From: Escherichia phage 4E10
Length of the DNA stretch: 64,000 bases
Direction: 5' to 3' (one strand)
Sequence record: OQ689735.1
In this document: positions 1-64,000 of the stretch, piece after piece
How the letters are laid out: each line of letters starts with the position of its first letter
Position numbering within the stretch: position 1 is the first letter of the stretch
Position numbers and translations under genes: made by a program
The notes under the pieces: generated by a model
Seen by the model: the letters and a program-made list of their open reading frames with translations, nothing else
Told to the model about the DNA's origin: nothing
Databases searched by the model: none

Positions 1-1266
1 AATAGCACCTTTAATACCAGAATCTTTGAGCATATCAGTCAAAATTCCTCGGTGGTATTTTTCCATTACTAAATTAGTTTTTGTCTTAACAATTTTATCA
101 AGTTCTTCTTGAAGCAGTGCTATTTCATCAGCATGGTCAATAAACTCAGAAGATGCTTTTTCTATAGCCGCTTTAACCTTTTTAGCTTTATCTACTGTCG
201 TGATTAGAGATTGCTTTTTATTGCGAATATCATTTGCCAACGACTGCTGGGTTTTAATATTATCTCGGTATTCATCAACAAGAACTTTTAAATTATCACG
301 GTGTGTTGAAAGCTGTTCAAACGAATGCGTGCATTCAGAAACTTTATCTTTAATTTTAGAAACAACTTTATCACCGGAACTCAATTGTGACAAACAGGTT
401 GGACATAATCCACCTTCGTGATACATATTAATGACTTTATTATACGAGTCAATTTTTGATTTAATTAAAACTGCTTCTTGACCGATTTTATTAAATGCAT
501 CAGTCGGGTCTTCGTCTAAAACAATATTAACTAATCTTTCGTTAGCTTCTTCTATTTCCGATTTTAGCGTTCTAGCTTCTTTTGCCAAATCATCATACAT
601 ATTTTGCAGACGAGTAAGGTTGTCACCCGTTAATTTTTTCTGGCGTTCAACGTTATCATTATATATTTTAATTTGTTGGATAATACTATCTTTTTTAACA
701 TCAAGCACTTGGTTTTGTGAATTTAATTCACGTATTAGTGCTTTATTAAGCTTATCCATTTCAGCTAATGTTCCTACCTCAAGCAGGTCTTCCACAAGCT
801 TTCTTCGTGCAGGGGTCGACAAACCCATGAAAGGGGTATACCCTGCTGTACCAAGGACAACAATCTGCTTGAAACTGGCATATGACATTCCGATAAGCTG
901 TTCAAATTCTGCTTGGAAATCTTTACTGCTGGCAGATTCATTAAGACGTGTACCGTTAACGGTGATTTCGAAAACGTTTGGTTTTTGTCCTCTTTTGATA
1001 TAGTACTTTTTCTCATCATATTCCATCCACAGTTCAACTAAAAGTTCTTTCTTATTTGTGCTGTTTATTAATTGACCTTTCTTTACATCACGAAATGGCT
1101 TACCAAAAAGCCCAAATGTGATGGCTTCTAACATAGTAGACTTACCACCGCCATTTCGTCCAGTAATAAGAGTTTTTTGAACCTTATCTAATTGAATGTC
1201 AATAGGATTTCCACCTACTGACATTATATTTTGATACCTAACTCGGTTTAGTTTAAAATTCTTCAC
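1..1266 (-). CDS. 46: Recombination endonuclease subunit gp46 (Rad50/SbcC-like ATPase), N-terminal ~420 aa; 3' end lies beyond window start
   Basis: Minus-strand frame from GTG at 1264-1266 reads MKNFKLNRVRYQNIMSVGG...GRNGGGKST (Walker A); positions 1-60 translate to KYHRGILTDMLKDSGIKGAI, matching recalled T4 gp46. AAGGA ribosome-binding site upstream. Not in ORF track because it is truncated. Confidence 0.9.
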   Translation of the reverse strand, partial: MKNFKLNRVRYQNIMSVGGNPIDIQLDKVQKTLITGRNGGGKSTMLEAITFGLFGKPFRDVKKGQLINSTNKKELLVELWMEYDEKKYYIKRGQKPNVFEITVNGTRLNESASSKDFQAEFEQLIGMSYASFKQIVVLGTAGYTPFMGLSTPARRKLVEDLLEVGTLAEMDKLNKALIRELNSQNQVLDVKKDSIIQQIKIYNDNVERQKKLTGDNLTRLQNMYDDLAKEARTLKSEIEEANERLVNIVLDEDPTDAFNKIGQEAVLIKSKIDSYNKVINMYHEGGLCPTCLSQLSSGDKVVSKIKDKVSECTHSFEQLSTHRDNLKVLVDEYRDNIKTQQSLANDIRNKKQSLITTVDKAKKVKAAIEKASSEFIDHADEIALLQEELDKIVKTKTNLVMEKYHRGILTDMLKDSGIKGAI

Positions 1267-1478
1267 AAAAGATTCCTTTTAATGTATCTTTTAGACCATT
1301 CTATCATATCATCATAATCTAAAAAGTATTCATCAAATTCAGCCATACAAACAACACCTTGTGCTGCTTTTGATGTGATATAAATTATTCCAACATATCT
1401 AGAATCTTCTTCGGTATAATCAATATTTGCTATGAATTCATCATTAATGTCAAATGTCGAAAACTTCACAGTATGCAT
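1263..1478 (-). CDS. Hypothetical small protein (46.1-like); start uncertain
   Basis: ORF track 1263..1526; an internal ATG at 1478 gives an MHTVKFSTFD start and avoids a long overlap with the upstream ORF. Confidence 0.35.
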   Translation of the reverse strand: MHTVKFSTFDINDEFIANIDYTEEDSRYVGIIYITSKAAQGVVCMAEFDEYFLDYDDMIEWSKRYIKRNLL

Positions 1479-1713
1479 CCTTAATACAAGATACAGCCAT
1501 ATCTTGTAATGATTTAGGTGTGTCATTATCTAAAATGTTGAAGTTAAAAGATACAGCCCAGTCAGTGCAGACTGTAACCTTTTTAATACAATTATCTTCA
1601 ACCTCTAACGGTTCAAACCAATATTCAATAATTTCTTTATGCCCAATATCATCTTTTACTTCGCATTCAAAATGCTGACTCATCATAACATTTTTAAATT
1701 CATCAAAAGTCAT
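1450..1713 (-). CDS. Hypothetical protein (46.2-like)
   Basis: ORF track, 87 aa, co-oriented and tightly packed between genes 47 and 46. Confidence 0.5.
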   Translation of the reverse strand: MTFDEFKNVMMSQHFECEVKDDIGHKEIIEYWFEPLEVEDNCIKKVTVCTDWAVSFNFNILDNDTPKSLQDMAVSCIKDAYCEVFDI

Positions 1714-2729
1714 TGTGTTGCCTCTACATATAGCTGGTTTGCATATTGAATAAGTGCTTCACGGTCAGAATCAGTGATGTCTGGAATTGCATTAATGTAT
1801 TCTTCCATCAACGTCTGAAGAGATTGAACTTCAACTTCTTCACTGTCATCTGACTCGACAGAGTTATCAATTTTTGACACAACTCGTAATGAATGCACAA
1901 CTTTTTCTAGTTCAGATTCGAACTTCGTTAGATTTTTGTCTACTTCAGTTACTATAACACGTACTGATAGATTTGTAAAATCTTTATAGTCAATTTTTCC
2001 TTTAAATGGATAATGAATTCTACGATGCCAGGTAGTGTTGTTTGGAATAAATTCCATTCGTTCTGTTTCTGTATCAAACATCCAGAACCCACGAGGGTCA
2101 TTCTCGTCACCTGCAGTTAGTGTCCATGGTGTCCCAATATATCTGACGTTAGCAGCCTCAGAGATAGTATGGAAGTGACCAGACCACACTTCTTTATAAG
2201 TCTTAAGGAAATCAGGTTCAAGACCATGAGATTTCATTCCTTTATAAAAATAAAATCCGTTCAGTTCCCAGTGACCAACGCAAAAAGAAGCAGATGAAGT
2301 TTTGATGTGTTCAAGAATTTCACCAGTATTTTCTTCACACATCCAAGGAATTAAATCAATTAAACATCCGTCAAAATCTACTGTAGTAGGCTTATCATAT
2401 ACTTTAACATTAGGATATTTAGCCAAAAGCTCAGTAGAGGCATTTGGAGTTAAAGTATTTTTAAAGTGCATATCATGGTTTCCTACAACAGTATGTAGGG
2501 TAATACCAGCATCATCAAGCATTTGAACTATTTCACGAGCGAACTCCATAGTTTTATGCGTGATTGCTTTTCGCACATCAAAAATATCGCCGTATTGAAT
2601 CCATGTAGTAATTCCATTTTTCTTAGAATATTCTATTGCTTGTTTAATTCCATCCAACTGAATGGATTGAACCCACTCATCATCGGCTTTAACGCCTAAA
2701 TGCCAATCACCTAAATTTAAAATTTTCAT
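1710..2729 (-). CDS. 47: Recombination nuclease gp47 (Mre11/SbcD-like)
   Basis: 339 aa starting MKILNLGDWHLG with metallophosphoesterase motifs (GDxHxG, GNHD); matches recalled T4 gp47. Confidence 0.93.
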   Translation of the reverse strand: MKILNLGDWHLGVKADDEWVQSIQLDGIKQAIEYSKKNGITTWIQYGDIFDVRKAITHKTMEFAREIVQMLDDAGITLHTVVGNHDMHFKNTLTPNASTELLAKYPNVKVYDKPTTVDFDGCLIDLIPWMCEENTGEILEHIKTSSASFCVGHWELNGFYFYKGMKSHGLEPDFLKTYKEVWSGHFHTISEAANVRYIGTPWTLTAGDENDPRGFWMFDTETERMEFIPNNTTWHRRIHYPFKGKIDYKDFTNLSVRVIVTEVDKNLTKFESELEKVVHSLRVVSKIDNSVESDDSEEVEVQSLQTLMEEYINAIPDITDSDREALIQYANQLYVEATQ

Positions 2730-2890
2730 ATATCAAGAACCGTCATTGAAATGCAAAATAAAATTATTGAAATAAACCCATCTGGTGTGCTAAAGAACCC
2801 AATCCAACATGCTCTAGTGAATAGATAAAATGCGAGAAAAAGTATCACATATCCAAGAAATATCATTATATCAAACTCCGTATAAAGCTA

Positions 2891-2906
2891 AAGGGCCGAA
2901 GCCCTT
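2891..2906 (-). terminator. UUCG-tetraloop hairpin after agt (weak terminator or RNA-stability element)
   Basis: AGGGC-TTCG-GCCCT on the minus transcript directly after the agt stop; no clear U-tract. Confidence 0.35.
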
Positions 2907-4108
2907 TATTTTGTAATAATGTCAAACTGTTCTTTAAAGCAGAAGCTTGAATCTTGATGCTGATACAAAAATTCATATGCTTTTTCTCGCTCACGGTCAT
3001 AAAGAGCTCGGTCAGATGACAGTTCTTTAATACGCTCAAATGTTGATTCCATATCATTTTCATCAAACCAAATGATACCGCTATCATGCGAGGTCAAAGG
3101 AGTATTATCAACACGGAATTTTAAATTTTCGCCAGTAGATTTCCAGAAAACAGGAATTGTTCCACATGCACCAAGCTCGAGATGAGTATATTCTAAAGAA
3201 CGTTGTAGATATTTTTTATCCAACTTACTCAACTGATAACCAAAACCGGATTTACTCATACGTTCAAGCATTTCGCTATTTACATAACGGTCAAGAATTT
3301 GCGTTGGCAAATTAGGAGCAATTTTAATTTGGTCTACTTGATGAAGACGATAATACTCGTATGGAATTCCTTTTTCTTTAATAGGAATGAACGCTGGAGA
3401 ACGTTCCAGACCTTCCATAATAGTACTTAGTCCTGCAGGTTTAAGATGTTTTTCATGAAAATCAAACATCTGATAAAAACCTTTCCATGTAGTCGTGCGA
3501 CCAATCCAACGGTTGATATTCATGTTAATTTCAGAAACATCTTTCCAGTAGGTTGACCGAACCTTCGCAATATCCATAGGAGGCTGAAAGTTATATACGG
3601 TCGGTGCTTCTTCAATATCATCAAACAGAGAAACAGTTTCTGGATACCATTCTTTCATCAGAACTTTATTAAAATCGCCATTATCAGAATGGCTAAAAAT
3701 AACATCAGCTCGACGAACAGTTTCTTCTAATCCCAAATTTCGACGCAAAGAAAGAGAAGAATGGTCATGTTGATAAACTACAACACGAACAGAAGGTTTA
3801 ATGTTATCAATAATTTTTTTATAGTTATTAATAGTGTCTTCTTCAACCGAAGTAGCAGGAACTGAATTGATAATTAGAATATCACAATCATTTACCAGCT
3901 TAAGTGTTTTATCATATTCTTTTGCCAATAAAACCGGAATTGAAAATGATTTATAATCATGCGCGCAATTACGAGTAAATGATTTATCTTTAGCATAAAC
4001 CAAAGTTACTTCATGACCATTCTTAATAAACCAATCACGTTGCTCAAGAGAAAATTTAGTTACACCACAACCTTCAAGACCTCGAGCCATAAAAATACAT
4101 ACTTTCAT
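2906..4108 (-). CDS. agt: DNA alpha-glucosyltransferase
   Basis: 400 aa, MKVCIFMARGLEGCGVTKFSLEQRDWF...; near-identical to recalled T4 Agt with scattered substitutions. Confidence 0.9.
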   Translation of the reverse strand: MKVCIFMARGLEGCGVTKFSLEQRDWFIKNGHEVTLVYAKDKSFTRNCAHDYKSFSIPVLLAKEYDKTLKLVNDCDILIINSVPATSVEEDTINNYKKIIDNIKPSVRVVVYQHDHSSLSLRRNLGLEETVRRADVIFSHSDNGDFNKVLMKEWYPETVSLFDDIEEAPTVYNFQPPMDIAKVRSTYWKDVSEINMNINRWIGRTTTWKGFYQMFDFHEKHLKPAGLSTIMEGLERSPAFIPIKEKGIPYEYYRLHQVDQIKIAPNLPTQILDRYVNSEMLERMSKSGFGYQLSKLDKKYLQRSLEYTHLELGACGTIPVFWKSTGENLKFRVDNTPLTSHDSGIIWFDENDMESTFERIKELSSDRALYDREREKAYEFLYQHQDSSFCFKEQFDIITK

Positions 4109-4174
4109 TTAATATCCTCTTTGTTTTGGTTTATTTTACCAAAAATTTATAAAGCAATATAGGAGCCGAAGCTC

Positions 4175-4291
4175 CTATCCACATAATACGCCATACAGAG
4201 GCTCGTTAGAACTTTTAAATTTTATGCGCTTATATTTTATAGTTCCTTCTGCTTTAGCTTTATCATGAGACTCTTTAAAGCGTCTCATCAT
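4175..4291 (-). CDS. Small basic protein (38 aa), below ORF-track size cutoff
   Basis: ATG at 4289-4291 preceded by AAGAGGAAA; translates MMRRFKESHDKAKAEGTIKYKRIKFKSSNEPLYGVLCG; followed by a GGAGC-CGAA-GCTCC hairpin. Confidence 0.3.
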   Translation of the reverse strand: MMRRFKESHDKAKAEGTIKYKRIKFKSSNEPLYGVLCG

Positions 4292-4351
4292 TTCCTCTTT
4301 AGAGGAACGAATTTTATTATAATCTATTTCAGAAGTCTGGGTGTTCATCTT

Positions 4352-4558
4352 TCATAATTGCCACCATTTTTTGACTTGATAAGAATCAACCCACACTTTC
4401 ATATTAGGGTCTGCTCTTACAATAGGAGGATTAACTTCTTTAATTGAACTATCATGGTATTCTTTTTCAGAAATTTTCACACAAAGATGACCATTCAAAG
4501 ATTCAGTAAATCCTGCATTAATTTTAAGACGCTTGAATTTTACGTGTGTAAGCATCAA
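4352..4558 (-). CDS. Hypothetical protein
   Basis: ORF track 68 aa; overlaps upstream ORF, start likely internal. Confidence 0.4.
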   Translation of the reverse strand: MMLTHVKFKRLKINAGFTESLNGHLCVKISEKEYHDSSIKEVNPPIVRADPNMKVWVDSYQVKKWWQL

Positions 4559-4841
4559 TCATATCCTCAATTTGCGATCTAGTAGTCTTCCAAAGAATAC
4601 TGATGAGTTCATCGTTATATGGCTGTTTTAGAATATCCCGACTTTTCTTGATAGCATATTCGTATTGAGCAAAATTATTGTTTTCAGCTGCGATCTGAGC
4701 GTGCTTATAAAGACGATTCAGTTCGCGTTTGTTTTTAGACAATAACTTATTTGCTTTTCTTTCTGCTTCAAGACGGTTCTTTTCTTCAATAGAAGAAATA
4801 AGCTTTTCCACTTCATCATTAATTTCGGGTTTATCAGTCAT
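4524..4841 (-). CDS. Hypothetical protein (predicted helical)
   Basis: ORF track 105 aa, co-directional and tightly packed. Confidence 0.5.
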   Translation of the reverse strand: MTDKPEINDEVEKLISSIEEKNRLEAERKANKLLSKNKRELNRLYKHAQIAAENNNFAQYEYAIKKSRDILKQPYNDELISILWKTTRSQIEDMIDAYTRKIQAS

Positions 4842-4842
4842 A

Positions 4843-5061
4843 TTATTTCTCTAATATAAAATAAAAATCATCATCTGTTAAATGATACCGATAGTTTAAT
4901 TCTACACCATTAGATTTAAAAGCGGTATCATACGGATTTTCTGGATCAATATCAATGTCAAGAGCTAAAACTTCCCTGAGATACATTTTAAGTAAATAGG
5001 GAATAGCTTCAACTTCAGGTATTTCTTCCAAGAATCCGGAGAGGTTAATCGTTAGCCTCAT
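4843..5061 (-). CDS. Hypothetical protein
   Basis: ORF track 72 aa immediately downstream of gene 55. Confidence 0.5.
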
Positions 5062-5602
5062 ATAAAAAATCCAAACTAGGAGAATCGTCTACAACACTTT
5101 TCTTTTCAGCCCCCGGTGTTCTATAGGTTGATTCTTCGTAATGCGTCATTTTATCGTAGATGTCTTGAATAAAAGTTTCATCTACTAACGCAACCATATC
5201 GTCGTCACGACTGTCATAGACATTGTGAACGAAGTAACTATATTTCTTTGCAACTTCCTTACGTTCTTTTTTAATACGTTGGACGAATGCATTAAAACAA
5301 GCTTGAGTTATATACGCATGTGGGTTTTTATATTTCGTTTCATCAAAATTATGAAGCCCCTTAATAGAAGCTTCTATACCATCTGCAATCATTTCTTGTT
5401 TCCAAGACTGGGTGTATCCTGAAAAGTTGAAACGTTTAGATAAGCCTTCTGCAATAAGCATAATGGCTAATCCGATAGTATCATTCTGACGAACTACTTT
5501 ATTTGGGTCTTTATTATTTGCTAATTCTGTTTTCCAATCAATAATAGCTTGTAAAAGCTCTTTATTGTTTACGTAATTATATTTAGGCTTAGTTTCTGAC
5601 AT
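5045..5602 (-). CDS. 55: Late-transcription sigma factor gp55
   Basis: 185 aa from ATG at 5602 (RBS GAGGTG): [30 protein letters not shown]...; matches recalled T4 gp55. Confidence 0.93.
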
Positions 5603-5680
5603 TTTCACCTCTTAGCTCAATTCATAGATCTATTATATCATAATATTTGAAGATCTATCTTAAAGCATAGAGGATATCAG

Positions 5681-5950
5681 TTATCTAAGTAAGCAGTATG
5701 CTTGGAACACTTTCTCCATCATCTTTTTAAATTCATGAATATCTATGTAATGATCATTAATATCAGCGCGATATAAAAAGTCTAAAAACTTTTTATGGGT
5801 ATTAGAATATTTACTTCCAGTTAATTCAGAAACATGGCTTTCCCAATATCCAACACCAGTTTTATTTGGGAAAAATGAAATTTTCATGTATTGGTCAACA
5901 TAGAAAATACCAAAATTTTCAATAGCAATAGAAATATTAATTAATTTCAT
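5681..5950 (-). CDS. Hypothetical protein
   Basis: ORF track 89 aa. Confidence 0.5.
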   Translation of the reverse strand: MKLINISIAIENFGIFYVDQYMKISFFPNKTGVGYWESHVSELTGSKYSNTHKKFLDFLYRADINDHYIDIHEFKKMMEKVFQAYCLLR

Positions 5951-6162
5951 ACATTCATCAACTTAGCCGCTTCAAGAGCTGCATCTAGTGAATCAAACTG
6001 GTCAACGTATTCAATCAATTCGCCATAATTGGCATATAACCACCATTGGCTAAATTCATACTCAAGGATGAATCCGTTTCCTTCAATTTGAGTTAAACCA
6101 ATGCCATTTGTATTTACTTCATACCCAGCAAGACGTAAATCGTTAATAAGAGCTTCGTTCAT
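5947..6162 (-). CDS. Hypothetical protein
   Basis: ORF track 71 aa; 4-bp overlap with neighbour typical of phage operons. Confidence 0.5.
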   Translation of the reverse strand: MNEALINDLRLAGYEVNTNGIGLTQIEGNGFILEYEFSQWWLYANYGELIEYVDQFDSLDAALEAAKLMNV

Positions 6163-6164
6163 AA

Positions 6165-6491
6165 TTATACCTTAGTAATTTTCAGGTCTGCAAATTTTTT
6201 CTTACGTTGATTTTTCATGCGACGAATAGTTTTATCGGAAATTTCATGCTTTTGATAAGCTTTAGATTCTACACCAAAAGCTTTAACATCAAATTCTGAC
6301 AAGATATATTGAACCAACAATTCACGGACAGTGTTGCGTCCAATCTTCTGATCATTCTGTTTCATCGTCTGATGAAGCTCTTTTTCCCATTTATCCAAAA
6401 TTTGAGGAGTTACAATATCGCCTTTTTCTAACAAAGAAACTACTTTATCATATGCGTAAGAATTGATGGCGTTTTTAATTTGAATAGTCAT
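6165..6491 (-). CDS. Hypothetical protein
   Basis: ORF track 108 aa. Confidence 0.55.
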   Translation of the reverse strand: MTIQIKNAINSYAYDKVVSLLEKGDIVTPQILDKWEKELHQTMKQNDQKIGRNTVRELLVQYILSEFDVKAFGVESKAYQKHEISDKTIRRMKNQRKKKFADLKITKV

Positions 6492-6525
6492 ACATTATCC
6501 TCAATTACGTTAAAATTTTATTATC

Positions 6526-6544
6526 CAAAAAGGGCCGAAGCCCT
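6526..6544 (-). terminator. Rho-independent terminator
   Basis: Minus strand AGGGC-TTCG-GCCCT followed by TTTTTGG. Confidence 0.6.
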
Positions 6545-6744
6545 TAGCTAAACTTTTTGGCACCCTTCCAGCCTTCATACATCATTGCGGCTGATATTAA
6601 TATTGCTCCTGAGCAACTTGAATATTTGTGATTCCAAAACCAGTTTAGAAAAACTTCGTCATCAATACCTTGGGCTATCATATTTTCAAAGAACTGACGA
6701 CGAGCTTCGGCAATTCGCTGCGATAATTTAGATTCAGGATTCAT
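6544..6744 (-). CDS. Hypothetical protein
   Basis: ORF track 66 aa; terminator hairpin directly after its stop. Confidence 0.5.
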   Translation of the reverse strand: MNPESKLSQRIAEARRQFFENMIAQGIDDEVFLNWFWNHKYSSCSGAILISAAMMYEGWKGAKKFS

Positions 6745-6876
6745 TTAAATTTCCCAATTGCCATTTTCATCAATAAATTTAATCCAGTCATTTACTGACC
6801 ACTTAGTTGTATCACCTTTTGGAGTAACATTTAAAGTGTATAACCCCTGCTTAAAAAGCATTCGTTTGATATTCAT
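6745..6876 (-). CDS. Small protein (~43 aa), below ORF-track cutoff
   Basis: ATG at 6874-6876 preceded by GAGGAAAAT; TAA overlaps the ATG of the downstream gene (TAAATG). Confidence 0.35.
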   Translation of the reverse strand: MNIKRMLFKQGLYTLNVTPKGDTTKWSVNDWIKFIDENGNWEI

Positions 6877-6883
6877 ATTTTCC

Positions 6884-7177
6884 TCAGCTGTAACGATAAC
6901 ACTCGTTTGATTTACGTTTAGCAACTCGTTGAGATGTATTATAATCTAATTCATCGTCGATGTAAACATCTTTTTTCAACTTTCTCACTTCATTACGTAA
7001 TTGACGATTTAATTCATTCTTAACCTCTGAATCAACACCTCGCATACGTCGCCATTTATCTGAACGAAAAATGTTTTCAACCATATCTTTATGACTTACA
7101 CCATCAGGAGCTTTACGCTTTCCGAAATAGTCATAATCACGTACTTTTAAATCTTTACGACGATACGTTTTACCCAT
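6884..7177 (-). CDS. Hypothetical basic protein
   Basis: ORF track 6884..7222; start trimmed to internal ATG (MGKTYRRKDLKV) to avoid overlap. Confidence 0.45.
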   Translation of the reverse strand: MGKTYRRKDLKVRDYDYFGKRKAPDGVSHKDMVENIFRSDKWRRMRGVDSEVKNELNRQLRNEVRKLKKDVYIDDELDYNTSQRVAKRKSNECYRYS

Positions 7178-7352
7178 GGAGTTTAATTTCCTTAGCAACT
7201 GAACTAAATACAGCACGGTCACAAATCATGTGTTTATGTAACTTAAGTATAATATAGCAAACTTCAAAACTATTTACATGAGTAACACGAACAGCATTAC
7301 CATTAATAAAATAATACTGTCCCTTTTTAATTTCTTTATCAACCACAACCAT
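7170..7352 (-). CDS. Hypothetical protein
   Basis: ORF track 60 aa, first gene downstream of the early promoter at 7383-7413. Confidence 0.45.
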   Translation of the reverse strand: MVVVDKEIKKGQYYFINGNAVRVTHVNSFEVCYIILKLHKHMICDRAVFSSVAKEIKLHG

Positions 7353-7382
7353 ATCAAATCCTCAAAGGCAATTCATATGTTA

Positions 7383-7413
7383 ATAATACCACGGTTTGAA
7401 CTTGTTGTAAACA
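7383..7413 (-). promoter_or_regulatory. T4-type early promoter
   Basis: Minus strand GTTTAC, 19 nt spacer, TGG-TATTAT. Confidence 0.55.
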
Positions 7414-7480
7414 ACTTTGTGAAAATATTTTAGGGAATGACAAGAAGGGAACGATAGCTTAGAATGGTAATATACAGAAT

Positions 7481-7505
7481 GCGAGAAAGAAAGGCCCAGA
7501 GGGCC
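7481..7505 (-). terminator. Rho-independent terminator downstream of nrdH
   Basis: Minus strand GGCCC-TCT-GGGCC followed by TTTCTTTCT. Confidence 0.5.
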
Positions 7506-7509
7506 CGTC

Positions 7510-7833
7510 TTAATCTTCTATGATATCTCTATCATATCCAAGTGAAATGAGAGTTTCTTTGAAGTGTTTAATGTTCTTTTGCCTAGAATCATTAATGAAA
7601 ATGACCGGATACCGAATATTAAGAGATGTGAATCCGGCGCGTTTGGCAAGAGATACAATCAGTGGACGATCATACTCAATCTTACCATTATTAGTAAGAA
7701 CTTTATAGAAAGTAAAAGGAGCATTGAGCTCCTTTAGAAGTTTTGTAACTGATTGACATCCAGGACAACGACCTACTTCATCTGGAATTCCATAGACTTC
7801 AATCTTATTCTTTAAGTTCGAGTTTTGTTCCAC
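7510..7833 (-). CDS. nrdH: Glutaredoxin/NrdH-like redoxin (CxxC thioredoxin fold)
   Basis: KIEVYGIPDEVGRCPGCQSVTKLL motif; ORF track extends to 7962 but a GTG at 7833 has an AAGGAA site 9 nt upstream. Start is uncertain. Confidence 0.55.
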   Translation of the reverse strand: MEQNSNLKNKIEVYGIPDEVGRCPGCQSVTKLLKELNAPFTFYKVLTNNGKIEYDRPLIVSLAKRAGFTSLNIRYPVIFINDSRQKNIKHFKETLISLGYDRDIIED

Positions 7834-8116
7834 GAGAAATAATTCCTTGGTAAGCCCAATAAGGAGGATTAACAGAATCCTCACCAGAGTTTTCTTCAGG
7901 AAAATAAACCTGGATAACGAAGCCGGATTCATCAAAGGTAAAATAAACCGTAGGCAGTTCACCTAACAAATCGGCACGAGCGTTGATTTCTTCGAGGTCT
8001 TGTTCACGTCCAGCCCAGAAGCTTGGGTTCAGACTACATTCATAGAAATAATAGTCATTACCGAACATATCAAAACCATTCCAACTCTCTACTACATACC
8101 GCTCAAAACTAATCAT
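7805..8116 (-). CDS. Hypothetical protein
   Basis: ORF track 103 aa. Confidence 0.5.
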   Translation of the reverse strand: MISFERYVVESWNGFDMFGNDYYFYECSLNPSFWAGREQDLEEINARADLLGELPTVYFTFDESGFVIQVYFPEENSGEDSVNPPYWAYQGIISRGTKLELKE

Positions 8117-8118
8117 AA

Positions 8119-8334
8119 TTAAGCCTTTTTATCAAGAACCGCATTCAGCTTGTTAGTAATTTTATCCAGACGCTCATTGAACTCACTAGAAGATAAGCCC
8201 TTTTCTGGAGAAATTAAACTAATCACGAAAAATACAACAATAAAAGGAATAAGAAAAATAGCTCCAACTGCCATAAACAGAAAGAACGTTACAGTTGTAA
8301 GAAAATCAGCTAAACCTTTACGAAATTTATACAT
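8119..8334 (-). CDS. Small membrane protein (one long hydrophobic segment)
   Basis: ORF track 71 aa; hydrophobic stretch TVTFFLFMAVGAIFLIPFIVVFFVISL. Confidence 0.5.
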   Translation of the reverse strand: MYKFRKGLADFLTTVTFFLFMAVGAIFLIPFIVVFFVISLISPEKGLSSSEFNERLDKITNKLNAVLDKKA

Positions 8335-8449
8335 ATTTTACCCTTAATTGATTAACCAAGCATTGATAAGCACTAAACTATATTGCGAATAAAATTCTGG
8401 ACCAAAATGAAAAATCATATCATTTATAGTGTCCATAATATAATTCAAT

Positions 8450-8920
8450 TTAATCATGTTTCCACACCCCATCGGTATTTGACCAAAGTCGCTGATTATC
8501 TGATCCTCGCCACAGCTTTTTAGTCGGAAGATTTTTCTCATACTTCCCATCAATAATAACATCAACATATTTAAGCATTTCTAGTTGTTTAATATCTTCA
8601 AACTTATATCCTGTCCACAACCAAATGCTTTTATTGGGATAAAGATTTTTAATAGTTTGAACCACAGAGTGAATCACGTCTCTGTTATCAGGATAGAGAG
8701 GGTCACCTCCGGTTATAGTCAATCCTTCTATATAATCATTATTCAAACATTCAATTAATTGTTCTAGTGTTTCACCAGTGAATGGAACACCATTTCTAGC
8801 ATTCCATGTTGATTTATTATAACACCCTTCGCATTTATGCAAACAACCTGTAACGAAAAGAACGGTCCTGCAGCCAGGACCATTAACAAAATCGCAAGGA
8901 TAAAATCTATCATAATTCAT
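8450..8920 (-). CDS. nrdG: Anaerobic ribonucleotide reductase activating protein (radical SAM)
   Basis: 156 aa with CxxxCxxC-type cluster (GCLHKCEGCYN); matches recalled T4 NrdG; overlaps nrdD by 4 bp. Confidence 0.9.
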   Translation of the reverse strand: MNYDRFYPCDFVNGPGCRTVLFVTGCLHKCEGCYNKSTWNARNGVPFTGETLEQLIECLNNDYIEGLTITGGDPLYPDNRDVIHSVVQTIKNLYPNKSIWLWTGYKFEDIKQLEMLKYVDVIIDGKYEKNLPTKKLWRGSDNQRLWSNTDGVWKHD

Positions 8921-10734
8921 TGGTGCTTAACCCTATGCATGATTTCTTTATTTTTGCCGAGATTAAATCCGCGTTCGTTCGGATTTCCCAAATAACCACA
9001 TGTTCTTCTTATTGTGTTCATCTTTTTAGGATCAGTTTCTCCACAAATAGAACAAACAAATCCATTTTCAGTAGGAGTCATTTCATGGGTACTTCCACAT
9101 GTAAAACATTTATCTACTGGCATGTTAACACCAAAATAATCTAAATGTTGTGCAGCATAATCCCATACGGCCTCAAGACCCTTTAAGTTATTTTTCATAT
9201 CAGGAAGTTCAACATAAGAAATGTGACCACCTGTCGCAATGAAATGATATGGCGCTTCACGAGAAATCTTTTCAAACGGAGTAATATTTTCTTCTACTGA
9301 AACATGGAAACTGTTAGTGTACCAACCTTTATCGGTAACATCCTTTACACTTCCATATTTTTCGGTATCAAGTTTACAGAAGCGATAACAAAGGTTTTCA
9401 GCAGGAGTAGAATACAAGCTAAAAGCAAAACCAGTTCTTTCAGTCCACTGCTTAAGACGAGCATTCATTTTAGTTAAAATTTCTTGTCCAATATCACGAC
9501 CGACAAGAATATTCAATTCGTGAATACCAATGTATCCTAAGGACACTGAACTTCTACCGTTTTTAAATAACTCAATTATATCATCATCAGGTTTAAGACG
9601 AACCCCGAATGCACCTTCTTGGTAAAGAATAGGAGCAACAGTAGCTTTAACTCCTTTTAAGGAACTAATTCTACACATCAATGCTTCAAAACATAAATCC
9701 ATTCGTTCATTGAACAATTCGATAAATTTCTGTTCATTGAACTGTGTTCCAATATAAGAATCTAATGCGATACGAGGAAGATTCAGTGTTACAACACCGA
9801 GATTATTACGTCCATCAAGAATTTCATTACCAGTCGAATCTTTCCATACGCTCAAGAAACTACGGCAACCCATTGGAGAAACAGGAATAGATGAGCCGGT
9901 GATAGCTTTATTGTTCTTAGCCGAAATGATGTCAGGATACATTCTTTTGCTTGCGCACTCTAAAGCAAGCTGCTTAATATCATAGTTCGGGTCGTCTTTA
10001 TAAAGATTAACACCTTCTTCAACGAACATAACAAGTTTAGGGAAAATAGGAGTTATCCCATCACGACCAAGACCTTTAATACGATTTTTCAGAATTGCTT
10101 TCTGAATCATTCGTTCAGTCCAGTCAGTTCCCGTACCAAATGTAATTGTTACAAAAGGAGTCTGTCCGTTTGAACTAAAGAGAGTATTTACTTCATATTC
10201 ATAAGCTTGGAATGCATCGTATACGTCTTTTTCTGTTTTAGATTGAGCATAATTCAACGCATCAGCAATTTGCCATTTTTCTGCATCCTCAATATGTTTT
10301 GCATAGGTGCGTTTAACATAAGGAGAAAGTACTTTATCTACATTCGCAAAAGTCGTTCCGCCATATTGATGGGAAGCAACCTGTGCAGTAATTTGTGCCA
10401 TAATTGCAGTAGCAACTCCAATTGATTTAGGAGTTTCAATCTGTGCATTACCTAGCTTAAATCCATTCTCAAGCATTCCTTTTAAATCTACTAAACAACA
10501 ATTAGTAAATGGAAGAGCAGGGGAATAATCAATATCATGGAAATGAATAATTCCGCTTTCATGCGCTTTCATAATAAAAGACGGGACCATATTTTTGGCA
10601 ATGTGTTTAGACACAATACCAGCCATAAGGTCCCGTTGAGTTGGAAAAACACGAGAATCTTTATTAGCATTCTCGTTTAAAAGGTCTTTATTAGTTTTAT
10701 GAATCAATCCTTCAATTTCTTTTTCAATTGTCAT
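8917..10734 (-). CDS. nrdD: Anaerobic ribonucleoside-triphosphate reductase, class III (glycyl radical enzyme)
   Basis: Continuous 605-aa ORF; C-terminal Cys cluster and RRTCGYLG glycyl-radical motif. No intron interrupts the frame. Confidence 0.95.
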   Translation of the reverse strand: MTIEKEIEGLIHKTNKDLLNENANKDSRVFPTQRDLMAGIVSKHIAKNMVPSFIMKAHESGIIHFHDIDYSPALPFTNCCLVDLKGMLENGFKLGNAQIETPKSIGVATAIMAQITAQVASHQYGGTTFANVDKVLSPYVKRTYAKHIEDAEKWQIADALNYAQSKTEKDVYDAFQAYEYEVNTLFSSNGQTPFVTITFGTGTDWTERMIQKAILKNRIKGLGRDGITPIFPKLVMFVEEGVNLYKDDPNYDIKQLALECASKRMYPDIISAKNNKAITGSSIPVSPMGCRSFLSVWKDSTGNEILDGRNNLGVVTLNLPRIALDSYIGTQFNEQKFIELFNERMDLCFEALMCRISSLKGVKATVAPILYQEGAFGVRLKPDDDIIELFKNGRSSVSLGYIGIHELNILVGRDIGQEILTKMNARLKQWTERTGFAFSLYSTPAENLCYRFCKLDTEKYGSVKDVTDKGWYTNSFHVSVEENITPFEKISREAPYHFIATGGHISYVELPDMKNNLKGLEAVWDYAAQHLDYFGVNMPVDKCFTCGSTHEMTPTENGFVCSICGETDPKKMNTIRRTCGYLGNPNERGFNLGKNKEIMHRVKHQ

Positions 10735-11204
10735 TTTAAACTCTTTCTAAGCTGCTTCTTGAATGAAGCTATTAATTGTGTTTTGGTGTCAGATTCATTA
10801 TATTCAAATCCTCTTTGAAGCATCTCGGCCATCATTTCCTCTTTTCCTAAACGAGAAAATTCCTTTGATTTATCTCCAACAAAGTTAGGGTGAATATTAT
10901 TTTGGGTGTAATCGGATTTTAAATAAGTAAGTAAATTTTCTAACCATTCAAGATAATCAACCCCTTGTCCCTTTAAGCCAGAACGATTAAATTTATGCTT
11001 CATTTGACCTTCTGCAGCATTGCAGAGATTACAAAGCAATCCACGTACCTTTCCTGCTTTTGGTCCATTTAATTCATGGTCATGGTCAAGGTGATTAGCT
11101 TGAACATCAGGATTTAATTCTCGTTGGCAAATTAAGCATTTACCATTTTGTGCATCATAAAATTTCTGTTTTTCTTCTTTATATAATTTGCCAGTCAATA
11201 ACAT
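10731..11204 (-). CDS. 49: Endonuclease VII (Holliday junction resolvase)
   Basis: 157 aa, MLLTGKLYKEEKQKFYDAQNGKCLICQRELNPDVQANHLDHDHELNGPKAG...; matches recalled T4 gp49. Confidence 0.95.
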   Translation of the reverse strand: MLLTGKLYKEEKQKFYDAQNGKCLICQRELNPDVQANHLDHDHELNGPKAGKVRGLLCNLCNAAEGQMKHKFNRSGLKGQGVDYLEWLENLLTYLKSDYTQNNIHPNFVGDKSKEFSRLGKEEMMAEMLQRGFEYNESDTKTQLIASFKKQLRKSLK

Positions 11205-11245
11205 AATAAACCCTTACCTTAAATAGATAAGGGTATTTATTATTT

Positions 11246-11731
11246 TCAAGTATTGTAAAACATTCGATGCAATCGCTTATATTGCCGAATCTTTTGGTCA
11301 GAAAAAGAAATTTGGGTTTCAAGCCATTCAATATATTCTGCCGCAGCTTGCATCAAATTTCCTTCATAGCCATCGTTATTTTCTTGTGCAGCTAATTTAG
11401 CTAATGCGTATGAAATACGTTCACCTTGAAAATCAGCTTTAGGCTTCTGAACAACTTGATTAGTTCGCTCTACAACTTCTTCAATTTCGCCATTTTCGAC
11501 TGATTCAGTATTCCACAAGCACCAATATGTAATTGGCTTATCGTAGATGTTAATAATCTTTCCATCAGAAAGTTCAATTTCAATAATTCCAGTGTCAGGC
11601 TCTATATCATCTTCACATTCTTTTGCAAGTTCACGAACTTTAAAGACAGTACCTGCACTAAGTTCCGGCCAGTAATTACACAGCCCTGTATCAGCACGAT
11701 TAATTCTAAACCACTTATCTACTGTAATCAT
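11246..11731 (-). CDS. pin: Protease inhibitor Pin-like protein
   Basis: 161 aa from ATG at 11731 (RBS GGAG): MITVDKWFRINRADTG...; position between gene 49 and nrdC matches T4 pin. Confidence 0.75.
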   Translation of the reverse strand: MITVDKWFRINRADTGLCNYWPELSAGTVFKVRELAKECEDDIEPDTGIIEIELSDGKIINIYDKPITYWCLWNTESVENGEIEEVVERTNQVVQKPKADFQGERISYALAKLAAQENNDGYEGNLMQAAAEYIEWLETQISFSDQKIRQYKRLHRMFYNT

Positions 11732-11853
11732 GTCCCATCTCCATATCAATTAAGTCATTTATCGTTGGTTCATTATATACTGTTTCTTCATCAGTGTAAA
11801 CCGGTTCTTCCGGCTCTGGCTCTACAGTTTCCCATCTAGCCGCCCACCAAGGT

Positions 11854-12048
11854 TTAACCCCGAAGCTTATTAAGTTCTTCATCATCAATCCAGGATTCTA
11901 GTCCTGTTGGCAGGTCACATTCAATTTCCCAAAGAAGTTCTTCAATTTTCTGAAGACGATCTAGTTCTTCGGCTGGAATAGTAACCATTGATGGAGTTCT
12001 TGATACACTAATATCGTAAATCATATTTACCCCAGTTTGACCATGCAA
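11854..12048 (-). CDS. Hypothetical protein
   Basis: ORF track 64 aa. Confidence 0.4.
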   Translation of the reverse strand: MHGQTGVNMIYDISVSRTPSMVTIPAEELDRLQKIEELLWEIECDLPTGLESWIDDEELNKLRG

Positions 12049-12242
12049 TCACCGTATTTCCACTTAGAAATAGACTTTTCACCATTAGAATAATAAACTT
12101 CGAGTTTAGCACGATTATTTTTAATTTGAATAACCTTGGCTGTCATCAAAGTTCCATACCCATAATAAACTGCAACTTCATCACCTACATATACCGCGCT
12201 TCCGCGGTAATCATGAATATAGTCAGTTCCTTCGAGCATCAT
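12027..12242 (-). CDS. Hypothetical protein
   Basis: ORF track 71 aa. Confidence 0.45.
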   Translation of the reverse strand: MMLEGTDYIHDYRGSAVYVGDEVAVYYGYGTLMTAKVIQIKNNRAKLEVYYSNGEKSISKWKYGDCMVKLG

Positions 12243-12502
12243 TTAAAGTATTCCCGCAATTGGTCAAATCCACCAATATGACTTCCATCAGGAGCAAATA
12301 CTTGAGGCATCGTCAAGCCAATTTGAGTATCACGACCCAATTTAGTCAGAAGCTCAGCAATTTTCTCATCATCAAAAACACCTTTTTCCGGCATAATGTT
12401 GATAAATTCAAACGACTGTTTCTTCACAGTCAAAAGACGTTTTGCATTATCGCAGTACACACATTTGTGGATGTTGCTATCATAACCATATACTTTAAAC
12501 AT
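12239..12502 (-). CDS. nrdC: Thioredoxin/glutaredoxin NrdC
   Basis: 87 aa, MFKVYGYDSNIHKCVYCDNAKRLL...; matches recalled T4 NrdC. Confidence 0.9.
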   Translation of the reverse strand: MFKVYGYDSNIHKCVYCDNAKRLLTVKKQSFEFINIMPEKGVFDDEKIAELLTKLGRDTQIGLTMPQVFAPDGSHIGGFDQLREYFK

Positions 12503-12503
12503 A

Positions 12504-12746
12504 TTATTCCTTAATTCCTAGTACTTGTTTAAAAGTCTCGTCGTAATCAAGACTTTGGCCCGTTTGTTCTTTATGTTTGTATATAATATCACTTACTTCT
12601 GATAGCATATTTTTATATGAACGAGTTAAAGCAGATTTAAGCACGCTGTATCTATCAGGAAATTTACCATGTTCATTATAATAAGCTATTGCTAATTCAC
12701 GGACTGCCTTTTCAGCAGTCTCCATATATTCTTTACGCTTTGTCAT
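12504..12746 (-). CDS. Hypothetical protein
   Basis: ORF track 12504..12887; start trimmed to internal ATG ([13 protein letters not shown]). Confidence 0.45.
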
Positions 12747-13047
12747 TTTCTTCTCGGTCAAATCGGTGTTTACAATGGCGACATTTATAACGAAGATTAC
12801 TAGTCTGCCAATGGACCAATTGCACCTGTTCAGTTCCACATTCAGGGCAATTAGGAACGTTTTTAGAAGCCCTTTCACGACGTTCAACCATGACCATTAC
12901 AGAATCCCAATTAACAGGAGGGCTATAATCATCACAACCATGAATCTTTCCACGCATTTCCAAATTGTCTTCTTCACCAGCCATAATAATTTTAATTAGA
13001 CTAGAATTACTTGAAGCTGCAATGTCTTCTAATAGACGCTTTTTCAT
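12733..13047 (-). CDS. Zinc-ribbon protein (CPECG...CRHC)
   Basis: ORF track 104 aa; four Cys in a CxxC-N-CxxC arrangement. Confidence 0.5.
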
Positions 13048-13973
13048 TTCAATACCTCAATAGCATTGCGTAAACCATTTGCTTTTGCATTAAGAGCTTT
13101 TAACAATTTGGTGTGTTCTGCAATTTGGGCTTCAACTTCAATCAAACGAGCATTGAGATATTCGCGTTCTTCGCTCAGGTTATCAACCTTTTCTACTTTA
13201 GGTTCTTTTACAACTGGCTTATACGTATTAGGGTTCTTCAGTTTAATTAGAATGCGTGAGCTGTATAACATTGAACCATTATCTTCGGTTTCATCATACA
13301 TTTCCACTACGTCCATAATTTTTAACATCATGCGAAGTTTATAAGACAACGAACGAATAGTTTTGTTGTGCTTATTAATTTCTTTAGCTGTCATGGTGCC
13401 GAGATTACGTGAGTAATAATAAGGAACCTGGATATTAATTAATACTGATGAACCACCTGGCTTGTGTGTTACTTCATCAGCAATAACCCAGTCCTTAACA
13501 TGAACTGTATTTGTACGGTCATCGCCTGCGGTAAATAGTTTACGAGCATGCTTAAAAAGCATATTCACTTGGTCATTGAATTGACAAGCGAATTTATCAG
13601 CAAATTTAGTTTCAGGAATGGTAGATAACCAATCAGCTAAATGGGTCTTTTTAACATCGTTAACAATAGTAAATTCAACCAAATCGGTTATAGATGTCGC
13701 AGATTTAATGAAGCTCGGCTTCATAAAGTTTTTAATGTTATCGCGAGCTACAGTAGAAGATAACATACGAGAACGTTTAAACCATTCAAGCAAATTGCCT
13801 AACGAATGAGAATAAGCATTTTGAGTATCTTTACAGATATGATTTTCCTGGCCAACATATTGAAGGAAATCACGAAGAATATTATTGATTACTGCTCTGT
13901 GTCCTATCTGATAATTACGATGTTTAGTAATAAGACTATCAAAATAATCAATATAATGTTTACGAGTTTTCAT
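13044..13973 (-). CDS. Paralog-family protein A (variable N-terminal domain plus C-terminal coiled coil)
   Basis: ORF track 13044..14012; likely start MKTRKHY at 13973; C-terminal heptad-rich segment [44 protein letters not shown]. Confidence 0.6.
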   Translation of the reverse strand: MKTRKHYIDYFDSLITKHRNYQIGHRAVINNILRDFLQYVGQENHICKDTQNAYSHSLGNLLEWFKRSRMLSSTVARDNIKNFMKPSFIKSATSITDLVEFTIVNDVKKTHLADWLSTIPETKFADKFACQFNDQVNMLFKHARKLFTAGDDRTNTVHVKDWVIADEVTHKPGGSSVLINIQVPYYYSRNLGTMTAKEINKHNKTIRSLSYKLRMMLKIMDVVEMYDETEDNGSMLYSSRILIKLKNPNTYKPVVKEPKVEKVDNLSEEREYLNARLIEVEAQIAEHTKLLKALNAKANGLRNAIEVLK

Positions 13974-14025
13974 GTTCTTCTCACTTGGTTGATGATTTAT
14001 ACTCCGAGCCATCCTTGGCTTTAAA

Positions 14026-15027
14026 TTACTTAATTAACTGTAAAGCTTGTTCCAAACGATCCAGGCGATTAACAGATTCTTCCCAAATCCTTTTAGCCTG
14101 CTCATATTCTTTCTGCGCTTTATTAGAAATTTCTAGAGCTTCTTTATAAGCTTTTTCTAATGCAATAACTTCTGGACGAATTTCTACCGATTTAGGCGAA
14201 TCATCAAGATTATCCATTAGTTCCTCAAGTGTAGTTTCTTCTTTAGGAGTATTCACAATTTCTTCACATTTTTGTTGGTAAATTTCTTTATCAGTTAGTG
14301 AATAAGCACACTTTACTTCACGAAGACTAACTACAATTTTATATCCTTCCCAACCGCATATATTCTTAAAAGGATAAGTATGAATATTTTCTACTGTTTC
14401 CATACAAAGTAGTGCAGTCTCTAATTGTCGAGTTATATCACTAGCAATTGAGAAAAATTTATTAATATTCTTTTGGTTAGCGTCTGGTGTAAAAAATTCA
14501 TAATTCACAAAAATAGCTGCTTTATTTTTATCAAGCTCATATTCTTTTATGATAATCATATCAGAAGCCCAAGGATGAATTTGACGATAATCGCCATAGC
14601 ATAATTTAGAAGCTGATTTTAGAATTTGCTTTTTGAAAAGTCTGAAATTACTAATCCAACGACGAGTAAAAATATTCTCAGGGTCTTCTTTAATATTAAG
14701 ATGATAAGAATTAACATCACCGAACCAATTATATCCTACTACATCTTTAGTTCGTTTAATTTCTTTCCCAAAATTACCAAGAATATCCCGATTAACCAAA
14801 TATGAAAGAAGACGAGACTCTTTAAAGGTTTTCTTGATAACATCTTTATCTACACGGCTAGAAATTTTACGAATTTCATGAATAAATTTAGTAGAAGAAA
14901 CAATACTTGCATCAACACTATTGAGCCATTGATTGATAATAGAAAGAACGATATTTTGGCCAAACATCGGTATAGCTTTATCATCAATAACGCTATTGAA
15001 TGATTTGATATATTCGTTACGAGTCAT
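14026..15027 (-). CDS. Paralog-family protein B
   Basis: ORF track 14026..15078; start MTRNEYIKSF at 15027 with GAGGAG site; C-terminal coiled coil ALEKAYKEALEISNKAQKEYEQAKRIWEESVNRLDRLEQALQLIK. Confidence 0.6.
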   Translation of the reverse strand: MTRNEYIKSFNSVIDDKAIPMFGQNIVLSIINQWLNSVDASIVSSTKFIHEIRKISSRVDKDVIKKTFKESRLLSYLVNRDILGNFGKEIKRTKDVVGYNWFGDVNSYHLNIKEDPENIFTRRWISNFRLFKKQILKSASKLCYGDYRQIHPWASDMIIIKEYELDKNKAAIFVNYEFFTPDANQKNINKFFSIASDITRQLETALLCMETVENIHTYPFKNICGWEGYKIVVSLREVKCAYSLTDKEIYQQKCEEIVNTPKEETTLEELMDNLDDSPKSVEIRPEVIALEKAYKEALEISNKAQKEYEQAKRIWEESVNRLDRLEQALQLIK

Positions 15028-15084
15028 ATTAATCTCCTCAGTAGAAAGTAAGAACATTATACCACATCCTTGTGGCAAAGTAAA

Positions 15085-16104
15085 CTAGTTCAGTGCATTT
15101 AGTGCATTGTTCAGTTTAGAACGTTGCTTTGTCAGATTTTGAACCCTTGACTGAGCTTGTTCTAACACCTTTTCAGCTTCTAGCACTTCATTGGTCGCTT
15201 TAACGAGTTCATCATCTACTGCCTTAAGAGACTTCTCAATCGCGTCAGCGTGCCATTTTTCTACAGGTTTAAAATTTGAATTTTCAGTAGGAAGAAAACT
15301 CACTTTATTAAGTTTACATGCATCTATATTGCTTGAGTTATACATCCAAAATTTAGGATCGTTTGATAAGTAATTAGATAAATTTAAGTTATCTTGCACT
15401 TCTTGCTTTTTCTCTTGTGGGACTTCGTCCTTTCTCAAAAAATCGTATTTAAATGAAACGACCATATCAAGTTCATACGTTGTTGTGTCTAATTTAAATC
15501 GCTCAAAACGAGGTAAAATCTTAGAATGAACACTAGCAACAACATCCATATACTTAAATGCTTCTGTCAACTGCGATTTAAGGCATTCGCAAATTGAAAG
15601 AGAATTTTTTGTATTAGGTTTAAAGCTAATTCGTGCAGTTCTATTATTTTCTTTTAATGGTCTTACTTCCATCTGAAGAGTATAACCATCAAATTTCAGG
15701 TTCTTTAAGTTAATGTCAGAACCTTTTAATCGACTAGCTGTCGACAAAATTTGCTTTAATTGTTTACGGAATAGAGCAATAAATCTCCATTCAAGACGGT
15801 AATGATTTGGATTAAAAAATCCTGTTGATAAATCAACCTTACTCTGACCAACGCCTTGAACAAATAGAGGATTTTTATAATCAATAGTTTTACAGAAATC
15901 GGTGAGCTGTTCACGAGCAGTCATTTGCGTAATATATCCAGCTTTATCAAAATGTCGCAACCATTCACTGCTATTCATATACTTAAAGTGAATGGAACTA
16001 TTAACTCTATCAGGGTCTAAATTATTTTGGCACAAAAATGTCATAACATTACGGGTATAGCTGGCATTACGAACCATATCTTCAATTTGAGAACGAGTTT
16101 TCAT
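15085..16104 (-). CDS. Paralog-family protein C
   Basis: 339 aa, ATG with AAGGAA site; starts MKTR like protein A; C-terminal coiled coil ELVKATNEVLEAEKVLEQAQSRVQNLTKQRSKLNNALNALN. Confidence 0.65.
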   Translation of the reverse strand: MKTRSQIEDMVRNASYTRNVMTFLCQNNLDPDRVNSSIHFKYMNSSEWLRHFDKAGYITQMTAREQLTDFCKTIDYKNPLFVQGVGQSKVDLSTGFFNPNHYRLEWRFIALFRKQLKQILSTASRLKGSDINLKNLKFDGYTLQMEVRPLKENNRTARISFKPNTKNSLSICECLKSQLTEAFKYMDVVASVHSKILPRFERFKLDTTTYELDMVVSFKYDFLRKDEVPQEKKQEVQDNLNLSNYLSNDPKFWMYNSSNIDACKLNKVSFLPTENSNFKPVEKWHADAIEKSLKAVDDELVKATNEVLEAEKVLEQAQSRVQNLTKQRSKLNNALNALN

Positions 16105-16112
16105 GGTATTCC

Positions 16113-17000
16113 TTAAGATTTAAGTAAATCAACAATTTTAATTAACTTTTCACGCTCAGATTTAGCTTTACTACTCAATCCAGATAGTCTAAAGATTTCA
16201 TCGTCATATTGTTGAATAGAAATATTCAGCTCTTCAATTTGCTTATTAAAATAATCAATTTGCTCAGAATGTTTTTCGTTACTACGAACTGGTACAGGTT
16301 TTGTAGGCAATTTAGTTGAACTGGATTCATCCGGGCGATAAATTAAAATACAACTTGAACCAATTGGACATTTTGCACCAGATGAATATTCTAATGTTCC
16401 AGATTCTTTTAAAACTTCAAAAGCTAAACAGAGATGATGACCCATATTGACATAATCAGTAGAGCGAGCTCTGATGTAATAATCATCTCCACGAGTACTA
16501 AATTTAAAGCATTTAAGGTCTTCTGTATTATTGGTCTTAAAAATCATTTGTTTATCTAGACCTTTAGCTAATCGAGCGCCTAATGCTAATAATCGTCGTT
16601 GATTTTCCCACAAATCTGCAATCATTTGGTCAAATGATAATTTTGGCATTAGTCGACCATAAAGGTCATATCCTTTATTATAATTACGAAGAATTTCACT
16701 CGCATTAATACGAGACAATGCTCCAATTTTATTAAGGGCTTTCATGATGCGATTAGATAAACTCATTCCAGATCCGTTTGTTCGCTGTAAATGTTTTTCT
16801 AATCCAAATCCAATATCAACTTTAAATTTATCTAAAATTTCAGCATGAACATCTCTGTCAATAACATTCAAATCCAAAGTTGGGTTAAATCTATGAAAAA
16901 ATTTATCTGGCTCTCCACGACGAAGTACAGTCCATTCATTCAATTTTTTATTAACTAAAGATTTAATTACTGTATTGACATTATTAATTACTACTGACAT
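16113..17000 (-). CDS. Paralog-family protein D
   Basis: ORF track 16113..17036; start MSVVINNVN at 17000 with GAGGAAAA site; C-terminal coiled coil. Confidence 0.6.
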   Translation of the reverse strand: MSVVINNVNTVIKSLVNKKLNEWTVLRRGEPDKFFHRFNPTLDLNVIDRDVHAEILDKFKVDIGFGLEKHLQRTNGSGMSLSNRIMKALNKIGALSRINASEILRNYNKGYDLYGRLMPKLSFDQMIADLWENQRRLLALGARLAKGLDKQMIFKTNNTEDLKCFKFSTRGDDYYIRARSTDYVNMGHHLCLAFEVLKESGTLEYSSGAKCPIGSSCILIYRPDESSSTKLPTKPVPVRSNEKHSEQIDYFNKQIEELNISIQQYDDEIFRLSGLSSKAKSEREKLIKIVDLLKS

Positions 17001-17007
17001 ATTTTCC

Positions 17008-17415
17008 TCACTCAATTTCAATTTTACTAAATACACAGAATATGATGGAAAAGACTATATAAGCACCGCATACAGATTGAACTAATACCATTCCAAAGAA
17101 CCAAACAATATTATCAAACCATGTCTGTTTTACGTCGAAAGGACGTAAACTTACAGTAATATTATCACCTTTTTCTATTGAAGAATACATCTCTGGGGAA
17201 ATATATTCACTAAATCTATAACCGTCTTTGAGTTCATATACGGCAATAAACGATAAACTAGACCCCTTTCCTTGAGTTCCTGTAAGGGTATTAACTACAG
17301 TAACATCATAATCTTTATAATGCATATAATCATTAATAGCATAATAACCATATGCAACTACTATACATAAACAACATATCAATAAATTCAATCTTTTAAT
17401 TATCAACTGTTTCAT
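17008..17415 (-). CDS. Two-TM membrane protein
   Basis: 135 aa with N- and C-terminal hydrophobic helices flanking an ~80-aa soluble domain. Confidence 0.55.
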   Translation of the reverse strand: MKQLIIKRLNLLICCLCIVVAYGYYAINDYMHYKDYDVTVVNTLTGTQGKGSSLSFIAVYELKDGYRFSEYISPEMYSSIEKGDNITVSLRPFDVKQTWFDNIVWFFGMVLVQSVCGAYIVFSIIFCVFSKIEIE

Positions 17416-17470
17416 AATAATCTCAATTAAAAGGGCTTAGAACCATTATACCATCCTTGGTATAAAGCGG

Positions 17471-17998
17471 TTATGCGAGTACCGTCTTTAACCGTTCTTC
17501 AAACTTCCGAAGAGTATTTTGGCGTTCAGCTCTTTGCTTTTTGTAAGTTTCAATACGCTCTGAAATGAGAGTGTATCGTTCATTTACTGATTCTTTCATA
17601 AAATCAGGAATTTCACGAGAAGCTTTAATCTCATCAAATTTATCAATAACAGCTTGCTCTTCAGCAATTAAGTTATCATACATTAAAATATCTTTCTTGA
17701 TGAACTCAATATCTTCTTGAGTTACACGAGATAATTTAGATGCTTTATCCTTTTTGTACTGTTCGTTAGTATCACGAGACCAGTGTAATGTACGATTTTT
17801 ATTCGTATTTTTGTAAATTTCTACAATACCAATTTCATCAATAATAACGATCCAATTCCAACGGGATTTGTAAATTTGTCCTCCATCAACAGTGATTTCA
17901 CCTCCGATTGAGATGTCATTAAAGAACTTGCTTTGTGCTTCAGATTTAAATTTACCATCGTTGTAATTTACCAGGTTGAAAATATCTTTAGCATTCAT
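17471..17998 (-). CDS. Hypothetical protein with C-terminal coiled coil
   Basis: ORF track 17471..18058; the N-terminal extension is translated promoter sequence; real start MNAKDIF at 17998 with GGAGGAACA site. Confidence 0.55.
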   Translation of the reverse strand: MNAKDIFNLVNYNDGKFKSEAQSKFFNDISIGGEITVDGGQIYKSRWNWIVIIDEIGIVEIYKNTNKNRTLHWSRDTNEQYKKDKASKLSRVTQEDIEFIKKDILMYDNLIAEEQAVIDKFDEIKASREIPDFMKESVNERYTLISERIETYKKQRAERQNTLRKFEERLKTVLA

Positions 17999-18026
17999 TT
18001 TGTGTTCCTCCGTAGTTGATAGTTGT

Positions 18027-18056
18027 ATAGTACCACAGAGGAACAGTCTTGTAAAC
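18027..18056 (-). promoter_or_regulatory. T4-type early promoter (conserved module)
   Basis: Minus strand GTTTAC, 18 nt, TGG-TACTAT, then conserved leader ACAACTATCAACTAC. Confidence 0.55.
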
Positions 18057-18058
18057 AA

Positions 18059-18361
18059 CTAAAAGAAACTTCTTTCACAATTTTTTCCACTAAACCATGC
18101 GCTGACCGCTTTCTTAGTCTCAGGAGCAGTGTTATCCATAAACCATTCAAAGGCAGCCTTTTTATGATTCTGGAGGGCTTCTCGGGCTTTAATCTGCTCA
18201 CGGTCTATTAACACTAATATATGAGCCTTTCTTGTCACCAAGGGCTTCTTATGATTCTTGGAGTATTCCCAGTCATTTGTCCAACGCATTGTCGTTGCGA
18301 ACTGATGAACCGCGTCTTTAATTTTAGTTTCATAAATTTCACGAGCCTTTGAGTATAACAT
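18059..18361 (-). CDS. Hypothetical protein
   Basis: ORF track 18059..18373; ATG at 18361 with GGAGGT site. Confidence 0.5.
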   Translation of the reverse strand: MLYSKAREIYETKIKDAVHQFATTMRWTNDWEYSKNHKKPLVTRKAHILVLIDREQIKAREALQNHKKAAFEWFMDNTAPETKKAVSAWFSGKNCERSFF

Positions 18362-18462
18362 CACTACCTCCATTCACCAGTTTAATTCTAGTCATCTTTT
18401 TGATGGCAGTCCATATAATCTATTTCTGAACTGCCTTTTTGTCATAGAAGTCCTCTTATGAA

Positions 18463-19431
18463 TTATTTCAGAAGAGTAACCTCAGCGATTTCTTCCCAAC
18501 CGTTTTTGTCGGTCATAATAAAGTCAGCAAGATAAAGAGCAGTACGCAGTGAAACATTGCGTAAACGATTAACATTGACTTTCATCCATGATAATGCTTT
18601 ATAAGTTTCTTCATCAGAAAGACCGCGCTTTTGCATCATGTCAGTTGAAAGAATAACATCTTCAACCCTGACCATAATTTCTTCATTAGTGTGAACACCC
18701 AAATCTAAATAAACTGAGCGGGACACTAATGCTTGTAAATGTGGAGCAAGTTTAGTACCACGGTCTAATTCGCGGTCAATGTCAACGTTTGTGATAAAAA
18801 CAATCGTTCCTTTAAATTCAAACTCACGCTCAATGCCTTTTTCTTCTAAGTAAGAAGATGCAGTGCTCCAGCAGACTTTACGGGTCTCTCCAGTGTCCAG
18901 AGCGGCTTTTAGAAGATTAAGAATATCCATATCAGAGAAAACATCCACATCATCAATCAAAAGGACAGAATTCTCTTCACGATTATTCCAAAGCTGCTCA
19001 TAAAGACCGATACCGGAGATTTTACCGTTAATGCTTTTATATTCAATGTATCCAATATCATTTGCTTTATTTAAAGCTTTATCTAAAGAATACGTTTTAC
19101 CAATACCTGCTGCACCAGAGATAATTAATGAACGAATGTTTCCGTTAATAATACCATTCGTCATCATTCCCATAACATTAAATCTTTTATTAATGCGGGT
19201 TTTCATATCTTCATACGATTCTTTAACTTCTTCAACTTTTACACCATCATATGAAATGTCTGATTTGTAAACCCAAACACCGCGACGTTTACCGTCAATT
19301 TCAACAAAAACTTTACCATCTCCTTGTGCATCTACCGGAGCATTATCTGGGAACCATTCGCCTAAAAGCTCAAAAGTTCCAGAGATTTCTTTACCGAAGT
19401 AGATACCCTTATTGATAGTTACAGTTTTCAT
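18463..19431 (-). CDS. AAA+/P-loop ATPase
   Basis: Walker A GAAGIGKTYSL and Walker B VLLIDDVD; ATG at 19431 with GGAG site (ORF track starts at an upstream TTG). Confidence 0.7.
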   Translation of the reverse strand: MKTVTINKGIYFGKEISGTFELLGEWFPDNAPVDAQGDGKVFVEIDGKRRGVWVYKSDISYDGVKVEEVKESYEDMKTRINKRFNVMGMMTNGIINGNIRSLIISGAAGIGKTYSLDKALNKANDIGYIEYKSINGKISGIGLYEQLWNNREENSVLLIDDVDVFSDMDILNLLKAALDTGETRKVCWSTASSYLEEKGIEREFEFKGTIVFITNVDIDRELDRGTKLAPHLQALVSRSVYLDLGVHTNEEIMVRVEDVILSTDMMQKRGLSDEETYKALSWMKVNVNRLRNVSLRTALYLADFIMTDKNGWEEIAEVTLLK

Positions 19432-19468
19432 TTTATTCTCCAAATCTGTATCAGTAGTTGATAGTTGT

Positions 19469-19498
19469 ATAGTACCATAAAGCTTTATGATTGTAAAC
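19469..19498 (-). promoter_or_regulatory. T4-type early promoter (conserved module), upstream of the AAA ATPase gene
   Basis: Minus strand GTTTAC, 18 nt, TGG-TACTAT, conserved leader. Confidence 0.55.
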
Positions 19499-19522
19499 CG
19501 TTTTGTGAAAAATTTTTGAAAT

Positions 19523-19546
19523 AAAAAAGGGAGCCCGAAGGCTCCC
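19523..19546 (-). terminator. Strong rho-independent terminator downstream of the nucleotidyltransferase gene
   Basis: Minus strand GGGAGCC-TTCG-GGCTCCC followed by TTTTTT. Confidence 0.7.
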
Positions 19547-19548
19547 TA

Positions 19549-20562
19549 TCATTTATAATAACTTCGGTGGTTTTCAAGATAGACCTTCTCAAGGAAGTCA
19601 TCCCAGAAACTCATGTCTACTGTTTTAGGCATACCGTTCTTAGAAGCTTCAGTAGATGCTGCTTCTACTTGATCGACCACATCTTCTAAAAACTCTTGAA
19701 CCGTTTTAAATGGATGCTTACCCAACTTCACGTCGAGAATAAATGGAGCGTCTTGAAGTGGATAAATCAAGTCGCCAGTTTTGTAAATTTCCAATAGTTG
19801 AAGTCCACCACGACAGGCATGACTCAGAGCTTTCCAGTCAATGCCTTCATTGGCTTCGGCCTTACGAGCACGTTCACCATATTCAGCATCTAATTTGTTC
19901 AGTGACTGCTTAAGCTCAATAAGAGAAAGCGTTGTCTGATATTTACGACCCAATACAGTGTAGAACGTTTGTGGACCTGTTTTCTCATGATTATGGAATA
20001 CCCATTCACAAAATTCGTTCTCTGGAAGACGATGCTTAATATCTTCAACTTTAGTTCGACGCTGCTTAATGGAACCGTCTTCTTGGTAATCAACCCATTG
20101 CTCAGGGATTTGATTAACTACTTTCAATACATCACGTAATGCGGCCAAACGAGAACCCTTAACACCGTATTTAGAAGCTTGCTTGCGAACATATCCTAAA
20201 TAGGATTTCATGTTAGTCGTATAAAAACGAGAACGGTTGTCTTGAATAAACTTCCACACATCAGGCAAATCGGATTTAACCACTAGTTCAGGTGGAGTGT
20301 GAAGCATATCCAATGCTACAGTTTCACCATCTGCTGCTAATTTAAAGAAATACTTAAGACTGTATAGTTCATGGTCAATATCATCTTTAGTGTTTTTAGA
20401 TGATGTGTTGTTAGTGTTTTTACTCATATGCTCTTTAACATTTCCAATAAGAATATCGCGAGCAGGAGGAACAAAGATTTCTTTAAAATCTACATCAGAT
20501 TCTGGAGTAGAAGTTCCATAAAGATGACTACCAAAATAGCTTTTCATTACTGTTTTCATCAT
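19549..20562 (-). CDS. Pol-beta-superfamily nucleotidyltransferase-fold protein
   Basis: N-terminal GSHLYGTSTPESDVDF fits the hG[GS]x9-13Dh[DE] nucleotidyltransferase signature; 337 aa; strong terminator directly downstream. Confidence 0.65.
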   Translation of the reverse strand: MMKTVMKSYFGSHLYGTSTPESDVDFKEIFVPPARDILIGNVKEHMSKNTNNTSSKNTKDDIDHELYSLKYFFKLAADGETVALDMLHTPPELVVKSDLPDVWKFIQDNRSRFYTTNMKSYLGYVRKQASKYGVKGSRLAALRDVLKVVNQIPEQWVDYQEDGSIKQRRTKVEDIKHRLPENEFCEWVFHNHEKTGPQTFYTVLGRKYQTTLSLIELKQSLNKLDAEYGERARKAEANEGIDWKALSHACRGGLQLLEIYKTGDLIYPLQDAPFILDVKLGKHPFKTVQEFLEDVVDQVEAASTEASKNGMPKTVDMSFWDDFLEKVYLENHRSYYK

Positions 20563-21020
20563 TCAGCCTTATATTCAATAACAGGACATACTTTAGCTTT
20601 ACGCGCTTTTAAAAATTCGACGATAATAGATTTCTTGGGTTGAATAGGAGGTAAACCTTTATACGCCCTATCAATATTTTCTACATGTAAAGCATAATCC
20701 TTTTTCCATTTATAATCTTTATATTTTTCATGCAGTTGTGCAGGAATAACAAATGAACCGATAATAAGTAAAACAAGCAAAATGGCAAGTATAAATGCCG
20801 ATGGAAGAAGAGTCCATAAACTACCGAAAATAAGCCAACGTTGTAGGCTTTCTGCACAAATAATTGTTAGCCCTACGAGTATAGCACATCCAAAAATAGA
20901 AACGAAAAATGTAGGAATGGCAATAGACCAAAAATATGCGCATAGTGTCTTAGGTCGTTGCCATTCATCGTTAAACAATTTGAATAATTTATAATGCCAA
21001 GAGTTTTCATTAATAATCAT
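20559..21020 (-). CDS. Multi-pass membrane protein
   Basis: 153 aa with about three hydrophobic segments. Confidence 0.5.
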   Translation of the reverse strand: MIINENSWHYKLFKLFNDEWQRPKTLCAYFWSIAIPTFFVSIFGCAILVGLTIICAESLQRWLIFGSLWTLLPSAFILAILLVLLIIGSFVIPAQLHEKYKDYKWKKDYALHVENIDRAYKGLPPIQPKKSIIVEFLKARKAKVCPVIEYKAE

Positions 21021-21022
21021 AA

Positions 21023-21544
21023 TTATCCTTTCATTGAAGGCGTAACGGTTGTTAAATACTTAATCATAGCTTCAGCTTCTGATTTTGATAATGAAATTTC
21101 TCCATTGTTTTGACGAATAGAAATAAAATCCGGATGACGGTCACCACCAGCTTTTAAAACACACATATAAGTATCAGTTTCACCTTCAATATTTGAAATG
21201 ATTGAAGCAGTTCCACATGAATGCGGTTTTTGATAAATCAATGCAGCTTTTCTTCCGCCATTTGACTGCTCATAGGCTTTTAATACATCAAGCAAATCAG
21301 TTCTTTTATCAATAGCTAAAATGTTATTTTCATCTTCAATGTTAAATCCTTCGGATACTTCATAAAGTGTTACCCATAAATCACCAATGTCAATAACAGC
21401 ATTTACTTTTCCACGGCTTTCAAGAGTATGACAAATTTTCTTGATTTCGTCATAACTCATTTTAATAATATCATCTCCTTGACTAAGGAAGATGTCATTT
21501 TTAAATTCAACACGAATTAAACCGCTTCCACTTGAAATAAACAT
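21023..21544 (-). CDS. Hypothetical protein (paralog of 21551-22093)
   Basis: 173 aa; C-terminus EAMIKYLTTVTPSMKG resembles the neighbour's AIALKTYLDSVIPTMISK. Confidence 0.5.
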   Translation of the reverse strand: MFISSGSGLIRVEFKNDIFLSQGDDIIKMSYDEIKKICHTLESRGKVNAVIDIGDLWVTLYEVSEGFNIEDENNILAIDKRTDLLDVLKAYEQSNGGRKAALIYQKPHSCGTASIISNIEGETDTYMCVLKAGGDRHPDFISIRQNNGEISLSKSEAEAMIKYLTTVTPSMKG

Positions 21545-21550
21545 ATTTCC

Positions 21551-22093
21551 TCACTTTGAAATCATAGTTGGAATGACAGAATCAAGATAAGTCTTTAGCG
21601 CAATAGCTTCGTCTTTGGTAAATGTGACAATATGTGCTCGAGAATCATCATTTTGGCGAACAAGTACGACATCGCCATCTTCATAAGAAGTCTTGACATC
21701 CAAAGTCGTAGTATAATTTGCAGCTACTGGATTAATAATGCTAGCACCGCGATCTTTAGCCCATTGAAGTTTAGCCTTTTCGGGTGTTTCGACTGTTTCA
21801 GATTCCAAGAATTCTTTCACCTTGGCAACGAATGTTGCCCAATTGTTGATAGAAAGACACGCAAGTTCAGTTTCAATATTACCACCGTGAGTGCCACGAT
21901 AAAAACGAACTTGGAGGTCGTCTGTAATATTAGTTACACAGGTAACTCCTGAGGGAGCATAAGATAAAATCGCAGGCAATTCCATAGGAAGAATAGTAAT
22001 ACTATCGTCTTCCTGCGTCAGAACGTATACATTACCACGTTTTTCGATAACCAGGTCACCGAACAAATCAGTTGTTTCAATTACAGCTTTCAT
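21551..22093 (-). CDS. Hypothetical protein (paralog of 21023-21544)
   Basis: ORF track 21551..22105; ATG at 22093. Confidence 0.5.
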   Translation of the reverse strand: MKAVIETTDLFGDLVIEKRGNVYVLTQEDDSITILPMELPAILSYAPSGVTCVTNITDDLQVRFYRGTHGGNIETELACLSINNWATFVAKVKEFLESETVETPEKAKLQWAKDRGASIINPVAANYTTTLDVKTSYEDGDVVLVRQNDDSRAHIVTFTKDEAIALKTYLDSVIPTMISK

Positions 22094-22094
22094 A

Positions 22095-22280
22095 TTATTT
22101 ACCAATTAAAGTTTCAATATAAGAATCAAGATTTACTTTAGCTTCTTCCATAAGAGTTTTGTATTTAATCTTGCTGGCATGTCCAGAAAAAGCTGATTCA
22201 TCAATAATTGTTGACGTATGAACAGCTTTACTATACGTCTCAATTAATTCTCTTAATTTAAAAGCCTGCTCACTTGTCAT
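22095..22280 (-). CDS. Small helical protein (small-paralog family)
   Basis: ORF track 61 aa. Confidence 0.45.
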   Translation of the reverse strand: MTSEQAFKLRELIETYSKAVHTSTIIDESAFSGHASKIKYKTLMEEAKVNLDSYIETLIGK

Positions 22281-22412
22281 TACATACTCCTCTGAATCAT
22301 ATCAATAATGTTGTTCACCAGATTATAAGTAAACATTGGGTAATTATATTGAATCATCACATACACAACAAACAAAACTTTCATTCTCTTCTCCTTGGCA
22401 GTTGACAAGATT

Positions 22413-22442
22413 ACTATACCATAACCTTGCCAACTTGTAAAC
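22413..22442 (-). promoter_or_regulatory. T4-type early promoter
   Basis: Minus strand GTTTAC, 18 nt, TGG-TATAGT. Confidence 0.5.
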
Positions 22443-22444
22443 CA

Positions 22445-22618
22445 TTAAATGACGTTTTCGATAAAATTCTGAAGCTTTGTATGAGCATCAACCATGATTT
22501 TCAATTCTTCTTTAGCGAAAGCCGTACCTCTTTCCCGAGCAGAATACTCATAGTCAGAAACTGCATTAGCATATTCTTCAATTAGCTTCATTAAAAACAT
22601 CTGCTTTTCAGTTTTCAT
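22445..22618 (-). CDS. Small helical protein (57 aa), below ORF-track cutoff
   Basis: ATG at 22618 preceded by AGGTGGAATA, the same initiation motif as the gene at 22805-23008. Confidence 0.4.
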   Translation of the reverse strand: MKTEKQMFLMKLIEEYANAVSDYEYSARERGTAFAKEELKIMVDAHTKLQNFIENVI

Positions 22619-22802
22619 TATTCCACCTAATCATTTCAAGATATTGAACTAACTTAGCTTTAGATTTATCCAAATCCCTTTTAGCTGATTCTATACCATC
22701 GTATGAATATCCTTCACAATGCTCAACTGCTAATTGGTATGAATCTATTTCAATATCATGCGCTAATTTAATGATTTTTTCAAACTGTTCACGTGTTAGC
22801 AT
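22608..22802 (-). CDS. Small helical protein (small-paralog family)
   Basis: ORF track 64 aa. Confidence 0.5.
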   Translation of the reverse strand: MLTREQFEKIIKLAHDIEIDSYQLAVEHCEGYSYDGIESAKRDLDKSKAKLVQYLEMIRWNNEN

Positions 22803-22804
22803 AA

Positions 22805-23008
22805 TTAAACTCTCGTATTATGATCGATAATTTCATCAAGAAACATATCTAACGCTTCTAAAGCATTATCAACTTTAGTTTCAAGTTCATCAATGCCTTT
22901 ATTTGCAATGCCTGATGAAAACCAAGCAAAGTCACTAAGTTCCTCATCTGCTTTACGAATTAAAGCTACCAATTCCTTAATTTTATCCGCTTGTTCGATA
23001 CTAATCAT
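22805..23008 (-). CDS. Small acidic helical protein (small-paralog family)
   Basis: ORF track 22805..23044; ATG at 23008 with GGTGGAATA site; TAATG overlap with upstream gene. Confidence 0.5.
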   Translation of the reverse strand: MISIEQADKIKELVALIRKADEELSDFAWFSSGIANKGIDELETKVDNALEALDMFLDEIIDHNTRV

Positions 23009-23196
23009 TATTCCACCACATATGAAAGAGAGAATATTGCACATGCCATGTGAGTTGCAACTTCATCACACATATTATAGCGTTTCTTAAGAAGTTCTAC
23101 AAGTTCTTCACTAGTAACTTCATCCATGTCGACGAAAAAATCACCATTAATGATGACGTAGATATTTCCTTCTTGATTGAGTGCTTCAATTTTCAT
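23008..23196 (-). CDS. Small hypothetical protein
   Basis: ORF track 23008..23343 includes translated promoter; real start [10 protein letters not shown] at 23196 with AAGAGGAGAA site. Confidence 0.45.
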
Positions 23197-23224
23197 GATG
23201 TTCTCCTCTTTATCCGATAGTTGT

Positions 23225-23254
23225 ATAGTACCACAGCTCAAACGGAAAGTAAAC
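23225..23254 (-). promoter_or_regulatory. T4-type early promoter (conserved module)
   Basis: Minus strand GTTTAC, 18 nt, TGG-TACTAT, conserved leader. Confidence 0.55.
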
Positions 23255-23264
23255 CGGTAAAATG

Positions 23265-23285
23265 AAAAAGTCTCCCGAAGGAGAC
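23265..23285 (-). terminator. Rho-independent terminator
   Basis: Minus strand GTCTCC-TTCG-GGAGAC followed by TTTTTC. Confidence 0.65.
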
Positions 23286-23290
23286 TAATG

Positions 23291-23677
23291 TTATTCGAGG
23301 GAAAGAAGATACTTACTCTGGTAAAACATTCCAGTAATATCATCTATCGTGCTTTGGATGGCTGGAGGCATTTCTTTATAAATGCTGTTAGATTGGTCTA
23401 GTATGCGATCAATCATTTTAATTGTGTCGGTAGGAAGTTTACTGGCATCTGGAATTGAAGGTGTGTATTTTCTACCAGAATACCCCAAATATTGCTCACC
23501 AAATTTATCAATCAAATCTGGTAACTCGGAGAAAATAAAATCGTATGCTTTGTGTCTAGCATAATTTTTAGTTTCAAAATGTGCAGAATGAAAATAAGCT
23601 TGTGCAGCCATTAATAAACCTAAGTATTCATCTGCCTTTGAAGGTTTTCCACTTTGTGAAAAGTCGCTGAATTTCAT
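23291..23677 (-). CDS. Hypothetical protein (rI.-1 position)
   Basis: 128 aa immediately downstream of rI; terminator after its stop. Confidence 0.5.
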
Positions 23678-23967
23678 TCAGTCTCCAATTTAATGTTCAT
23701 AATTTTAGCGTATGATTGTGCCATCTCCGCGCCTCGTTCTATACATTCAAAATCAGAAGAGCACGGGTCATTTTTATAGGTCGTTCTCATAAAACTATAG
23801 AATTGTTCAGACGATTCTACGCTTTTATTTTCAAAAAGCATATAAACGTGCCTAATACCAGATTCCATAAATTTATCAAAATGAGGATCGACATTCGCTT
23901 CAATCGATGGAGATAAAACAAATGACAATCCTAGCATGGCAAATAGTGCCGTTGCTTTTAAGGCCAT
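23674..23967 (-). CDS. rI: Lysis-inhibition regulator rI (signal-anchored periplasmic protein)
   Basis: 97 aa, MALKATALFAMLGLSFVLSPSIEANVDPHFDKFMESG...; matches recalled T4 RI. Confidence 0.9.
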   Translation of the reverse strand: MALKATALFAMLGLSFVLSPSIEANVDPHFDKFMESGIRHVYMLFENKSVESSEQFYSFMRTTYKNDPCSSDFECIERGAEMAQSYAKIMNIKLETE

Positions 23968-23979
23968 AAAGGCCTCCTA

Positions 23980-24192
23980 TCATTTTTGTCCTGTATTTAC
24001 TTTATGCCGATGCACGGCCTTAACTTTATCAAGGTATTTTTCAAAATTTCGCAATCTAGTATAGTCTGCCGGAGATTGGTTGAGTGATACTTCTCGACGC
24101 AAAGCTGAAATGATATTTCCAACTTCCCTACGAATTTCATCTAATTGAAGAACAGTAAGATTGCGAAGTTGCTTTTCAGTTAATTGTAGCAT
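23980..24192 (-). CDS. Hypothetical protein
   Basis: ORF track 70 aa. Confidence 0.5.
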
Positions 24193-24234
24193 ATATACCC
24201 CTTTAGTTAGATAAACCTATTTATAACTTTTGCA

Positions 24235-24816
24235 CTAACCGAGCTTTTTAGTTAATTCATTCCAATGTTTTCTGCACAAAGAAACATAAATTTCATCACC
24301 AATACAGATTTGATTACCTTCTTTAACAGGCGTTCCATCTTCCATTAATCGAGCTGTCATAATCGCTTTTTTACCACAATGACAAACTGCCTTTAGTTCA
24401 ATAAGTTTATCTGCAATCGCCAAAAGCTCTTTAGAACCTTCAAATAATTTTCCAGCGAAATCAGTCCTTAGCCCATAAGCCATAACAGGAACATTATATG
24501 TATCAACAATTCGGCTTAATTGATGCACCTGTTCAGTTTTTAAAAACTGAGCTTCATCTACAAATACACAATGAATATCTTTTTGTGCTTCAGCCCATTT
24601 GTAGAACTCAAAAATATCCATATCATCCGTAATAATATTCGCTTCCTGTTTAATTCCAATGCGAGAAACGACTTCACAGACAGAATCGCGAGTATCAATA
24701 GCAGGCTTAAGAACTAATACACCCATTCCGCGTTCTTTATAATTATGCGCAGCAGTCAAAAGAGAAGCAGATTTTCCAGCATTCATTGCCGCATAAGTAA
24801 AAATTAAACTCGCCAT
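24235..24816 (-). CDS. tk: Thymidine kinase
   Basis: 193 aa, MASLIFTYAAMNAGKSASLL (P-loop) and zinc-ribbon Cys; matches recalled T4 Tk. Confidence 0.93.
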   Translation of the reverse strand: MASLIFTYAAMNAGKSASLLTAAHNYKERGMGVLVLKPAIDTRDSVCEVVSRIGIKQEANIITDDMDIFEFYKWAEAQKDIHCVFVDEAQFLKTEQVHQLSRIVDTYNVPVMAYGLRTDFAGKLFEGSKELLAIADKLIELKAVCHCGKKAIMTARLMEDGTPVKEGNQICIGDEIYVSLCRKHWNELTKKLG

Positions 24817-24825
24817 ATCACCTTC

Positions 24826-25011
24826 TTAAAGCGTATTCACATAAGCTATTAATTCGTTTTCTTTCTTATCAAACCGATCAGCAAATTCTTCTTGCTGATC
24901 GGGAGATAGCGGGCCATATTCATCATAAAAGGTGTTTGCTTCTGTATGCTCATCTAGAAGTTCATGGATAAGCTCAAACAATTTATCTTTTTGTTCTTTG
25001 CTTAGGCTCAC
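24826..25011 (-). CDS. Small acidic helical protein (small-paralog family)
   Basis: ORF track 61 aa, MSLSKEQKDKLFELIHELLDEH. Confidence 0.5.
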   Translation of the reverse strand: MSLSKEQKDKLFELIHELLDEHTEANTFYDEYGPLSPDQQEEFADRFDKKENELIAYVNTL

Positions 25012-25180
25012 AGTATGTCAATCCCCAAAAGTTTTAAAATGACTCGTTTCTGATTCATAACCGCTACGATTGAATGACCGTTGGGGTCTTTTTGACCTGA
25101 TCCAATTATAAATCCTTTTTGCGCAGAAAGTTCAATCAAAACATCAAGTTCACGTAATAATTGATATTTTAAATCATCAT

Positions 25181-25408
25181 TCATTTTGGTTTACCTTCTT
25201 TAACGAAATCAGGATAAGGATAAAATCCTGAATAAAATCCTTCACCTTTATGATTGATGCATCCTTTATTAGAACAATAGCACCAATAATCGAAATCACA
25301 AGCCATTTCATCGTTGCATAAAGCAAAAACAACCGGCCACTTACACTTTTCACAGTGGGCATTTTTAAGAATACTAGTTTGGCTCATAACCATGTAACCT
25401 TTAAGCAA
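25181..25408 (-). CDS. Cys-rich small protein (putative zinc binding)
   Basis: ORF track 75 aa; CEKCKW...CNDEMACDFDYWCYCSNKGC. Confidence 0.45.
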   Translation of the reverse strand: MLKGYMVMSQTSILKNAHCEKCKWPVVFALCNDEMACDFDYWCYCSNKGCINHKGEGFYSGFYPYPDFVKEGKPK

Positions 25409-25596
25409 TATTCTTCTACATGTTGTTTACGACCTTTCCTATCAATAAAGGTATATTCAACGAATGTTCCAATATAGTCTTTATCTACATCATGTGGACT
25501 ATTAATTGGGCATTTAGTACGGCAAATGCGTTCCCATTGACGAATAATTACTGCTTTGTTTTTAGGATCAAACGGATGCGGGTAATGTACTTTCAT
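25384..25596 (-). CDS. Hypothetical protein
   Basis: ORF track 70 aa. Confidence 0.45.
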   Translation of the reverse strand: MKVHYPHPFDPKNKAVIIRQWERICRTKCPINSPHDVDKDYIGTFVEYTFIDRKGRKQHVEEYCLKVTWL

Positions 25597-26047
25597 AATC
25601 CACCACTATTAAATCAATATCAGGAGTAAACATACCGATTAATTTAGAAACCTTATCCCAATCGCCGCCAGCAATACCACAACCTATGCGTGGAATGTAA
25701 ATTACCGGTTTAAACAAAAGGATTTCTGCCTGTAGATTTAATTCTATCATGCAGTTTACTAAAGCACCATAATCAAGATTAGGACCCGGTTCGTATTGCG
25801 TATACAAATTATAGCATATACCAAATCCCGTAGGATTATGTTTAAAAACAATAGACATATCGCCTAATTTATCACGAGAACCGTACTCGGTAGTGGTTTT
25901 ATCTATTTCTAAAATTTTGGGATAGGCTCTTGCTAATTGACCTGCTACGCCAGAGCCCATTGTGTGGAAGCAATTGCACCCGTGCGCAATAATATTACCT
26001 TGAAGAAATAGGGCGACAATATCGCCCTTGATATATTTTACAATCAT
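25568..26047 (-). CDS. Macro-domain (ADP-ribose binding/processing) protein
   Basis: GDIV...IAHGCNCFHTMGSGVAGQLARAYP and IYIPRIGCGIAGGDW resemble the two conserved macro-domain loops; 159 aa. Confidence 0.6.
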   Translation of the reverse strand: MIVKYIKGDIVALFLQGNIIAHGCNCFHTMGSGVAGQLARAYPKILEIDKTTTEYGSRDKLGDMSIVFKHNPTGFGICYNLYTQYEPGPNLDYGALVNCMIELNLQAEILLFKPVIYIPRIGCGIAGGDWDKVSKLIGMFTPDIDLIVVDYESTLPASV

Positions 26048-26385
26048 CTAGTACTCAATCCTCGATTATAAGAATCTACCAAACGGTCAACCATTGAATG
26101 ACAAGCGGCTTTATCTTTCTCCTCCGCAACTGAACATTCTAATGTATTCCACTTTTTAGCATATCGTTTTAATAATGTATCGTTTTTGTATCTGCTTGAT
26201 TTATCTCTTTCTCCGTCTTTATATGCATATATTAATTTCTGTGCAAATTCAGCTTGGCATGCTTTATTTTTCCCACAATAATCTGCCGCAGTGCGGTTTA
26301 CATACTCTCTAATTTCAGTATATGATGTATCTGCTAACGCAGAAAATGAAATTAATCCTATACATAAAACCAAAATTTTAGTCAT
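26044..26385 (-). CDS. Secreted small protein (signal peptide)
   Basis: N-terminus MTKILVLCIGLISFSALA then polar, Cys-containing domain; 113 aa. Confidence 0.5.
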   Translation of the reverse strand: MTKILVLCIGLISFSALADTSYTEIREYVNRTAADYCGKNKACQAEFAQKLIYAYKDGERDKSSRYKNDTLLKRYAKKWNTLECSVAEEKDKAACHSMVDRLVDSYNRGLSTR

Positions 26386-26923
26386 TTACTATTTCCAAAA
26401 GTTTATTATTTTTAAGGTAATTAGCCTTTTCTAGGACTTCAGAAGCATATTTAGAACCTGCTTTAACATTCCATCCCGAATTATAAGAGGATATCGCCTT
26501 TCTTATATCGCCCTTATGTATATTTAACCAATAAGAAAGTTCAATGTACGCCCAGGAAGCTGAATTGGACCGTTTATTCAACATTCTTTTTATTTCAGTA
26601 TCGGTCATATTATAACCAAGTTCCTTAACTCTCGCTCGCATTGTCGGCAAATAATTTTGGAACATTCCATAGGCATGATGCTTTGGTTTAGATTTTAAAT
26701 TAACTCCGGCAGAGCTTTCTTGCCATAAAATAGCAGCCATTATATGACCTAATCCGCTCTTGTGGATATTTTTGTGTGTTTTATATTTTCCATCCTTAGA
26801 AAATTGTTCCCCGAATTGATACGCGTAACGCATGTTATCGAGTTGGACATTACTGAAAGTATGCTCGGAGCTATGTGCCATCATTGAAATGGCCAATAGA
26901 CCAGCGAGTAGTGCTTTTCTCAT
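26378..26923 (-). CDS. Secreted lytic transglycosylase-like protein (SLT domain)
   Basis: Signal peptide MRKALLAGLLAISMMAHS; SLT-like motifs ES (WQESSAG), GMFQ and YNSG. Confidence 0.6.
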   Translation of the reverse strand: MRKALLAGLLAISMMAHSSEHTFSNVQLDNMRYAYQFGEQFSKDGKYKTHKNIHKSGLGHIMAAILWQESSAGVNLKSKPKHHAYGMFQNYLPTMRARVKELGYNMTDTEIKRMLNKRSNSASWAYIELSYWLNIHKGDIRKAISSYNSGWNVKAGSKYASEVLEKANYLKNNKLLEIVND

Positions 26924-26930
26924 GCTTACC

Positions 26931-27392
26931 TCATTGAGTTTTAATTACTGCTTTAGAAGCCTTTCCTGGTAAACGACGACTGTTGATAATTGCCATTCTA
27001 CATTGAAGTGACGGGTCTTTGAACTTCGCATTAGGTTTACAAACTGTAAATCCAAGCCAAAGATTTCCATCTGTGATTTCTAAACGTCCAGGACGATATT
27101 CAACCCCATCAATAAAATTCTCGTCAATGTCAGGACGCGGAGGCATACTCAGGAATTCATTAACTTCTAAAACATGGTCTTTTATTTTGTGGAATAATTC
27201 AAAAACATATGTCTCATCAATCTCCCGTTGAATTGCACGATCAAGAAGATGCTGAGAATATTTTAGATGAAACGATGAGACCCCTGCTGCTTTTGATGCC
27301 TCACGAATCTCATTGTTAATTTGACGAAACTCCGACTCAAAGTGACGACGAAGCTTATTTCGACGGATAAAAACTTCTGTATTGATAGTCAT
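26931..27392 (-). CDS. regB: Endoribonuclease RegB
   Basis: 153 aa, MTINTEVFIRRNKLRRHFESEFRQINNEIREA...; matches recalled T4 RegB; early promoter directly upstream. Confidence 0.93.
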   Translation of the reverse strand: MTINTEVFIRRNKLRRHFESEFRQINNEIREASKAAGVSSFHLKYSQHLLDRAIQREIDETYVFELFHKIKDHVLEVNEFLSMPPRPDIDENFIDGVEYRPGRLEITDGNLWLGFTVCKPNAKFKDPSLQCRMAIINSRRLPGKASKAVIKTQ

Positions 27393-27419
27393 GTTATTCT
27401 CCTCTTAACTGATAGAAAA

Positions 27420-27449
27420 ATTATACCACAGTCAAGAGGAAAAGTAAAC
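27420..27449 (-). promoter_or_regulatory. T4-type early promoter upstream of regB
   Basis: Minus strand GTTTAC, 18 nt, TGG-TATAAT. Confidence 0.6.
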
Positions 27450-27451
27450 AG

Positions 27452-27730
27452 TTATTCTTTAAATCTAATCAATTTATTCATAGACTTTGAAACTTCTGCA
27501 CGGACCTCATGTAAGTTTTTAAGCTGTTCAAGACGCTGCTCATAATAAGCAATTTCATCTTCTTCGAGACAGTCCTGTGAATCTTCTTTAAGATAGCGTG
27601 CATAGTCCTGGAAAGCGTTACGGATTACTTCCTGGAAATCATCAAGACTTTGAATTTTCTTAGGAGCAGCAGATACACGACGAGGGGCAGTATAATACTC
27701 ATAACCAAACCCTGCGCTTAATTGAGCCAT
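27452..27730 (-). CDS. Hypothetical small protein
   Basis: ORF track 27452..27772; ATG at 27730 ([13 protein letters not shown]...); TAATG overlap with upstream gene. Confidence 0.5.
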
Positions 27731-27996
27731 TAGTATTTTTCCTCTGGTTGGAACACTGCACGACAAGCCCACATACTGGCTTCTTTGAGTTTCGTTTTAG
27801 CAATAGTTAACTGATCGAGGCTTTCAGCATAATTCTTTGCGAATTCATAGTCTTCACAATTATCTAGTGCTTCCCAGAATTCGTCATATAAAGCGTCAAA
27901 GATAAGTCCTAAACGAACTTCAGCATCTTTGATAGCATTCACTTTACCGATTTTCTCTTCAGTATGTGGCTTATAACCCTTAATGTCTTCAATCAT
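27730..27996 (-). CDS. Hypothetical small protein; candidate Acb2-like nucleotide sponge by position only
   Basis: ORF track 27730..28032; ATG at 27996 with GAGGAAG site ([17 protein letters not shown]...). The Acb2 call is inferred from position relative to regB, not from sequence I can recall. Confidence 0.5.
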
Positions 27997-28210
27997 ATTT
28001 GACTTCCTCACCAGTACATAAATCGTATTCAACTAAACGAATAGGTTCATGAATGCCATATCCCTGAACAGAAATTTCTGTCGTAGGATAAATTCCACTA
28101 ATATCACCCATATTCCACGCTTCATTAAATTGCTGTTCGCCTGAATTACTAAACCATTCTGCGAAAGCATTTAGCACATCTTTAGAACCTTCAATAATTA
28201 TCTTTGCCAT
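27989..28210 (-). CDS. Hypothetical protein
   Basis: ORF track 73 aa. Confidence 0.5.
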   Translation of the reverse strand: MAKIIIEGSKDVLNAFAEWFSNSGEQQFNEAWNMGDISGIYPTTEISVQGYGIHEPIRLVEYDLCTGEEVKYD

Positions 28211-28572
28211 TACAGACTCTCAGTAAAGGTACGAGCAATAACGTCGCGCTGCTGTTCCGGAGTCAGAGAGTTAAAGCGAACTGCATAACCGGATACACGG
28301 ATGGTCAGCTGCGGATATTTTTCCGGATGCTTAACTGCATCTTCCAGAGTTTCACGACGCAGAACGTTAACGTTCAGGTGTTGACCACCTTCAATTTTAA
28401 CTGTAGGTTGTGGCTCAATTTCAATTTCACGGGCATGCAAACCATAGAAAATTTCTGGGTCTACAAAAGAGTCCTCTTTAAAGGTTTTAGAGACAATAAT
28501 TCGTGCTTGAATACCATCTTCAAAATAAATAGTACCTTTATGTGTGCCTTCAAGAATTTGATATGCTTTCAT
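28210..28572 (-). CDS. Autonomous glycyl-radical cofactor (GrcA/YfiD-like; T4 Y06I homolog)
   Basis: C-terminal [59 protein letters not shown] is essentially the E. coli GrcA glycyl-radical domain. Confidence 0.85.
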
Positions 28573-28579
28573 ATAAACC

Positions 28580-28906
28580 TCAATTAGAAAATAAATTTAT
28601 CCAAGATTGTTCTTTAATTAAAAATGGCTCAGAATCATATGCCATTAAACTTTGCGTAATTAATCCTTTAAAAGGTCCATCAATAAATTCCATGGTAAAA
28701 TATGGAATTTTATTCATTAGCCGTGCATTAGGAGCAGTGCACAAAACTCTGCATCCTTTGAATACGCCTTTTTGTAATTTGTATTGCTTGGGATAAAATT
28801 CGCTCAAAATGTTATTATTTGCCAAAATTTCAAAATGATTTACCAATTTATTTTTAATAGTTTTTGGCGAAAAATAAAGATATTCGAAAAGCTGTGTATC
28901 TGTCAT
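28580..28906 (-). CDS. Hypothetical protein
   Basis: ORF track 28580..28960; start trimmed to [12 protein letters not shown]. Confidence 0.45.
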
Positions 28907-29493
28907 CATTGCATTCCGATTACGAAAAACTGCGGACGAGTAATACCACCAATGCAACATTTACTATTACAGCAGTAGTGTACAGTGTCAATATGGACAC
29001 TATAAATCTTATCCATATCAGGAGATTTGACAGGCTCATCAATTATATACAAAATTCGCGAAAGCGATAAACCTCTGAACTTGCTTCCTTTATTACCAAT
29101 AAAACTGCGCACAGAATCAGTAAATAAACGAAAACGTATATCATCATTAGAATAACGCGAAAATTCCTTTTTGATGTTATTTGCAGAAATTTTAGCGTAA
29201 GCTGAAGTATTAGAAAGAACAATAACTGTTCCGCCATCATACAGCCAATTAGCAGCAAAGTTAGTCACAGCAATTGATTTGCCGGATTGACGTCCACCAT
29301 CTATGCGAAGTGTGCAGTACTGTTTGAGTAAGTCTTCAAATGGCGGGGTATATTCGTTTTTACAAATTTCTTCTACTCTAGCATCAGAATGGTGTGTAAA
29401 AGCATTCATCAGGGATAGATAAGGACCAGTTAAAAATGTTCTCATTTTATTCTCTCTAAATTTGGGCCATTCCGTGGCGCATGAATTGTCCAT
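28906..29493 (-). CDS. Small P-loop NTPase
   Basis: Walker A GGRQSGKS and Walker B-like ILYIIDEP; start (29493 or 29445) uncertain. Confidence 0.5.
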   Translation of the reverse strand: MDNSCATEWPKFRENKMRTFLTGPYLSLMNAFTHHSDARVEEICKNEYTPPFEDLLKQYCTLRIDGGRQSGKSIAVTNFAANWLYDGGTVIVLSNTSAYAKISANNIKKEFSRYSNDDIRFRLFTDSVRSFIGNKGSKFRGLSLSRILYIIDEPVKSPDMDKIYSVHIDTVHYCCNSKCCIGGITRPQFFVIGMQ

Positions 29494-29586
29494 TTCTGTA
29501 TTTACCCATTACCGCACTCAGGCTCGACCTTATTACAGGTTGGCGGGAATCCCTCACAAAATCATGAGGTCCAGGTTGTTCCCATA

Positions 29587-30060
29587 TTATTTGAATGATT
29601 TGACGTACTGAATAGAACCTTTACTATTCACAAAGGCAATTTTACCATTTTTGTTATACATGGTAGCAGTACGCTGATAGCCATAAGTTTGTTTACCAGA
29701 TTGATAACCAACTAATGCAAAATTATCTTCGCCCATTTTATTCTGCTTAGCGCGGATACGTTCATGACCGTGCGCCATAAGAACCTTAGCGTCGCCAGTT
29801 GCAATGGATCTACGAGTTTTTTCATCTTCAACTGTATTAACAAAGTCGTCAAATGAATCAAATTTAGCATGAGATTTATTATACAGTTTTCCATCTACTG
29901 CATAATTATATCCCTGTACATCCATCTCAACTTCTGTACCATCATCCAATACAGCAGTGATTTTTTGACCTTTTTTAAATTTCAAAAGATCAGTAAAAGA
30001 TTCAGCAATAATTTGAGAATTAATAGCTGCTTCAGTAATAAATTCTTGATATGTTTTCAT
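29587..30060 (-). CDS. Internal (head-packaged) protein with capsid targeting sequence
   Basis: N-terminus MKTYQEFITEA is the T4 internal-protein capsid targeting sequence; 157 aa. Confidence 0.7.
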   Translation of the reverse strand: MKTYQEFITEAAINSQIIAESFTDLLKFKKGQKITAVLDDGTEVEMDVQGYNYAVDGKLYNKSHAKFDSFDDFVNTVEDEKTRRSIATGDAKVLMAHGHERIRAKQNKMGEDNFALVGYQSGKQTYGYQRTATMYNKNGKIAFVNSKGSIQYVKSFK

Positions 30061-30069
30061 ATGTTTCCT

Positions 30070-30486
30070 TTAAATGTAAATATTTTTACCGTAATACTTG
30101 TACCAATGTGGTTTCATTAAAATTTTTTCATCAAGTCGTTGTTGACTCAATTTAATAGCTGATTTGCATGGATTATAATCATTTTTCCATTCTGCTGGAA
30201 TATCGCTGATGTCAGGAACTTCAGTATCTTTTATACTAAACCCGCGTTTTAAGCATTCCGTTATAATGTCTGATTGACGCTTTCGCAAAAATTCTAACTT
30301 ATCGTAAAAGAAAGTAACATGACCAGAACCTAAAATAAACTCGGAAGATATTTTAAAATCTTTAACCCGCTTACCATTTGCCACATGTTTACGAACTATA
30401 CCAAAAACACGCGGCAATTCACGGTATTCTGCGATTAAATGTTGATCAGCAAGTTCAGATACTAAAGTCAAATTAATACGAGTCAT
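30070..30486 (-). CDS. denV: Endonuclease V (pyrimidine-dimer DNA glycosylase)
   Basis: 138 aa, [29 protein letters not shown]...WYKYYGK; matches recalled T4 DenV. Confidence 0.93.
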
Positions 30487-30510
30487 TTTATCCCTCCAAG
30501 TAACTGTGAA

Positions 30511-30541
30511 TATACTATCACAATTCTAGGAGAAAGTAAAC
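30511..30541 (-). promoter_or_regulatory. T4-type early promoter upstream of denV
   Basis: Minus strand GTTTAC with TAGTAT -10 candidate. Confidence 0.45.
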
Positions 30542-30545
30542 AACT

Positions 30546-31076
<531 letters not shown>

Positions 31077-31532
31077 TTAAAAGAGGTTGTTCATTATTCG
31101 GTAAAGTGAAGGACCCATCACATATTGCCACTGAGTACGAGGAATAAGAGCAAAAGCGTCCATCTCTGGAATCATAACGCCATCTTTATTTTCAAAATAA
31201 GACTCGCAGCGGCAATTTCTAAACATCTCATGCTCTACTGGAATCGTATAGTAAAATAGCTGTAAGTCTTTATTACTAGAATATTTAAATACACCTAGAT
31301 CTTCTAGAAGGTCTGGATTATAATTGCTAAAACCGGTCTCTTCTAAACATTCTCTTCGTGCTGCATCTAATGCGCTTAAATCAGAATTTTCTACACGGCC
31401 CTTTGGAATATCCCAGCGATGTGCCATCATTCCAGGCTTACGAGAACCAGTAACTCGTCCCATAAATAGGTCTTTATCTTCTGTCATAAAGATAATACCA
31501 GCTGATAATGTTTTCATTTTAATTTCCTGCAT
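31077..31532 (-). CDS. nudE: Nudix hydrolase
   Basis: Nudix box GRVENSDLSALDAARRECLEETGF; 151 aa. Confidence 0.85.
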   Translation of the reverse strand: MQEIKMKTLSAGIIFMTEDKDLFMGRVTGSRKPGMMAHRWDIPKGRVENSDLSALDAARRECLEETGFSNYNPDLLEDLGVFKYSSNKDLQLFYYTIPVEHEMFRNCRCESYFENKDGVMIPEMDAFALIPRTQWQYVMGPSLYRIMNNLF

Positions 31533-32002
31533 TCAGTGATAAAGTTATTTAAATTTTGAGTATATTTCTTTTCATCAAAAATCTTTTGCTGCCTACGTAA
31601 CCGCCATGGCATTTCAATGAACATGTACCATATTCCTGATAGTATTGCTGCTGTAAAAATATTAACAAGTATGGTTAAAAGAGCCCAATCTCCTATTCTA
31701 TCCATTGGATTTTTTATAAAAAAGTAAAACACAAACGATGATATAGGAAGACTAATGATATACCACAGAATCATAATCTTATTTGTAAACCAATCAGCAT
31801 TTGTTAACTTAGCGCGACCGTTTTGAATACATACGAACTTATCATCTGTTATAGTAGATGGCTTAGCTGCTTGATATCCCATTCTAAACTCCCTAATCAA
31901 CAAATTTTTCATATCTTCTGAACAACCATTCCAGTCAACTCTATCAACTGAAATGCCATCATCCCCATCATCTAAATCATACCAGCGAGTTTTTAAAATC
32001 AT
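31514..32002 (-). CDS. Membrane protein (e.2 position)
   Basis: 162 aa with two hydrophobic helices. Confidence 0.5.
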   Translation of the reverse strand: MILKTRWYDLDDGDDGISVDRVDWNGCSEDMKNLLIREFRMGYQAAKPSTITDDKFVCIQNGRAKLTNADWFTNKIMILWYIISLPISSFVFYFFIKNPMDRIGDWALLTILVNIFTAAILSGIWYMFIEMPWRLRRQQKIFDEKKYTQNLNNFITECRKLK

Positions 32003-32361
32003 TTAATTTTCCTACAATCACTCACAAACTCTTTCATTGATTCGTTTTCAATATAAGACATATAGCTATTATATTCCTTTAATTGTATTTTGTAATCCTT
32101 TTTTCTTTGCCAATTTATTTTAAAATTATCATAATGAAAATATAGTATGGTGCCAAAGAATGAAAATAATGAAATCGCTATAGTATAATGAAGTTCACTC
32201 CAAACCTCTGTTATAATTGCTGAACCATCGACGTTTAAAATAAAACAGTCAATCATTAATCCAATAAGACTACCCGCAAGAGCTGCAAATACTGACACGG
32301 CAAGAATTAACAGTGCCTCAAGAAACGAATATTTGACTTTATTTAGTTTTGGCTTTTGCAT
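31999..32361 (-). CDS. Membrane protein (e.3 position)
   Basis: 120 aa with two hydrophobic helices. Confidence 0.5.
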   Translation of the reverse strand: MQKPKLNKVKYSFLEALLILAVSVFAALAGSLIGLMIDCFILNVDGSAIITEVWSELHYTIAISLFSFFGTILYFHYDNFKINWQRKKDYKIQLKEYNSYMSYIENESMKEFVSDCRKIK

Positions 32362-32756
32362 CGTGATTCCTTAACAAATTTCATAATTTCATTAAATTCA
32401 TACATATCTAGCTTAAGCTGGTGTTCCTTTTTAATCTTTTTACACCGGGCTTTCCAATCACGTACACGTTTACGATAGTGTCTTCCTTGATACCAGTATC
32501 CTATCCAATTTACAGGTATTAATAAAAGCGGAACTACCAATGGAAGAATTAGTGTTGCTCCAAATATTACACCAGATTCAATATCAGTCATAACGTCTAT
32601 AATCATTCCAGCAATCAGCAGAATCACAAATGATACAGCTACCACAGGACCTATTAACACATCAGTAGAAATTATCTGACGCTTTAATTCATACTTCAAC
32701 GGTTTACTTGGAAGGTATAGTGATGGCTTTGACATATTCTCTACATTCCTTAACAA
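32343..32756 (-). CDS. Membrane protein (e.4 position)
   Basis: 137 aa with two hydrophobic helices and basic C-terminus. Confidence 0.5.
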   Translation of the reverse strand: MLRNVENMSKPSLYLPSKPLKYELKRQIISTDVLIGPVVAVSFVILLIAGMIIDVMTDIESGVIFGATLILPLVVPLLLIPVNWIGYWYQGRHYRKRVRDWKARCKKIKKEHQLKLDMYEFNEIMKFVKESRCKSQN

Positions 32757-33312
32757 ATTTTTCTAATAATAAATCGCTTTCAAAATTGGGATTTTCTACG
32801 AATTTATCAAAAAGATCATCAACAATAGTTAAGATATTCTTTTTACTAAGAATACGTTTATTTTCATGCTTCGTTTCAGAATCAACTATAAGAGTAAAGA
32901 AATATTTCTTGCCCTGAAATTTTACAGTAGTATCAATATAGAATAAATTTGACTTTTGTAAATTACGTTTAAACCATTCATCACTTAAACTATAAACGCC
33001 AAGATAATCATAATTGTCGTTTAAATAACAGACCGTCCATTCAGGAGAAACAAAATCAGTAAATTCAACATCAAAATCGCATGTTAATAAATGAATTGAT
33101 TCAATACTGTTAATAAGTATTCCAGGACGTATTAAAGACTTTTTACCTCTAGAAAATCTTCCAGAAAGACTTTCATCAGTTTCATATGAAGAACCCCAAT
33201 AATAATTACGTCCTTCTGCCATACGTTTAAGAGCATTTAATAATTGGTCTGGAACATCAACCTGTCTTTGAAACTCTTCAAACATTGAATTGAAATCACT
33301 TTGCATTTTCAT
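32704..33312 (-). CDS. Hypothetical protein
   Basis: ORF track 202 aa. Confidence 0.5.
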   Translation of the reverse strand: MKMQSDFNSMFEEFQRQVDVPDQLLNALKRMAEGRNYYWGSSYETDESLSGRFSRGKKSLIRPGILINSIESIHLLTCDFDVEFTDFVSPEWTVCYLNDNYDYLGVYSLSDEWFKRNLQKSNLFYIDTTVKFQGKKYFFTLIVDSETKHENKRILSKKNILTIVDDLFDKFVENPNFESDLLLEKFVKECREYVKAITIPSK

Positions 33313-33332
33313 TCCTATTTACTCCAAGTAAT

Positions 33333-33348
33333 AGGGGCCGAAGCCCCT
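33333..33348 (-). terminator. UUCG-tetraloop hairpin (weak terminator)
   Basis: Minus strand AGGGGC-TTCG-GCCCCT; U-tract weak. Confidence 0.4.
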
Positions 33349-33353
33349 TATCA

Positions 33354-33947
33354 TTATTTCAGAGAATTAATGTATTCCTGAACATCGGCAGAGGTAGTTT
33401 CAACCCCAGAAATATTACCGTTAAAGGTTTCAACTCGAGCAAGAGTATCTTCAATATCAACCTTAGTCAGTGCTGCAATTTCAACTACATCATCAGCAGT
33501 ACTAATTCCAAGGGCATTCGCGGCGCGAGTTTCACGGATATATTCCAATTTAACTGCAAGTTCTTGGCGAGCATCATCCAATTCAACTACTTTCTTAGCG
33601 ATTTCAATTCGCATTTCAGCATAACCATCAGCTTTAGTAGTCAACTGCTCAGCTGTTCGACGATATAGTAAACCGAGTTTAGCATGCATTGTTACATCTT
33701 GACCTTCGGAAAGAAGCTTGCGAATTTCACGCTCTTTTGATTCGGCCTGCTTATTCTTTTCGACAATAAGTTCACGAATACGCTTTTCTTCATTAATAGA
33801 TTTAACGGAAGCAGTTTTTAGATCTTTAATCTTATCAAGTAGTTTTGCTGCCGCAGCAGTATACTGTTCTTCGACAGATAGATTTTTAGCCATAGCAGAA
33901 CCAAGTTTAGTGCGAATAAACTCAACAATTTTCTTCAGTGTGTTCAT
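33354..33947 (-). CDS. Coiled-coil protein
   Basis: 197 aa, Ala/Glu/Lys-rich helical; early promoter upstream, hairpin downstream. Confidence 0.55.
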
Positions 33948-33989
33948 AGTATTTCCTTAGGTTGATTAAGATTTAAAATCCGTGAGAGT

Positions 33990-34019
33990 ATTATACCCTG
34001 TTATTTGAGAGATGTAAAC
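33990..34019 (-). promoter_or_regulatory. T4-type early promoter
   Basis: Minus strand GTTTAC, 18 nt, TATAAT. Confidence 0.55.
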
Positions 34020-34355
34020 TTATTCTTCGTCTATTTCATCGATAAAGACATCAATGGCCTCGATAACGGCATCATTGATAACCAATAAAGTAAAATCATC
34101 GTCAGTGCCTTTAGAATATTCTAAAGCATTGATATATGCTTGGTTGGCAAGTTCCCAAGCCTTTTTAAAATAAGGAGCTTCATCATCAGGGCCAACGAAA
34201 CGTACACCTTCAAAGATACGGTTAGCATAATCTAATACCCATTGTACAGGCATGTTTTGAGAACGTTCGTTAAACTCTTCAAAGTCCTTAGATTCAAAAA
34301 GTTCTTCAGGGTAATTATTTCTATTACAAAAAGCTTTACTAAAGTTACGTTTCAT
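34020..34355 (-). CDS. Hypothetical acidic protein
   Basis: ORF track 111 aa; early promoter at 34381-34410. Confidence 0.5.
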   Translation of the reverse strand: MKRNFSKAFCNRNNYPEELFESKDFEEFNERSQNMPVQWVLDYANRIFEGVRFVGPDDEAPYFKKAWELANQAYINALEYSKGTDDDFTLLVINDAVIEAIDVFIDEIDEE

Positions 34356-34380
34356 AATGTTCTCCTCAAATTATGGGCTC

Positions 34381-34410
34381 ATAATATCTCAATCATGAGC
34401 CCGTGTAAAC
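34381..34410 (-). promoter_or_regulatory. T4-type early promoter with embedded 8-bp inverted repeat
   Basis: Minus strand GTTTAC, 18 nt, TATTAT; the spacer contains GGGCTCAT...ATGAGCCC. Confidence 0.5.
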
Positions 34411-34686
34411 TTATTTCATATTATTGAAATATTCTTCTGCGATTTCGTCGTTATCATGGTAAACTTTAGAAGACAATTTAACATAACCTTCAGCAGTGAA
34501 CATGTTAATCACAACCTTTACAGTATACCACTGACCGTCTTCATTGCCCATTACCGCATAAGTTTCAAACATCGGATGATCAGGACCGATAACTTTAATA
34601 TCATTCACTGTACGACCGAAATCTTCTGAAACACATTTCATAAAGAAGTTGAACAGTTCGCCGTAATTATCCATTTCGTTCTCCAA
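34411..34686 (-). CDS. Hypothetical protein
   Basis: ORF track 91 aa; early promoter at 34718-34747. Confidence 0.5.
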   Translation of the reverse strand: MENEMDNYGELFNFFMKCVSEDFGRTVNDIKVIGPDHPMFETYAVMGNEDGQWYTVKVVINMFTAEGYVKLSSKVYHDNDEIAEEYFNNMK

Positions 34687-34717
34687 GTTGTTTTCTGTAT
34701 CAGTAGTTGATAGTTGT

Positions 34718-34747
34718 ATAGTACCATGGAAGAACGGGGATGTAAAC
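34718..34747 (-). promoter_or_regulatory. T4-type early promoter (conserved module)
   Basis: Minus strand GTTTAC, 18 nt, TGG-TACTAT, conserved leader. Confidence 0.55.
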
Positions 34748-34875
34748 AGTTTTGTGAAAATTTTTTTAAAAAATTTTAGGGAATTCTAGGGTCAGGAGGG
34801 GCAATTAAAAGGTAGGATAATATATTATAAAGGGTATAAACTAAATGATGCCTAGAGAGGCCCGGAAAGGCCTAG

Positions 34876-34911
34876 ATACCAAAAAGCCCCAACCTTTCGG
34901 TCGGGGCTAAG
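34876..34911. repeat. 36-bp perfect direct repeat, copy 1
   Basis: ATACCAAAAAGCCCCAACCTTTCGGTCGGGGCTAAG, identical to 35435-35470. Confidence 0.85.
34880..34908 (-). terminator. Rho-independent terminator (repeat copy 1), with a second hairpin at 34858-34873
   Basis: Minus strand AGCCCCGACC-GAAAGG-TTGGGGCT followed by TTTTTGG. Confidence 0.65.
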
Positions 34912-34915
34912 AATG

Positions 34916-35389
34916 TTATTTGATTTGTTTAGCAGACCAAATGCGGTCTTTAATAATTTTTTGGATGTCTTCAACATACTCAAGAGAGTGAGCATGTGGG
35001 TTATCTTTGAAACTATAAGCACGAGCTAGCTTTTGGCCTTCAGTTTTGATTACTAAAAGCTCTTTAAGGATAGCTTCATATTTGGAGATAATTCCTTTAA
35101 CAATATTTTTTTCTTGTGCAGCTTTAGGATCTGCTTTAGGAGCAGGTTTACCCGAAGCCTTTGCAAAAGCAGCGCCAGTAGCAACTAGACTTTTCCAGGC
35201 CATACTAACCGCATTTCCTGTAAATCCTTCTGCTTTCATGTCGCGAGCAAATTGGAATCGCGATTCGTCAGAAGCATCTTTATAAGAATATTTACCCGCT
35301 GCAATGGCTGCTTTTGCAACAGCTTGAATTTCGGTGCTAGATGCTTCATTTAACACCGCTTCATTTAAAAATTGAGTATATGATTTCAT
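34916..35389 (-). CDS. Internal-protein-like protein with capsid-targeting-sequence-like N-terminus
   Basis: N-terminus MKSYTQFLNEAVLNEA resembles the capsid targeting sequence of ipI (MKTFKEFTS) and of 29587-30060; Ala/Lys-rich; late promoter upstream and terminator downstream. Confidence 0.6.
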   Translation of the reverse strand: MKSYTQFLNEAVLNEASSTEIQAVAKAAIAAGKYSYKDASDESRFQFARDMKAEGFTGNAVSMAWKSLVATGAAFAKASGKPAPKADPKAAQEKNIVKGIISKYEAILKELLVIKTEGQKLARAYSFKDNPHAHSLEYVEDIQKIIKDRIWSAKQIK

Positions 35390-35429
35390 CTTATTTCCTG
35401 TTTTAATTCGTGGATTTAATATACTACTA

Positions 35430-35437
35430 TATTTATA
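35430..35437 (-). promoter_or_regulatory. Late promoter for the gene at 34916-35389
   Basis: Minus-strand TATAAATA about 40 nt upstream of the ATG, immediately after a terminator. Confidence 0.55.
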
Positions 35438-35470
35438 CCAAAAAGCCCCAACCTTTCGGTCGGGGCTAAG
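35435..35470. repeat. 36-bp perfect direct repeat, copy 2
   Basis: Identical to 34876-34911; the pair flanks the gene at 34916-35389. Confidence 0.85.
35439..35466 (-). terminator. Rho-independent terminator (repeat copy 2) closing the candidate ncRNA locus
   Basis: Identical hairpin and U-tract to copy 1. Confidence 0.65.
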
Positions 35471-35776
35471 CCTTGCGGCAACCTTGTCGGGGTTCCACCT
35501 GCTAAGGCAAGTGTTTGTACGAAACGCCGGGATTCGAACCCGGTTATTAAGCAGTTGACGCTACTCAATATTTTTAAAAGGCCATATCTCGACCATATCC
35601 GAACGTTCCGTCAAAAACGCTACTCGACTTACGGCAAAGATATTTCCTCGAATCGATAATTCGGTGCGCCGTTTCTGCTGTGATGTAAGAGGGCATCAAT
35701 AAACGCAAAGATTATTAACGCAATTCCTTACTCAGGGAACATCAGTCCGACGACTTACCGGTAGCGACCCGGTTTC
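35471..35776 (-). ncRNA. Candidate stable structured RNA locus (tRNA-like T-arm and acceptor elements); possibly analogous to T4 small stable RNAs
   Basis: 306 bp with no ORF of 60 aa or more on either strand, between a CDS stop and a terminator; minus strand contains CCGGG-TTCGAAT-CCCGG followed by CGTTTCG, which can pair with CGGAACG about 60 nt upstream. Confidence 0.35.
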
Positions 35777-36127
35777 TTAATATTCTTTTAAAGCATCAAT
35801 CTGTTTACGGCGTTCACGCCATAAATCAATTGCTTCATACGCGGATTCAGCATTTCGAATTGGACGGCATTTATATAAAGACTTGTGATTTTGATATTGC
35901 GTAGATAACGGAATTTTATCTAAAAGGTCTTTACGTTCAAAGTATTCGTAACCATCTAAGCCAAATGAACGATTTTTGAGAAATTGCCAATGACCATATT
36001 CGTTTTCGACATAAACATAATCCGCGTGTTGATAAAGCAAATTAATTACACGTTCAGAAATAATAGTGTCATTGTGATTAAAATAAAATGTTAAATCATG
36101 AACTACTAAATAAACATTACCTTTCAT
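35777..36127 (-). CDS. Hypothetical protein
   Basis: ORF track 116 aa, immediately downstream of tRNA-Arg. Confidence 0.5.
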   Translation of the reverse strand: MKGNVYLVVHDLTFYFNHNDTIISERVINLLYQHADYVYVENEYGHWQFLKNRSFGLDGYEYFERKDLLDKIPLSTQYQNHKSLYKCRPIRNAESAYEAIDLWRERRKQIDALKEY

Positions 36128-36143
36128 ATTTTCCTCACTTAAT

Positions 36144-36219
36144 TGGTCGAGGCAGTAGGGATCGAACCTACGACCTAGGACTTAGAAGGTCCTTGCTCTT
36201 CCTTCTGAGCTATGCCCCG
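36144..36219 (-). tRNA. tRNA-Arg (anticodon TCT)
   Basis: Hand-folded cloverleaf: 7-bp acceptor, D-stem GCTC/GAGC, anticodon stem AGGAC/GTCCT, loop CTTCTAA, T-loop TTCGATC, CCA encoded. Confidence 0.8.
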
Positions 36220-36223
36220 TAAT

Positions 36224-36299
36224 TGGGGTGACCGATGGGAGTCGAACCCATGACTACGAGAATCACAATCTCGAGTTCTACCAACTGAACTACGGCCAC
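36224..36299 (-). tRNA. tRNA-His (anticodon GTG); no encoded G-1
   Basis: Perfect D, anticodon (CGAGA/TCTCG) and T stems; loop TTGTGAT; discriminator C73; residue -1 is U rather than G. Confidence 0.65.
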
Positions 36300-36412
36300 A
36301 TTAATACCTACTCCAACAATCAAGATGTCTTCACACGAAATTAAGAGAAGAGTGATCAGTTCAACCCTATAATCGCGTCAAGTAGATATTAATGTGACAG
36401 TTGTCACAAATT

Positions 36413-36487
36413 TGGCGGACGTGATAGGATTCGAACCTATAACCAATCGCTTAACAGGCGATCGCTCTGCCATTGAGCTACACATCC
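36413..36487 (-). tRNA. tRNA-Asn (anticodon GTT)
   Basis: Clean cloverleaf: anticodon stem ATCGC/GCGAT, loop CTGTTAA, T-loop TTCGAAT, discriminator G, CCA encoded. Confidence 0.75.
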
Positions 36488-36491
36488 AAAT

Positions 36492-36578
36492 TGGTGGGGA
36501 GTGATGGAGTCGAACCACCCGAGTCGCAATGACAATGAATTTACAGTCCACACCGCTACCTCTACGGGATAACTCCCC
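36492..36578 (-). tRNA. tRNA-Tyr (anticodon GTA), long variable arm
   Basis: 87 nt; acceptor GGGGAGT/ACTCCCC; loop CTGTAAA; anticodon stem has two G-U pairs; variable-arm stem GTC/GAC. Confidence 0.6.
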
Positions 36579-36591
36579 TTAATTCTTAATT

Positions 36592-36666
36592 TGGTGGCCC
36601 TGGGTGGAATTGAACCACCATCTGGCGATTATGAGTCGCTTGCTTGAACCTTCCAGCTACAGGGCC
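36592..36666 (-). tRNA. tRNA with CAT anticodon (Ile-lysidine type by T4 analogy, or elongator Met)
   Basis: Acceptor GGCCCTG/CAGGGCC, loop CTCATAA, T-arm GGTGG-TTCAATT-CCACC; sits where T4 has tRNA-Ile. Confidence 0.7.
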
Positions 36667-36667
36667 T

Positions 36668-36743
36668 TGGTGCTGATTGACGGAATCGAACCGCCGACCT
36701 TCTCATTACAAGTGAGTTGCTCTACCTACTGAGCTAAATCAGC
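36668..36743 (-). tRNA. tRNA-Thr (anticodon TGT)
   Basis: Cloverleaf with loop CTTGTAA, T-loop TTCGATT, CCA encoded. Confidence 0.8.
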
Positions 36744-36748
36744 AAAAC

Positions 36749-36838
36749 TGGCGGAGGCGATAGGATTTGAACCTATGAGTCGCCGGAGCGACTGCCGGTT
36801 TTCAAGACCGGTGCATTAAACCACTCTGCCACGCCTCC
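36749..36838 (-). tRNA. tRNA-Ser (anticodon TGA), long variable arm
   Basis: 90 nt, GGAGGCGTGGCAGAGTGG...CCGGT-CTTGAAA-ACCGG; matches recalled T4 tRNA-Ser. Confidence 0.85.
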
Positions 36839-36840
36839 AG

Positions 36841-36914
36841 TCTCCATACAAGGATTTGAACCTTGGACCTCCTGATCCCAAATCAGGCGCTCTACCAAAC
36901 TGAGCTACACGGAG
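36841..36914 (-). tRNA. tRNA-Pro (anticodon TGG); 3' CCA not encoded
   Basis: Loop TTTGGGA; acceptor CTCCGTG/TATGGAG; only 2 nt separate it from tRNA-Ser, consistent with the known T4 Pro-Ser dimeric precursor. Confidence 0.8.
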
Positions 36915-36924
36915 TAAATTAAAT

Positions 36925-36998
<74 letters not shown>

Positions 36999-37003
36999 AA
37001 ATT

Positions 37004-37090
37004 TGGTGCGAGAAGTGGGACTCGAACCCACAAGGAAATCATTCCGCAGCATTTTAAGTGCTGTGCCTTTACCAATTTGACCATTCTCGC
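37004..37090 (-). tRNA. tRNA-Leu (anticodon TAA), long variable arm
   Basis: GCGAGAATGGTCAAATTGGTAAAGGCACAGCACTTAAAATGCTG...; matches recalled T4 tRNA-Leu. Confidence 0.85.
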
Positions 37091-37091
37091 G

Positions 37092-37164
37092 CTGGGAATA
37101 AAGGACTCGAACCTTTGCATCCTGGAATCAAAATCCAGTGCCTTACCAACTTGGCTAATTCCCA
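37092..37164 (-). tRNA. tRNA-Gln (anticodon TTG); 3' CCA not encoded
   Basis: Loop TTTTGAT with stem CTGGA/TCCAG; U1-A72; abuts tRNA-Leu with a 1-nt spacer (Gln-Leu dimeric precursor as in T4). Confidence 0.8.
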
Positions 37165-37233
37165 ATTATTAACAAAGGCTCTCTAACAAGAACCCTTGAT
37201 GATAGAGGGTATTAATCAGTGCGATATGAGTTA

Positions 37234-37260
37234 ATAATAACAAATAATTCTTAAAGCATA
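37234..37260 (-). promoter_or_regulatory. Candidate MotA-dependent middle promoter for the tRNA cluster
   Basis: Minus strand TATGCTTTA (MotA-box-like) then 12 nt then TATTAT, about 70 bp upstream of tRNA-Gln. Confidence 0.4.
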
Positions 37261-37261
37261 T

Positions 37262-37555
37262 TTACCATTTATGATGATACATACTTACGATGCATTCAAG
37301 ACCCAAAAGATTCTTGAAAATATCATATTCAAGAGGACCTTTTTCTGTTTCAATAAAGAAATCAAAATTTACTGTATTAAATTTACGGTCTTCCTTCACT
37401 AATTTAACCTGAGAAGATGAACGGTCAATGTAAACCTTTTCAACTTCAAAACATGTTAAAATGCCATAATCATCAATCAAGGCTTTAGCTGCTTCTTGAT
37501 CATATTTATATCCATTTTCAATGGATGATACTTTCGCATAAAGAATCATTATCAA
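37262..37555 (-). CDS. Hypothetical protein
   Basis: ORF track 97 aa. Confidence 0.5.
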   Translation of the reverse strand: MIMILYAKVSSIENGYKYDQEAAKALIDDYGILTCFEVEKVYIDRSSSQVKLVKEDRKFNTVNFDFFIETEKGPLEYDIFKNLLGLECIVSMYHHKW

Positions 37556-37932
37556 CCTTCATCAACAATAGTGTGCGTATTGGCATTTACAATTTGCCAC
37601 CAATCAAAGCGATTAGAACCATAATCTGGTTTGTTTTCATTTTCTTTGATAATGTCACGGAGTTCATCTTCGGTAGCGGCTTTCGCTATTAAATCAGCAT
37701 ATCCACCACGAGGATAATAATTATCACCTGCAAAAAGTAAAAAGTTTGGTTTAATGTTATTGAACTCTTCAAGAGTAATAACTTTTCCTGACGGTTGAAC
37801 AATCTCTACATATTTATATCCCAATTTTTGAGCAGCATCTACTGCTTCAAGCAAAGTATCATGAGCCCATCCAATTTGACAACCTGGCTTTTCAGATGGA
37901 TTAGCCTGATAATCCGCATACACTTTGTACAT
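37552..37932 (-). CDS. Hypothetical protein
   Basis: ORF track 37552..37971; ATG at 37932 (MYKVYADYQ) with AAGGTG site. Confidence 0.5.
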   Translation of the reverse strand: MYKVYADYQANPSEKPGCQIGWAHDTLLEAVDAAQKLGYKYVEIVQPSGKVITLEEFNNIKPNFLLFAGDNYYPRGGYADLIAKAATEDELRDIIKENENKPDYGSNRFDWWQIVNANTHTIVDEG

Positions 37933-37933
37933 T

Positions 37934-38119
37934 CTATTCACCTTTAGAAATTTTATCCATAACGATAGCAATTAAACCAATTAAAAATGCTACTACAAGT
38001 GAAAACACATTTTCTGCTGTAGTCAATAATCCGCATATAAATCCAACAAACATTGAAAAACTAAAAGCAGAAGCAGAAATTGCAATAGCAACATTTCGAA
38101 TTAATTCACAACGTTTCAT
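37934..38119 (-). CDS. Small membrane protein
   Basis: 61 aa with two hydrophobic helices; early promoter upstream. Confidence 0.45.
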   Translation of the reverse strand: MKRCELIRNVAIAISASAFSFSMFVGFICGLLTTAENVFSLVVAFLIGLIAIVMDKISKGE

Positions 38120-38147
38120 TTTATTCTCCTCGGTAGTTGATAGGGTA

Positions 38148-38177
38148 ATAGTATCACAACTAAAACCCTATGTAAAC
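38148..38177 (-). promoter_or_regulatory. T4-type early promoter (variant of conserved module)
   Basis: Minus strand GTTTAC, 18 nt, TACTAT. Confidence 0.5.
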
Positions 38178-38195
38178 AACTTTGTGAAATATTTA

Positions 38196-38483
38196 TTACA
38201 AAAGATTTTTAGCAATAATCTTGAGATGTGCCGCAGAAATGTGTTTAGCTTTAAACAACGCAGTTTCTTCAGCAGGAGAGATAATGATTGTAGCACCATC
38301 CTTTTTAGCAGACCACCCATCACCTAGGTAAACAGTACCTTTGATTTCTTCGCCATCAACCAAGCTAATCATTGGTTTACCTTCTCGTCCTTTATTTGCT
38401 TTAATAACTTCAGAAGTAAGAGTAGCTTCAGTAATAGTAGAAACCGGGGTAGTTGTAGAAGTAAACTCTTTGAAAGTTTTCAT
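38196..38483 (-). CDS. ipI: Internal protein I (head-packaged; anti-restriction in T4)
   Basis: 95 aa, MKTFKEFTSTTTPVSTITEATLTSEVIKANKGREGKPMISLVDGEEIKG...; matches recalled T4 IPI. Confidence 0.9.
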   Translation of the reverse strand: MKTFKEFTSTTTPVSTITEATLTSEVIKANKGREGKPMISLVDGEEIKGTVYLGDGWSAKKDGATIIISPAEETALFKAKHISAAHLKIIAKNLL

Positions 38484-38513
38484 TTTATTTTCCTAATTAA
38501 TTTTGATGAGATA

Positions 38514-38543
38514 ATAGTATCACTACCTCATCAGCATGTAAAC
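38514..38543 (-). promoter_or_regulatory. T4-type early promoter upstream of ipI
   Basis: Minus strand GTTTAC, 18 nt, TACTAT. Confidence 0.5.
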
Positions 38544-38555
38544 AACTTTGTGAAA

Positions 38556-39240
<685 letters not shown>

Positions 39241-39241
<1 letters not shown>

Positions 39242-39966
39242 TATAGTACCTTTAGTGTATTTTTAATTTTAGAAAAAAGTTCTTCAAGAGAACCATCGTT
39301 TGTAATTACTAAATCGCCATCACGAATTGGCAATCCAGCTTCTGTAATATGTGTATCATTGGATTTTTGACCAGGACGAACTACATGAATTACTGTAGCA
39401 CCCATCGCCCTAGCCGCATCCATTTCATGATCTTGACGAGTATCAGGAACGATATAATAATCATAACCTGAGTTAAATTTATCAAGATAATCTAAAGCAA
39501 ATAATTTTACCCAGTACATGCGGTCGAAGTTATTAACAATCAAATCCGTACCTAGGGCTTGCATCAGACGACGGACTGACCATTGATCTTCAATATTATT
39601 TATAACGTCAATAATCTTGTTAAATGCTACGGAATTAACTGATTCTTGTCCTTCGTCATCAAAAACAAACACACCTTTAATTGGGCTTTTACCATTAAGA
39701 TAGCAAAATGCTTGTTCCATAATCGTGATTACTTCTGATTTAGTCAGATTTAAATTAGTCTCACGATCATAGTCAATTCCTTCAAACTCTTTACGAGTTA
39801 AGCAAGGATAGTCGGTGTTTACTGCAAATACTCCCCATGCATAAGCCAATGCATCCTTAATAGGACCAGCAAGTTGGTATTTAACTGCAGAATAATTGCT
39901 CATGATAAAATCAGCAGTAGTATCTTTTCCACTACGCTTTACACCGCTTAAAAAGATTAGTTTCAT
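39241..39966 (-). CDS. 1: Deoxynucleoside monophosphate kinase gp1
   Basis: 241 aa from ATG at 39966 (RBS GAGGAG): MKLIFLSGVKRSGKDTT (P-loop). Confidence 0.93.
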
Positions 39967-40015
39967 GTGTTTCTCCTCAAATTTAATTAAGATTATAACA
40001 CACAAAACTGAAGCA

Positions 40016-40546
40016 TTAAACTTCTGCTATAATTTTGCCATCTTTTTCTACTTGAAAATACGTATAAGGAATCGTTGCTGTGCATACTAAAGCTGGATCT
40101 GAATCTTCCGTATAGCTAAATTCTACTTCAGACAAGTCAGAAACCCAAGGCTTATAAAAATTTATTGACATCACGATTTCAGTTTTGCTATTATCTAAGA
40201 TGTAAAGCGTAATGTATTCAGGACCTGTTTTTTGAGCAGTATTTTCACCTGTAAGATAGTTGCTAGTTCCTAGCATCCATTCATACATTCCTATCCACGA
40301 CTTAAGTTCTTCATCAACTATAAATCTCACGATGAGTGGATCGTACTCAAATGTAGCACCTGGACGTTGTGCTCGGCCCAGTCCAAACGGCCCAGTCACG
40401 GTATCAGTAACAGGTATTCTAATTCCTGGAATAGGAACTGACTGAGCATTTAAAGTAAAAGCAGATGTAGTATTACTATGTGGTATTGATACTACAAAGT
40501 TAGTTGTATTTGCTTGGTTAAAAATTTGTTGCAGTGCTTGCGACAT
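40016..40546 (-). CDS. 3: Tail completion / sheath stabiliser gp3
   Basis: 176 aa from ATG at 40546 (RBS GAGGAA): MSQALQQIFNQANTT... Confidence 0.88.
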   Translation of the reverse strand: MSQALQQIFNQANTTNFVVSIPHSNTTSAFTLNAQSVPIPGIRIPVTDTVTGPFGLGRAQRPGATFEYDPLIVRFIVDEELKSWIGMYEWMLGTSNYLTGENTAQKTGPEYITLYILDNSKTEIVMSINFYKPWVSDLSEVEFSYTEDSDPALVCTATIPYTYFQVEKDGKIIAEV

Positions 40547-40652
40547 ATATTCCTCATAATGCTTTATAAATGTTGGTGGTATAATGGGTCTAAGTCCCTT
40601 CCATTCAATTCCAATTAGAACAAACAACAGAAAAGAATGGAAGATAATAGAA

Positions 40653-41477
40653 TTAGATATTTGACCAGACTTTGTTTGCAGAGAAACGTTTTCCTTTTGA
40701 AACGAACTGCTGAAGTGGCATCAACACAACGTTCGCCCAGTCTTTCGGGGCGATTTCAACAAGGCTACCCATAATATTACCAGGTATATATGCCTTAATC
40801 ATTTGGTCTGCACCCCTAAATCCTTTCACTTGACTCCAATCAATTTTTAATTTCGTTTTATTAGTAATAGTAGGTGTATTTGAATATTGCTTTAAAAGCT
40901 CTTCTAGAAATTGCTGACGAGCTTTAGGTGGAATATAGTGCAAGTTTAATCCATACATTAAATTATGCTTACCTAAACCAAGGTAAATTATTAAAGGAAA
41001 TTTATCCCAGTAAGGAAGAGTTTCCTTGTGTTTAGCATCATAAGCAAAAGCATATATTCGTCCCGGCTGCGGGCGAACAACTTTATGTCCTTTTACTTGC
41101 TTAATAGTTTCGGCAAACCACTTTCTGGTTTTATTATTAATTGCTGCGCCTTCATTACGAATTTTATCACGCAATGTTTGTCTGAATGAATTTATCATAA
41201 GCAGTTGTCTTTCTTGCTTATTGAGTTTATTCATTGGTTTTGATTCAAGCTTTTGAATCTTTTCAGCCGTTTTAATTCCCGAAGCATATTTTGACATTGC
41301 TGAAGTAAACGTAGAGTATTTGATTCCTCTTTCTTCAGCAAATTGCTTTCCTGTCATTCCTTTTGCTTTGGCCTTTTTATATTCAAGACCTATCTGAATC
41401 CATTTCTTTTCGTTTAATGATTGCTTAACCTTTGGAACTTGGGGAGTGCTTTCATTAATTATTTGAAAAATAGCCAT
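40653..41477 (-). CDS. 2: DNA end-protector protein gp2
   Basis: 274 aa, [17 protein letters not shown]...; TAATG overlap with gene 4. Confidence 0.9.
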
Positions 41478-41929
41478 TATGCCCCCTTAAAGCCAAGAGC
41501 TCGTAATCCATCTTCTGTTAGAATTCTAAATTTTATTCCACGCTTTTCAGCTAAAGATTGCGCTGCTTTCCATTTGTCAGTATTAACTGAATATGTATAA
41601 ATTTCATTCATAAATCTTTTCTTCGCTGCGGTTGTTAGATGTGCTGGTTTAACTGGTGGTTGTGTTTCTTTTTTAGGTTTTATTTCAATAAAAAATTCTT
41701 GTCCAGAAGAATCTTTCATCCAAATATCCATGAAGTATCTACGTTTTTTCCCTTCTGCATTACAAAAATAAGGAATTACTGCTGTTTCACTACCCCATGC
41801 AATAATTTCTGGATTTTTATCTAACCATTCAAAAAAGAATTTTTCCCAATTTGATCTATACGTAATTTTTTTAGGGTCACCTCTATACTTTGATATATTT
41901 TTAGGAACCCATTTTCCAGAATATGCCAT
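41477..41929 (-). CDS. 4: Head completion protein gp4
   Basis: 150 aa, [48 protein letters not shown]... Confidence 0.9.
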
Positions 41930-41940
41930 TGGATTCTCCT

Positions 41941-41948
41941 TATAAATA
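41941..41948 (+). promoter_or_regulatory. Late promoter (-10 TATAAATA) for gene 53
   Basis: Exact TATAAATA 29 bp upstream of the gene 53 ATG. Confidence 0.65.
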
Positions 41949-41955
41949 GATAATA

Positions 41956-41963
41956 TATTTATA
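41956..41963 (-). promoter_or_regulatory. Late promoter (-10 TATAAATA, minus strand) for gene 4
   Basis: Plus-strand TATTTATA is minus-strand TATAAATA, 27 bp upstream of the gene 4 ATG; divergent from the gene 53 promoter. Confidence 0.6.
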
Positions 41964-41976
41964 AACAGGAGGGCCC

Positions 41977-42567
41977 ATGCTCTTTACATTTTTTGATCCG
42001 ATTGAATATGCGGCCAAAACGGTGAATAAAAACGCGCCGACTATTCCTATGACAGATATTTTTAGAAACTATAAAGACTATTTTAAACGCGCTCTTGCGG
42101 GATACCGCTTACGTACTTATTATATCAAAGGTTCACCACGCCCGGAAGAATTAGCAAATACTATATATGGAAATCCACAGTTGTATTGGGTTTTATTGAT
42201 GTGTAATGATAATTATGATCCGTATTATGGATGGATTACTTCACAAGAAGCAGCTTATCAAGCATCTATACAAAAATACAAAAATGTAGGTGGAGACCAA
42301 ATAGTATATCATGTGAATGAGAACGGTGAAAAATTTTATAATTTAATATCATACGATGATAATCCATATGTTTGGTATGATAAAGGCGATAAAGCTAGAA
42401 AATATCCTCAATATGAAGGAGCACTTGCTGCGGTCGATACGTATGAAGCTGCTGTTCTTGAAAATGAAAAACTTCGTCAAATAAAAATAATAGCAAAATC
42501 AGACATCAATTCATTTATGAACGACCTTATACGTATAATGGAGAAATCTTATGGAAATGATAAGTAA
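41977..42567 (+). CDS. 53: Baseplate wedge protein gp53
   Basis: 196 aa, MLFTFFDPIEYAAKTVNKNAPTIPMTDIF...; matches recalled T4 gp53; late promoter upstream. Confidence 0.93.
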   Translation: MLFTFFDPIEYAAKTVNKNAPTIPMTDIFRNYKDYFKRALAGYRLRTYYIKGSPRPEELANTIYGNPQLYWVLLMCNDNYDPYYGWITSQEAAYQASIQKYKNVGGDQIVYHVNENGEKFYNLISYDDNPYVWYDKGDKARKYPQYEGALAAVDTYEAAVLENEKLRQIKIIAKSDINSFMNDLIRIMEKSYGNDK

Positions 42568-44278
42568 TAACCTTAATTGGTTTGTCGGTGTTGTTGAAGA
42601 TAGAATGGACCCATTAAAATTAGGTCGTGTTCGTGTTCGTGTGGTTGGTCTACATCCACCTCAAAGAGCACAAGGTGATGTAATGGGTATTCCAACTGAA
42701 AAATTACCATGGATGTCAGTTATTCAACCTATAACTTCTGCAGCAATGTCTGGAATTGGAGGTTCTGTTACTGGACCGGTAGAAGGAACTAGAGTTTATG
42801 GTCATTTTTTAGACAAATGGAAAACTAACGGAATTGTCCTTGGCACATATGGTGGAATAGTTCGCGAAAAACCGAATAGACTTGAAGGATTTTCTGATCC
42901 AACTGGACAGTATCCTAGACGTTTAGGAAATGATACTAACGTATTAAACCAAGGCGGAGAAGTAGGATATGATTCGTCTTCTAATATTATCCAAGATAGT
43001 AATCTAGACACTGCAATAAATCCCGATGATAGACCACTATCAGAGATTCCAACCGATGATAATCCAAATATGTCAATGGCTGAAATGCTTCGCCGTGATG
43101 AAGGATTAAGACTAAAAGTTTATTGGGATACCGAAGGATATCCGACAATTGGTATTGGTCATCTTATCATGAAACAGCCAGTTCGTGATATGGCTCAAAT
43201 TAATAAAGTTTTATCAAAACAAGTTGGTCGTGAAATTACTGGAAACCCAGGTTCTATTACAATGGAAGAAGCGACGACTTTATTTGAGCGTGATTTGGCT
43301 GATATGCAACGTGACATTAAATCACATTCTAAAGTAGGACCAGTCTGGCAAGCTGTCAACCGTTCTCGTCAAATGGCGTTAGAAAATATGGCATTTCAGA
43401 TGGGTGTTGGTGGTGTAGCTAAATTTAACACAATGTTAACTGCTATGTTAGCAGGAGATTGGGAAAAAGCATATAAAGCTGGTCGTGATTCATTGTGGTA
43501 TCAACAAACAAAAGGCCGTGCATCCCGTGTTACCATGATTATTCTTACGGGAAATTTGGAATCATATGGTGTTGAAGTGAAAACCCCAGCTAGGTCTCTA
43601 TCAGCAATGGCTGCTACTGTAGCTAAATCTTCTGACCCTGCTGACCCTCCTATTCCAAATGACTCGAGAATTTTATTCAAAGAACCAGTTTCTTCATATA
43701 AAGGTGAGTATCCTTATGTGCATACGATGGAAACTGAAAGTGGGCATATCCAAGAATTTGATGATACTCCTGGGCAAGAACGATATAGATTAGTTCATCC
43801 AACTGGAACTTATGAAGAAGTATCACCATCAGGAAGAAGAACAAGAAAAACTGTTGATAATTTGTATGATATAACCAACGCTGATGGTAATTTTTTGGTA
43901 GCCGGTGATAAAAAGACTAACGTCGGTGGGTCAGAAATTTATTACAACATGGATAATCGTCTTCACCAAATAGATGGAAGCAATACAATATTTGTACGTG
44001 GCGATGAAACTAAGACGGTTGAAGGTAATGGAACTATCCTAGTTAAAGGTAATGTTACTATTGTAGTTGAAGGTAATGCTGACATTACAGTTAAAGGAGA
44101 TGCTACCACTTTAGTTGAAGGTAATCAAACCAATACAGTAAATGGAAATCTTTCTTGGAAAGTTGCCGGGACAGTTGATTGGGACGTTGGTGGTGATTGG
44201 ACAGAAAAAATGGCATCTATGAGTTCTATTTCATCTGGTCAATACACAATTGATGGATCGAGGATTGACATTGGCTAA
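42551..44278 (+). CDS. 5: Baseplate hub / tail-associated lysozyme gp5 (OB fold, lysozyme domain, C-terminal beta-helix)
   Basis: 575 aa; internal lysozyme domain MAEMLRRDEGLRLKVYWDTEGYPTIGIGHLI; C-terminal VxGxxxxx octapeptide repeats. Confidence 0.95.
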   Translation: MEMISNNLNWFVGVVEDRMDPLKLGRVRVRVVGLHPPQRAQGDVMGIPTEKLPWMSVIQPITSAAMSGIGGSVTGPVEGTRVYGHFLDKWKTNGIVLGTYGGIVREKPNRLEGFSDPTGQYPRRLGNDTNVLNQGGEVGYDSSSNIIQDSNLDTAINPDDRPLSEIPTDDNPNMSMAEMLRRDEGLRLKVYWDTEGYPTIGIGHLIMKQPVRDMAQINKVLSKQVGREITGNPGSITMEEATTLFERDLADMQRDIKSHSKVGPVWQAVNRSRQMALENMAFQMGVGGVAKFNTMLTAMLAGDWEKAYKAGRDSLWYQQTKGRASRVTMIILTGNLESYGVEVKTPARSLSAMAATVAKSSDPADPPIPNDSRILFKEPVSSYKGEYPYVHTMETESGHIQEFDDTPGQERYRLVHPTGTYEEVSPSGRRTRKTVDNLYDITNADGNFLVAGDKKTNVGGSEIYYNMDNRLHQIDGSNTIFVRGDETKTVEGNGTILVKGNVTIVVEGNADITVKGDATTLVEGNQTNTVNGNLSWKVAGTVDWDVGGDWTEKMASMSSISSGQYTIDGSRIDIG

Positions 44279-44312
44279 TATACTTCCAATGAGCGCTGAT
44301 TTAGGAGAATCC

Positions 44313-44807
44313 ATGGAAGGTTCTTCTATCGACGTCACCTTTACCGCTCAATTAGAAACAGGTGAAACGTTAGTATCTATAAATATAACTAGTTATGAAG
44401 AAACTCCTGGGGTTTTAGTAGAAGAAAATCGCTTATATGGAACATATGAATCTGTATTTGGTTTCGGAAATGACGCGTTGAAATATCGTTTAGGCGATGA
44501 ATTTAAAACTGCTGCTTCATGGGAAGAACTTCCTACTGATTCTGATACTCAGTTGTATTTGTGGAAAGCTCCTCAAAACCTCCAGAAGACATTCACTTAC
44601 GAAGTAACATTAATATATGACTACCAAGAACAAAGTGAATCTGGGGGTTCTGGCAGTAATTCTAGGTCATCTTCTGATACTACTGAACCGACAGATCCTC
44701 CTGCTCCAGTAAGAAAAACTCTAGTTAAAAATTACACAAAAACTATAGTTGGAAATTGGAGTCGTTGGGCTAATAAATTGAGAAGCTATGTGTATGAGAG
44801 GCCATAA
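44313..44807 (+). CDS. 5.1: gp5.1-like hypothetical protein
   Basis: ORF track 44250..44807; ATG at 44313 with GGAG site chosen; start uncertain. Confidence 0.55.
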
Positions 44808-45101
44808 ATGTCAGGATTAAGTTATGATAAGTGTGTTACTGCTGGCCATGAAGCGTGGCCTCCAACAGTTGTGAATGCCACACAAAGTAAAGTATTCACT
44901 GGAGGAATTGCTGTTCTAGTAGCAGGCGATCCAATTACAGAACATACAGAAATTAAAAAGCCGTATGAAACACATGGCGGAGTGACACAACCTAGAACTT
45001 CTAAGGTATATGTCACTGGAAAGAAAGCTGTTCAAATGGCTGATCCAATATCATGCGGTGATACTGTGGCTCAGGCATCATCTAAAGTATTCATTAAATA
45101 G
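44808..45101 (+). CDS. 5.4: PAAR-repeat baseplate spike tip protein gp5.4
   Basis: 97 aa, [43 protein letters not shown]... Confidence 0.9.
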
Positions 45102-45109
45102 GATTTAAA

Positions 45110-47092
45110 ATGGCAAATACCCCTGTAAATTATCAATTAACAAGAACAGCAAATGCTATTCCCGAGATATTCGTCGGGGGTACGTTTGCTGAAATAAAAC
45201 AAAACCTCATTGAATGGCTTAATGGCCAAAATGAATTTTTGGATTATGATTTTGAAGGCTCAAGATTAAACGTTCTGTGTGACCTTTTGGCTTATAATAC
45301 GCTGTACATTCAACAGTTTGGTAATGCTGCTGTGTATGAAAGCTTTATGCGTACTGCTAACTTACGAAGTTCAGTTGTTCAAGCTGCACAAGATAACGGA
45401 TATTTACCTACTTCAAAATCAGCTGCTCAAACTGAAATTATGCTAACTTGTACAGACGCATTGAATAGAAATTACATTACAATTCCTCGCGGAACTCGCT
45501 TTTTAGCATATGCAAAAGATACTTCTGTTAATCCATATAACTTCGTTTCTACTGAAGACGTTATTGCTATTCGTGATAAAAATAACCAATATTTTCCGCG
45601 TTTAAAATTAGCCCAGGGACGTATAGTAAGAACTGAAATCATTTATGATAAATTAACGCCTATTATCATTTATGATAAAAATATTGATAGAAACCAGGTT
45701 AAATTATATGTTGATGGAGCGGAATGGATTAACTGGACGAGAAAGTCAATGGTTCATGCTGGTTCTACATCAACAATTTATTATATGCGTGAAACTATTG
45801 ATGGAAACACTGAATTCTATTTTGGCGAAGGTGAAATTTCTGTTAATGCTTCTGAAGGAGCTTTGACTGCTAATTATATTGGAGGTCTTAAACCTACTCA
45901 GAACTCTACGATTGTTATTGAGTACATCAGTACTAATGGTGCTGACGCGAATGGCGCAGTCGGATTTTCATACGCAGATACATTAACAAATATAACTGTC
46001 ATCAATATTAATGAAAATCCAAACGATGACCCAGATTTTGTTGGGGCAGATGGCGGCGGTGATCCAGAAGATATTGAACGTATTCGTGAATTGGGTACTA
46101 TTAAACGCGAGACCCAGCAACGCTGCGTAACTGCGACGGATTATGATACATTCGTTTCAGAGAGATTTGGTTCTATTATTCAAGCAGTTCAGACTTTCAC
46201 TGATTCTACTAAACCTGGTTATGCATTTATTGCTGCTAAACCTAAATCAGGGCTATATTTAACTACTGTACAGCGCGAAGATATTAAAAATTATCTCAAA
46301 GACTATAATTTAGCTCCTATTACACCGTCAATTATTTCTCCTAATTATCTTTTTATTAAGACTAATTTAAAAGTCACATATGCTTTAAATAAGCTGCAAG
46401 AATCCGAACAGTGGCTCGAAGGTCAAATAATTGATAAAATTGATCGTTATTATACCGAAGATGTAGAAATTTTTAACTCATCTTTCGCTAAATCTAAGAT
46501 GTTGACATATGTAGATGATGCAGACCATTCTATCATTGGTTCATCAGCGACAATTCAAATTGTTCGTGAAGTACAAAACTTCTATAAAACGCCTGAAGCA
46601 GGTATTAAATACAATAATCAAATAAAAGATCGTTCTATGGAATCTAATACGTTTTCATTTAATTCCGGACGAAAGGTTGTAAATCCTGACACTGGTTTAG
46701 AAGAAGATGTATTATATGACGTTCGCATAGTATCAACAGACCGAGATTCTAAAGGAATTGGTAAAGTTATTATTGGTCCATTTGCTTCTGGCGATGTTAC
46801 AGAAAATGAAAACATTCAGCCATATTCAGGCAACGATTTTAACAAATTAGCAAATTCTGATGGACGCGACAAATACTATGTTATCGGTGAAATAAATTAT
46901 CCAGCTGATGTGATTTATTGGAATATCGCTAAAATTAATTTAACATCTGAAAAATTTGAAGTTCAGACTATTGAATTATATTCTGATCCAACCGATGATG
47001 TTATCTTTACTCGCGATGGTTCACTGATTGTATTTGAAAATGACTTACGTCCACAATACTTAACTATCGATTTGGAGCCTATATCACAATGA
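45110..47092 (+). CDS. 6: Baseplate wedge protein gp6
   Basis: 660 aa, same length and position as T4 gp6; N-terminus MANTPVNYQLTRTANAIPEIF. Confidence 0.92.
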   Translation: MANTPVNYQLTRTANAIPEIFVGGTFAEIKQNLIEWLNGQNEFLDYDFEGSRLNVLCDLLAYNTLYIQQFGNAAVYESFMRTANLRSSVVQAAQDNGYLPTSKSAAQTEIMLTCTDALNRNYITIPRGTRFLAYAKDTSVNPYNFVSTEDVIAIRDKNNQYFPRLKLAQGRIVRTEIIYDKLTPIIIYDKNIDRNQVKLYVDGAEWINWTRKSMVHAGSTSTIYYMRETIDGNTEFYFGEGEISVNASEGALTANYIGGLKPTQNSTIVIEYISTNGADANGAVGFSYADTLTNITVININENPNDDPDFVGADGGGDPEDIERIRELGTIKRETQQRCVTATDYDTFVSERFGSIIQAVQTFTDSTKPGYAFIAAKPKSGLYLTTVQREDIKNYLKDYNLAPITPSIISPNYLFIKTNLKVTYALNKLQESEQWLEGQIIDKIDRYYTEDVEIFNSSFAKSKMLTYVDDADHSIIGSSATIQIVREVQNFYKTPEAGIKYNNQIKDRSMESNTFSFNSGRKVVNPDTGLEEDVLYDVRIVSTDRDSKGIGKVIIGPFASGDVTENENIQPYSGNDFNKLANSDGRDKYYVIGEINYPADVIYWNIAKINLTSEKFEVQTIELYSDPTDDVIFTRDGSLIVFENDLRPQYLTIDLEPISQ

Positions 47093-50000
47093 CAGTAAAA
47101 GCACCTTCAGTCACTAGTCTCAGAATTTCCAAGTTATCCGCAAATCAGGTGCAAGTACGCTGGGATGACGTTGGTGCTAATTTCTACTATTTTGTAGAAA
47201 TCGCTGAGACAAAAACAAACTCGGGGGAAAATCTCCCGAGTAATCAATACAGATGGATTAACTTAGGATATACTGCAAATAACAGCTTCTTTTTTGATGA
47301 TGCTGACCCGTTGACATCATACGTTATTAGAGTAGCTACAGCTGCACAAGATTTTGAGCAGTCTGATTGGATTTATACCGAAGAGTTTGAAACTTTTGCT
47401 ACAAATGCTTATACATTTCAAAACATGATTGAAATGCAATTAGCCAATAAATTCATTCAGGAAAAATTTACTCTTAATAATTCTGATTATGTTAATTTTA
47501 ACAATGACACTATAATGGCTGCATTGATGAATGAATCATTTCAATTCAGCCCATCATATGTTGATGTTTCATCAATAAGCAATTTTATTATTGGCGAAAA
47601 TGAGTATCATGAAATACAAGGTTCTATTCAGCAAGTATGTAAGGATATTAACCGAGTTTATTTGATGGAATCAGAAGGGATTTTATACCTTTTTGAGCGT
47701 TATCAACCTGTAGTTAAAGTATCCAATGATAAAGGACAAACTTGGAAAGCTGTAAAGCTCTTCAATGACCGCGTAGGATATCCTTTATCTAAGACAGTAT
47801 ATTACCAATCTGCGAACACAACATACGTTCTAGGATACGACAAGATTTTCTATGGCCGCAAATCTACTGATGTCAGATGGTCAGCTGACGATGTCAGATT
47901 TAGTTCGCAGGATATAACATTCGCTAAACTTGGCGATCAATTACATTTAGGATTTGATGTAGAAATTTTTGCCACTTACGCGACTTTACCAGCGAATGTA
48001 TATCGCATTGCAGAAGCTATTACTTGCACCGATGATTACATTTACGTTGTCGCCAGAGACAAAGTTAGATACATAAAAACGAGTAATGCACCTATAGATT
48101 CTGATCCATTATCTCCAACATATTCGGAAAGGCTTTTTGAACCTGATACTATGACTATAACTGGAAATCCTAAAGCAGTATGCTATAAAATGGATTCTAT
48201 CGGTGATAAAGTTTTTGCTCTTATTATTGGCGAAGTTGAAACATTAAATGCTAATCCTAGAACATCAAAAATAATTGATTCTGCTGATAAAGGAATATAT
48301 GTTTTAAATCATGACACAAAAACATGGAAAAGAGTTTTTGGCAACACTGAAGAAGAAAGAAGACGTATTCAACCAGGGTATGCGAATATGTCAACTGACG
48401 GTAAATTAGTTTCGCTATCTTCGAGTAATTTTAAATTTTTAAGTGATAATATTGTTAATGACCCTGAAACTGCATCAAAATACCAGTTAATCGGTGCCGT
48501 TAAATATGAATTTCCTCGTGAATGGTTAGCTGATAAGCATTATCATATGATGGCATTTATAGCAGATGAAAAATCTGATTGGGAAACTTTTACACCTCAG
48601 CCAATGAAATACTATGCAGAACCATTCTTTAACTGGTCTAAAAAATCTAACACACGTTGTTGGATAAACAACTCTGATAGAGCTGTAGTAGTTTATGCTG
48701 ATTTAAAATACACTAAAGTTATTGAAAATTTTCCAGAAACATCTCCAGACAGATTAGTTCATGAATACTGGGATGACGGCGATTGCACTATAGTAATGCC
48801 AAATGTTAAATTCACTGGATTTAAAAAATATGCATCTGGGATGCTTTTTTATAAAGCCTCCGGTGAAATTATTTCTTACTATGATTTTAATTATCGTGTT
48901 AGAGATACAGTAGAAATTATTTGGAAGCCAACTGGAGTATTTTTAAAGGCATTTTTACAAAACCAAGAACATGAAACTCCTTGGTCGCCTGAAGAAGAGC
49001 GTGGATTAGCTGACCCTGATTTAAGACCATTAATTGGCACAATGATGCCTGATTCTTATTTGTTGCAGGATTCGAATTTTGAAGCATTTTGCGAAGCATA
49101 TATTCAATATCTTTCTGATGGATATGGAACTCAGTATAACAATTTACGAAATTTAATTCGTAACAAATATCCACGAGAAGAGCATGCATGGGAATATTTG
49201 TGGTCAGAGATATATAAAAGAAACATTTATTTAAATGCTGACAAACGTGATGCTGTTGCAAGATTTTTCGAATCACGTAGCTATGATTTTTATTCTACTA
49301 AAGGAATTGAAGCATCATACAAATTTCTTTTTAAAGTTCTTTATAATGAAGAGGTTGAAATTGAAATTGAATCTGGGGCTGGTACTGAATATGATATAAT
49401 TGTTCAATCTGATTCTTTGACCGAAGACTTAGTAGGGCAAACGATTTATACAGCTACAGGAAGATGTAATGTTACTTATATAGAAAGAAGCTATTCTAAT
49501 GGTAAATTGCAATGGACCGTAACTATTCATAATCTTTTGGGAAGATTAATTGCTGGTCAAGAAGTTAAAGCAGAAAGACTTCCTAGTTTTGAAGGCGAAA
49601 TTATTCGTGGAGTTAAAGGAAAGGATTTGCTTCAAAATAATATAGACTATATTAATAGAAGTCGATCATATTATGTAATGAAAATTAAATCCAATTTGCC
49701 TTCTTCCCGCTGGAAATCTGACGTTATTCGTTTTGTTCATCCAGTAGGATTTGGATTTATAGCAATTACCCTTTTAACGATGTTTATTAATGTTGGTTTA
49801 ACTCTTAAACATACAGAGACTATAATTAATAAATACAAAAACTACAAATGGGATTCTGGATTGCCTACTGAATATGCTGATAGAGTAGCTAAATTGACTC
49901 CGACTGGTGAAATTGAGCATGATTCGGTAACAGGCGAAGCAATTTATGAACCTGGCCCAATGGCTGGCGTAGAATATCCTCTTCCTGATGACTATAATGC

Positions 50001-50187
50001 TGAAAATAACAATTCAATATTTCAAGGTCAATTGCCGTCTGAACGACGCAAATTAATGAGTCCTCTATTTGACGCATCTGGAACAACATTTGCGCAATTT
50101 AGAGATTTAGTTAATAAACGTCTAAAAGATAATATAGGAAATCCAAGAGACCCTGAAAATCCAACACAGGTTAAAATAGATGAATGA
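47089..50187 (+). CDS. 7: Baseplate wedge protein gp7
   Basis: 1032 aa, same length and order as T4 gp7. Confidence 0.92.
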   Translation: MTVKAPSVTSLRISKLSANQVQVRWDDVGANFYYFVEIAETKTNSGENLPSNQYRWINLGYTANNSFFFDDADPLTSYVIRVATAAQDFEQSDWIYTEEFETFATNAYTFQNMIEMQLANKFIQEKFTLNNSDYVNFNNDTIMAALMNESFQFSPSYVDVSSISNFIIGENEYHEIQGSIQQVCKDINRVYLMESEGILYLFERYQPVVKVSNDKGQTWKAVKLFNDRVGYPLSKTVYYQSANTTYVLGYDKIFYGRKSTDVRWSADDVRFSSQDITFAKLGDQLHLGFDVEIFATYATLPANVYRIAEAITCTDDYIYVVARDKVRYIKTSNAPIDSDPLSPTYSERLFEPDTMTITGNPKAVCYKMDSIGDKVFALIIGEVETLNANPRTSKIIDSADKGIYVLNHDTKTWKRVFGNTEEERRRIQPGYANMSTDGKLVSLSSSNFKFLSDNIVNDPETASKYQLIGAVKYEFPREWLADKHYHMMAFIADEKSDWETFTPQPMKYYAEPFFNWSKKSNTRCWINNSDRAVVVYADLKYTKVIENFPETSPDRLVHEYWDDGDCTIVMPNVKFTGFKKYASGMLFYKASGEIISYYDFNYRVRDTVEIIWKPTGVFLKAFLQNQEHETPWSPEEERGLADPDLRPLIGTMMPDSYLLQDSNFEAFCEAYIQYLSDGYGTQYNNLRNLIRNKYPREEHAWEYLWSEIYKRNIYLNADKRDAVARFFESRSYDFYSTKGIEASYKFLFKVLYNEEVEIEIESGAGTEYDIIVQSDSLTEDLVGQTIYTATGRCNVTYIERSYSNGKLQWTVTIHNLLGRLIAGQEVKAERLPSFEGEIIRGVKGKDLLQNNIDYINRSRSYYVMKIKSNLPSSRWKSDVIRFVHPVGFGFIAITLLTMFINVGLTLKHTETIINKYKNYKWDSGLPTEYADRVAKLTPTGEIEHDSVTGEAIYEPGPMAGVEYPLPDDYNAENNNSIFQGQLPSERRKLMSPLFDASGTTFAQFRDLVNKRLKDNIGNPRDPENPTQVKIDE

Positions 50188-51184
50188 TTCAAGTGTTATC
50201 TATCGTGCGATAGTTACTTCAAAATTTAGAACAGAAAAAATGTTGAATTTTTATAATTCAATTGGAAGTGGTCCGGATAAAAACACTATCTTTATCACAT
50301 TTGGAAGATCAGAACCGTGGTCATCAAATGAAAATGAGGTGGGCTTTGCTCCACCTTATCCAACTGATTCTGTATTGGGTGTAACTGACATGTGGACTCA
50401 TATGATGGGAACTGTAAAGGTTCTTCCATCTATGCTTGATGCAGTTATTCCTCGTAGAGATTGGGGAGATACTAGATATCCGGATCCATACACATTTAGA
50501 ATTAACGATATTGTAGTGTGTAACTCAGCTCCTTACAATGCTACTGAATCAGGCGCAGGCTGGTTAGTATATCGTTGTTTAGATGTTCCTGATACCGGAA
50601 CGTGTTCAATAGCATCTTTAACTAATAAGGATGAATGTCTTAAGTTAGGTGGAAAATGGACTCCTTCTGTTAGGTCAATGACTCCTCCTGAAGGTCGAGG
50701 AGACGCTGAAGGAACAATCGAACCCGGCGACGGTTATGTTTGGGAATATCTTTTTGAGATTCCGCCTGATGTATCTATAAATAGATGCACGAATGAATAT
50801 ATCGTAGTTCCTTGGCCTGAGGAATTAAAAGAAGACCCGGCTAGATGGGGGTATGAAGATAATCTCACTTGGCAACAAGATGATTTTGGATTAATTTACC
50901 GTGTTAAGGCAAATACTATCCGTTTTAAAGCATATTTAGATTCAGTTTACTTTCCTGATGCTGCATTACCGGGAAATAAAGGATTTAGACAAATATCAAT
51001 AATCACCAATCCTCTTGAAGCTAAAGTTCATCCAAATGACCCAAACGTTAAAGCTGAAAAGGATTATTATGATCCGGAAGATTTAATGAGGCATTCGGGC
51101 GAAATGATTTATATGGAAAATAGGCCACCTATTATCATGGCAATGGATCAAACAGAAGAAATCAATATTCTGTTTACATTTTAA
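50180..51184 (+). CDS. 8: Baseplate wedge protein gp8
   Basis: 334 aa; terminator hairpin downstream. Confidence 0.9.
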   Translation: MNDSSVIYRAIVTSKFRTEKMLNFYNSIGSGPDKNTIFITFGRSEPWSSNENEVGFAPPYPTDSVLGVTDMWTHMMGTVKVLPSMLDAVIPRRDWGDTRYPDPYTFRINDIVVCNSAPYNATESGAGWLVYRCLDVPDTGTCSIASLTNKDECLKLGGKWTPSVRSMTPPEGRGDAEGTIEPGDGYVWEYLFEIPPDVSINRCTNEYIVVPWPEELKEDPARWGYEDNLTWQQDDFGLIYRVKANTIRFKAYLDSVYFPDAALPGNKGFRQISIITNPLEAKVHPNDPNVKAEKDYYDPEDLMRHSGEMIYMENRPPIIMAMDQTEEINILFTF

Positions 51185-51189
51185 CTTAA

Positions 51190-51212
51190 GGGAGCCCATG
51201 GGCTCCCTTTTT
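51190..51212 (+). terminator. Rho-independent terminator after gene 8
   Basis: Plus strand GGGAGCC-CATG-GGCTCCC followed by TTTTTCTTT. Confidence 0.7.
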
Positions 51213-51215
51213 CTT

Positions 51216-51223
51216 TATAAATA
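51216..51223 (+). promoter_or_regulatory. Late promoter for gene 9
   Basis: TATAAATA immediately after the gene 8 terminator, 25 bp before the gene 9 ATG. Confidence 0.65.
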
Positions 51224-51247
51224 CTATAAACTCATAAGGAAACCGCT

Positions 51248-52114
51248 ATGTTCATTCAAGAACCAAAGAAATTGATTGATACCGGCGAAATTGGTAACGC
51301 TTCTACTGGTGATATCTTATTCGACGGTGGTAATAAAATTAATAGTGATTTTAACGCAATTTATAATGCGTTTGGCGATCAGCGCAAAATGGCAGTAGCA
51401 AATGGCACTGGAGCAGATGGCCAAATTATTCATGCTACGGGATATTATCAAAAACATTCTATAGCAGAGTACGCAACTCCAGTAAAAGTTGGCACTAGGC
51501 ATGATATTGATACCTCTACTGTAGGTGTTAAAGTTATCATTGAAAGAGGCGAACTTGGTGACTGCGTTGAATTTATTAACTCAAATGGATCTATATCAGT
51601 TACTAATCCTTTAACGATTCAAGCAATTGATTCAATTAAAGGTGTTTCAGGCAATTTAGTAGTAACTAGCCCATATAGTAAAGTAACTTTACGCTGTATT
51701 TCATCTGATAATTCTACGTCTGTTTGGAATTATTCTATTGAAAGTATGTTTGGACAAAAGGAATCACCAGCTGAAGGTACATGGAATATTTCTACATCCG
51801 GGTCAGTTGATATTCCACTATTTCATCGTACTGAATACAATATGGCTAAATTGCTAGTTACATGCCAATCGGTAGATGGAAGAAAAATTAAAACAGCAGA
51901 AATAAATATTCTTGTAGATACTGTTAATTCAGAGGTAATTTCTTCTGAATATGCTGTCATGCGGGTTGGAAATGAAACCGAAGAAGACGAAATCGCTAAT
52001 ATTGCATTTAGTATTAAAACAAATTATGTAACAGCGACTGTAAGTTCTTCTATTGTTGGCATGAGAGCGGCAGTTAAAGTTATCGCTACGCAGAAAATCG
52101 GGGTGGCTCAATAA
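51248..52114 (+). CDS. 9: Baseplate protein gp9 (long tail fibre socket)
   Basis: 288 aa, MFIQEPKKLIDTGEIGNASTGDILFDGGNKINSDFNAIYNAFGDQ; TATAAATA late promoter upstream. Confidence 0.9.
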   Translation: MFIQEPKKLIDTGEIGNASTGDILFDGGNKINSDFNAIYNAFGDQRKMAVANGTGADGQIIHATGYYQKHSIAEYATPVKVGTRHDIDTSTVGVKVIIERGELGDCVEFINSNGSISVTNPLTIQAIDSIKGVSGNLVVTSPYSKVTLRCISSDNSTSVWNYSIESMFGQKESPAEGTWNISTSGSVDIPLFHRTEYNMAKLLVTCQSVDGRKIKTAEINILVDTVNSEVISSEYAVMRVGNETEEDEIANIAFSIKTNYVTATVSSSIVGMRAAVKVIATQKIGVAQ

Positions 52115-53919
52115 TGAAACAAAATATTAATATCGGTAATGTTGTAGATGATGGTACCGGTGACTACCTGCGTAAAGGTGGTATAAAAATAAATGAAAAC
52201 TTTGATGAGCTTTATTATGAACTCGGTGATGGTGATGTTCCATATTCAGCCGGTGCCTGGAAAACTTATAACGCTTCATCTGGGCAAACATTAACAGCAG
52301 AATGGGGAAAATCATACGCTATTAATACTTCGTCTGGGAGAGTAACACTACAACTTCCTAAAGGAACTGTTAATGATTACAACAAGGTAATTAGAGCTAG
52401 AGACGTATTCGCTACATGGAACATCAATCCAGTTACGCTAGTAGCTGCTTCTGGCGATACGATTAAAGGGTCGTCATCATCGGTTGAAATTAATATTCAA
52501 TTCAGTGATTTGGAGTTAGTTTATTGTGCTCCAGGACGCTGGGAATATGTCAAAAATAAGCAAATTGACAAAATTACCAGTTCAGACATTAGTAATGTAG
52601 CTCGTAAAGAATTTTTAGTTGAAGTTCAAGGACAAACTGACTTTTTAGATGTTTTCAATGGAACTAGTTATAATGTTAATAACATCCGAGTAAAACACCG
52701 CGGTAATGAATTATATTATGGCGATGTATTTAGTGAAAACAGTGACTTTGGCTCTCCTGGGGAAAATGAAGGAGAATTGATTCCTCTTGATGGATTTAAT
52801 ATTAGGTTAAGACAGCCTTGTAATATTGGTGACACTGTTCAAATTGAAACATTTATGGATGGTGTATCACAATGGAGAAGTTCATATACAAGACGCCAAA
52901 TAAAAGTATTAGATTCAAAATTAACGTCAAAAACTTCTTTAGAAGGAAGCATTTATGTTACTGATTTATCGGCGATGAAATCAATTCCATTCTCCGCATT
53001 TGGATTAATTCCTGGTGAACCAATTAATCCGAACTCTCTTGAGGTTCGTTTTAATGGAATTTTGCAGCAGCAGGCTGGAACAGCTGGATATCCTCTGTTT
53101 TTGTGTGAAGGCGCTAATTCAGATACGCAAGAAGGATGTATATCTCTTGGTGGCGAATGGAAAGAATCAAACACCGATTATTCTATAGAATATGAAGACG
53201 GAAAACCTATCAGTCTTTTATTTGATAGAAAATTTGAATCCGGTGACATTATCGTTATAACATGGTTCAATAATGATTTAGGAACTCTTTTAGAAAAAGA
53301 TGACATTATTGAATTGACTGATGACCGTTATGTTAGTAAAGGATCATCTACTGAAGTTACTGGTGATGTGGCCTTAACAGATTTTGATAAAATCGGTTGG
53401 CCAAATGTTGAAAAAGTTGATTCTTATACTAGAACGTATAATTCAATATCATCTATTTTCGACAGCATTTATCCTGTTGGTTCAATTTATGAAAATGCTA
53501 TAAACCCAAATAATCCGGTGACTTATATGGGATTTGGTTCATGGAAATTATTTGGTAAAGGACAAGTTTTAGTAGGATGGAATGATGATGTTACGGATCC
53601 AAACTTTGCTTTAAACAATAATGATTTAGATTCTAGCGGAAATCCTTCACATACGGCAGGTGGAACGGTTGGAACAACATCAGTAACGCTTGAAAACGCA
53701 AATCTTCCTGCAACTAAAACCGACGAAAGAGTTTTAATTGAAGACGAAAATGGATCGGTTATTATTGGAGGTTGCCAATATGACCCAGATGAAACTGGTC
53801 CTATATATACAAAATATCGTGAAGATTACGCAACAACAAACTCTTCACATACTCCTCCTGCTAATATTAGTAATATTCAACCGTCTATTACTGTATACCG
53901 TTGGATAAGGATTGCATAA
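52114..53919 (+). CDS. 10: Baseplate protein gp10
   Basis: 601 aa, [23 protein letters not shown]... Confidence 0.9.
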
Positions 53920-54578
53920 TGAGTTTACTTAATAATAAAGCGGGAGTTATTTCCCGCTTAGCAGATTTTCTTGGTTTTAGAACTAAGAAAAATGATATTT
54001 CGGTTATGAATAATCAGCCAGTAGGTGCTGTAACAATTTCACAAATAGCAAAAGGGTTTTATGACCCAAATGTAGAATCTGCTATTAATGATGTTAGAAA
54101 TATGGCAGAGCAACAGGTTGGAGCTGTATTAGTTAATATAAGTGGCGTATCTCCTACTGGCGTGCAGCAAACAGACTATTGGTCATTTGAAGGAACTGTC
54201 AATGATACTTCAGCCAAACCAGGTGACCCGGTTATTGTTAACATGTTTGGCATTCCTGTTAAAGCTACTAATGGAATGACTTCAATCGAATTTACTAGTG
54301 CCGTTAGAACAGCTCTGCAGGAAATGGTTGCAAAATTTATTGCAATTGATTCATTTGAAGACCATCCTACCATAGGAAATAAAATACAAGTTAAGTATTT
54401 AGATAATCAAGAACATATCTTAGAACAATACTCTGATAAAGGAATTACTTTCAAACAAGAAATAATTTCTCCTTCTAAACCTGGGTATGGAACTTGGCAA
54501 TTATTAGGTGCGCAAACTGTTACGCTAGATAGTCACACACAACCTACAGTATTTTATTATTTTGAGAGAATAGCATGA
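53919..54578 (+). CDS. 11: Baseplate protein gp11 (short tail fibre attachment)
   Basis: 219 aa from ATG at 53919: [20 protein letters not shown]...; TAATG overlap with gene 10. Confidence 0.9.
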
Positions 54579-56125
54579 GTAACAATACATATCAGCACGT
54601 ATCAAATGAATCAAAATATGTTAAATTCGATCCTACTGGATCGAATTTTCCTGACACTGTCACGACAGTGCAGTCTGCATTATCAAAAATAAGTAATATC
54701 GGCGTAAATGGTATTCCTGATGCAACTATGGAAGTTAAAGGAATAGCAATGATTGCGTCAGAGCAAGAGGTTTTAGATGGAACTAATAATTCTAAAATCG
54801 TTACACCCGCTACATTAGCAACAAGATTATTGTATCCAAATGCTACTGAAACTAAATATGGTTTAACGCGCTATTCAACAAATGAAGAAACATTAGAAGG
54901 CTCAGATAATAATTCATCAATAACGCCGCAAAAACTGAAATACCATACTGACGATGTGTTCCAAAATAGATATTCGTCTGAGTCATCAAATGGAGTTATT
55001 AAAATATCATCTACACCTGCAGCTTTAGCTGGAGTTGATGATACTACGGCAATGACTCCATTAAAAACGCAAAAACTTGCAATAAAATTAATTTCACAAA
55101 TAGCTCCTTCCGAAGATACTGCATCAGAATCTGTGAGAGGTGTAGTTCAATTATCTACTGTTGCGCAAACTCGTCAAGGAACTCTCCGCGAAGGATATGC
55201 AATTTCTCCGTATACCTTTATGAATTCTGTTGCAACACAAGAATATAAGGGTGTTATACGTTTAGGAACACAATCGGAAATTAACAGTAATTTAGGAGAT
55301 GTTGCAGTAACAGGCGAAACATTAAATGGTCGAGGAGCTACTGGTTCTATGCGCGGTGTAGTAAAATTAACGACGCAAGCCGGTATTGCCCCCGAGGGTG
55401 ATGGCTCTGGAGCATTAGCATGGAACGCAGATGTAATTAATACACGCGGTGGACAAACTATTAATGGTTCTTTAAATTTAGACCATCTTACAGCAAATGG
55501 AATTTGGTCGCGCGGCGGTATGTGGAAAAATGGTGATCAACCTGTTGCCACTGAAAGATATGCGTCTGAAAGGGTTCCAGTTGGAACTATTATGATGTTT
55601 GCGGGTGATTCTGCACCTCCAGGTTGGATTATGTGCCATGGTGGAACCGTGTCAGGAGATCAATATCCTGATTATAGAAACACAGTTGGAACAAGATTTG
55701 GTGGTGATTGGAATAACCCTGGCATTCCTGATATGCGAGGTCTTTTCGTCAGAGGAGCTGGCACAGGAGGTCATATTTTAAATCAACGAGGACAAGATGG
55801 TTATGGAAAGGATAGACTTGGCGTAGGATGTGACGGAATGCATGTTGGCGGTGTTCAAGCACAACAAATGTCATACCATAAACATGCTGGTGGCTGGGGA
55901 GAATACCAAAGACATGAAGCTCCATTTGGCGCGTCCGTTTATCAAGGATATCTTGGAACTAGAAAATATGCCGACTGGGATAACGCTTCATACTTCACTA
56001 ATGATGGATTTGAATTAGGTGGACCGAGAGATGCCCTTGGTACACTTAATCGTGAAGGATTAATTGGTTATGAAACTAGACCATGGAATATATCATTAAA
56101 CTATATTATTAAAATTCATTACTAA
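54575..56125 (+). CDS. 12: Short tail fibre protein gp12
   Basis: 516 aa with the gp12-type N-terminus ([28 protein letters not shown]) and repeats; somewhat shorter than I recall for T4 gp12 (about 527 aa). Confidence 0.9.
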
Positions 56126-56134
56126 GGATTACAA

Positions 56135-57592
56135 ATGATTGAATTAAAAGAGTTACCTTTTGTTGATAGCGTTCCTGGCGAAGGTCAGGAACGTATTTCA
56201 TGGATTAAAAATGGTGAAGAAATATTAGGAGCTAGTACTAAGTATGGAAACGATGGGTCAATGAATAGACCAACTGTTTCCGTGTTTAAAAACGTCGAGG
56301 TTCTCGACGAAAATGTAGGAATTCTTAAAACTGCCATTGAAACATCTCAGGAAGATATTAAAACTATTCAAGGCATTTTAGATGTATCAGGAGATATAGA
56401 AGCGCTATCACAGATCAGCGTTAATAAAAATGATATATCAAGTTTAAAGACGCTCACAAGTGAACATACTGATATATTAAATGGTACAAATACTACGGTT
56501 GATAATATTCTTTCTGATATTGGTCCATTTAATTCGCAAGCAAATTCAGTTTATAGAACGATTAGAAATGATTTGCTGTGGATTAAAAGGGAACTAGGAC
56601 AATATGCTGGACAAGATATTAATGGTCTTCCTGTTGTAGGAAATAGCAGCACGGGGATGAAGCACCGTATCATTAATAATACAGATGCTATAACTTCCCA
56701 AGGAATACGTCTAAGTGATTTGGAAGAAAAATTTATTGAATCTGATGTAGGTTCGCTTACAATCGAAGTAGGAAATCTTAGACAGGAATTAGGACAAAGA
56801 CCGCCTTCATTTAGTGAAAGTATATATTCGCGTGTGCATAATTTAGATCAATCACAAATTAATCTTAATTCCGAAATTAAATCTATCAAAACTTCTATTG
56901 GATATCCAGGAAATACTTCAATAATCACAGATGTTAACACTAATACACGAGAAATTTCAGCTTTAACTGATGAGCTAAATAAAAGCGGAGGTGTTAAACA
57001 GCGATTAACTGTCATTGAAACATCAATTGGCTCAGATGATATTCCTTCTAGTATTAAAGGTAAAATTAAAGATAATACAACATCTATTGAGTTTTTAAAT
57101 GGAATTGTTGGTGAAAACACTTCATCTGGACTACGAGCAAACGTTTCGTGGTTAAACCAAATTGTTGGAACTGATTCTAGCGGTGGACAACCTTCTCCTC
57201 CTGGGTCTCTTTTAAATAGAGTTTCAACTGTTGAAACTTCCGTTAATAGACTGAATAATGATGTTCAAAACTTGCAAGTTGAAATTGGTAATAACAATTC
57301 CGGAATTAAAGGACAGGTTGTAACATTAAATAAATTAGTAAATGGAACAAATCCAAATGGTTCAACTGTCGAAGAACGTGGATTAACTAATTCAATAAAA
57401 GCTAATGAAACTAACATTTCTTCTATTAATCAAGAAATGCGTAGTATTAAAAGTAATGTATCTTCATTACAGGCGGATGTTCAGACTTTACAGGAAGCAG
57501 GTTATATTCCTGAAGCTCCAAAAGATGGTCAAGCTTACGTTCGTAAAGACGGCGAATGGGTATTACTTTCTACCTTTTTATCACCAGCATAA
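56135..57592 (+). CDS. wac: Fibritin (whisker antigen control)
   Basis: 485 aa coiled coil ending in the foldon [30 protein letters not shown]. Confidence 0.95.
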
Positions 57593-57595
57593 CAT

Positions 57596-59326
<1,731 letters not shown>

Positions 59327-59367
59327 TAAATATTATAAACTAATTAAAGCCCAGATTAGGAGAAATC

Positions 59368-62508
<3,141 letters not shown>

Positions 62509-62536
62509 TATTAAAGCATATTAAAGAGGATTAAAA

Positions 62537-64000
62537 ATGACTTTATTATCTCCGGGCATTGAGCTCAAAGAAACTACGGTTCAAAGCACCGTGGTTAATA
62601 ACTCTACTGGTACAGCAGCTTTGGCCGGTAAATTCCAGTGGGGTCCTGCTTTTCAAATTAAACAGGTTACAAATGAAGTAGATTTAGTTAATACTTTTGG
62701 TCAACCTACAGCTGAAACTGCTGACTATTTTATGTCTGCAATGAATTTCTTACAATACGGAAATGATTTGCGAGTTGTGCGTGCTGTCGATAGAGATACC
62801 GCTAAAAACTCATCTCCGATTGCCGGTAATATTGAATACACTATTTCTACCCCAGGTAGTAACTACGCGGTTGGAGATAAAATCACGGTTAAGTATGTTT
62901 CAGAAGATGTTGAAACAGAATGTAAAGTTACCGAAGTAGATGCTGATGGAAAAATTAAGAAAATTAATATTCCTACCGCAAAAATTATCGCTAAAGCGAA
63001 AGAAGTAGGCGAATATCCAGCATTAGGTTCTAACTGGACCGCGGAAATTTCTTCGTCTTCATCTGGTTTAGCTGCAGTAATAACTCTTGGAAAAATTATT
63101 ACTGATTCTGGTATTTTATTAGCTGAAATTGAAAATGCCGAAGCTGCCATGACAGCTGTTGACTTTCAAGCAAATCTCGAAAAATATGGAATTCCAGGAG
63201 TAGTAGCTCTTTATCCAGGCGAGTTGGGCGATAAAATCGAAATTGAAATCGTATCTAAAGCTGACTACGCAAAAGGTGCTTCTGCATTACTTCCAATTTA
63301 TCCAGGCGGCGGAACACGCGCATCTACTGCCAAAGCAGTGTTTGGGTATGGACCACAAACTGATTCACAATACGCTATTATAGTTCGTCGCAATGATGCT
63401 ATTGTTCAAAGCGTTGTTCTTTCAACGAAGCGTGGTGAAAAAGATATTTACGATAGTAACATCTATATTGACGACTTTTTCGCAAAAGGTGGTTCAGAAT
63501 ATATTTTCGCAACTGCACAAAACTGGCCAGAAGGCTTCTCTGGAATTTTAACTCTGTCTGGTGGATTATCATCAAATGCTGAAGTAACAGCAGGAGATTT
63601 GATGGAAGCTTGGGACTTCTTTGCTGACCGTGAATCTGTTGATGTTCAGTTGTTTATTGCGGGTTCTTGTGCCGGTGAATCTTTAGAAACAGCATCTACT
63701 GTCCAAAAACACGTCGTTTCAATTGGGGATGCTCGCCAAGATTGCTTAGTACTGTGCTCGCCACCGCGTGAAACTGTAGTTGGAATTCCTGTAACTCGTG
63801 CTGTTGATAACTTAGTCAATTGGAGAACTGCAGCAGGTTCATACACTGATAATAACTTTAATATCAGTTCAACCTACGCAGCAATTGATGGTAACTACAA
63901 GTATCAGTATGACAAATATAATGATGTAAATCGTTGGGTTCCATTAGCAGCTGATATTGCTGGTTTATGCGCGAGAACCGATAACGTTTCTCAGACTTGG
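62537..64000 (+). CDS. 18: Tail sheath protein gp18, N-terminal part; continues beyond window end
   Basis: ATG at 62537 with AAGAGGA site; translates MTLLSPGIELKETTVQSTVVNNSTGTAALAGKFQWGPAF...; not in ORF track because truncated. Confidence 0.9.
   Translation, partial: MTLLSPGIELKETTVQSTVVNNSTGTAALAGKFQWGPAFQIKQVTNEVDLVNTFGQPTAETADYFMSAMNFLQYGNDLRVVRAVDRDTAKNSSPIAGNIEYTISTPGSNYAVGDKITVKYVSEDVETECKVTEVDADGKIKKINIPTAKIIAKAKEVGEYPALGSNWTAEISSSSSGLAAVITLGKIITDSGILLAEIENAEAAMTAVDFQANLEKYGIPGVVALYPGELGDKIEIEIVSKADYAKGASALLPIYPGGGTRASTAKAVFGYGPQTDSQYAIIVRRNDAIVQSVVLSTKRGEKDIYDSNIYIDDFFAKGGSEYIFATAQNWPEGFSGILTLSGGLSSNAEVTAGDLMEAWDFFADRESVDVQLFIAGSCAGESLETASTVQKHVVSIGDARQDCLVLCSPPRETVVGIPVTRAVDNLVNWRTAAGSYTDNNFNISSTYAAIDGNYKYQYDKYNDVNRWVPLAADIAGLCARTDNVSQTW

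Follow-up and report, generated by a model that had tools for sequence, protein, structure and literature searches.

T4 is the best-studied phage, and many of its genes have no assigned function. Several of these genes stand side by side in the window analysed here, a stretch of 64,000 nucleotides from Escherichia phage 4E10 (OQ689735.1). Its open reading frames include four co-directional genes on the minus strand (13044-17000), which the annotation of related phages identifies as the orthologues of nrdC.3, nrdC.4, nrdC.5 and nrdC.6. An initial annotation of the bare sequence had described them as divergent paralogs with C-terminal coiled coils, had correctly placed them among the T4 nrdC.x genes, and had guessed at roles as defence or counter-defence effectors or as receptor decoys. 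Are these genes indeed one family, and if so, does any member of the family reveal what the others might do?

The nrdC.3 and nrdC.4 orthologues, identified from the ORFs, related-phage annotation and membership of phrog_1435, lie at 13044..13973 (309 aa, pI 9.4, E 3e-117) and 14026..15027 (333 aa, pI 6.9, E 2e-166), respectively. The nrdC.5 orthologue, at 15085..16104 (339 aa, pI 9.2), matches Pfam DUF7235 over its full length (E 2.7e-114), and the nrdC.6 orthologue, at 16113..17000 (295 aa, pI 9.2), was delineated from its ORF, phrog_2257 and an AlphaFold model. The encoded proteins have masses of 34-40 kDa, and three of the four are basic (pI 9.2-9.4). Successive genes are separated by 52, 57 and 8 bp, the last being the spacing between nrdC.6 and nrdC.5, and the nrdC.2 start overlaps the nrdC.3 stop in an ATGA (13044-13047). 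The layout given in the initial annotation, four co-directional genes with gaps of 8-57 bp, stands except that nrdC.4 encodes 333 aa and that the array end at 17036 is that of a GTG-extended ORF; the nrdC.6 start is placed at the ATG at 17000 because both the homologues and a GAGGAA ribosome-binding site favour it. The short motifs it had picked out are also present, with MKTR beginning nrdC.3 and nrdC.5 and YIxxFxSxI recurring in nrdC.3 and nrdC.4. The nrdC.5/nrdC.4 gap contains a promoter-like site on the minus strand (15056..15084), (G)TTTACT-17-(TG)TATAAT, which agrees with sigma-70 at 10 of 12 positions, has the TG, and is followed downstream by a GAGGAG ribosome-binding site. Judged against the T4 early-promoter consensus, this site would belong to the T4 early class. 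The sigma-70 scan as a whole returned 38 sites against 32 expected, no excess over chance, and this intergenic site upstream of nrdC.4 is the only one that we use from it.

Profile comparisons and structure establish that nrdC.3, nrdC.4, nrdC.5 and nrdC.6 are homologous, diverged tandem copies of a single ancestral gene. Using hhalign, nrdC.3 was linked to nrdC.4 (98%, E 3e-14) and nrdC.4 to nrdC.5 (93%, E 3.5e-7), the latter also when the heads alone were compared (88%, E 2.8e-6). Direct comparison of nrdC.6 with nrdC.3, nrdC.4 and nrdC.5 reached no significance by BLASTP or hhalign (P 0.007-0.02), and its homology was therefore demonstrated through intermediate families and structure. The Kanagawavirus group and the PM2/JD18 group both match nrdC.6 (93%, E 2.7e-7 and 94%, E 1.8e-7, respectively), and both also match nrdC.4 and nrdC.5 (E 3.8e-10 for PM2/JD18 with nrdC.5), while the single-copy groups K and M match each other with E 1e-9. 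HMMs made solely from single-copy proteins found in other phages, run against the window's 170 ORFs, select exactly these four. The heads have three collinear motifs, I (h..A...L..F), II (F/h....hL...[AS][RK]L..G) and III (L..hL..h), recovered from the hhalign alignments, an HMM alignment to the IME523 protein and the superfamily alignment. The AlphaFold models of NrdC.4 (pLDDT 82.4) and NrdC.6 (pLDDT 77), compared by element order, present their secondary-structure elements in matching order. In Foldseek searches the NrdC.4 model retrieves NrdC.6 of JS10 (E 3e-5, probability 1.0) and proteins of 300-370 aa from T4-like phages of Acinetobacter, Klebsiella, Erwinia, Serratia and Pectobacterium. 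Profile links, structure and Foldseek thus agree on the paralogy first proposed for these genes. The neighbouring ORFs of 256-262 aa in the nrdC block of the single-copy phages, considered as further members, proved unrelated (hhalign P 0.1-0.6) and served as the negative control for hhalign. Likewise, NrdC.8 (17471-17998), a candidate fifth member, has a helical C-terminus but is recognised by none of the tail, family or superfamily HMMs.

Public databases hold these proteins in separate families. They belong over their full length to the Pfam families PF26897 (NrdC.3 and NrdC.4), PF23882/DUF7235 (NrdC.5) and PF26899 (NrdC.6), and in PHROGs only nrdC.3 and nrdC.4 share a family (1435), the others falling in 2351 and 2257. 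The gathering threshold of DUF7235 (30 bits) is passed by nrdC.5 only, which scores 382 bits along its entire length; nrdC.3, nrdC.4 and nrdC.6 give no match to DUF7235 in Pfam at E up to 1. All of these families are uncharacterised, so the earlier remark that no characterised family could be recognised is right as to characterisation, though each protein does fall in an existing Pfam or PHROGs family. Here we unite all four in one superfamily, to which the Kanagawavirus, Marfavirus, Jiaodavirus and PM2 single-copy proteins also belong; no paper that we found in the literature searched reports how nrdC.3-nrdC.6 are related. An exhaustive profile search against 1.84 billion representatives returned 18 matches, every one from the same phage group, with no cellular or annotated relatives among them.

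All four proteins have a common architecture, in which a helical and alpha/beta head is connected by a disordered, proline-containing linker to a C-terminal heptad helix of about 50 residues. The coiled-coil-type helix proposed at the outset is real in all four, with heptad periodicity unbroken over at least four heptads in the predicted helix, that of nrdC.6 being interrupted. In single-chain structure predictions and heptad tests, the helices span residues 262-309 of NrdC.3 (13047..13190, minus strand, as for all tails), 285-333 of NrdC.4 (14029..14175; 285-332 in the model) and 288-339 of NrdC.5 (15088..15243). In these three, one unbroken register of 48-52 residues has hydrophobic residues at a fraction of 0.86-0.93 of a and d positions; the observed value was attained in 8 of 2000 shuffles for nrdC.3 (0.86), 2 of 2000 for nrdC.4 (0.86) and 0 of 2000 for nrdC.5 (0.93). 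The tail of NrdC.6, the most divergent of the paralogs, is split at LSGLS into a 30-residue and a 19-residue helix (242-271 and 277-295; 16116..16277), and is intact here but not in the T4 reference. An apparent head-swapped protein with an NrdC.5 tail (P0238) was encountered on one 803-bp contig only; no complete phage carries it, and it may be an assembly chimera.

The idea of a conserved handle with a variable head describes each orthologous family well, the tail being its best-conserved part (identity 0.47-0.75 versus 0.40-0.66 for the head), but fails between paralogs, whose tails have diverged as far as their heads. Accordingly, HMMs of the last 45 residues built with one family left out rank the omitted paralog only 6th-27th of the 170 ORFs, which gives no support from the tails alone for similarity between paralogs. 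One might suppose that the tails join all four proteins in a single hetero-oligomeric complex with a single function, given that the terminal heptad helix ends in L-x-x-A/I-h-x-x-L-K in all four and that their genes are adjacent, nrdC.6 and nrdC.5 closely so. We regard this as improbable, since tails that are family-specific and strongly conserved in each family fit homotypic pairing better.

The distribution of the genes also speaks against such a complex, as natural phages carry one, two, three or four copies: four in Tequatrovirus, three in Gaprivervirus and Dhakavirus, two to three in Mosigvirus, and one in Kanagawavirus, Marfavirus, Jiaodavirus and PM2. Across the annotated regions of T4, NR1, VR20, MM02, PSD2001, ESCO47, ABTNLsp5, Marfa, JD18, IME523, PM2 and PEi20 their position between nrdC.2 and nrdC.7/nrdC.8 is conserved, and in the more distant T4-like phages the single copy lies immediately upstream of nrdC.2. 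It is from this ancestral gene that the tandem copies nrdC.3-nrdC.6 descend. Gene loss or disruption occurs within a genus, and the array genes have dN/dS of 0.18-0.29, as against 0-0.05 for gene 49, nrdC, nrdC.8 and nrdC.9; these values, being below 1, give no direct signal of positive selection. The nrdC.3 of the window is a divergent allele, sharing 61.6% of its amino acids with T4 NrdC.3 and 78% with the Mosigvirus copy. As its divergence from T4 NrdC.3 is accompanied by a dS of about 1.0, it indicates exchange of an old allele and not the rapid point mutation implied by the earlier description of fast-diverging domains. Such a record of frequent losses, duplications and exchanges of alleles typifies arms-race accessory genes, and the array genes are best read as dispensable accessory genes.

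A function is known for one member. T4 nrdC.5, termed an early, non-essential gene, suffices on its own: its expression rescues a deletion clone of T4 on cells with Dsr1, a SIR2 NADase from ECOR17 (Srikant, Guegler and Laub, eLife 2022, PMC9391042). The other paralogs kept by the rescued clone are unstated in that paper, and with this proviso rescue by a single paralog is a further argument against an obligatory joint complex. The paper gives no mechanism, structure or relation to nrdC.3, nrdC.4 or nrdC.6 (PMC9391042). The nrdC.5 of the window (15085-16104) is 91% identical to T4 NrdC.5 over its full length, occupies the equivalent position and, like it, is a member of Pfam DUF7235; the anti-Dsr1 phenotype belongs to the T4 protein, from which the window allele differs at 9% of residues, and we infer that the latter would also overcome Dsr1. 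The initial annotation's statement that no function had, to its author's knowledge, been assigned hence does not apply to nrdC.5, but holds for nrdC.3, nrdC.4 and nrdC.6, for which the literature searched contains no published experimental data. Its guess of counter-defence fits this sole member with an experimental phenotype. The alternatives that it offered were unsupported, both the receptor decoy and the defence effector, PADLOC yielding only weak, partial BrxC and BrxF matches (E 0.002-0.04), none significant. Nearby T4-type genes are likewise anti-defence genes, such as that for gp49.2, which inhibits OLD (PMC13096335).

Taken together, the most probable reading (at roughly 0.6) is that these tandem genes are dispensable, would be expressed early, and encode a family of oligomeric proteins without enzymatic activity that inhibit the defence proteins of the host. 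Inhibition of these anti-phage proteins is most likely stoichiometric. NrdC.5 would bind Dsr1 directly, with the tail presumably driving homo-oligomerisation and so lending avidity against oligomeric defence proteins. Being paralogs of nrdC.5, which is known to act against Dsr1, nrdC.3, nrdC.4 and nrdC.6 are good counter-defence candidates, and each might disarm its own defence protein, whether a different one or a variant.

It is also conceivable, if rather unlikely, that only NrdC.5 acts in counter-defence and that the others have unrelated early roles in host takeover, such as nucleic-acid binding or modulation of host enzymes. The literature searched yielded no experimental data on these three, and the proteins may bind nucleic acids, given that three of the four are basic and that residues 30-86 of NrdC.3 weakly resemble the N-terminal SAM-like core-binding domain of XerC/XerD-type tyrosine recombinases (NCBIfam E 0.0016, Pfam E 0.075). 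However, the recombinase matches fall far short of the curated cut-offs, the loss, duplication and allele exchange seen in the array are of the arms-race kind, and the neighbouring genes are anti-defence genes.

Dsr1 being an NADase, the proteins might instead act enzymatically, either against the depletion of NAD+ or by modifying a host target, and other phages do oppose NAD+ depletion with enzymes, by way of the NARP pathways. Against this, which we hold to be highly unlikely, the superfamily alignment contains no conserved set of polar residues, family-wide conservation falling mostly on residues of hydrophobic or structural character (A, L, F, G, I and P), and no significant match to an enzyme family or solved structure was obtained in Pfam, NCBIfam, PADLOC or the PDB. 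Many GenBank and UniRef records call these proteins thioredoxin or glutaredoxin, a label that echoes the gene symbol nrdC.N and reflects no fold match; neither Pfam (E up to 1) nor NCBIfam (E up to 0.1) returned a thioredoxin or glutaredoxin family.

DSR2 recognises the tail tube, and a more speculative scheme, which we think has little chance of being correct, would make the proteins early oligomeric decoys. The alpha/beta core of the head would imitate a virion tail protein with a fold like that of tail terminator or tail completion proteins. Where a defence protein recognises late structural proteins, this core would occupy its sensor domain before the true trigger is made, each paralog being tuned to another sensor. 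The scheme goes back to a modest resemblance of one model to the lambda gpU-like tail terminator/tail completion fold, which a second model did not reproduce, and the lead was set aside.

Four adjacent orphans are here shown to be one family that includes a published anti-Dsr1 gene, which makes nrdC.3, nrdC.4 and nrdC.6 concrete candidates for counter-defence. The architecture of head and coiled-coil tail is open to dissection by domain swaps. Phages of Klebsiella, Enterobacter, Edwardsiella and Pectobacterium carry single-copy relatives, and these, along with the copies gained and lost, would form a natural series of an inhibitor scaffold diversifying against host immunity. The set of genes carried may help to predict the host range of therapeutic T4-like phages.

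Among known systems, the proposed action of NrdC.5 has a counterpart in DSAD1 of SPbeta-like phages, which inhibits the SIR2 NADase DSR2. On the proposed working principle, NrdC.5 would, like DSAD1, be a small phage protein acting against a defence-associated sirtuin, which DSAD1 does by binding it directly. The array also resembles other accessory anti-defence genes in gene islands of T4, namely those for the anti-OLD gp49.2, TifA, Dmd, AdfA and IPIII, which are likewise early, dispensable, often clustered, and subject to loss or amplification when selection acts (PMC9391042; PMC13096335). As described in those studies, however, these are single genes, whereas nrdC.3-nrdC.6 constitute a four-member tandem family of paralogs with one architecture.

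The window belongs to a T4-like phage of the genus Tequatrovirus. Over 12900-17500 it shares 96-97% identity with the coliphage and Shigella phage genomes that match it best, and the exact NrdC.5 and NrdC.3 proteins are present in Escherichia phage 4E10. Annotated relatives and the retained T4 gene order, with the array lying between nrdC.2 and nrdC.7/nrdC.8, identify the four minus-strand genes as orthologues of nrdC.3 (13044-13973, 309 aa), nrdC.4 (14026-15027, 333 aa), nrdC.5 (15085-16104, 339 aa) and nrdC.6 (16113-17000, 295 aa). They are separated by gaps of 52, 57 and 8 bp, and the nrdC.3 stop overlaps the start of nrdC.2. The initial annotation was correct in describing four consecutive co-directional genes 8-57 bp apart and in guessing from position that they are T4 nrdC.x genes. 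The array end that it placed at 17036 belongs to a GTG-extended ORF; the ATG at 17000 is the likely start of nrdC.6, as it agrees with the homologues and has a GAGGAA ribosome-binding site. The interval from gene 49.1 to nrdC contains two small ORFs (11854-12048 and 12027-12242) in place of gp49.2, gp49.3 and the MobD homing endonuclease of T4, for none of which did tblastn detect a counterpart in the window (11749-12239 and the remainder). Between nrdC.11 and nrdC.10, a strong, GC-rich minus-strand hairpin (19528-19547; AGGGAGCC-CGAA-GGCTCCCT, then a T-run) looks like an intrinsic terminator, as it is annotated in phage NR1.

At the level of pairwise BLASTP only nrdC.3 and nrdC.4 are linked (E 4e-7), and PHROGs likewise groups only these two. 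We compared profiles with hhalign, using homologues from public databases and six other phage loci. These recovered nrdC.3 with nrdC.4 (98%, E 3e-14) and nrdC.4 with nrdC.5 (93%, E 3.5e-7; 88%, E 2.8e-6 upon removal of the coiled-coil tail). Direct hhalign comparisons of nrdC.6 with any other array member were not significant (P 0.007-0.02), but even these weak alignments kept the same conserved motifs in register. The bridge from nrdC.6 to the rest is provided by distant T4-like phages, which have one gene at the equivalent position, directly upstream of nrdC.2. The Kanagawavirus single-copy group (IME523, Kosakonia 305 and PEi20) matches nrdC.6 across head and tail (93%, E 2.7e-7), nrdC.5 (90%, E 2e-6) and the Marfavirus group (96-97%, E 1e-9 to 5e-11), with tblastn against the whole phage collection also linking IME523 to Marfa (E 4e-7). 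Similarly, the PM2/JD18 group matches the nrdC.6 head (94%, E 1.8e-7), nrdC.5 (97%, E 3.8e-10) and nrdC.4 (94%, E 2.4e-7), and the Marfavirus group matches nrdC.4 (96%, E 3.2e-9) and nrdC.5 (97%, E 3.5e-10). When HMMs from these outside groups were run against all 170 window ORFs, exactly the four array genes were significant. The negative control, proteins of 256-262 aa that are encoded in the same gene block but are unrelated, matched nothing (P 0.1-0.6). This control ORF, which has no assigned function, is itself conserved a few genes from the single family copy in five comparison phage loci (L011, 4269-5042; L012, 5052-5840; L013, 4247-5017; L014, 3458-4243; L015, 1916-2686). The sequence family is very narrow: a profile run against 1.84 billion representative proteins gave only 18 matches.

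AlphaFold2 models of NrdC.4 (pLDDT 82) and NrdC.6 (pLDDT 77) have a common order of elements. An N-terminal helical part that closes with a helix pair leads into a small region of beta hairpin, after which the chain runs through three helices, two strands, a long helix and a second pair of strands. A linker modelled with low confidence then connects to a long helix at the C-terminus. A Foldseek search of viral predicted structures with the NrdC.4 model retrieved the NrdC.6 of JS10 (E 3e-5, probability 1.0), along with uncharacterized 300-370 aa proteins from T4-like phages of Yersinia, Enterobacter, Pectobacterium, Acinetobacter, Klebsiella, Erwinia and Serratia, two of which are neighbouring entries of Acj61. 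Taken together, the profile network through the single-copy groups, the shared model architecture and the Foldseek matches indicate that nrdC.3-nrdC.6 are true paralogs descended from one ancestral gene, placing the earlier proposal of four divergent paralogs on firmer ground than sequence reading could.

The tails of NrdC.3, NrdC.4 and NrdC.5 form a single unbroken heptad register of 48-52 residues, with 86-93% hydrophobic a/d positions (matched by 0-8 of 2000 shuffles), and that of NrdC.6 comprises helices of 30 and 19 residues interrupted at LSGLS. A P-V/A motif ahead of the tail and a terminal L-x-x-A/I-h-x-x-L-K are common to all groups. As a tail-only leave-one-family-out HMM did not recover the omitted paralog, homology of the tails rests on whole-protein collinearity and on the tail of the IME523 protein, for which both the nrdC.5 and the nrdC.6 tails are matches. 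Within orthologous families the tail is the best-conserved segment (identity 0.47-0.75 versus 0.40-0.66 for the head). The nrdC.8 protein (17471-17998, 175 aa), although it too has a long charged helix at its C-terminus (…KKQRAERQNTLRKFEERLKTVLA), matched neither tail, family nor superfamily profiles. Separately, a 173-aa protein (P0238) on an 803-bp metagenome contig (L008) joins an unrelated N-terminal part to an NrdC.5 tail (89% identity across its final 53 residues); this arrangement, seen on that one very short contig and absent from complete phages, may reflect either a genuine domain swap or chimeric assembly.

Copy number varies from four in Tequatrovirus and three in Gaprivervirus and Dhakavirus, through two or three in Mosigvirus, to one in Kanagawavirus, Marfavirus, Jiaodavirus and PM2. 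Within Tequatrovirus, phage LYE-01 lacks nrdC.4 (L009, 3511-6422) and in phage Ec_YwIITB1 two ORFs, of 180 and 86 aa, represent a split nrdC.5 (L010, 4438-5279). On a 167-kb contig, a 299-aa nrdC.5::nrdC.3 fusion (P0056), combining NrdC.5 residues ~145 to 265 with the C-terminal half of NrdC.3, arose by a natural deletion that removed nrdC.4 and joined two paralogs. In the T4 reference (AF158101.6, locus L004, around 5830-5930), nrdC.6 has lost 1 nt ('gagctg-atatt' versus 'gagctgaatatt' in the window, 16113-16200). The T4 protein is accordingly annotated at 275 aa, without the C-terminal helices, the conserved tail still being encoded downstream in the other frame. The Shigella phage Sf25 gp220 (P0058, 378 aa), a 97% identical NrdC.6 homologue, is annotated as ~80 residues longer than others; the extra length may come from a start set further upstream or from fusion to the nrdC.7 region. 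Between the window phage and T4, dN/dS is 0.18-0.29 for the array genes and 0-0.05 for gene 49, nrdC, nrdC.8 and nrdC.9. Two deeply diverged alleles of nrdC.3 occur within Tequatrovirus. That of the window shares 61.6% identity with the T4 copy (dS ~1.0), yet 78% with the Mosigvirus copy, which suggests, from sequence comparison, an old allele exchanged between genera and not a fast accumulation of point mutations.

In many GenBank and UniRef records these four proteins are named 'thioredoxin', a label that was apparently carried over from the gene symbol nrdC.N; no thioredoxin-fold family matches them. There was likewise no significant match to an enzyme family, to a defence family or to a solved structure, and most positions conserved across the family are hydrophobic or structural. 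Such a pattern would suit a protein that binds rather than catalyses, built as a stable scaffold whose surfaces vary. NrdC.3 residues 30-86 bear a weak likeness, far below threshold, to the SAM-like domain of tyrosine recombinases. With three of the four being basic, these proteins are not acidic DNA mimics.

In T4, a clone that carried compensatory deletions lost infection of ECOR17 owing to Dsr1, a SIR2-domain defence protein, and T4 nrdC.5 restores infection (Srikant, Guegler and Laub, eLife 2022, PMC9391042); the window NrdC.5 is 91% identical to T4 NrdC.5. Together with an early-promoter-like site ahead of nrdC.4 and copies that are gained, lost and exchanged, this phenotype leads to the best-supported reading, in which the genes are early and dispensable and their products inhibit host defence proteins. 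We infer that such inhibitors would bind directly, that the heptad tail would render them oligomeric, and that NrdC.3, NrdC.4 and NrdC.6 would have targets as well. The initial interpretation is partly right: the counter-defence role guessed there fits the one tested member, although the function of that member was already published. What is new is that the four array genes and their single-copy counterparts in distant T4-like phages are brought into one superfamily with a defined common architecture. In the literature searched, no paper deals with nrdC.3 or nrdC.6, and nrdC.4 appears in a genome announcement only; these three now become candidate counter-defence genes. The product of a neighbouring T4-type gene, gp49.2, inhibits the OLD defence nuclease (PMC13096335).

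Follow-up and report, generated by a model that had tools for sequence, protein, structure and literature searches.

The early promoters of phage T4 are the classic model of how a phage out-competes host promoters. They have been described as sigma-70-dependent promoters of the "UP/-35/TGn/-10" type, a description that agrees with an arrangement of GTTTAC and TACTAT separated by 18 nt and with a TG element (Hinton 2010; Nolan 2006), while another study gave the early promoter consensus as TTTACW-N17-TAYWAT (Comeau 2014). Reviews of T4 promoters also mention further consensus regions beyond the known E. coli elements (Hinton 2010). Conservation downstream of position -1 is not discussed in the T4 promoter literature that we covered. 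A second relevant system are the PeSLs (promoter-early stem-loops), conserved promoter/terminator cassettes of around 100 bp that mediate gene shuffling, including between the pair of T4 and PST (Arbiol 2010; Comeau 2014). Such cassettes have been proposed as an engine of gene shuffling in T4-like genomes, and mini-circles and shuffled modules arising from PeSL recombination were detected by inverse PCR in the case of RB49/phi1 only. Both T4 early promoters and PeSL cassettes were rediscovered here from raw sequence, in a stretch of 64,000 nt of Escherichia phage 4E10 (sequence record OQ689735.1; hereafter the window).

Results

Five candidate early promoters on the minus strand

The window is a segment of a Tequatrovirus (T4-like) genome with 97-99.7% identity to known Tequatroviruses. 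A sequence-only reading had proposed that one promoter and leader module is reused along this segment, and the census bears this out: The exact 24-mer GTAGTTGATAGTTGTATAGTACCA is present in three copies (18012-18035, 19454-19477, and 34703-34726) with 0 matches in 100 shuffles, a fourth site at 23216 has 18 of the 24 nt in common (TGGTACTATACAACTATC, 23216-23233) before it diverges to ATCGGATAAAG, and a fifth (38133-38156) combines TGATACTAT with a differing discriminator, taccct, followed by ATCAACTAC. Speaking of five near-identical copies had thus been generous (three are exact, one is partial, and one is a variant), though the right five sites had been found, with coordinates off by 1-3 nt. 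The -35 element GTTTAC, previously placed about 18 bp from the -10, lies exactly 18 nt before TACTAT at all five sites, all of them on the minus strand, which is equivalent to TTTACA-17-TACTAT with a TG; a promoter scan reported TTTACA-17-TACTAT for four of the five. The longer pattern GTTTAC-N18-TACTAT-nCAACTATC is found on the minus strand at 18018-18056, 19460-19498, 23216-23254, and 34709-34747, and the 64 kb contain four copies of ATCAACTAC, each at the same promoter-relative position.

We numbered the cassettes P1 to P5 and give all of their features on the minus strand. P1 (17996-18056; T4 position 53919) precedes the orthologue of nrdC.8 and is composed of the GTTTAC -35 (18056-18051), TGG with the TACTAT -10 (18035-18027), the ACAACT discriminator (18026-18021), a predicted start at the A of position 18020, ATCAACTAC (18020-18012), GGAG (18011-18008), and the ATG (17998-17996); it holds the first exact copy of the 24-nt block (TGGTACTATACAACTATCAACTAC). 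The second exact copy belongs to P2 (19429-19498; nrdC.10 orthologue; T4 position 55360), with its -35 at 19498-19493, -10 at 19474-19469, predicted start at 19462, leader ATCAACTACTGATACAGATTTGGAGAATAAAATG, GGAG at 19441-19438, and ATG at 19431-19429. An intrinsic-terminator-like hairpin (AGGGAGCC TTCG GGCTCCCT plus a T-run; 19528-19547) sits just upstream and, judged by its sequence, forms a composite terminator-promoter together with P2. P3 (23194-23254; mobD.5 orthologue; T4 position 58756) likewise has an intrinsic-terminator-like hairpin just upstream (AGTCTCC TTCG GGAGACT plus a T-run; 23269-23286), followed by its -35 (23254-23249), -10 (23230-23225), ACAACT (23224-23219), predicted start (23218), and leader ATCGGATAAAGAGGAGAACATCATG.

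The third exact copy of the block lies in P4 (34672-34747; T4 position 70672), with the -35 at 34747-34742, -10 at 34723-34718, predicted start at 34711, leader ATCAACTACTGATACAGAAAACAACTTGGAGAACGAAATG, and ATG at 34674-34672. It precedes the orthologue of e.8, whose promoter is annotated with the same -35 and -10 hexamers in the T4 GenBank record L13089. The variant P5 (38117-38177; trna.4 orthologue; T4 position 73548) comprises the -35 (38177-38172), TGA with TACTAT (38156-38148), the TACCCT discriminator (38147-38142), a predicted start at 38141, ATCAACTAC (38141-38133) followed by GGAGAATAAAATG, and the ATG (38119-38117). At 38483-38543 on the same strand, the ipI orthologue is preceded by a related early promoter (GTTTAC-18-TACTAT tatctc ATCAAAATT) that combines an identical -10 and an ATCAA start with a different discriminator and leader.

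As in T4 early promoters, the -35 of these cassettes is GTTTAC and is followed, in the TTTACA frame, by a 17-nt spacer, and TGn precedes a -10, TACTAT, that fits TAnnnT. Four sites have TGGTACTAT as their extended -10 and the fifth has TGATACTAT, each with a hexamer whose second base is A and whose sixth is T, and the upstream region is A/T-rich and UP-like at around -40 to -55, with aaaatttttcacaaaac-type tracts at P2, P4, and P5 and weaker ones at P1 and P3. All five sites precede orthologues of T4 early genes on the strand of these genes, at positions orthologous to T4 promoter sites. Because of this architecture, these orthologous positions, and the e.8 annotation in L13089, we read the five sites as early promoters of the T4 type. 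Nothing essential distinguishes them from other such promoters, except that, as a sub-class, they have ACAACT as a fixed discriminator and start with ATCAACTAC. The 24-bp block is the downstream half of well-known strong T4-like early promoters, reused with its 5' leader as a cassette before several early genes, and, as such, a real but ordinary element.

Conservation across the start site

The block is made up of TGn, the TACTAT -10, the ACAACT discriminator, and AUCAACUAC, the nine bases predicted to be transcribed first, with the predicted start being the A seven nt downstream of the hexamer so that ATCAACTAC represents the predicted first nine nt of the RNA. Among the three exact copies, spacer identity is 0.40 compared to 1.00 across -15 to +9. 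In early promoters in general, the discriminator and initial transcribed bases are barely more alike than the spacers (0.38 versus 0.35), and the strict identity is therefore a property of one subfamily that promoter function alone does not explain. The block is present in no more than about a quarter to a third of early promoters, and the module is found in 6-9 copies per genome across 573 phage records (Tequatroviruses), with T4 copies spread genome-wide before motA, imm.1, frd.3, cef, and other genes.

A weaker signal extends further. Aligning the early promoters, as the sequence-only reading had advised, gave an information content of 0.3-0.9 bit at +1 to +8 in T4 compared to about 0-0.2 bit in the spacer, and this signal remains after removal of the acaact class. 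ATCAA is found at +1 to +5 of 5/15 promoters in the window, 11/32 in T4, 13/28 in RB69, and 9/14 in JS98, against a background of 0.0025, and G is depleted from -6 to +10 also outside the block's subfamily. The frequency of ATCAA in RB69 and JS98 and the divergent spacers beside an identical -15 to +9 region argue that the proposed conservation past the -10 into the transcribed leader is real and, contrary to the alternative raised with it, not wholly a product of recent promoter duplication.

Cassette junctions and stem-loops

Like PeSLs, the cassettes are multi-copy elements of about 60-100 bp, with conservation from an early promoter through the Shine-Dalgarno sequence as far as the start codon; they cluster among small non-essential early genes and lie where close relatives differ by gene insertion, deletion, or replacement. 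Some have a terminator or hairpin beside or within them. Among T4-like contigs of IMG/VR, the block is joined to differing spacers at the frd.3 and imm.1 loci as well as to differing leaders and genes. In L091, an insertion of three additional small genes falls exactly at the P2 leader, a replacement in L123 is located at the P2 leader, and the promoter found before ipIII in T4 drives denV in the window. The block thus appears to act as a joint at which recombination brings together different upstream halves, leaders, and genes.

Unlike PeSLs, most ACAACT-ATCAACTAC copies do not have a stem-loop overlapping the promoter. P2 and P3 have their separate upstream terminators, while hairpins around the -10 are predicted at P1, where the spacer pairs with ACUAC+GGAGGAACA in read-through RNA as a spacer-to-Shine-Dalgarno hairpin (-20.2 kcal/mol, z -5.1), and at P5, where the spacer pairs with the discriminator (TAGGGT with ACCCTA; -13.7 kcal/mol, z -2.7); no significant hairpin was found at P4 (z -1.8). 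An inverted repeat around the -10 is significant family-wide in T4 (p = 2e-4), and the acaact class is mostly devoid of it. The complementarity of the P1, regB, and denV spacers to the downstream Shine-Dalgarno sequence resembles the promoter-in-hairpin control of T4 e, soc, 49, and I-TevI: Folding predicts that read-through RNA would sequester the Shine-Dalgarno sequence while locally started RNA would not. The four T4 genes differ in having late promoters for which this control was shown experimentally, whereas here the promoters are early, the control is a prediction, and most copies of the block lack the pairing.

Discussion

Set beside the architecture, copy number, cross-genus consensus, and mosaic junctions that we observed, the best explanation overall is quite probably one of promoter cassettes under a start-site constraint that also recombine. 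The five sites would be sigma-70-dependent early promoters, each within an intergenic cassette of around 60-75 nt that begins at the -35 and ends with an early gene's start codon, and the conserved block would be the downstream half of this cassette with TGn, TACTAT, the G-free ACAACT, a T(-1)/A(+1) start, and the first nine bases AUCAACUAC. A GGAG Shine-Dalgarno sequence 1-20 nt after the block would double as a RegB/S1 target. Host RNA polymerase holoenzyme would bind the UP/-35/TGn/-10 elements and start at the A seven nt past the hexamer, yielding an immediate-early mRNA whose 5' end is short, C/A-rich, and free of structure and whose ribosome-binding site is exposed. Identity over 24-33 nt would then have two causes. 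One would be a family-wide constraint on the start-site region, apparent as a weak ATCAAnTA consensus at +1 to +8 that is common to early promoters of three T-even genera and most plausibly adjusts the choice of start site and the escape of very strong promoters. The other would be common descent with ongoing homologous recombination among the multi-copy cassettes, in which crossovers may fall in the conserved -10/start block and reassort upstream halves, leaders, and genes, i.e., the published modular shuffling of PeSLs. We infer the start position, any effect of the -6 to +9 region on initiation or escape, and the function of the +1 to +9 segment. Strong phage promoters whose initial sequence controls escape, such as T5 N25 and T7 A1, are similar in being very strong sigma-70 promoters with an A start and a purine-/G-poor initial region, an analogy to the block's possible role in escape that we take as a lead only. 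The T7 A1 transcript likewise begins with AUC.

The sequence-only reading had instead favored a shared 5' leader element over promoter consensus alone, and a discrete RNA element AUCAACUAC at +1 to +9 of immediate-early mRNAs, selected apart from promoter function, could serve mRNA stability, mark a processing site, or enhance translation by recruiting S1 or ribosomes. The segment is predicted to be transcribed and its nine nt to be mostly unpaired (probability 0.5-0.85), it is C/A-rich and G-free, and the ATCAA start is common to three genera across differing -10 and discriminator types. Yet the conservation is contiguous with the -10 and takes in six untranscribed bases upstream of the start, and the leader past +9 varies in length and sequence. 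Folding predictions found no shared RNA structure in leaders begun at +1 and no conserved pairing partner, an Rfam search returned tRNAs only with no family match for leaders or block, the best run of 16S rRNA complementarity was 5 nt and no better than in shuffles, and the window holds no antisense copy of the block. A structured cis-regulatory leader RNA (riboswitch, thermometer, or protein operator) found no support, given neither a common fold nor an Rfam family. GGAG, for which the sequence-only reading had proposed a search, is present in all five leaders within the Shine-Dalgarno sequence and outside of the conserved block; compared to the RegB/S1 site GG*AGRAYARAA, P2 and P5 (GGAGAATAAAA) match the 11-nt consensus exactly and P4 at 6/7 positions after GGAG, while the block lies 5' of GGAG and is no part of that site. 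RegB/S1 requires no specific information 5' of GGAG (Durand 2006), and we accordingly rejected the block as a component of it, although extra 5' sequence accelerates RegB/S1 cleavage of motA RNA (Durand 2006) and the motA leader bears the module. Of the proposed leader element, what stands is conservation past the -10; its structure, an Rfam family, 16S pairing, and a role upstream of RegB sites are unsupported, and we consider a separate RNA element unlikely. The conserved tract adjoins the -10 without a gap and its first bases precede the start, and for this reason we regard it as an extended consensus of promoter and start site, carried by a paralogous cassette that recombines, rather than as a leader element in its own right.

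It is slightly less probable still that the identity is purely historical, with copies being recent duplicates or gene-conversion products that are functionless past the -10. Some T4 copies are indeed also alike in spacers and upstream regions (Pfrd.3 and PnrdC.10; the group of imm.1, ndd, and nrdC.8), the strict block is limited to one subfamily, mosaic junctions indicate frequent exchange, and the RB69 e.8 copy adjoins a 95% identical CDS and is therefore no independent evidence. But spacers of the exact copies are near background next to 24 contiguous identical nt, each copy is stable at its own locus between T4 and 4E10, in RB69 and JS98 ATCAA turns up beside spacers, -10 variants, and discriminators that are unrelated, and the depletion of G reaches beyond the subfamily. 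Least probable, and by our estimate very improbable, is a start-site-overlapping operator for a phage or host factor that acts, e.g., in the shut-off of early promoters minutes after infection. The mechanism of shut-off is not understood according to reviews (including Hinton 2010), and the fixed 15-nt tract from -6 to +9 with its 7-nt tandem CAACTAT|CAACTAC lies where repressors typically act; the longer leader variant has a weak dyad, ATCA-N5-TGAT. Shut-off is general, however, while the block is confined to a fraction of early promoters, the dyad is missing from P1 and P5 and none is shared by every copy, no candidate binding protein was identified, and the literature covered offers no experimental hint.

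With recombining promoter cassettes under a start-site constraint as the preferred reading, the residual value of the finding lies in the start-site region only, i.e., an ATCAA consensus across T-even genera and one subfamily that is identical over 24-33 nt despite differing spacers. That the fixed -6 to +9 tract (ACAACT|ATCAACTAC), with its ATCAA core in at least three T-even genera, is a functional element in its own right beyond a by-product of consensus and recombination seems unlikely to us. If true, the tract might define the 5' ends of a privileged set of immediate-early transcripts (motA, imm.1, e.8, and others) and the kinetics of their escape or, alternatively, might be the target of early promoter shut-off. 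A function of its own in escape, shut-off, or mRNA fate may then be relevant to the unsolved problem of how early transcription ends.

Repeated early-promoter block and its genomic setting

The exact 24-mer GTAGTTGATAGTTGTATAGTACCA is present three times in the window (18012-18035, 19454-19477 and 34703-34726), and 0 of 100 shuffled controls contained any match. On the minus strand, the block reads TGG-TACTAT-ACAACT-ATCAACTAC. The pattern GTTTAC-N18-TACTAT-nCAACTATC adds a fourth site (23216-23254) that has 18 nt in common with the block and then diverges, and a variant with the organization TGA-TACTAT-taccct-ATCAACTAC is found at 38133-38156. ATCAACTAC itself occurs four times in 64 kb, each time at this promoter position, and the distance from GTTTAC to TACTAT is exactly 18 nt at all 5 sites, which a consensus scan labels as TTTACA-17-TACTAT with TG. 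The sequence-only reading had described a near-identical promoter module used at least five times: the module is confirmed, while identity holds for three minus-strand copies only, next to one 18-nt partial copy and one variant, with slightly different coordinates.

Each of these promoter cassettes (P1 to P5) occupies an interval of 60-75 nt that runs up to the start codon of a minus-strand early-gene orthologue, identified by comparison with T4 as nrdC.8, nrdC.10, mobD.5, e.8 and trna.4, respectively. The T4 GenBank record for e.8 (msp1) annotates the -35 and the TACTAT -10 as we find them in the window. The predicted 5' UTRs are 22-37 nt long and carry GGAG in each Shine-Dalgarno (SD) sequence, and intrinsic-terminator-like hairpins lie immediately upstream of P2 and P3. 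Assuming the usual sigma-70 geometry, we place the start at the A that lies seven nt downstream of the hexamer (18020, 19462, 23218, 34711 and 38141), and the block therefore comprises the TGn, the -10, a six-nt discriminator and the predicted first nine transcribed bases.

At 33-39% G+C the window is rich in A+T, and its GC skew reverses sign near 42 kb. Its counterpart in T4 (AF158101) is the early-gene region between about gene 46 and gene 4, with late genes 53 and 5 coming next. Positions 17000-24000 are matched by 834 phage records, with Tequatroviruses such as ECO95 1-6-1, NiC89, RB27 and Kha5h being 97-99.7% identical. When the complete T4 genome was scanned, the module was detected also beyond this region, before motA, imm.1, frd.3, cef and the ndd/denB region, and the longer leader that the T4 copies have in common is ATCAACTACTGATAC(A/G)GA.... 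Matches to the 33-mer come from 573 phage records; a Tequatrovirus genome has it at 6-9 places, and RB69 at one. A literature search on the exact block sequences returned nothing relevant.

Further features were observed between P4 and P5. Eleven tRNA genes (Arg, His, Asn, Tyr, Met, Thr, Ser, Pro, Gly, Leu and Gln) are clustered on the minus strand at 36144-37164, compared with eight in T4. Between e.8 and this cluster, a minus-strand ORF of 157 aa (34916-35389) is flanked by two identical 36-nt copies of ATACCAAAAAGCCCCAACCTTTCGGTCGGGGCTAAG (34876-34911 and 35435-35470, 559 bp apart), which on the minus strand read as a terminator with a 10-bp stem. Phage Lutter has the same terminator-gene-terminator order.

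Conservation beyond the -10

Among the three exact copies, the spacers (-30 to -16) are 0.40 identical, which is near background, and positions -15 to +9 are 1.00 identical. Recent duplication of whole promoters, which had been named as a case that might explain the conservation entirely, is therefore ruled out as its sole cause, and the proposed extension past the -10 stands. Across 36 T4 early promoters, found with a weight matrix trained on -50 to -7 only, information content at +1 to +8 is raised to 0.3-0.9 bit (consensus ATcaAcTa) versus ~0-0.2 in the mid-spacer. Both this signal and a scarcity of G between -6 and +10 remain after removal of the nine ACAAC-class promoters. ATCAA is found at the predicted +1 to +5 of 5/15 promoters in the window, 11/32 in T4, 13/28 in RB69 (Mosigvirus) and 9/14 in JS98 (Dhakavirus), compared with a genome-wide frequency of 0.0025; these cross-genus counts were obtained by regular expression, since most promoters of JS98 and many of RB69 have 17-nt spacers and escaped a weight matrix with a fixed 18-nt spacer. 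The ATCAA starts of RB69 and JS98 are joined to the hexamers TATAGT and TATTAT, to the discriminators agtcct and agacct, and to unrelated spacers. The RB69 copy before e.8 was discounted as independent cross-genus evidence, the adjacent coding sequence being 95% identical to that of T4.

Information content, its persistence after class removal and the recurrence of ATCAA in RB69 and JS98 together argue that a family-wide consensus of the start region is real. Strict identity over 24-33 nt is a property of a subfamily, because the discriminators and initial transcribed bases of other early promoters are 0.38 identical versus 0.35 for their spacers. Even within one locus the long leader differs: that of nrdC.10 begins with ATCAACTACTGATACAG... 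in the window (19454-19462) versus ATCAACTGATACGG... in T4 (55340-55350), with ATCAACTAATACGG and ATCAACTGATATGG as further variants in IMG/VR relatives; +7 to +17 are therefore variable, and +1 to +6 are kept.

A separate leader element, serving RNA processing, translation or regulator binding as the sequence-only reading had proposed, found no favorable result in tests of RNA structure, Rfam, 16S rRNA or RegB. Leaders folded from the predicted +1 had no common structure and their first nine nt were mostly unpaired, which rules out a structured leader RNA; a known RNA family is ruled out by an Rfam scan at gathering thresholds, in which tRNAs were the sole matches in window 17000-40000. Complementarity to E. 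coli 16S rRNA runs to 5 nt at most, a length equalled by 98.6% of shuffles, and a translational enhancer of this kind is likewise ruled out. No antisense copy or long-range partner of ATCAACTAC was found in the window, where its matches are confined to the four promoter sites, and a 15-mer search allowing up to 3 mismatches gave one extra match at chance level. As to RegB/S1 cleavage of early mRNA, the block lies 5' of the GGAG, and the reaction requires sequence 3' of GGAG and nothing specific 5' (Durand et al. 2006), so that these published data rule out the block as part of a RegB site. Additional 5' RNA does speed up cleavage, and motA RNA is among the substrates (Durand et al. 2006); the motA leader contains the block module in our T4 scan. 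At P2 and P5, the sequence GGAGAATAAAA is an exact match to GG*AGRAYARAA, the consensus published for strong RegB/S1 sites.

Studies of DksA reported no discriminator motif correlating with the regulation of T4 early promoters, Nolan et al. commented on early-promoter sequence down to -1, and the Hinton review states that alignments show additional consensus regions and nothing further. Our literature search found no genome-wide map of T4 start sites. That positions -6 to +9 act in their own right as an RNA element or an operator is an unlikely reading, for which we found no positive evidence.

Hairpins at early promoters

Around 40% of T-even early promoters, as seen in the window, T4, RB69 and JS98, lie inside strong hairpins in which the spacer forms the 5' arm, the loop contains the -10, and the discriminator, initial transcribed bases or SD form the 3' arm; by folding, the window has such promoters at 17994-18052, 27385-27445 and 38115-38173 (all minus strand). 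The longest inverted repeat of T4 promoters averages 5.83 nt in cis versus 4.29 in trans (p = 2e-4 by permutation); folding gave z < -3 for 15/36. Hairpin arms differ between orthologues but remain complementary, as in the regB promoters with CTCCTGTAG/CTACAGGAG versus CTCCTCTAG/CTAGAGGAG. Arbiol et al. placed the stem-loops of the promoter-early stem-loop (PeSL) cassettes of T4-like phages either between the -35 and -10 elements or across the -10. Such pairing is mostly absent from promoters with the ACAACT discriminator except for P1 (14 bp, -20.2 kcal/mol, z -5.1); the stem of P5 is shorter. Where the SD is the 3' arm (nrdC.8, regB and denV), the folding model predicts that it would be masked in read-through RNA and free in locally initiated RNA, analogous to the late-promoter cases of e, soc, 49 and I-TevI.

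The T4 promoter upstream of cef (AF158101, ~6560-6640) is of early type, and its -35 (ATATAC) is poor. The reverse complement of its leader start (ATCAACTACTGAT) is present without mismatch in its spacer, as ATCAGTAGTTGAT, giving a 13-bp inverted repeat that encloses the -10 (-20.2 kcal/mol, z -5.3).

Mosaic junctions and probable recombination of promoter-leader cassettes

Among IMG/VR contigs containing TACTATACAACTATC, ~30 T4-like promoter copies were found. The frd.3 and imm.1 loci have one downstream half with different spacers in different phages, and the upstream halves of PnrdC.10 and PmotA occur joined to other leaders and genes. In contig L091, the P2 leader is the exact insertion point of three extra small genes (ORFs of 49, 87 and 66 aa at 1560-2390, between nrdC.11 and nrdC.10), and the junction lies at window 19458-19441. 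Each of these genes has its own early promoter of RB69/JS98 type (agacct/agtcct ATCAAA...), and nrdC.10 itself has TATAGT-agtcct in place of the ACAACT module. In another contig, L123, the upstream terminator is directly fused to the -10. Within the window (30440-30580, minus strand), denV directly follows the promoter found before ipIII in T4 (GTTTAC...TAGTAT attcac), with the switch point in the leader just before the SD, and neither of the T4 internal-protein genes ipII and ipIII is present; the arrangement reflects promoter-cassette recombination in the variable internal-protein locus.

The sequence-only reading correctly recognized, from raw sequence, early promoters of T4 type and their reuse as cassettes. 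We consider it likely that the conserved block is best explained by an extended promoter and start-site consensus borne by promoter-leader cassettes that are paralogous and recombine. PeSL cassettes, described initially for RB49/phi1 and subsequently for T4/PST, are conserved early promoter/terminator units of ~100 bp that serve as homologous-recombination sites shuffling small early genes, and the mosaic junctions in the window and the contigs match this published behavior.

Follow-up and report, generated by a model that had tools for sequence, protein, structure and literature searches.

Five very small genes around rI and tk of a T4-like phage as diverged paralogs of the DUF7438 family

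T4 is the best-studied virulent phage, and about half of its genes are without an assigned role. Among its proteins are those of the family DUF7438 (Pfam PF24219), whose predicted fold resembles two well-described helical hairpins: Rop, the ColE1 repressor of primer, a 63-residue hairpin that pairs into a four-helix-bundle dimer, and the DHp domain of histidine kinases such as HK853, which occurs only within a larger kinase. Also comparable, in size and distribution, are phage inhibitors of the Ip and Adf type: T4 Ip1, Ip2, and Ip3 are directed against GmrSD enzymes, each protein blocking a different one, and AdfA and AdfB block DarT (PMC12373910; PMC11257639). These are small, phage-only proteins, encoded in variable genome regions and acting by direct binding, a mode that may be proposed for DUF7438 by analogy (PMC11257639; PMC12373910); unlike the Ip proteins, however, which enter by packaging and injection, DUF7438 proteins are synthesised early in infection.

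The window (the whole 64 kb stretch of DNA that was analysed) is a Tequatrovirus (T4-like) genome, for whose rI/tk region the first-pass annotation had proposed a family of tiny, acidic, early helical paralogs. The five open reading frames in question are all present on the minus strand, encode proteins of 57-67 aa, and do constitute one family, arranged in two clusters flanking rI-tk (Table 1). As judged from profile matches, they are almost certainly diverged copies of one catalogued T4-type phage family, PF24219: each covers positions 1-56/57 of the 57-position profile above its gathering cut-off of 25 bits, while three control small ORFs (MobD.5 at 23008-23196, rI.1 at 23980-24192, and 25008-25184) show no match to this profile in Pfam. 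T4 MobD.2a, MobD.3, MobD.4, Tk.1, and Tk.2 likewise match PF24219 end to end and above the cut-off. DUF7438 is already curated, and the result mainly tidies annotation, tying five 'hypothetical' genes to one family.

Table 1. Features of the two clusters, with PF24219 matches (Pfam E-value, bits in brackets), E-values in the leave-one-paralog-group-out runs, and dN/dS over 5-14 Tequatrovirus orthologs per gene.
Feature	Coordinates	Strand	Properties	PF24219 E (bits)	Leave-one-out E	dN/dS
DUF7438 paralog, accessory	22095..22280	-	61 aa, pI 6.06, phrog_4859 (E 7e-38)	2e-15 (57.3)	9.7e-8	0.16
Promoter-like site	22413..22441	-	TTTACA, 17 nt, TATAGT with TG; best of scan
DUF7438 paralog, T4 MobD.2a counterpart	22445..22618	-	57 aa, phrog_2758	1.8e-15 (57.5)	1.1e-3	0.08
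DUF7438 paralog, T4 MobD.3 counterpart	22608..22802	-	64 aa, phrog_653	5e-18 (65.7)	2e-7	0.13
GGTGGAATAATGA, copy 1	22615..22627	-	MobD.2a start (ribosome-binding site, spacer, ATG)
DUF7438 paralog, T4 MobD.4 counterpart	22805..23008	-	67 aa, phrog_653	1.7e-15 (57.5)	1.5e-8	0.30
GGTGGAATAATGA, copy 2	23005..23017	-	MobD.4 start
MobD.5, non-member	23008..23196	-	phrog_3024; no DUF7438 match			0.18
Promoter-like site	23225..23254	-	GTTTAC, 18 nt, TGn-TACTAT; ahead of MobD.5-4-3-2a; read from sequence
Terminator-like hairpin	23269..23286	-	GC-rich, 7 bp stem with 4 GC pairs, then T run (tail TTTTCATTTT)
DUF7438 paralog, Tk.2-type	24826..25011	-	61 aa, GTG start	1.7e-19 (70.4)	3.5e-7	0.04

Between the five proteins themselves, pairwise BLASTP gives 25-31% identity, with E-values from 2e-4 to >0.1 (in a database of the five sequences), and a permissive global alignment 24-44% pairwise identity. 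As pairwise BLASTP alone is too weak to prove homology, profiles were chosen for the purpose: a profile was built without a given paralog group and then run on 700 ORFs of the window. In each case the omitted paralog was the best non-training ORF, the best unrelated one reaching an E-value of 0.2-0.9; since leave-one-out profiles thus recover each paralog, the similarity among the five copies exceeds chance. The family relationship for which the first-pass annotation had suggested alignment and HMM building is therefore borne out by profiles, at E-values of 1e-8 to 1e-3, though it is weak between pairs. An HMM of 31 seed sequences has exactly five matches in the 64 kb window and no other at E <= 1, and neither this nor a 5-sequence HMM yields an additional member there; rI.1, considered as a sixth, was rejected (hhalign probability 0.7%, no Pfam match). 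In two large searches, DUF7438 proteins are phage-only, single-domain, and 53-78 aa long, with only 26 clusters reaching E <= 1e-3 among 1.84 billion proteins. All 129 of 129 homologs consist of the single domain and informative fusions are absent; P0006, an apparent fusion, was discarded as a read-through into MobD.2. Within this one phage-only, single-domain family, the five ORFs are paralogs that diverged long ago.

Four of the window copies correspond to T4 MobD.2a, MobD.3, MobD.4, and Tk.2, in a gene order that agrees with that of T4, Kha5h, RB3, and PST and is syntenic also with T2 and others; in Kha5h, the MobD.3 homolog is in fact annotated as 'similar to T4 MobD.3'. MobD.2a is the most divergent of the five. 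The 22095-22280 copy, in contrast, is absent from T4, whose DNA match begins only at window position ~22277; genes of its type occur in 192 phage records, and MobD.3 in 588. A further difference concerns the Tk.1 and Tk.2 pair of T4, where the window phage has a single Tk.2-type gene, directly upstream of tk in transcription order, 89% identical to the 'Tk.2' of JS10 (P0063) and 54-56% to Tk.2 of T4 and T6.

MobD.5 is the first gene of a tightly packed MobD.5-MobD.4-MobD.3-MobD.2a unit, whose overlaps were read from the sequence: the ATG of MobD.4 overlaps the MobD.5 stop (TAATG), MobD.3 starts 2 nt past the MobD.4 stop, and the last 11 nt of MobD.3 are shared with the start of MobD.2a. (The 67 aa of MobD.4 assume a start at the ATG at position 23008; taken at its longest, the ORF extends to 23044.) The same TAATG arrangement joins the ATG of the 22095 copy to the stop of the small MobD.2 ORF, and the GTG start of the 24826 copy overlaps the TGA stop of ORF 25008-25184 (GTGA). 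As these junctions indicate, each of the five genes is coupled in translation to the one upstream of it. The identical initiation region noticed earlier in two of the genes is real and, at 13 nt, one base longer than described: GGTGGAATAATGA has exact copies at 22615-22627 and 23005-23017, and at no other place in the window. It was rejected as a sign of recent duplication, being a ribosome-binding site together with a stop/start overlap, and the copies have no DNA-level repeat in common.

Upstream of MobD.5, the promoter-like site at 23225..23254 has the same geometry as the best site of a promoter scan (22441-22413) and, by the early-promoter consensus, is presumably a T4 early-type promoter. 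The scan site itself lies ahead of MobD.2, the 22095 paralog, and MobD.1, and combines 10/12 matches with an extended -10, in a scan that overall yielded no more sites than shuffled sequence. The family genes are probably transcribed from early-type promoters. Just past rI.-1, the terminator-like hairpin divides the rI unit from the MobD.5-2a unit.

Reading frames are intact in all the orthologs compared, and the five genes are under purifying selection, with dN/dS values of 0.04-0.30 (compared to 0.01 for tk, 0.12 for rI, and 0.18 for MobD.5). In MobD.4, the two helices have values of 0.08 and 0.19 and the middle 0.56; MobD.3 is nearly invariant over 14 loci. No positive selection was found: the helices have dN/dS values of 0-0.2, the loop reaches 0.56 at the most, and no region exceeds 1. 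That these would be early genes agrees with measurements in T4 (supplement of PMC9697503), where mobD.3 and mobD.4 have early RNA and early protein, tk.1 and tk.2 early RNA and middle protein, and mobD.2a early RNA with its protein undetected; all T4 family members thus have early RNA, and four of the five were found as protein. Viable T4 can lose the nrdC.11-mobD.3 block, according to one report (PMC9825161), and the family genes are probably dispensable on laboratory hosts. Their very short length and weak pairwise similarity, as well as the annotation of T4 MobD.2a at a truncated 38 aa, would also be expected of chance ORFs or decaying remnants without function. This explanation is effectively refuted by the dN/dS values and intact frames in 5-14 genomes, by the four T4 members detected as protein, and by the full-length profile matches and confident hairpin models; the five ORFs do code for protein and are accessory genes of a T4-like phage.

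The helical character ascribed to these proteins was recovered in the two copies modelled with AF2, both predicted as two-helix hairpins: H5-32/H37-60 in the 24826 copy (pLDDT 91.7) and H4-30/H36-55 in MobD.2a (pLDDT 95.5). In these models, two antiparallel helices pack on a single heptad seam to form hairpins of ~60 residues, mostly acidic. Conservation of this seam extends to all paralogs; numbered as in the 24826 copy, the conserved hydrophobic positions are L11, L14, I15, L18, A25, and Y29, and F43, F47, L54, Y57, V58, and L61, and the conserved polar ones E6 (94%), Q7 (85%), K10 (69%), and N59 (61%). The loop of the MobD.4 hairpin is variable between phages, with indels. Over the whole family, the median pI is 4.37, net charge goes down to -12, and K10 is the sole conserved basic residue. 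In the window, the acidic character holds for four of the five copies (pI 4.3-5.3), the 22095 copy being the exception (pI 6.06); equally, the (S/T)xEQ motif attributed to all is present in four copies and missing from MobD.2a, which carries TEKQ. This TEKQ motif is also seen in rI.1, which has a 12-nt identity in common with MobD.2a.

A PDB sequence profile search found no relatives among solved structures at E <= 1, and fold searches returned generic hairpins only (Rop, DHp) or, from a viral model library, only uncharacterised small phage proteins. The top Foldseek match in the PDB is the DHp domain of kinases such as HK853, which has the same hairpin shape, at a non-significant E-value of 0.2. 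DHp domains carry a phospho-acceptor histidine, however, whereas DUF7438 proteins stand alone and are without one, since histidine is the commonest residue in only one column, and a variable one (39%). The same helical-hairpin fold also invites comparison to Rop, whose RNA-binding activity would translate, for DUF7438, into the control of early gene expression by dimeric hairpins bound to RNA or DNA structures. This is very improbable: Rop binds RNA, while the acidity of DUF7438, with K10 as its only conserved basic residue, argues against RNA binding, and neither Rop (at E <= 1 in Pfam and in the PDB profile search) nor any solved structure is related to it in sequence. No enzymatic or nucleic-acid signature was seen in DUF7438 proteins; for the five window proteins, PADLOC (defence proteins) gives no match, and NCBIfam no credible one, its two chance-level hits lying far under their cut-offs.

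Related phages carry between 1 and 6 copies in the region, with losses and swaps between close relatives, and tk is followed by one of two alternative cassettes, depending on the phage; a search for related loci with MobD.4 as query gave five. With five copies, DUF7438 is one of the few multi-copy families of T4. P0125 is a natural in-frame Tk.2::Tk.1 chimera, which shows the Tk.2 and Tk.1 halves to be interchangeable. Some members lie beside endonuclease genes, as in T4 mobD, in Dhakavirus VR5 (an endonuclease gene between tk and Tk.2), and in Kuravirus XT18 (HNH genes on both sides of a family member), and might on this account be insertion targets, flanks, or passengers of homing endonucleases, with no role of their own. 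In a plastic region such neighbours are to be expected anyway, however, and the window region keeps five copies yet has no endonuclease gene; together with purifying selection on the protein sequence and the production of the proteins in T4, this makes a passenger role highly unlikely.

In the papers found by full-text and supplement searches, no function is assigned to the family, and the CRISPRi-ART supplement does not name its genes. In a screen of Mosigvirus AV110, 6 of 45 early proteins were growth-inhibitory; the text does not state whether DUF7438 homologs were among those tested, and the inhibitor it characterises, Gp94, is a 109-aa alpha/beta protein. By analogy with other small phage proteins, we tentatively regard the family as small acidic proteins that bind and modulate other proteins early in infection. 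Stoichiometric protein binding would be their most likely mode of action: the hairpin, either alone or paired as a four-helix bundle, would dock on a host or phage protein early on and modulate or block it. The polar patch E6, Q7, K10, and N59, found family-wide at the open end of the hairpin, could provide the common contact, with the variable loop and surface differing from paralog to paralog.

If the bound proteins belonged to host immunity, each paralog might block a different variant of one of them. Counter-defence inhibitors could well look like these early, dispensable, phage-only genes, which are present, absent, or swapped as cassettes from one near-identical phage to another, which vary in the MobD.4 loop, and which lie in a plastic region near other candidates, such as the Tk.4 macrodomain with its weak DarG-like match; there are also precedents for small, mutually non-homologous inhibitors (PMC12373910; PMC11257639). 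The selection pattern, however, is unlike that of an arms race, because the helices are strongly conserved and dN/dS exceeds 1 in no region; with MobD.3 nearly invariant across its 14 loci, and no paper found that ties family genes to any defence system, we consider this function rather unlikely. Binding could alternatively be directed at the phage's own machinery, the proteins serving as small assembly or regulatory subunits, or as hetero-dimeric four-helix bundles that vary between phages. The translational coupling of adjacent paralogs (MobD.4/MobD.3/MobD.2a here; Tk.2/Tk.1 in T4) favours co-expression in fixed ratios, and the seam conserved in all paralogs and the P0125 chimera also speak for such a role, which nevertheless appears doubtful: free loss and swapping between close relatives fit an obligate complex poorly, and the block is dispensable in T4.

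For the protein-binding modulators that we favour, a more specific and decidedly speculative picture would be a toolkit of interchangeable mini-inhibitors, with one hairpin scaffold and the docking end E6/Q7/K10/N59, in which each copy neutralises a different host protein, possibly an immune one, and copies are gained, lost, swapped, and even recombined (Tk.2::Tk.1) as hosts change. Were the paralogs small protein inhibitors, they would offer a compact, easily engineered scaffold for a host-takeover or counter-defence repertoire, and part of the variable nrdC-tk-vs region would be explained.

Two misleading product names are spreading in public records of these genes. The label 'helicase loader' (phrog_4859 and RefSeq records of the 22095-type gene) finds no support, as there is no gp59/DnaC-type similarity; where helicase-loader families were looked for, Pfam gave DUF7438 and one sub-threshold unrelated hit, and NCBIfam one chance-level hit. 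The label 'Molybdopterin-guanine dinucleotide biosynthesis protein MobD', attached to homologs of MobD.3 and MobD.4, has no corresponding MobA or MobB match in Pfam or NCBIfam and apparently arose by mix-up with the T4 gene symbol mobD, which stands for a homing endonuclease. MobD.2a of the window is 100% identical to a catalogued protein (cluster P0004); in the reference T4 record, MobD.2a is annotated at the truncated length of 38 aa (P0104).

The five small ORFs, all found as the first-pass annotation had described them, are members of a family that is already curated and, as a family, already known: the function-unknown DUF7438 (Pfam PF24219). All five align over the full length of the Pfam model and score 57-70 bits, where the cut-off is 25 bits; three neighbouring small ORFs, searched against Pfam as controls, show no DUF7438 match. 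Pairwise identity between the paralogs is low (25-31% by BLASTP, 24-44% in permissive global alignments), yet profiles link them all: since the Pfam seed alignment may already include these paralogs, profiles were also built with one paralog group left out and run against all 700 window ORFs, and the omitted paralog was every time the best non-training match (E 1e-8 to 1e-3), the best unrelated ORF reaching only E 0.2-0.9. A 31-seed family HMM recovers exactly these five ORFs in the 64 kb window, and the three PHROGs groups into which they fall (see table) show weaker cross-matches to each other. The traits by which the group had been recognized hold less uniformly: the [ST]xEQ motif is present in all but MobD.2a, which has TEKQ, and the acidic character (median pI of DUF7438, 4.37) does not extend to the copy at 22095, which is nearly neutral (pI 6.06). 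The initiation region said to be common to two of the genes is exact over 13 nt, GGTGGAATAATGA, and found at those two starts only, in both cases comprising a ribosome-binding site as well as the last bases of the preceding gene. No DNA-level repeat was found among the paralog copies; the duplications are thus old. The basic, 70-aa rI.1 product, which begins MLQLTEKQL and whose gene has a 12-nt stretch identical to one in the start region of MobD.2a, was tried as a further member and rejected (hhalign probability 0.7%, no Pfam match).

Escherichia phage ECO95 1-6-1 matches the region at 100% identity, and many genomes of Tequatrovirus (T4-like phages), Kha5h among them, do so at ~98%. Four of the five paralogs are counterparts of named T4 genes, and in T4 itself MobD.2a, MobD.3, MobD.4, Tk.1, and Tk.2 all match DUF7438; a catalogued protein matches MobD.2a of the window at 100% identity. 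Every gene of the mobD-rI-tk region here lies on the minus strand. The two promoter-like sites have a common geometry (GTTTAC, 18 nt, TGn-TAnnnT), one lying ahead of MobD.5 and the other ahead of MobD.2, and 3' of rI.-1 lies a GC-rich hairpin that is followed by a T run; judged from sequence, these elements suggest two short early transcription units, with four and one paralogs. Directly downstream of the 22095 copy, where T4 has a single MobD.1, stand two tandem MobD.1-type paralogs, 29% identical across 173 residues (E 9e-10), which have in common the C-terminal motif (S/T)K.EA.A(M/L).(K/T)YL..V.P(S/T)M.

Features of the mobD-rI-tk region, in order of transcription, and of compared loci; dN/dS by the Nei-Gojobori estimate over 5-14 Tequatrovirus loci
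Feature	Coordinates	Strand	PHROGs group	dN/dS
Tk.4-type macrodomain gene	25568-26047	-
Cassette downstream of tk (next two genes)	24826-25184	-
Unrelated ORF	25008-25184	-	phrog_3452
Tk.2-type gene	24826-25011	-	phrog_653	0.04
Its start codon	25009-25011	-
tk		-		0.01
rI.1	23980-24192	-
12-nt identity, rI.1 copy	24170-24181
rI		-		0.12
rI.-1		-
Terminator-like hairpin	23269-23286	-
Promoter-like site	23225-23254	-
MobD.5		-		0.18
MobD.4	22805-23008	-	phrog_653	0.30
MobD.3	22608-22802	-	phrog_653	0.13
MobD.2a	22445-22618	-	phrog_2758	0.08
12-nt identity, MobD.2a copy	22602-22613
Promoter-like site	22413-22441	-
MobD.2		-
22095 copy	22095-22280	-	phrog_4859	0.16
MobD.1-2	21551-22105	-
MobD.1-1	21023-21544	-
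Membrane protein gene		-
nrdC.11		-
T4 assembly OZ209057, full MobD.2a	3169-3342
VR5, endonuclease setting	7193-7930
Kuravirus XT18, endonuclease settings	3368-3769; 4427-4792

The five ORFs are real genes under purifying selection, and the reading that they have no function is effectively excluded. Their dN/dS values lie within the range of the neighbouring genes, as do those of the T4 cassette genes (T4-type Tk.2, 0.08; Tk.1, 0.22); constraint is strongest in the helices (0-0.2) and looser in the middle (0.12-0.56), where MobD.4 has indels, and in no region of any paralog, helices and middle included, does dN/dS exceed 1. In T4, according to a time-resolved omics study, mobD.3 and mobD.4 are early at both the RNA and the protein level, tk.1 and tk.2 are early as RNA and middle as protein, and mobD.2a is early as RNA, its protein not being detected (PMC9697503). 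The genes are also dispensable, in that a viable genome-reduced T4 can lack the nrdC.11-mobD.3 block (PMC9825161).

AlphaFold2 models show a two-helix hairpin both for the Tk.2-type copy (H5-32/H37-60, pLDDT 91.7) and for MobD.2a (H4-30/H36-55, pLDDT 95.5). In the family alignment each helix carries a heptad seam (L11, L14, I15, L18, A25, Y29 and F43, F47, L54, Y57, V58, L61) and the loop is variable; the conserved polar residues E6 (94%), Q7 (85%), K10 (69%), and N59 (61%) are located close to the two ends of the chain; since a hairpin brings both ends together on its open side, these residues should cluster there. No relative with a solved structure was found, and the viral model library returned only uncharacterised small proteins, mostly from enterobacterial phages. 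The best, though tentative, reading of a stand-alone acidic hairpin of ~60 residues that lacks a catalytic or nucleic-acid-binding signature and whose conserved polar patch lies at one end is that of a module for protein binding; such a module, possibly dimeric, would act early in infection by modulating a protein of the host or of the phage. A Rop-like role in nucleic-acid binding is much less likely, because DUF7438 is acidic.

DUF7438 is small and confined to phages: a search of 1.84 billion proteins yields just 26 clusters (50% identity) at E <= 1e-3, and the 111 and 129 matches of two large searches are all 29-112 aa long, the shortest and longest being fragments or read-throughs, with no informative second domain among them. 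Members occur in Tequatrovirus, Mosigvirus, Dhakavirus, Gaprivervirus, and Jiaodavirus, and a further one (47 bits) in a podophage of the genus Kuravirus. In the mobD-tk region the number of copies varies from six in PST, through five each in the window phage, Kha5h, RB3, T4, and T2, four in KIT03 and Mosigvirus SF, three in VR25, and two to three in VR5, to one in Klebsiella phage ATCCa; the 22095 copy occurs in 192 phage records, MobD.3 in 588. Downstream of tk, 14 Tequatrovirus loci divide evenly between two mutually exclusive cassettes, T4-type Tk.1 plus Tk.2 (7) and, as in the window, one Tk.2-type gene that follows an unrelated ORF and whose product shares 54-56% identity with T4 Tk.2 (7). 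Such accessory behaviour fits the anti-defence role proposed in the first-pass annotation, for which small T-even inhibitors are precedents, but a signature of positive selection is absent and we consider that role unlikely. Also doubtful is a phage-internal or hetero-oligomeric role, with which the translational coupling of the genes agrees, as does a naturally occurring Tk.2::Tk.1 chimera. This chimera, P0125 (50 aa), is in frame, residues 1-22 resembling T4 Tk.2 (21/22) and 23-50 the C-terminal 28 residues of T4 Tk.1 (27/28), which is what a recombinational deletion between the adjacent paralogs would give.

Endonuclease genes (homing or HNH) adjoin DUF7438 genes in three unrelated settings, T4, VR5, and Kuravirus XT18; this adjacency may merely reflect a plastic region, and that DUF7438 genes are homing-endonuclease passengers is highly improbable. 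Just upstream of the XT18 member lies a gene for a small protein with a WYL-domain match just below threshold (21.2 bits, cut-off 21.8).

No paper addressing DUF7438 function was found in the literature searched, and the family offers a tractable, multi-copy, function-unknown system in a model phage. Two product names are misleading and are spreading through public records: 'helicase loader', on the 61-aa 22095-type protein (phrog_4859, RefSeq records), and 'molybdopterin-guanine dinucleotide biosynthesis protein MobD', on MobD.1/3/4/5-type proteins; neither has support in Pfam or NCBIfam. In the reference T4 annotation MobD.2a has 38 aa and a different C-terminus (P0104), and the full 57-aa form is encoded by T4 assembly OZ209057 and 12 other loci, which points to a probable frameshift or sequencing error in the T4 reference. 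The 159-aa Tk.4-type macrodomain protein weakly matches the antitoxin DarG macrodomain (NCBIfam NF048014, E 5e-6, far below cut-off); T-even phages withstand DarTG2 defence by an unknown route (preprint, PMC11257639), for which this gene is a candidate. Finally, the Tk.2-type start codon is GTG in the window and three compared loci (L001, L008, L015) and ATG in three others (L007, L009, L010), and is thus polymorphic among close relatives.

What the first reader, a model, noticed from the sequence alone, without database searches (positions are those of the whole stretch)
25568..26047. Early-expressed macro-domain protein
The 159-aa protein carries both conserved macro-domain loops (GDIV...HGCNC...MGSGVAGQL and IPRIGCGIAGGDW). 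Macro domains bind or hydrolyse ADP-ribose adducts, so a phage copy could reverse host ADP-ribosylation-based immunity or regulate the phage's own ADP-ribosyltransferases. It sits in the tk-regB accessory stretch.
Basis: partly seen in the sequence, partly recalled or inferred. Interest (0 to 1): 0.6.

Follow-up and report, generated by a model that had tools for sequence, protein, structure and literature searches.

The report
Phage Tk.4/AdfM anti-DarT2 macrodomain gene

Summary
The 159-aa ORF at 25568..26047 (-) is real, and every quoted motif is present. It passes the Pfam Macro threshold. The AlphaFold2 model is confident (pLDDT 93.8), and its closest structures are all ALC1/TARG1-like macrodomains: Bt_1257, DarG, Poa1p and TARG1.

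The window is a Tequatrovirus. The gene is the syntenic ortholog of T4 tk.4, lying between vs and tk.3 in the tk-regB stretch. A 2025 preprint found T4 tk.4 to be the only gene needed against DarTG2 and named it AdfM. T4 tk.4 RNA is classed as early. So the observation and the main interpretation hold, and the function is already known by orthology.

Three points go beyond the literature I read:
- **Active site:** the catalytic lysine of DarG and TARG1 is an invariant glutamine here (Q84). This matches Streptomyces SCO6735, a proven thymidine-ADP-ribose hydrolase whose Q85A mutant is dead. PhiKZ "AdfM" is instead a true DarG-type lysine enzyme.
- **Allele:** this copy is only 57% identical to T4 Tk.4 inside 94-99% identical flanks, but 92.5% identical to Dhakavirus JS98 Tk.4. 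That indicates a cassette exchange between genera.
- **Hairpin:** a GC-rich hairpin in the 5' coding end is conserved across genera.

Activity of this allele is untested.

The parts
25568..26047 (-). tk.4 / adfM coding sequence: a 159-aa single macrodomain protein
25970..25984 (-). H22-G-C-N25-C motif. N25 is the conserved macrodomain Asn (SCO6735 N27, DarG N22). H22 aligns with SCO6735 H24 and Poa1p H23.
   Evidence: H22, G23, N25 and C26 are present in 119/121 family members; the other 2 have a gap. Alignment A2. N27S in SCO6735 and N22A in DarG cripple activity.
25937..25960 (-). M30-G-S-G-V-A-G-Q37, the first ADP-ribose-binding loop (GxG loop)
   Evidence: Aligns with TaqDarG M27..Q34, which includes the ADPr contacts V31 and Q34. 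G33 is invariant.
25796..25810 (-). N80-L-Y-T-Q84 strand. Q84 occupies the position of the catalytic Lys of DarG (K80) and TARG1 (K84), and of the essential Gln85 of SCO6735.
   Evidence: Profile alignment to TARG1 and Bt_1257. Multiple alignment A2. N80, Y82 and Q84 are invariant in 121/121 sequences. SCO6735 Q85A is inactive.
25658..25693 (-). P119-R-I-G-C-G-I-A-G-G-D-W130, the second (diphosphate-binding) loop
   Evidence: Near-identical to PRIGCGLAGGxW of Bt_1257 and SCO6735. G122 and G124 align with SCO6735 G126/G128 and DarG G117/G119.
26044..26047 (-). ATGA overlap of the vs stop codon with the tk.4 start codon. GAGGA lies 12 nt upstream. The layout suggests translational coupling within the regB-vs.1-vs-tk.4-tk.3 operon.
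   Evidence: ORF coordinates. Sequence.
27420..27448 (-). Early-promoter-like site (TTTACT, 17 nt, TG-TATAAT) upstream of regB. It is the likely source of the transcript that carries tk.4.
   Evidence: Promoter scan. Promoter-like sites are not enriched in the region (21 found, 25.7 expected), so the argument rests on position. The segment is 100% identical to T4. RegB is an early product (PMC2988021) and T4 tk.4 RNA is early.
26010..26028 (-). Conserved 8-bp GC-rich hairpin (AGGGCGAUAUUGUCGCCCU, about -13 kcal/mol) starting 20 nt after the AUG and followed by a U-rich tract. Its role is unknown. It marks one edge of the allele cassette.
   Evidence: Terminator-like scan. Stem nucleotides are identical in six phages of three genera, while neighbouring synonymous sites vary.

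Best explanation
The gene is the ortholog of phage T4 tk.4 (AdfM). It encodes a stand-alone 159-aa macrodomain of the ALC1/TARG1-like class.

**Expression.** It is made early in infection from the regB-vs.1-vs-tk.4-tk.3 transcript.

**Proposed function.** It acts as an orphan 'antitoxin'. When the host DarT2 toxin ADP-ribosylates thymidines in single-stranded phage DNA, the macrodomain binds the ADP-ribose through N25 and the two glycine-rich loops. It then hydrolyses the thymine-N3-ribose bond and releases ADP-ribose, so replication can continue.

**Proposed chemistry.** I infer it is of the SCO6735 type. An invariant glutamine (Q84), held in place by N25, positions the distal ribose for water-mediated cleavage. 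This differs from the lysine nucleophile of DarG and TARG1.

**Shown versus inferred.**
- Shown here: the fold, the class, the orthology and the residue mapping.
- Shown by others: the T4 knockout phenotype and the biochemistry of SCO6735.
- Inferred: that this 57%-identical allele has the same activity and mechanism.
For: - **Orthology.** Same position between vs and tk.3. Flanking proteins are 94-99% identical to T4, and Tk.4 is 57% identical over its full length.
- **Function of the ortholog.** T4 tk.4 was the single HIDEN-SEQ hit on a DarTG2 host, and a clean knockout became sensitive. T2 and T4 resist DarTG2 independently of AdfA and AdfN.
- **Mechanism analog.** SCO6735 and Bt_1257 carry Gln at the DarG K80 position. 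SCO6735 removes DarT-made dT-ADPr and rescues DarT toxicity. Its Q85A mutant is inactive and N27S nearly so.
- **Residue mapping.** Q84, N25, H22, G122 and G124 here align with SCO6735 Q85, N27, H24, G126 and G128. Q84 is invariant in 121/121 family members.
- **ADPr contacts.** Of the 11 ADPr-contact positions listed for TaqDarG, 6 carry the same residue here: N25, V34, Q37, T83, G122 and G124.
- **Selection and timing.** dN/dS is 0.03-0.075. T4 tk.4 RNA is early.
Against: - No experiment exists on this allele. It is only 57% identical to the tested T4 protein.
- The T4 result is genetic and comes from a preprint. Enzymatic removal of ADP-ribose by Tk.4 is the authors' inference.
- The protein lacks the extended 'mobile loop' and the lysines (K34, K89, K93) that SCO6735 uses to hold DNA.
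- It scores far below the DarG equivalog cut-off: 26 bits against 250.
- I could not inspect the active-site geometry of the model, because no coordinates were available.
- A comparative study argued that most phage macrodomains target small ADP-ribose derivatives (PMC9503650).
Confidence: 0.72

Rival explanations
1. The protein processes small ADP-ribose derivatives rather than modified DNA. Candidates are ADP-ribose-1''-phosphate (the historical 'A1pp phosphatase' annotation, Poa1p-like), O-acetyl-ADP-ribose, and NAD-derived immune signals or toxins.
For: - T4 Tk.4 is annotated 'phosphatase; contains A1pp phosphatase motif', and PHROG 335 is labelled 'phosphatase'.
- H22 aligns with Poa1p H23, a residue chosen for mutagenesis (6lfs).
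Against: - The only phenotype reported for the ortholog is specific to DarTG2, a DNA-modifying system.
- The closest biochemically studied Gln-type relative, SCO6735, is a DNA and protein de-ADP-ribosylase.
- I found no source of ADP-ribose-1''-phosphate during T4 infection.
- The two activities are not mutually exclusive.
Confidence: 0.1
2. It neutralises DarT2 mainly without catalysis, either by binding and inhibiting the toxin or by shielding its product. In that case allele divergence would reflect adaptation to different DarT2 variants.
For: - Catalytically dead SCO6735 Q85A still inhibits DarT strongly, more so than DarG K80A or TARG1 K84A.
- The allele here was swapped as a cassette and is 43% different from T4 Tk.4. 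A product-directed enzyme would not obviously need that.
Against: - All ADP-ribose-binding and catalytic-site positions are invariant across 121 homologs, which points to conserved enzymatic function.
- The DarG macrodomain alone, as K80A, does not inhibit DarT.
- The divergence between alleles is of the same order as divergence between genera, and is explained by horizontal exchange with a Dhakavirus-type allele.
Confidence: 0.08
3. It erases or tunes modifications written by the phage's own ADP-ribosyltransferases (Alt, ModA, ModB) on host proteins or RNA.
For: - T4-like phages encode Alt, ModA and ModB (my own knowledge; Alt and ModA are also mentioned).
- The macrodomain is expressed early, as they are.
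- SCO6735 also acts on a protein substrate, automodified PARP1.
Against: - Alt, ModA and ModB are arginine-specific (my own knowledge). ALC1/TARG1-like macrodomains are characterised on Asp/Glu- and thymidine-linked ADPr.
- In the T4 screen, tk.4 insertions were depleted specifically in the presence of DarTG2.
- There is no genomic linkage with alt or mod genes in this stretch.
Confidence: 0.04

Closest known systems
Phage T4 Tk.4 = AdfM (anti-DarT factor Macrodomain; bioRxiv 10.1101/2025.11.20.689424)
   Same: Syntenic ortholog lying between vs and tk.3, with an ATGA overlap with vs. Same length class (159 versus 155 aa). All 14 family-invariant residues are shared, including H22, N25, D49, N80, Y82, Q84, G122, G124 and W130.
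   Different: Only 57% amino-acid identity, in a sharply bounded island (45-78% nucleotide identity) inside 93-100% identical flanks. The second loop here is the family consensus PRIGCGIAGGDW, whereas T4 has PRIGAGIGKGNW. This allele has not been tested.
Streptomyces coelicolor SCO6735 (PDB 5E3B) and Bacteroides Bt_1257 (PDB 2FG1/2AFC): Gln-type ALC1-like macrodomains
   Different: About 26-27% identity. The phage protein lacks the mobile loop that is 5-6 residues longer, with K89/K93, and has S32 where SCO6735 has K34. D49 and Y82 are invariant only in the phage family.
DarG antitoxin macrodomain (TaqDarG 5M31/5M3E, MtbDarG 5M3I)
   Different: Catalytic K80 is Gln here. There is no C-terminal DarT-binding domain and no adjacent darT. 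The protein scores 26 bits on the NCBIfam DarG equivalog, whose cut-off is 250.
PhiKZ gp104, also named AdfM (Cell Rep 2026, PMC13309987)
   Same: A stand-alone phage macrodomain that counters DarTG2. In vitro removal of DarT2-made ADP-ribose from DNA has been shown. It falls in the same broad PHROG 335.
   Different: gp104 is a genuine DarG-type protein. It has an FPTK lysine motif, scores 133-138 bits on DarG models and matches only DarG entries in the PDB. Pairwise similarity to the window protein is marginal. The shared name therefore covers two different subfamilies of the macrodomain class.
Human TARG1/OARD1 and yeast Poa1p
   Same: Top Foldseek matches. Profile E-values are 8.5e-17 and 3.3e-14. 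The His at the H22 position is shared.
   Different: The TARG1 catalytic dyad K84/D125 aligns with Q84 and A126 here. Poa1p is a small-molecule phosphatase with a long insertion.

Membership tests
Macro domain (Pfam PF01661) | Score above the Pfam gathering threshold | tested here: met
   31.5 bits against a cut-off of 22. E = 1.9e-7. Residues 22-136 cover profile positions 2-117 of 118.
Macro domain (Pfam PF01661) | Three-layer alpha/beta/alpha macro fold | tested here: met
ALC1/TARG1-like macrodomain class | Closest structural and sequence neighbours are class members, clearly separated from the MacroD, PARG and viral classes | tested here: met
T4 Tk.4 / AdfM orthologous group | Conserved genomic position (vs - tk.4 - tk.3 in the regB-tk operon) and full-length homology | tested here: met
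   The same order is seen in Dhakavirus and Mosigvirus phages.
T4 Tk.4 / AdfM orthologous group | Required for phage growth on DarTG2-expressing hosts | not testable with these tools
   Reported only for T4. It needs a knockout or complementation with this allele.
SCO6735/Bt_1257 Gln-type subclass | Gln at the position of DarG K80/TARG1 K84, supported by the conserved Asn (SCO6735 N27) | tested here: met
   Q84 and N25 align with Q85 and N27. Q84 is invariant in 121/121 sequences; N25 is present in 119/121, the other 2 having a gap.
SCO6735/Bt_1257 Gln-type subclass | Extended mobile loop (about 5 residues longer) carrying DNA-binding lysines K89/K93, plus K34 | tested here: not met
   A six-residue gap opposite the Bt_1257 loop. 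S32 aligns with K34. I therefore do not file the protein as a member of this subclass, only as sharing its catalytic-site type.
DarG antitoxin (NCBIfam NF048014, PADLOC DarG) | Equivalog score cut-off | tested here: not met
   26 bits against a cut-off of 250. PADLOC DarG gives 26 bits, against 133 for PhiKZ gp104.
DarG antitoxin (NCBIfam NF048014, PADLOC DarG) | Catalytic lysine (K80) | tested here: not met
   Gln84 sits in that column. K80 is defined as catalytic in PMC5179494.
DarG antitoxin (NCBIfam NF048014, PADLOC DarG) | C-terminal DarT-binding domain and an adjacent darT gene | tested here: not met
   The protein is a 159-aa single domain that matches only positions 2-143 of the DarG models of about 330 positions. 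Its neighbours are vs and tk.3.
Poa1p-type ADP-ribose-1''-phosphate phosphatase | Phosphatase activity on Appr1p, and the residues probed in Poa1p (H23, S30, F152) | tested here: inconclusive
   H22 aligns with H23. By my own reading of those alignments, S30 corresponds to T29, and F152 is not conserved (A126). Activity cannot be tested here.

The most novel reading that the evidence does not exclude
T-even phages carry a glutamine-type anti-DarT2 macrodomain that works by a mechanism different from that of DarG, and was recruited independently of the lysine-type PhiKZ AdfM. The Dhakavirus-derived allele in this phage lineage would differ functionally from the T4 allele, for example in DarT2-variant coverage through direct toxin inhibition, or in the ADP-ribose linkage it cleaves (RNA, protein or other bases). 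Cassette swapping at tk.4 would then be part of an arms race rather than neutral mosaicism.
Probability: 0.12. Interest if true: 0.5.

Novelty: already known. Interest (0 to 1): 0.27.

Why it matters
DarTG systems stop phages by ADP-ribosylating their DNA, and knowing which phage genes undo this helps predict host range. This gene belongs to a family present in about 5% of deposited phage genomes (2758 of 50,697 records).

The T4 member has just been tied to DarTG2 resistance, so the annotation 'phosphatase/hypothetical' on hundreds of T4-like genomes can be updated.

The useful increments from this analysis are modest:
- The T-even AdfM is a Gln-type enzyme (SCO6735-like), not a Lys-type (DarG-like). 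This predicts which mutations kill it (Q84, N25).
- The name AdfM currently covers two different subfamilies of the macrodomain class.
- The gene moves between phage genera as a precisely bounded cassette.

Tried and rejected
- **Direct comparison with PhiKZ AdfM.** BLASTP gave only marginal local matches. hhalign (95% probability) placed the catalytic column one residue out of register, at low confidence. I relied instead on the MAFFT alignment with DarG, TARG1, SCO6735 and Bt_1257 and on the HMMER profile alignments.
- **PHROG assignment to separate the two 'AdfM' types.** Both fall in the broad PHROG 335, so this does not discriminate. DarG HMM scores do.
- **Genomic context of a bacterial homolog (Pelagimonas, P0094).** It is a stand-alone gene with no darT or defence neighbours, so it says nothing about origin.
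- **Promoter scan.** Sigma-70-like sites are not enriched in the region (21 found, 25.7 expected). The early-expression argument therefore rests on operon position, identity to T4 and published T4 omics, not on the scan.
- **Active-site geometry.** Contacts such as Q84-N25 or a possible D49-Y82 pair could not be measured.
- **Rfam.** Nothing was found in or near the gene; the only matches are tRNAs.
- **Pseudogene or spurious ORF.** Rejected: the ORF is intact, dN/dS is at most 0.075 and all motifs are conserved.

Full report
**1. Observation**

The minus strand carries an ATG-initiated ORF of 159 aa at 25568..26047. The protein passes the curated Pfam threshold for Macro (PF01661: 31.5 bits against 22, E = 1.9e-7, covering 116 of 118 profile positions). 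It matches PHROG 335 at E = 2e-69.

Homologs are abundant. A protein search returned 773 at E <= 1e-5. tblastn finds the family in 2758 of 50,697 phage records. Nei-Gojobori dN/dS is 0.034 against phage teqdroes and 0.075 against JS98, so the gene is under strong purifying selection.

**2. Where it is**

The window is a Tequatrovirus. The 4-kb stretch around the gene is 97-99.9% identical to many T4-like phages. The neighbours are thymidine kinase (PF00265, 24235..24816) and RegB (PF10715, 26931..27392), both on the same strand.

Against the T4 reference, the gene lies exactly where tk.4 lies, between vs and tk.3. JS98 annotates its 92.5%-identical copy as tk.4. The tk.4 start codon overlaps the vs stop codon (ATGA), with GAGGA 12 nt upstream. 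regB, vs.1, vs, tk.4 and tk.3 are contiguous or overlapping.

The only strong early-type promoter match on this strand just upstream is TTTACT-17-TGnTATAAT at 27448..27420, in front of regB. Promoter-like sites are not enriched overall in the region, so this argument is positional. For T4, a time-resolved omics study classifies tk.4 RNA as early and the protein as middle (PMC9697503 supplement). RegB is an early product (PMC2988021). 'Early-expressed' is therefore reasonable.

**3. What the protein is**

An AlphaFold2 model built on an 88-sequence alignment is confident (mean pLDDT 93.8, pTM 0.89).
- Foldseek against the PDB gives TARG1, Poa1p, Bt_1257, DarG (Thermus and Mycobacterium) and SCO6735 as top matches.
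- A profile search of PDB sequences returns the same set.

The protein is thus a stand-alone macrodomain of the ALC1/TARG1-like class.

**4. What is already known**

A November 2025 preprint (bioRxiv 10.1101/2025.11.20.689424) screened a T4 transposon library on a DarTG2-expressing host. It found tk.4 as the single significant hit and showed that a clean tk.4 knockout is sensitised to DarTG2. The authors noted similarity to the DarG macrodomain and named the gene adfM. Removal of ADP-ribose from DNA was proposed, not shown.

Earlier work had shown that T2 and T4 resist DarTG2 independently of AdfA and AdfN, and predicted a further factor (PMC11825919).

**5. Active-site analysis**

In TARG1 the nucleophile is K84, assisted by D125. 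In DarG the equivalent K80 is essential (PMC5179494).

In the profile alignment and in a multiple alignment with T4 Tk.4, Bt_1257, SCO6735, TARG1, two DarGs and PhiKZ gp104, that column is Gln in the window protein (Q84). It is also Gln in T4 Tk.4, Bt_1257 and SCO6735. It is Lys in TARG1, both DarGs and PhiKZ gp104. TARG1 D125 aligns with Ala126.

This is not loss of function. SCO6735 lacks both TARG1 residues, yet it removes DarT-made thymidine-linked ADP-ribose from DNA faster than DarG or TARG1. It also rescues DarT toxicity. Its Q85A mutant is inactive and N27S nearly so (PMC9411070).

The window residues Q84, N25, H22, G122 and G124 align with SCO6735 Q85, N27, H24, G126 and G128. The second loop, PRIGCGIAGGDW, is nearly identical to PRIGCGLAGGxW in SCO6735 and Bt_1257. 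Across the window protein and the 120 best homologs, D49, N80, Y82 and Q84 are invariant. H22, G23, N25 and C26 are present in all but two gapped sequences.

Of the 11 ADP-ribose contact positions listed for TaqDarG, six carry the same residue here: N25, V34, Q37, T83, G122 and G124.

There are differences from SCO6735 and Bt_1257:
- The 5-6-residue extension of the 'mobile loop', with K89 and K93, is absent.
- K34 is Ser32 here.
- D49 and Y82 are invariant only in the phage family, and their role is unknown.

I therefore describe the protein as having an SCO6735-type (Gln) catalytic centre, but not as a member of that bacterial subclass.

**6. Two different proteins are called AdfM**

A 2026 Cell Reports paper named PhiKZ gp104 AdfM. 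It showed in vitro removal of DarT2-made ADP-ribose, which was reduced by N23A (PMC13309987).

gp104 matches only DarG entries in the PDB (E = 9e-25) and has the DarG-like FPTK(D/K)xW motif. It scores 133-138 bits on the PADLOC and NCBIfam DarG models. The window protein scores 26 bits, T4 Tk.4 30-36 bits and SCO6735 34.5 bits.

So PhiKZ AdfM is a Lys-type DarG relative, while T-even AdfM is a Gln-type protein about as distant from DarG as SCO6735 is. PHROG 335 lumps them together. Their difference in catalytic type and in DarG-model score suggests that they were recruited separately; I did not test this with a phylogeny.

**7. The allele in this window**

The protein is only 57% identical to T4 Tk.4. 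Nucleotide identity to T4 falls to 45-78% exactly between 25563 and 26024, and is 93-100% on both sides. The comparison with flanking genes shows the discordance:

| Compared with | Vs.1 | Vs | Tk.4 | Tk.3 | Tk |
|---|---|---|---|---|---|
| T4 | 98.9% | 99.1% | 57.4% | 94.3% | 99.0% |
| Dhakavirus JS98 | 68.5% | 46.9% | 92.5% | 72.9% | 70.9% |

T4's own allele resembles the Mosigvirus Bas47 allele at about the background level (84.5% against roughly 82% for Vs.1 and Tk). The simplest reading is that a Dhakavirus-type tk.4 cassette replaced the resident allele in this Tequatrovirus lineage. dS of 0.6 against JS98 means that either the event is not recent or the donor was not JS98 itself.

The window-type allele is common: about 312 phage records at 90% identity or more. 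The T4 type has 224 such records. The window allele carries the family-consensus second loop, whereas T4's is somewhat atypical. I see no sign that it is degenerate.

**8. Mechanism and rivals**

Most likely (about 0.7), the protein is made early and hydrolyses DarT2-made thymidine-ADP-ribose on single-stranded phage DNA. It would use the N25/Q84 constellation in a water-mediated reaction like that proposed for SCO6735.

The rivals are:
- **Small ADP-ribose derivatives (about 0.1).** This follows the old 'A1pp phosphatase' label and the argument of PMC9503650.
- **Non-catalytic inhibition of DarT2 (about 0.08).** It is suggested by the inhibition seen with SCO6735 Q85A.
- **Erasing marks from the phage's own transferases (about 0.04).**

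None of these can be excluded computationally. The genetic specificity of the T4 phenotype and the strict conservation of the catalytic pocket favour the main model.

**9. Verdict**

The gene is an already known kind of phage counter-defence gene, deposited hundreds of times and functionally assigned through its T4 ortholog. The points added here are the Gln-type active site, the two distinct 'AdfM' subfamilies, the inter-genus cassette exchange and the conserved 5' hairpin. They are of specialist interest only, and interest is scored low to moderate.

Noticed in passing
window 26010..26028 (- strand), inside the 5' end of tk.4: A perfect 8-bp GC-rich hairpin (AGGGCGAUAUUGUCGCCCU, about -13 kcal/mol) starts 20 nt after the AUG and is followed by a U-rich tract. 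Its stem nucleotides, including all synonymous third positions, are identical in T4, JS98, NC-G, MX01 and Bas47, although these alleles are 55-57% diverged in protein and neighbouring codons vary synonymously. It lies at the edge of the allele-divergence island. The role is unknown; it could affect mRNA stability or attenuation, or serve as a recombination junction.
   Followed up: partly
window 25563..26024, compared with flanks 25383..25562 and 26025..28653: tk.4 is a sharply bounded island of 45-78% nucleotide identity to T4 inside 93-100% identical flanks. The protein is 92.5% identical to Dhakavirus JS98 Tk.4, whose neighbouring genes are only 47-73% identical. This indicates a cassette exchange between genera.
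   Followed up: yes
PhiKZ gp104 (sequence from PMC13309987) compared with window 25568..26047: Two papers use the name AdfM for proteins of different macrodomain subfamilies. PhiKZ gp104 is DarG-type, with a catalytic Lys and 133-138 bits on DarG models. T4 Tk.4 and the window protein are Gln-type and score 26-36 bits.
   Followed up: yes
window 25741..25766 (- strand), inside tk.4: A MotA-box-like middle-promoter match (TGCTTTAGTAAACTGCATGATAGAAT) lies within the tk.4 coding sequence and could drive tk.3-tk. The pattern is enriched in the window (15 matches, 2.3 expected), mostly on the transcribed strand.
   Followed up: no
window 24817..25383 (- strand ORFs 24826..25011, 25008..25184, 25181..25408): The interval between tk and tk.3 is not collinear with T4 tk.1/tk.2; only 176 nt align, at 67%. 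It holds three small ORFs: a DUF7438 protein, a 58-aa ORF with no family, and a 75-aa 'Phage zinc binding domain' protein.
   Followed up: partly
Tk.4 residues D49 and Y82 (window 25901..25903 and 25802..25804): D49 and Y82 are invariant in 121/121 members of the phage family. In Bt_1257, SCO6735, DarG and PhiKZ gp104, the D49 column is Tyr. The Y82 column holds Ile in Bt_1257, SCO6735 and TARG1, and Phe in DarG and PhiKZ gp104. This may be a swapped interacting pair or a family-specific catalytic feature. I could not check it without model coordinates.
   Followed up: partly
window 36144..37164 (- strand): A cluster of 11 tRNA genes: Arg, His, Asn, Tyr, Met(CAT), Thr, Ser, Pro, Gly, Leu and Gln. 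From memory, T4 has 8, so His, Asn and Tyr would be extra in this lineage.
   Followed up: no
window 26378..26923 (- strand), vs.1: Vs.1, two genes upstream of tk.4, has a weak but above-threshold SLT lytic-transglycosylase domain match (23.8 bits against 21.3) and a hydrophobic N-terminus, although T4 annotates it as hypothetical.
   Followed up: no
window 26044..26385 (- strand), vs: The gene immediately upstream, translationally overlapping tk.4, is vs. The same HIDEN-SEQ preprint reports vs as the most depleted T4 gene in minimal medium. Two conditionally essential genes therefore sit back to back.
   Followed up: no
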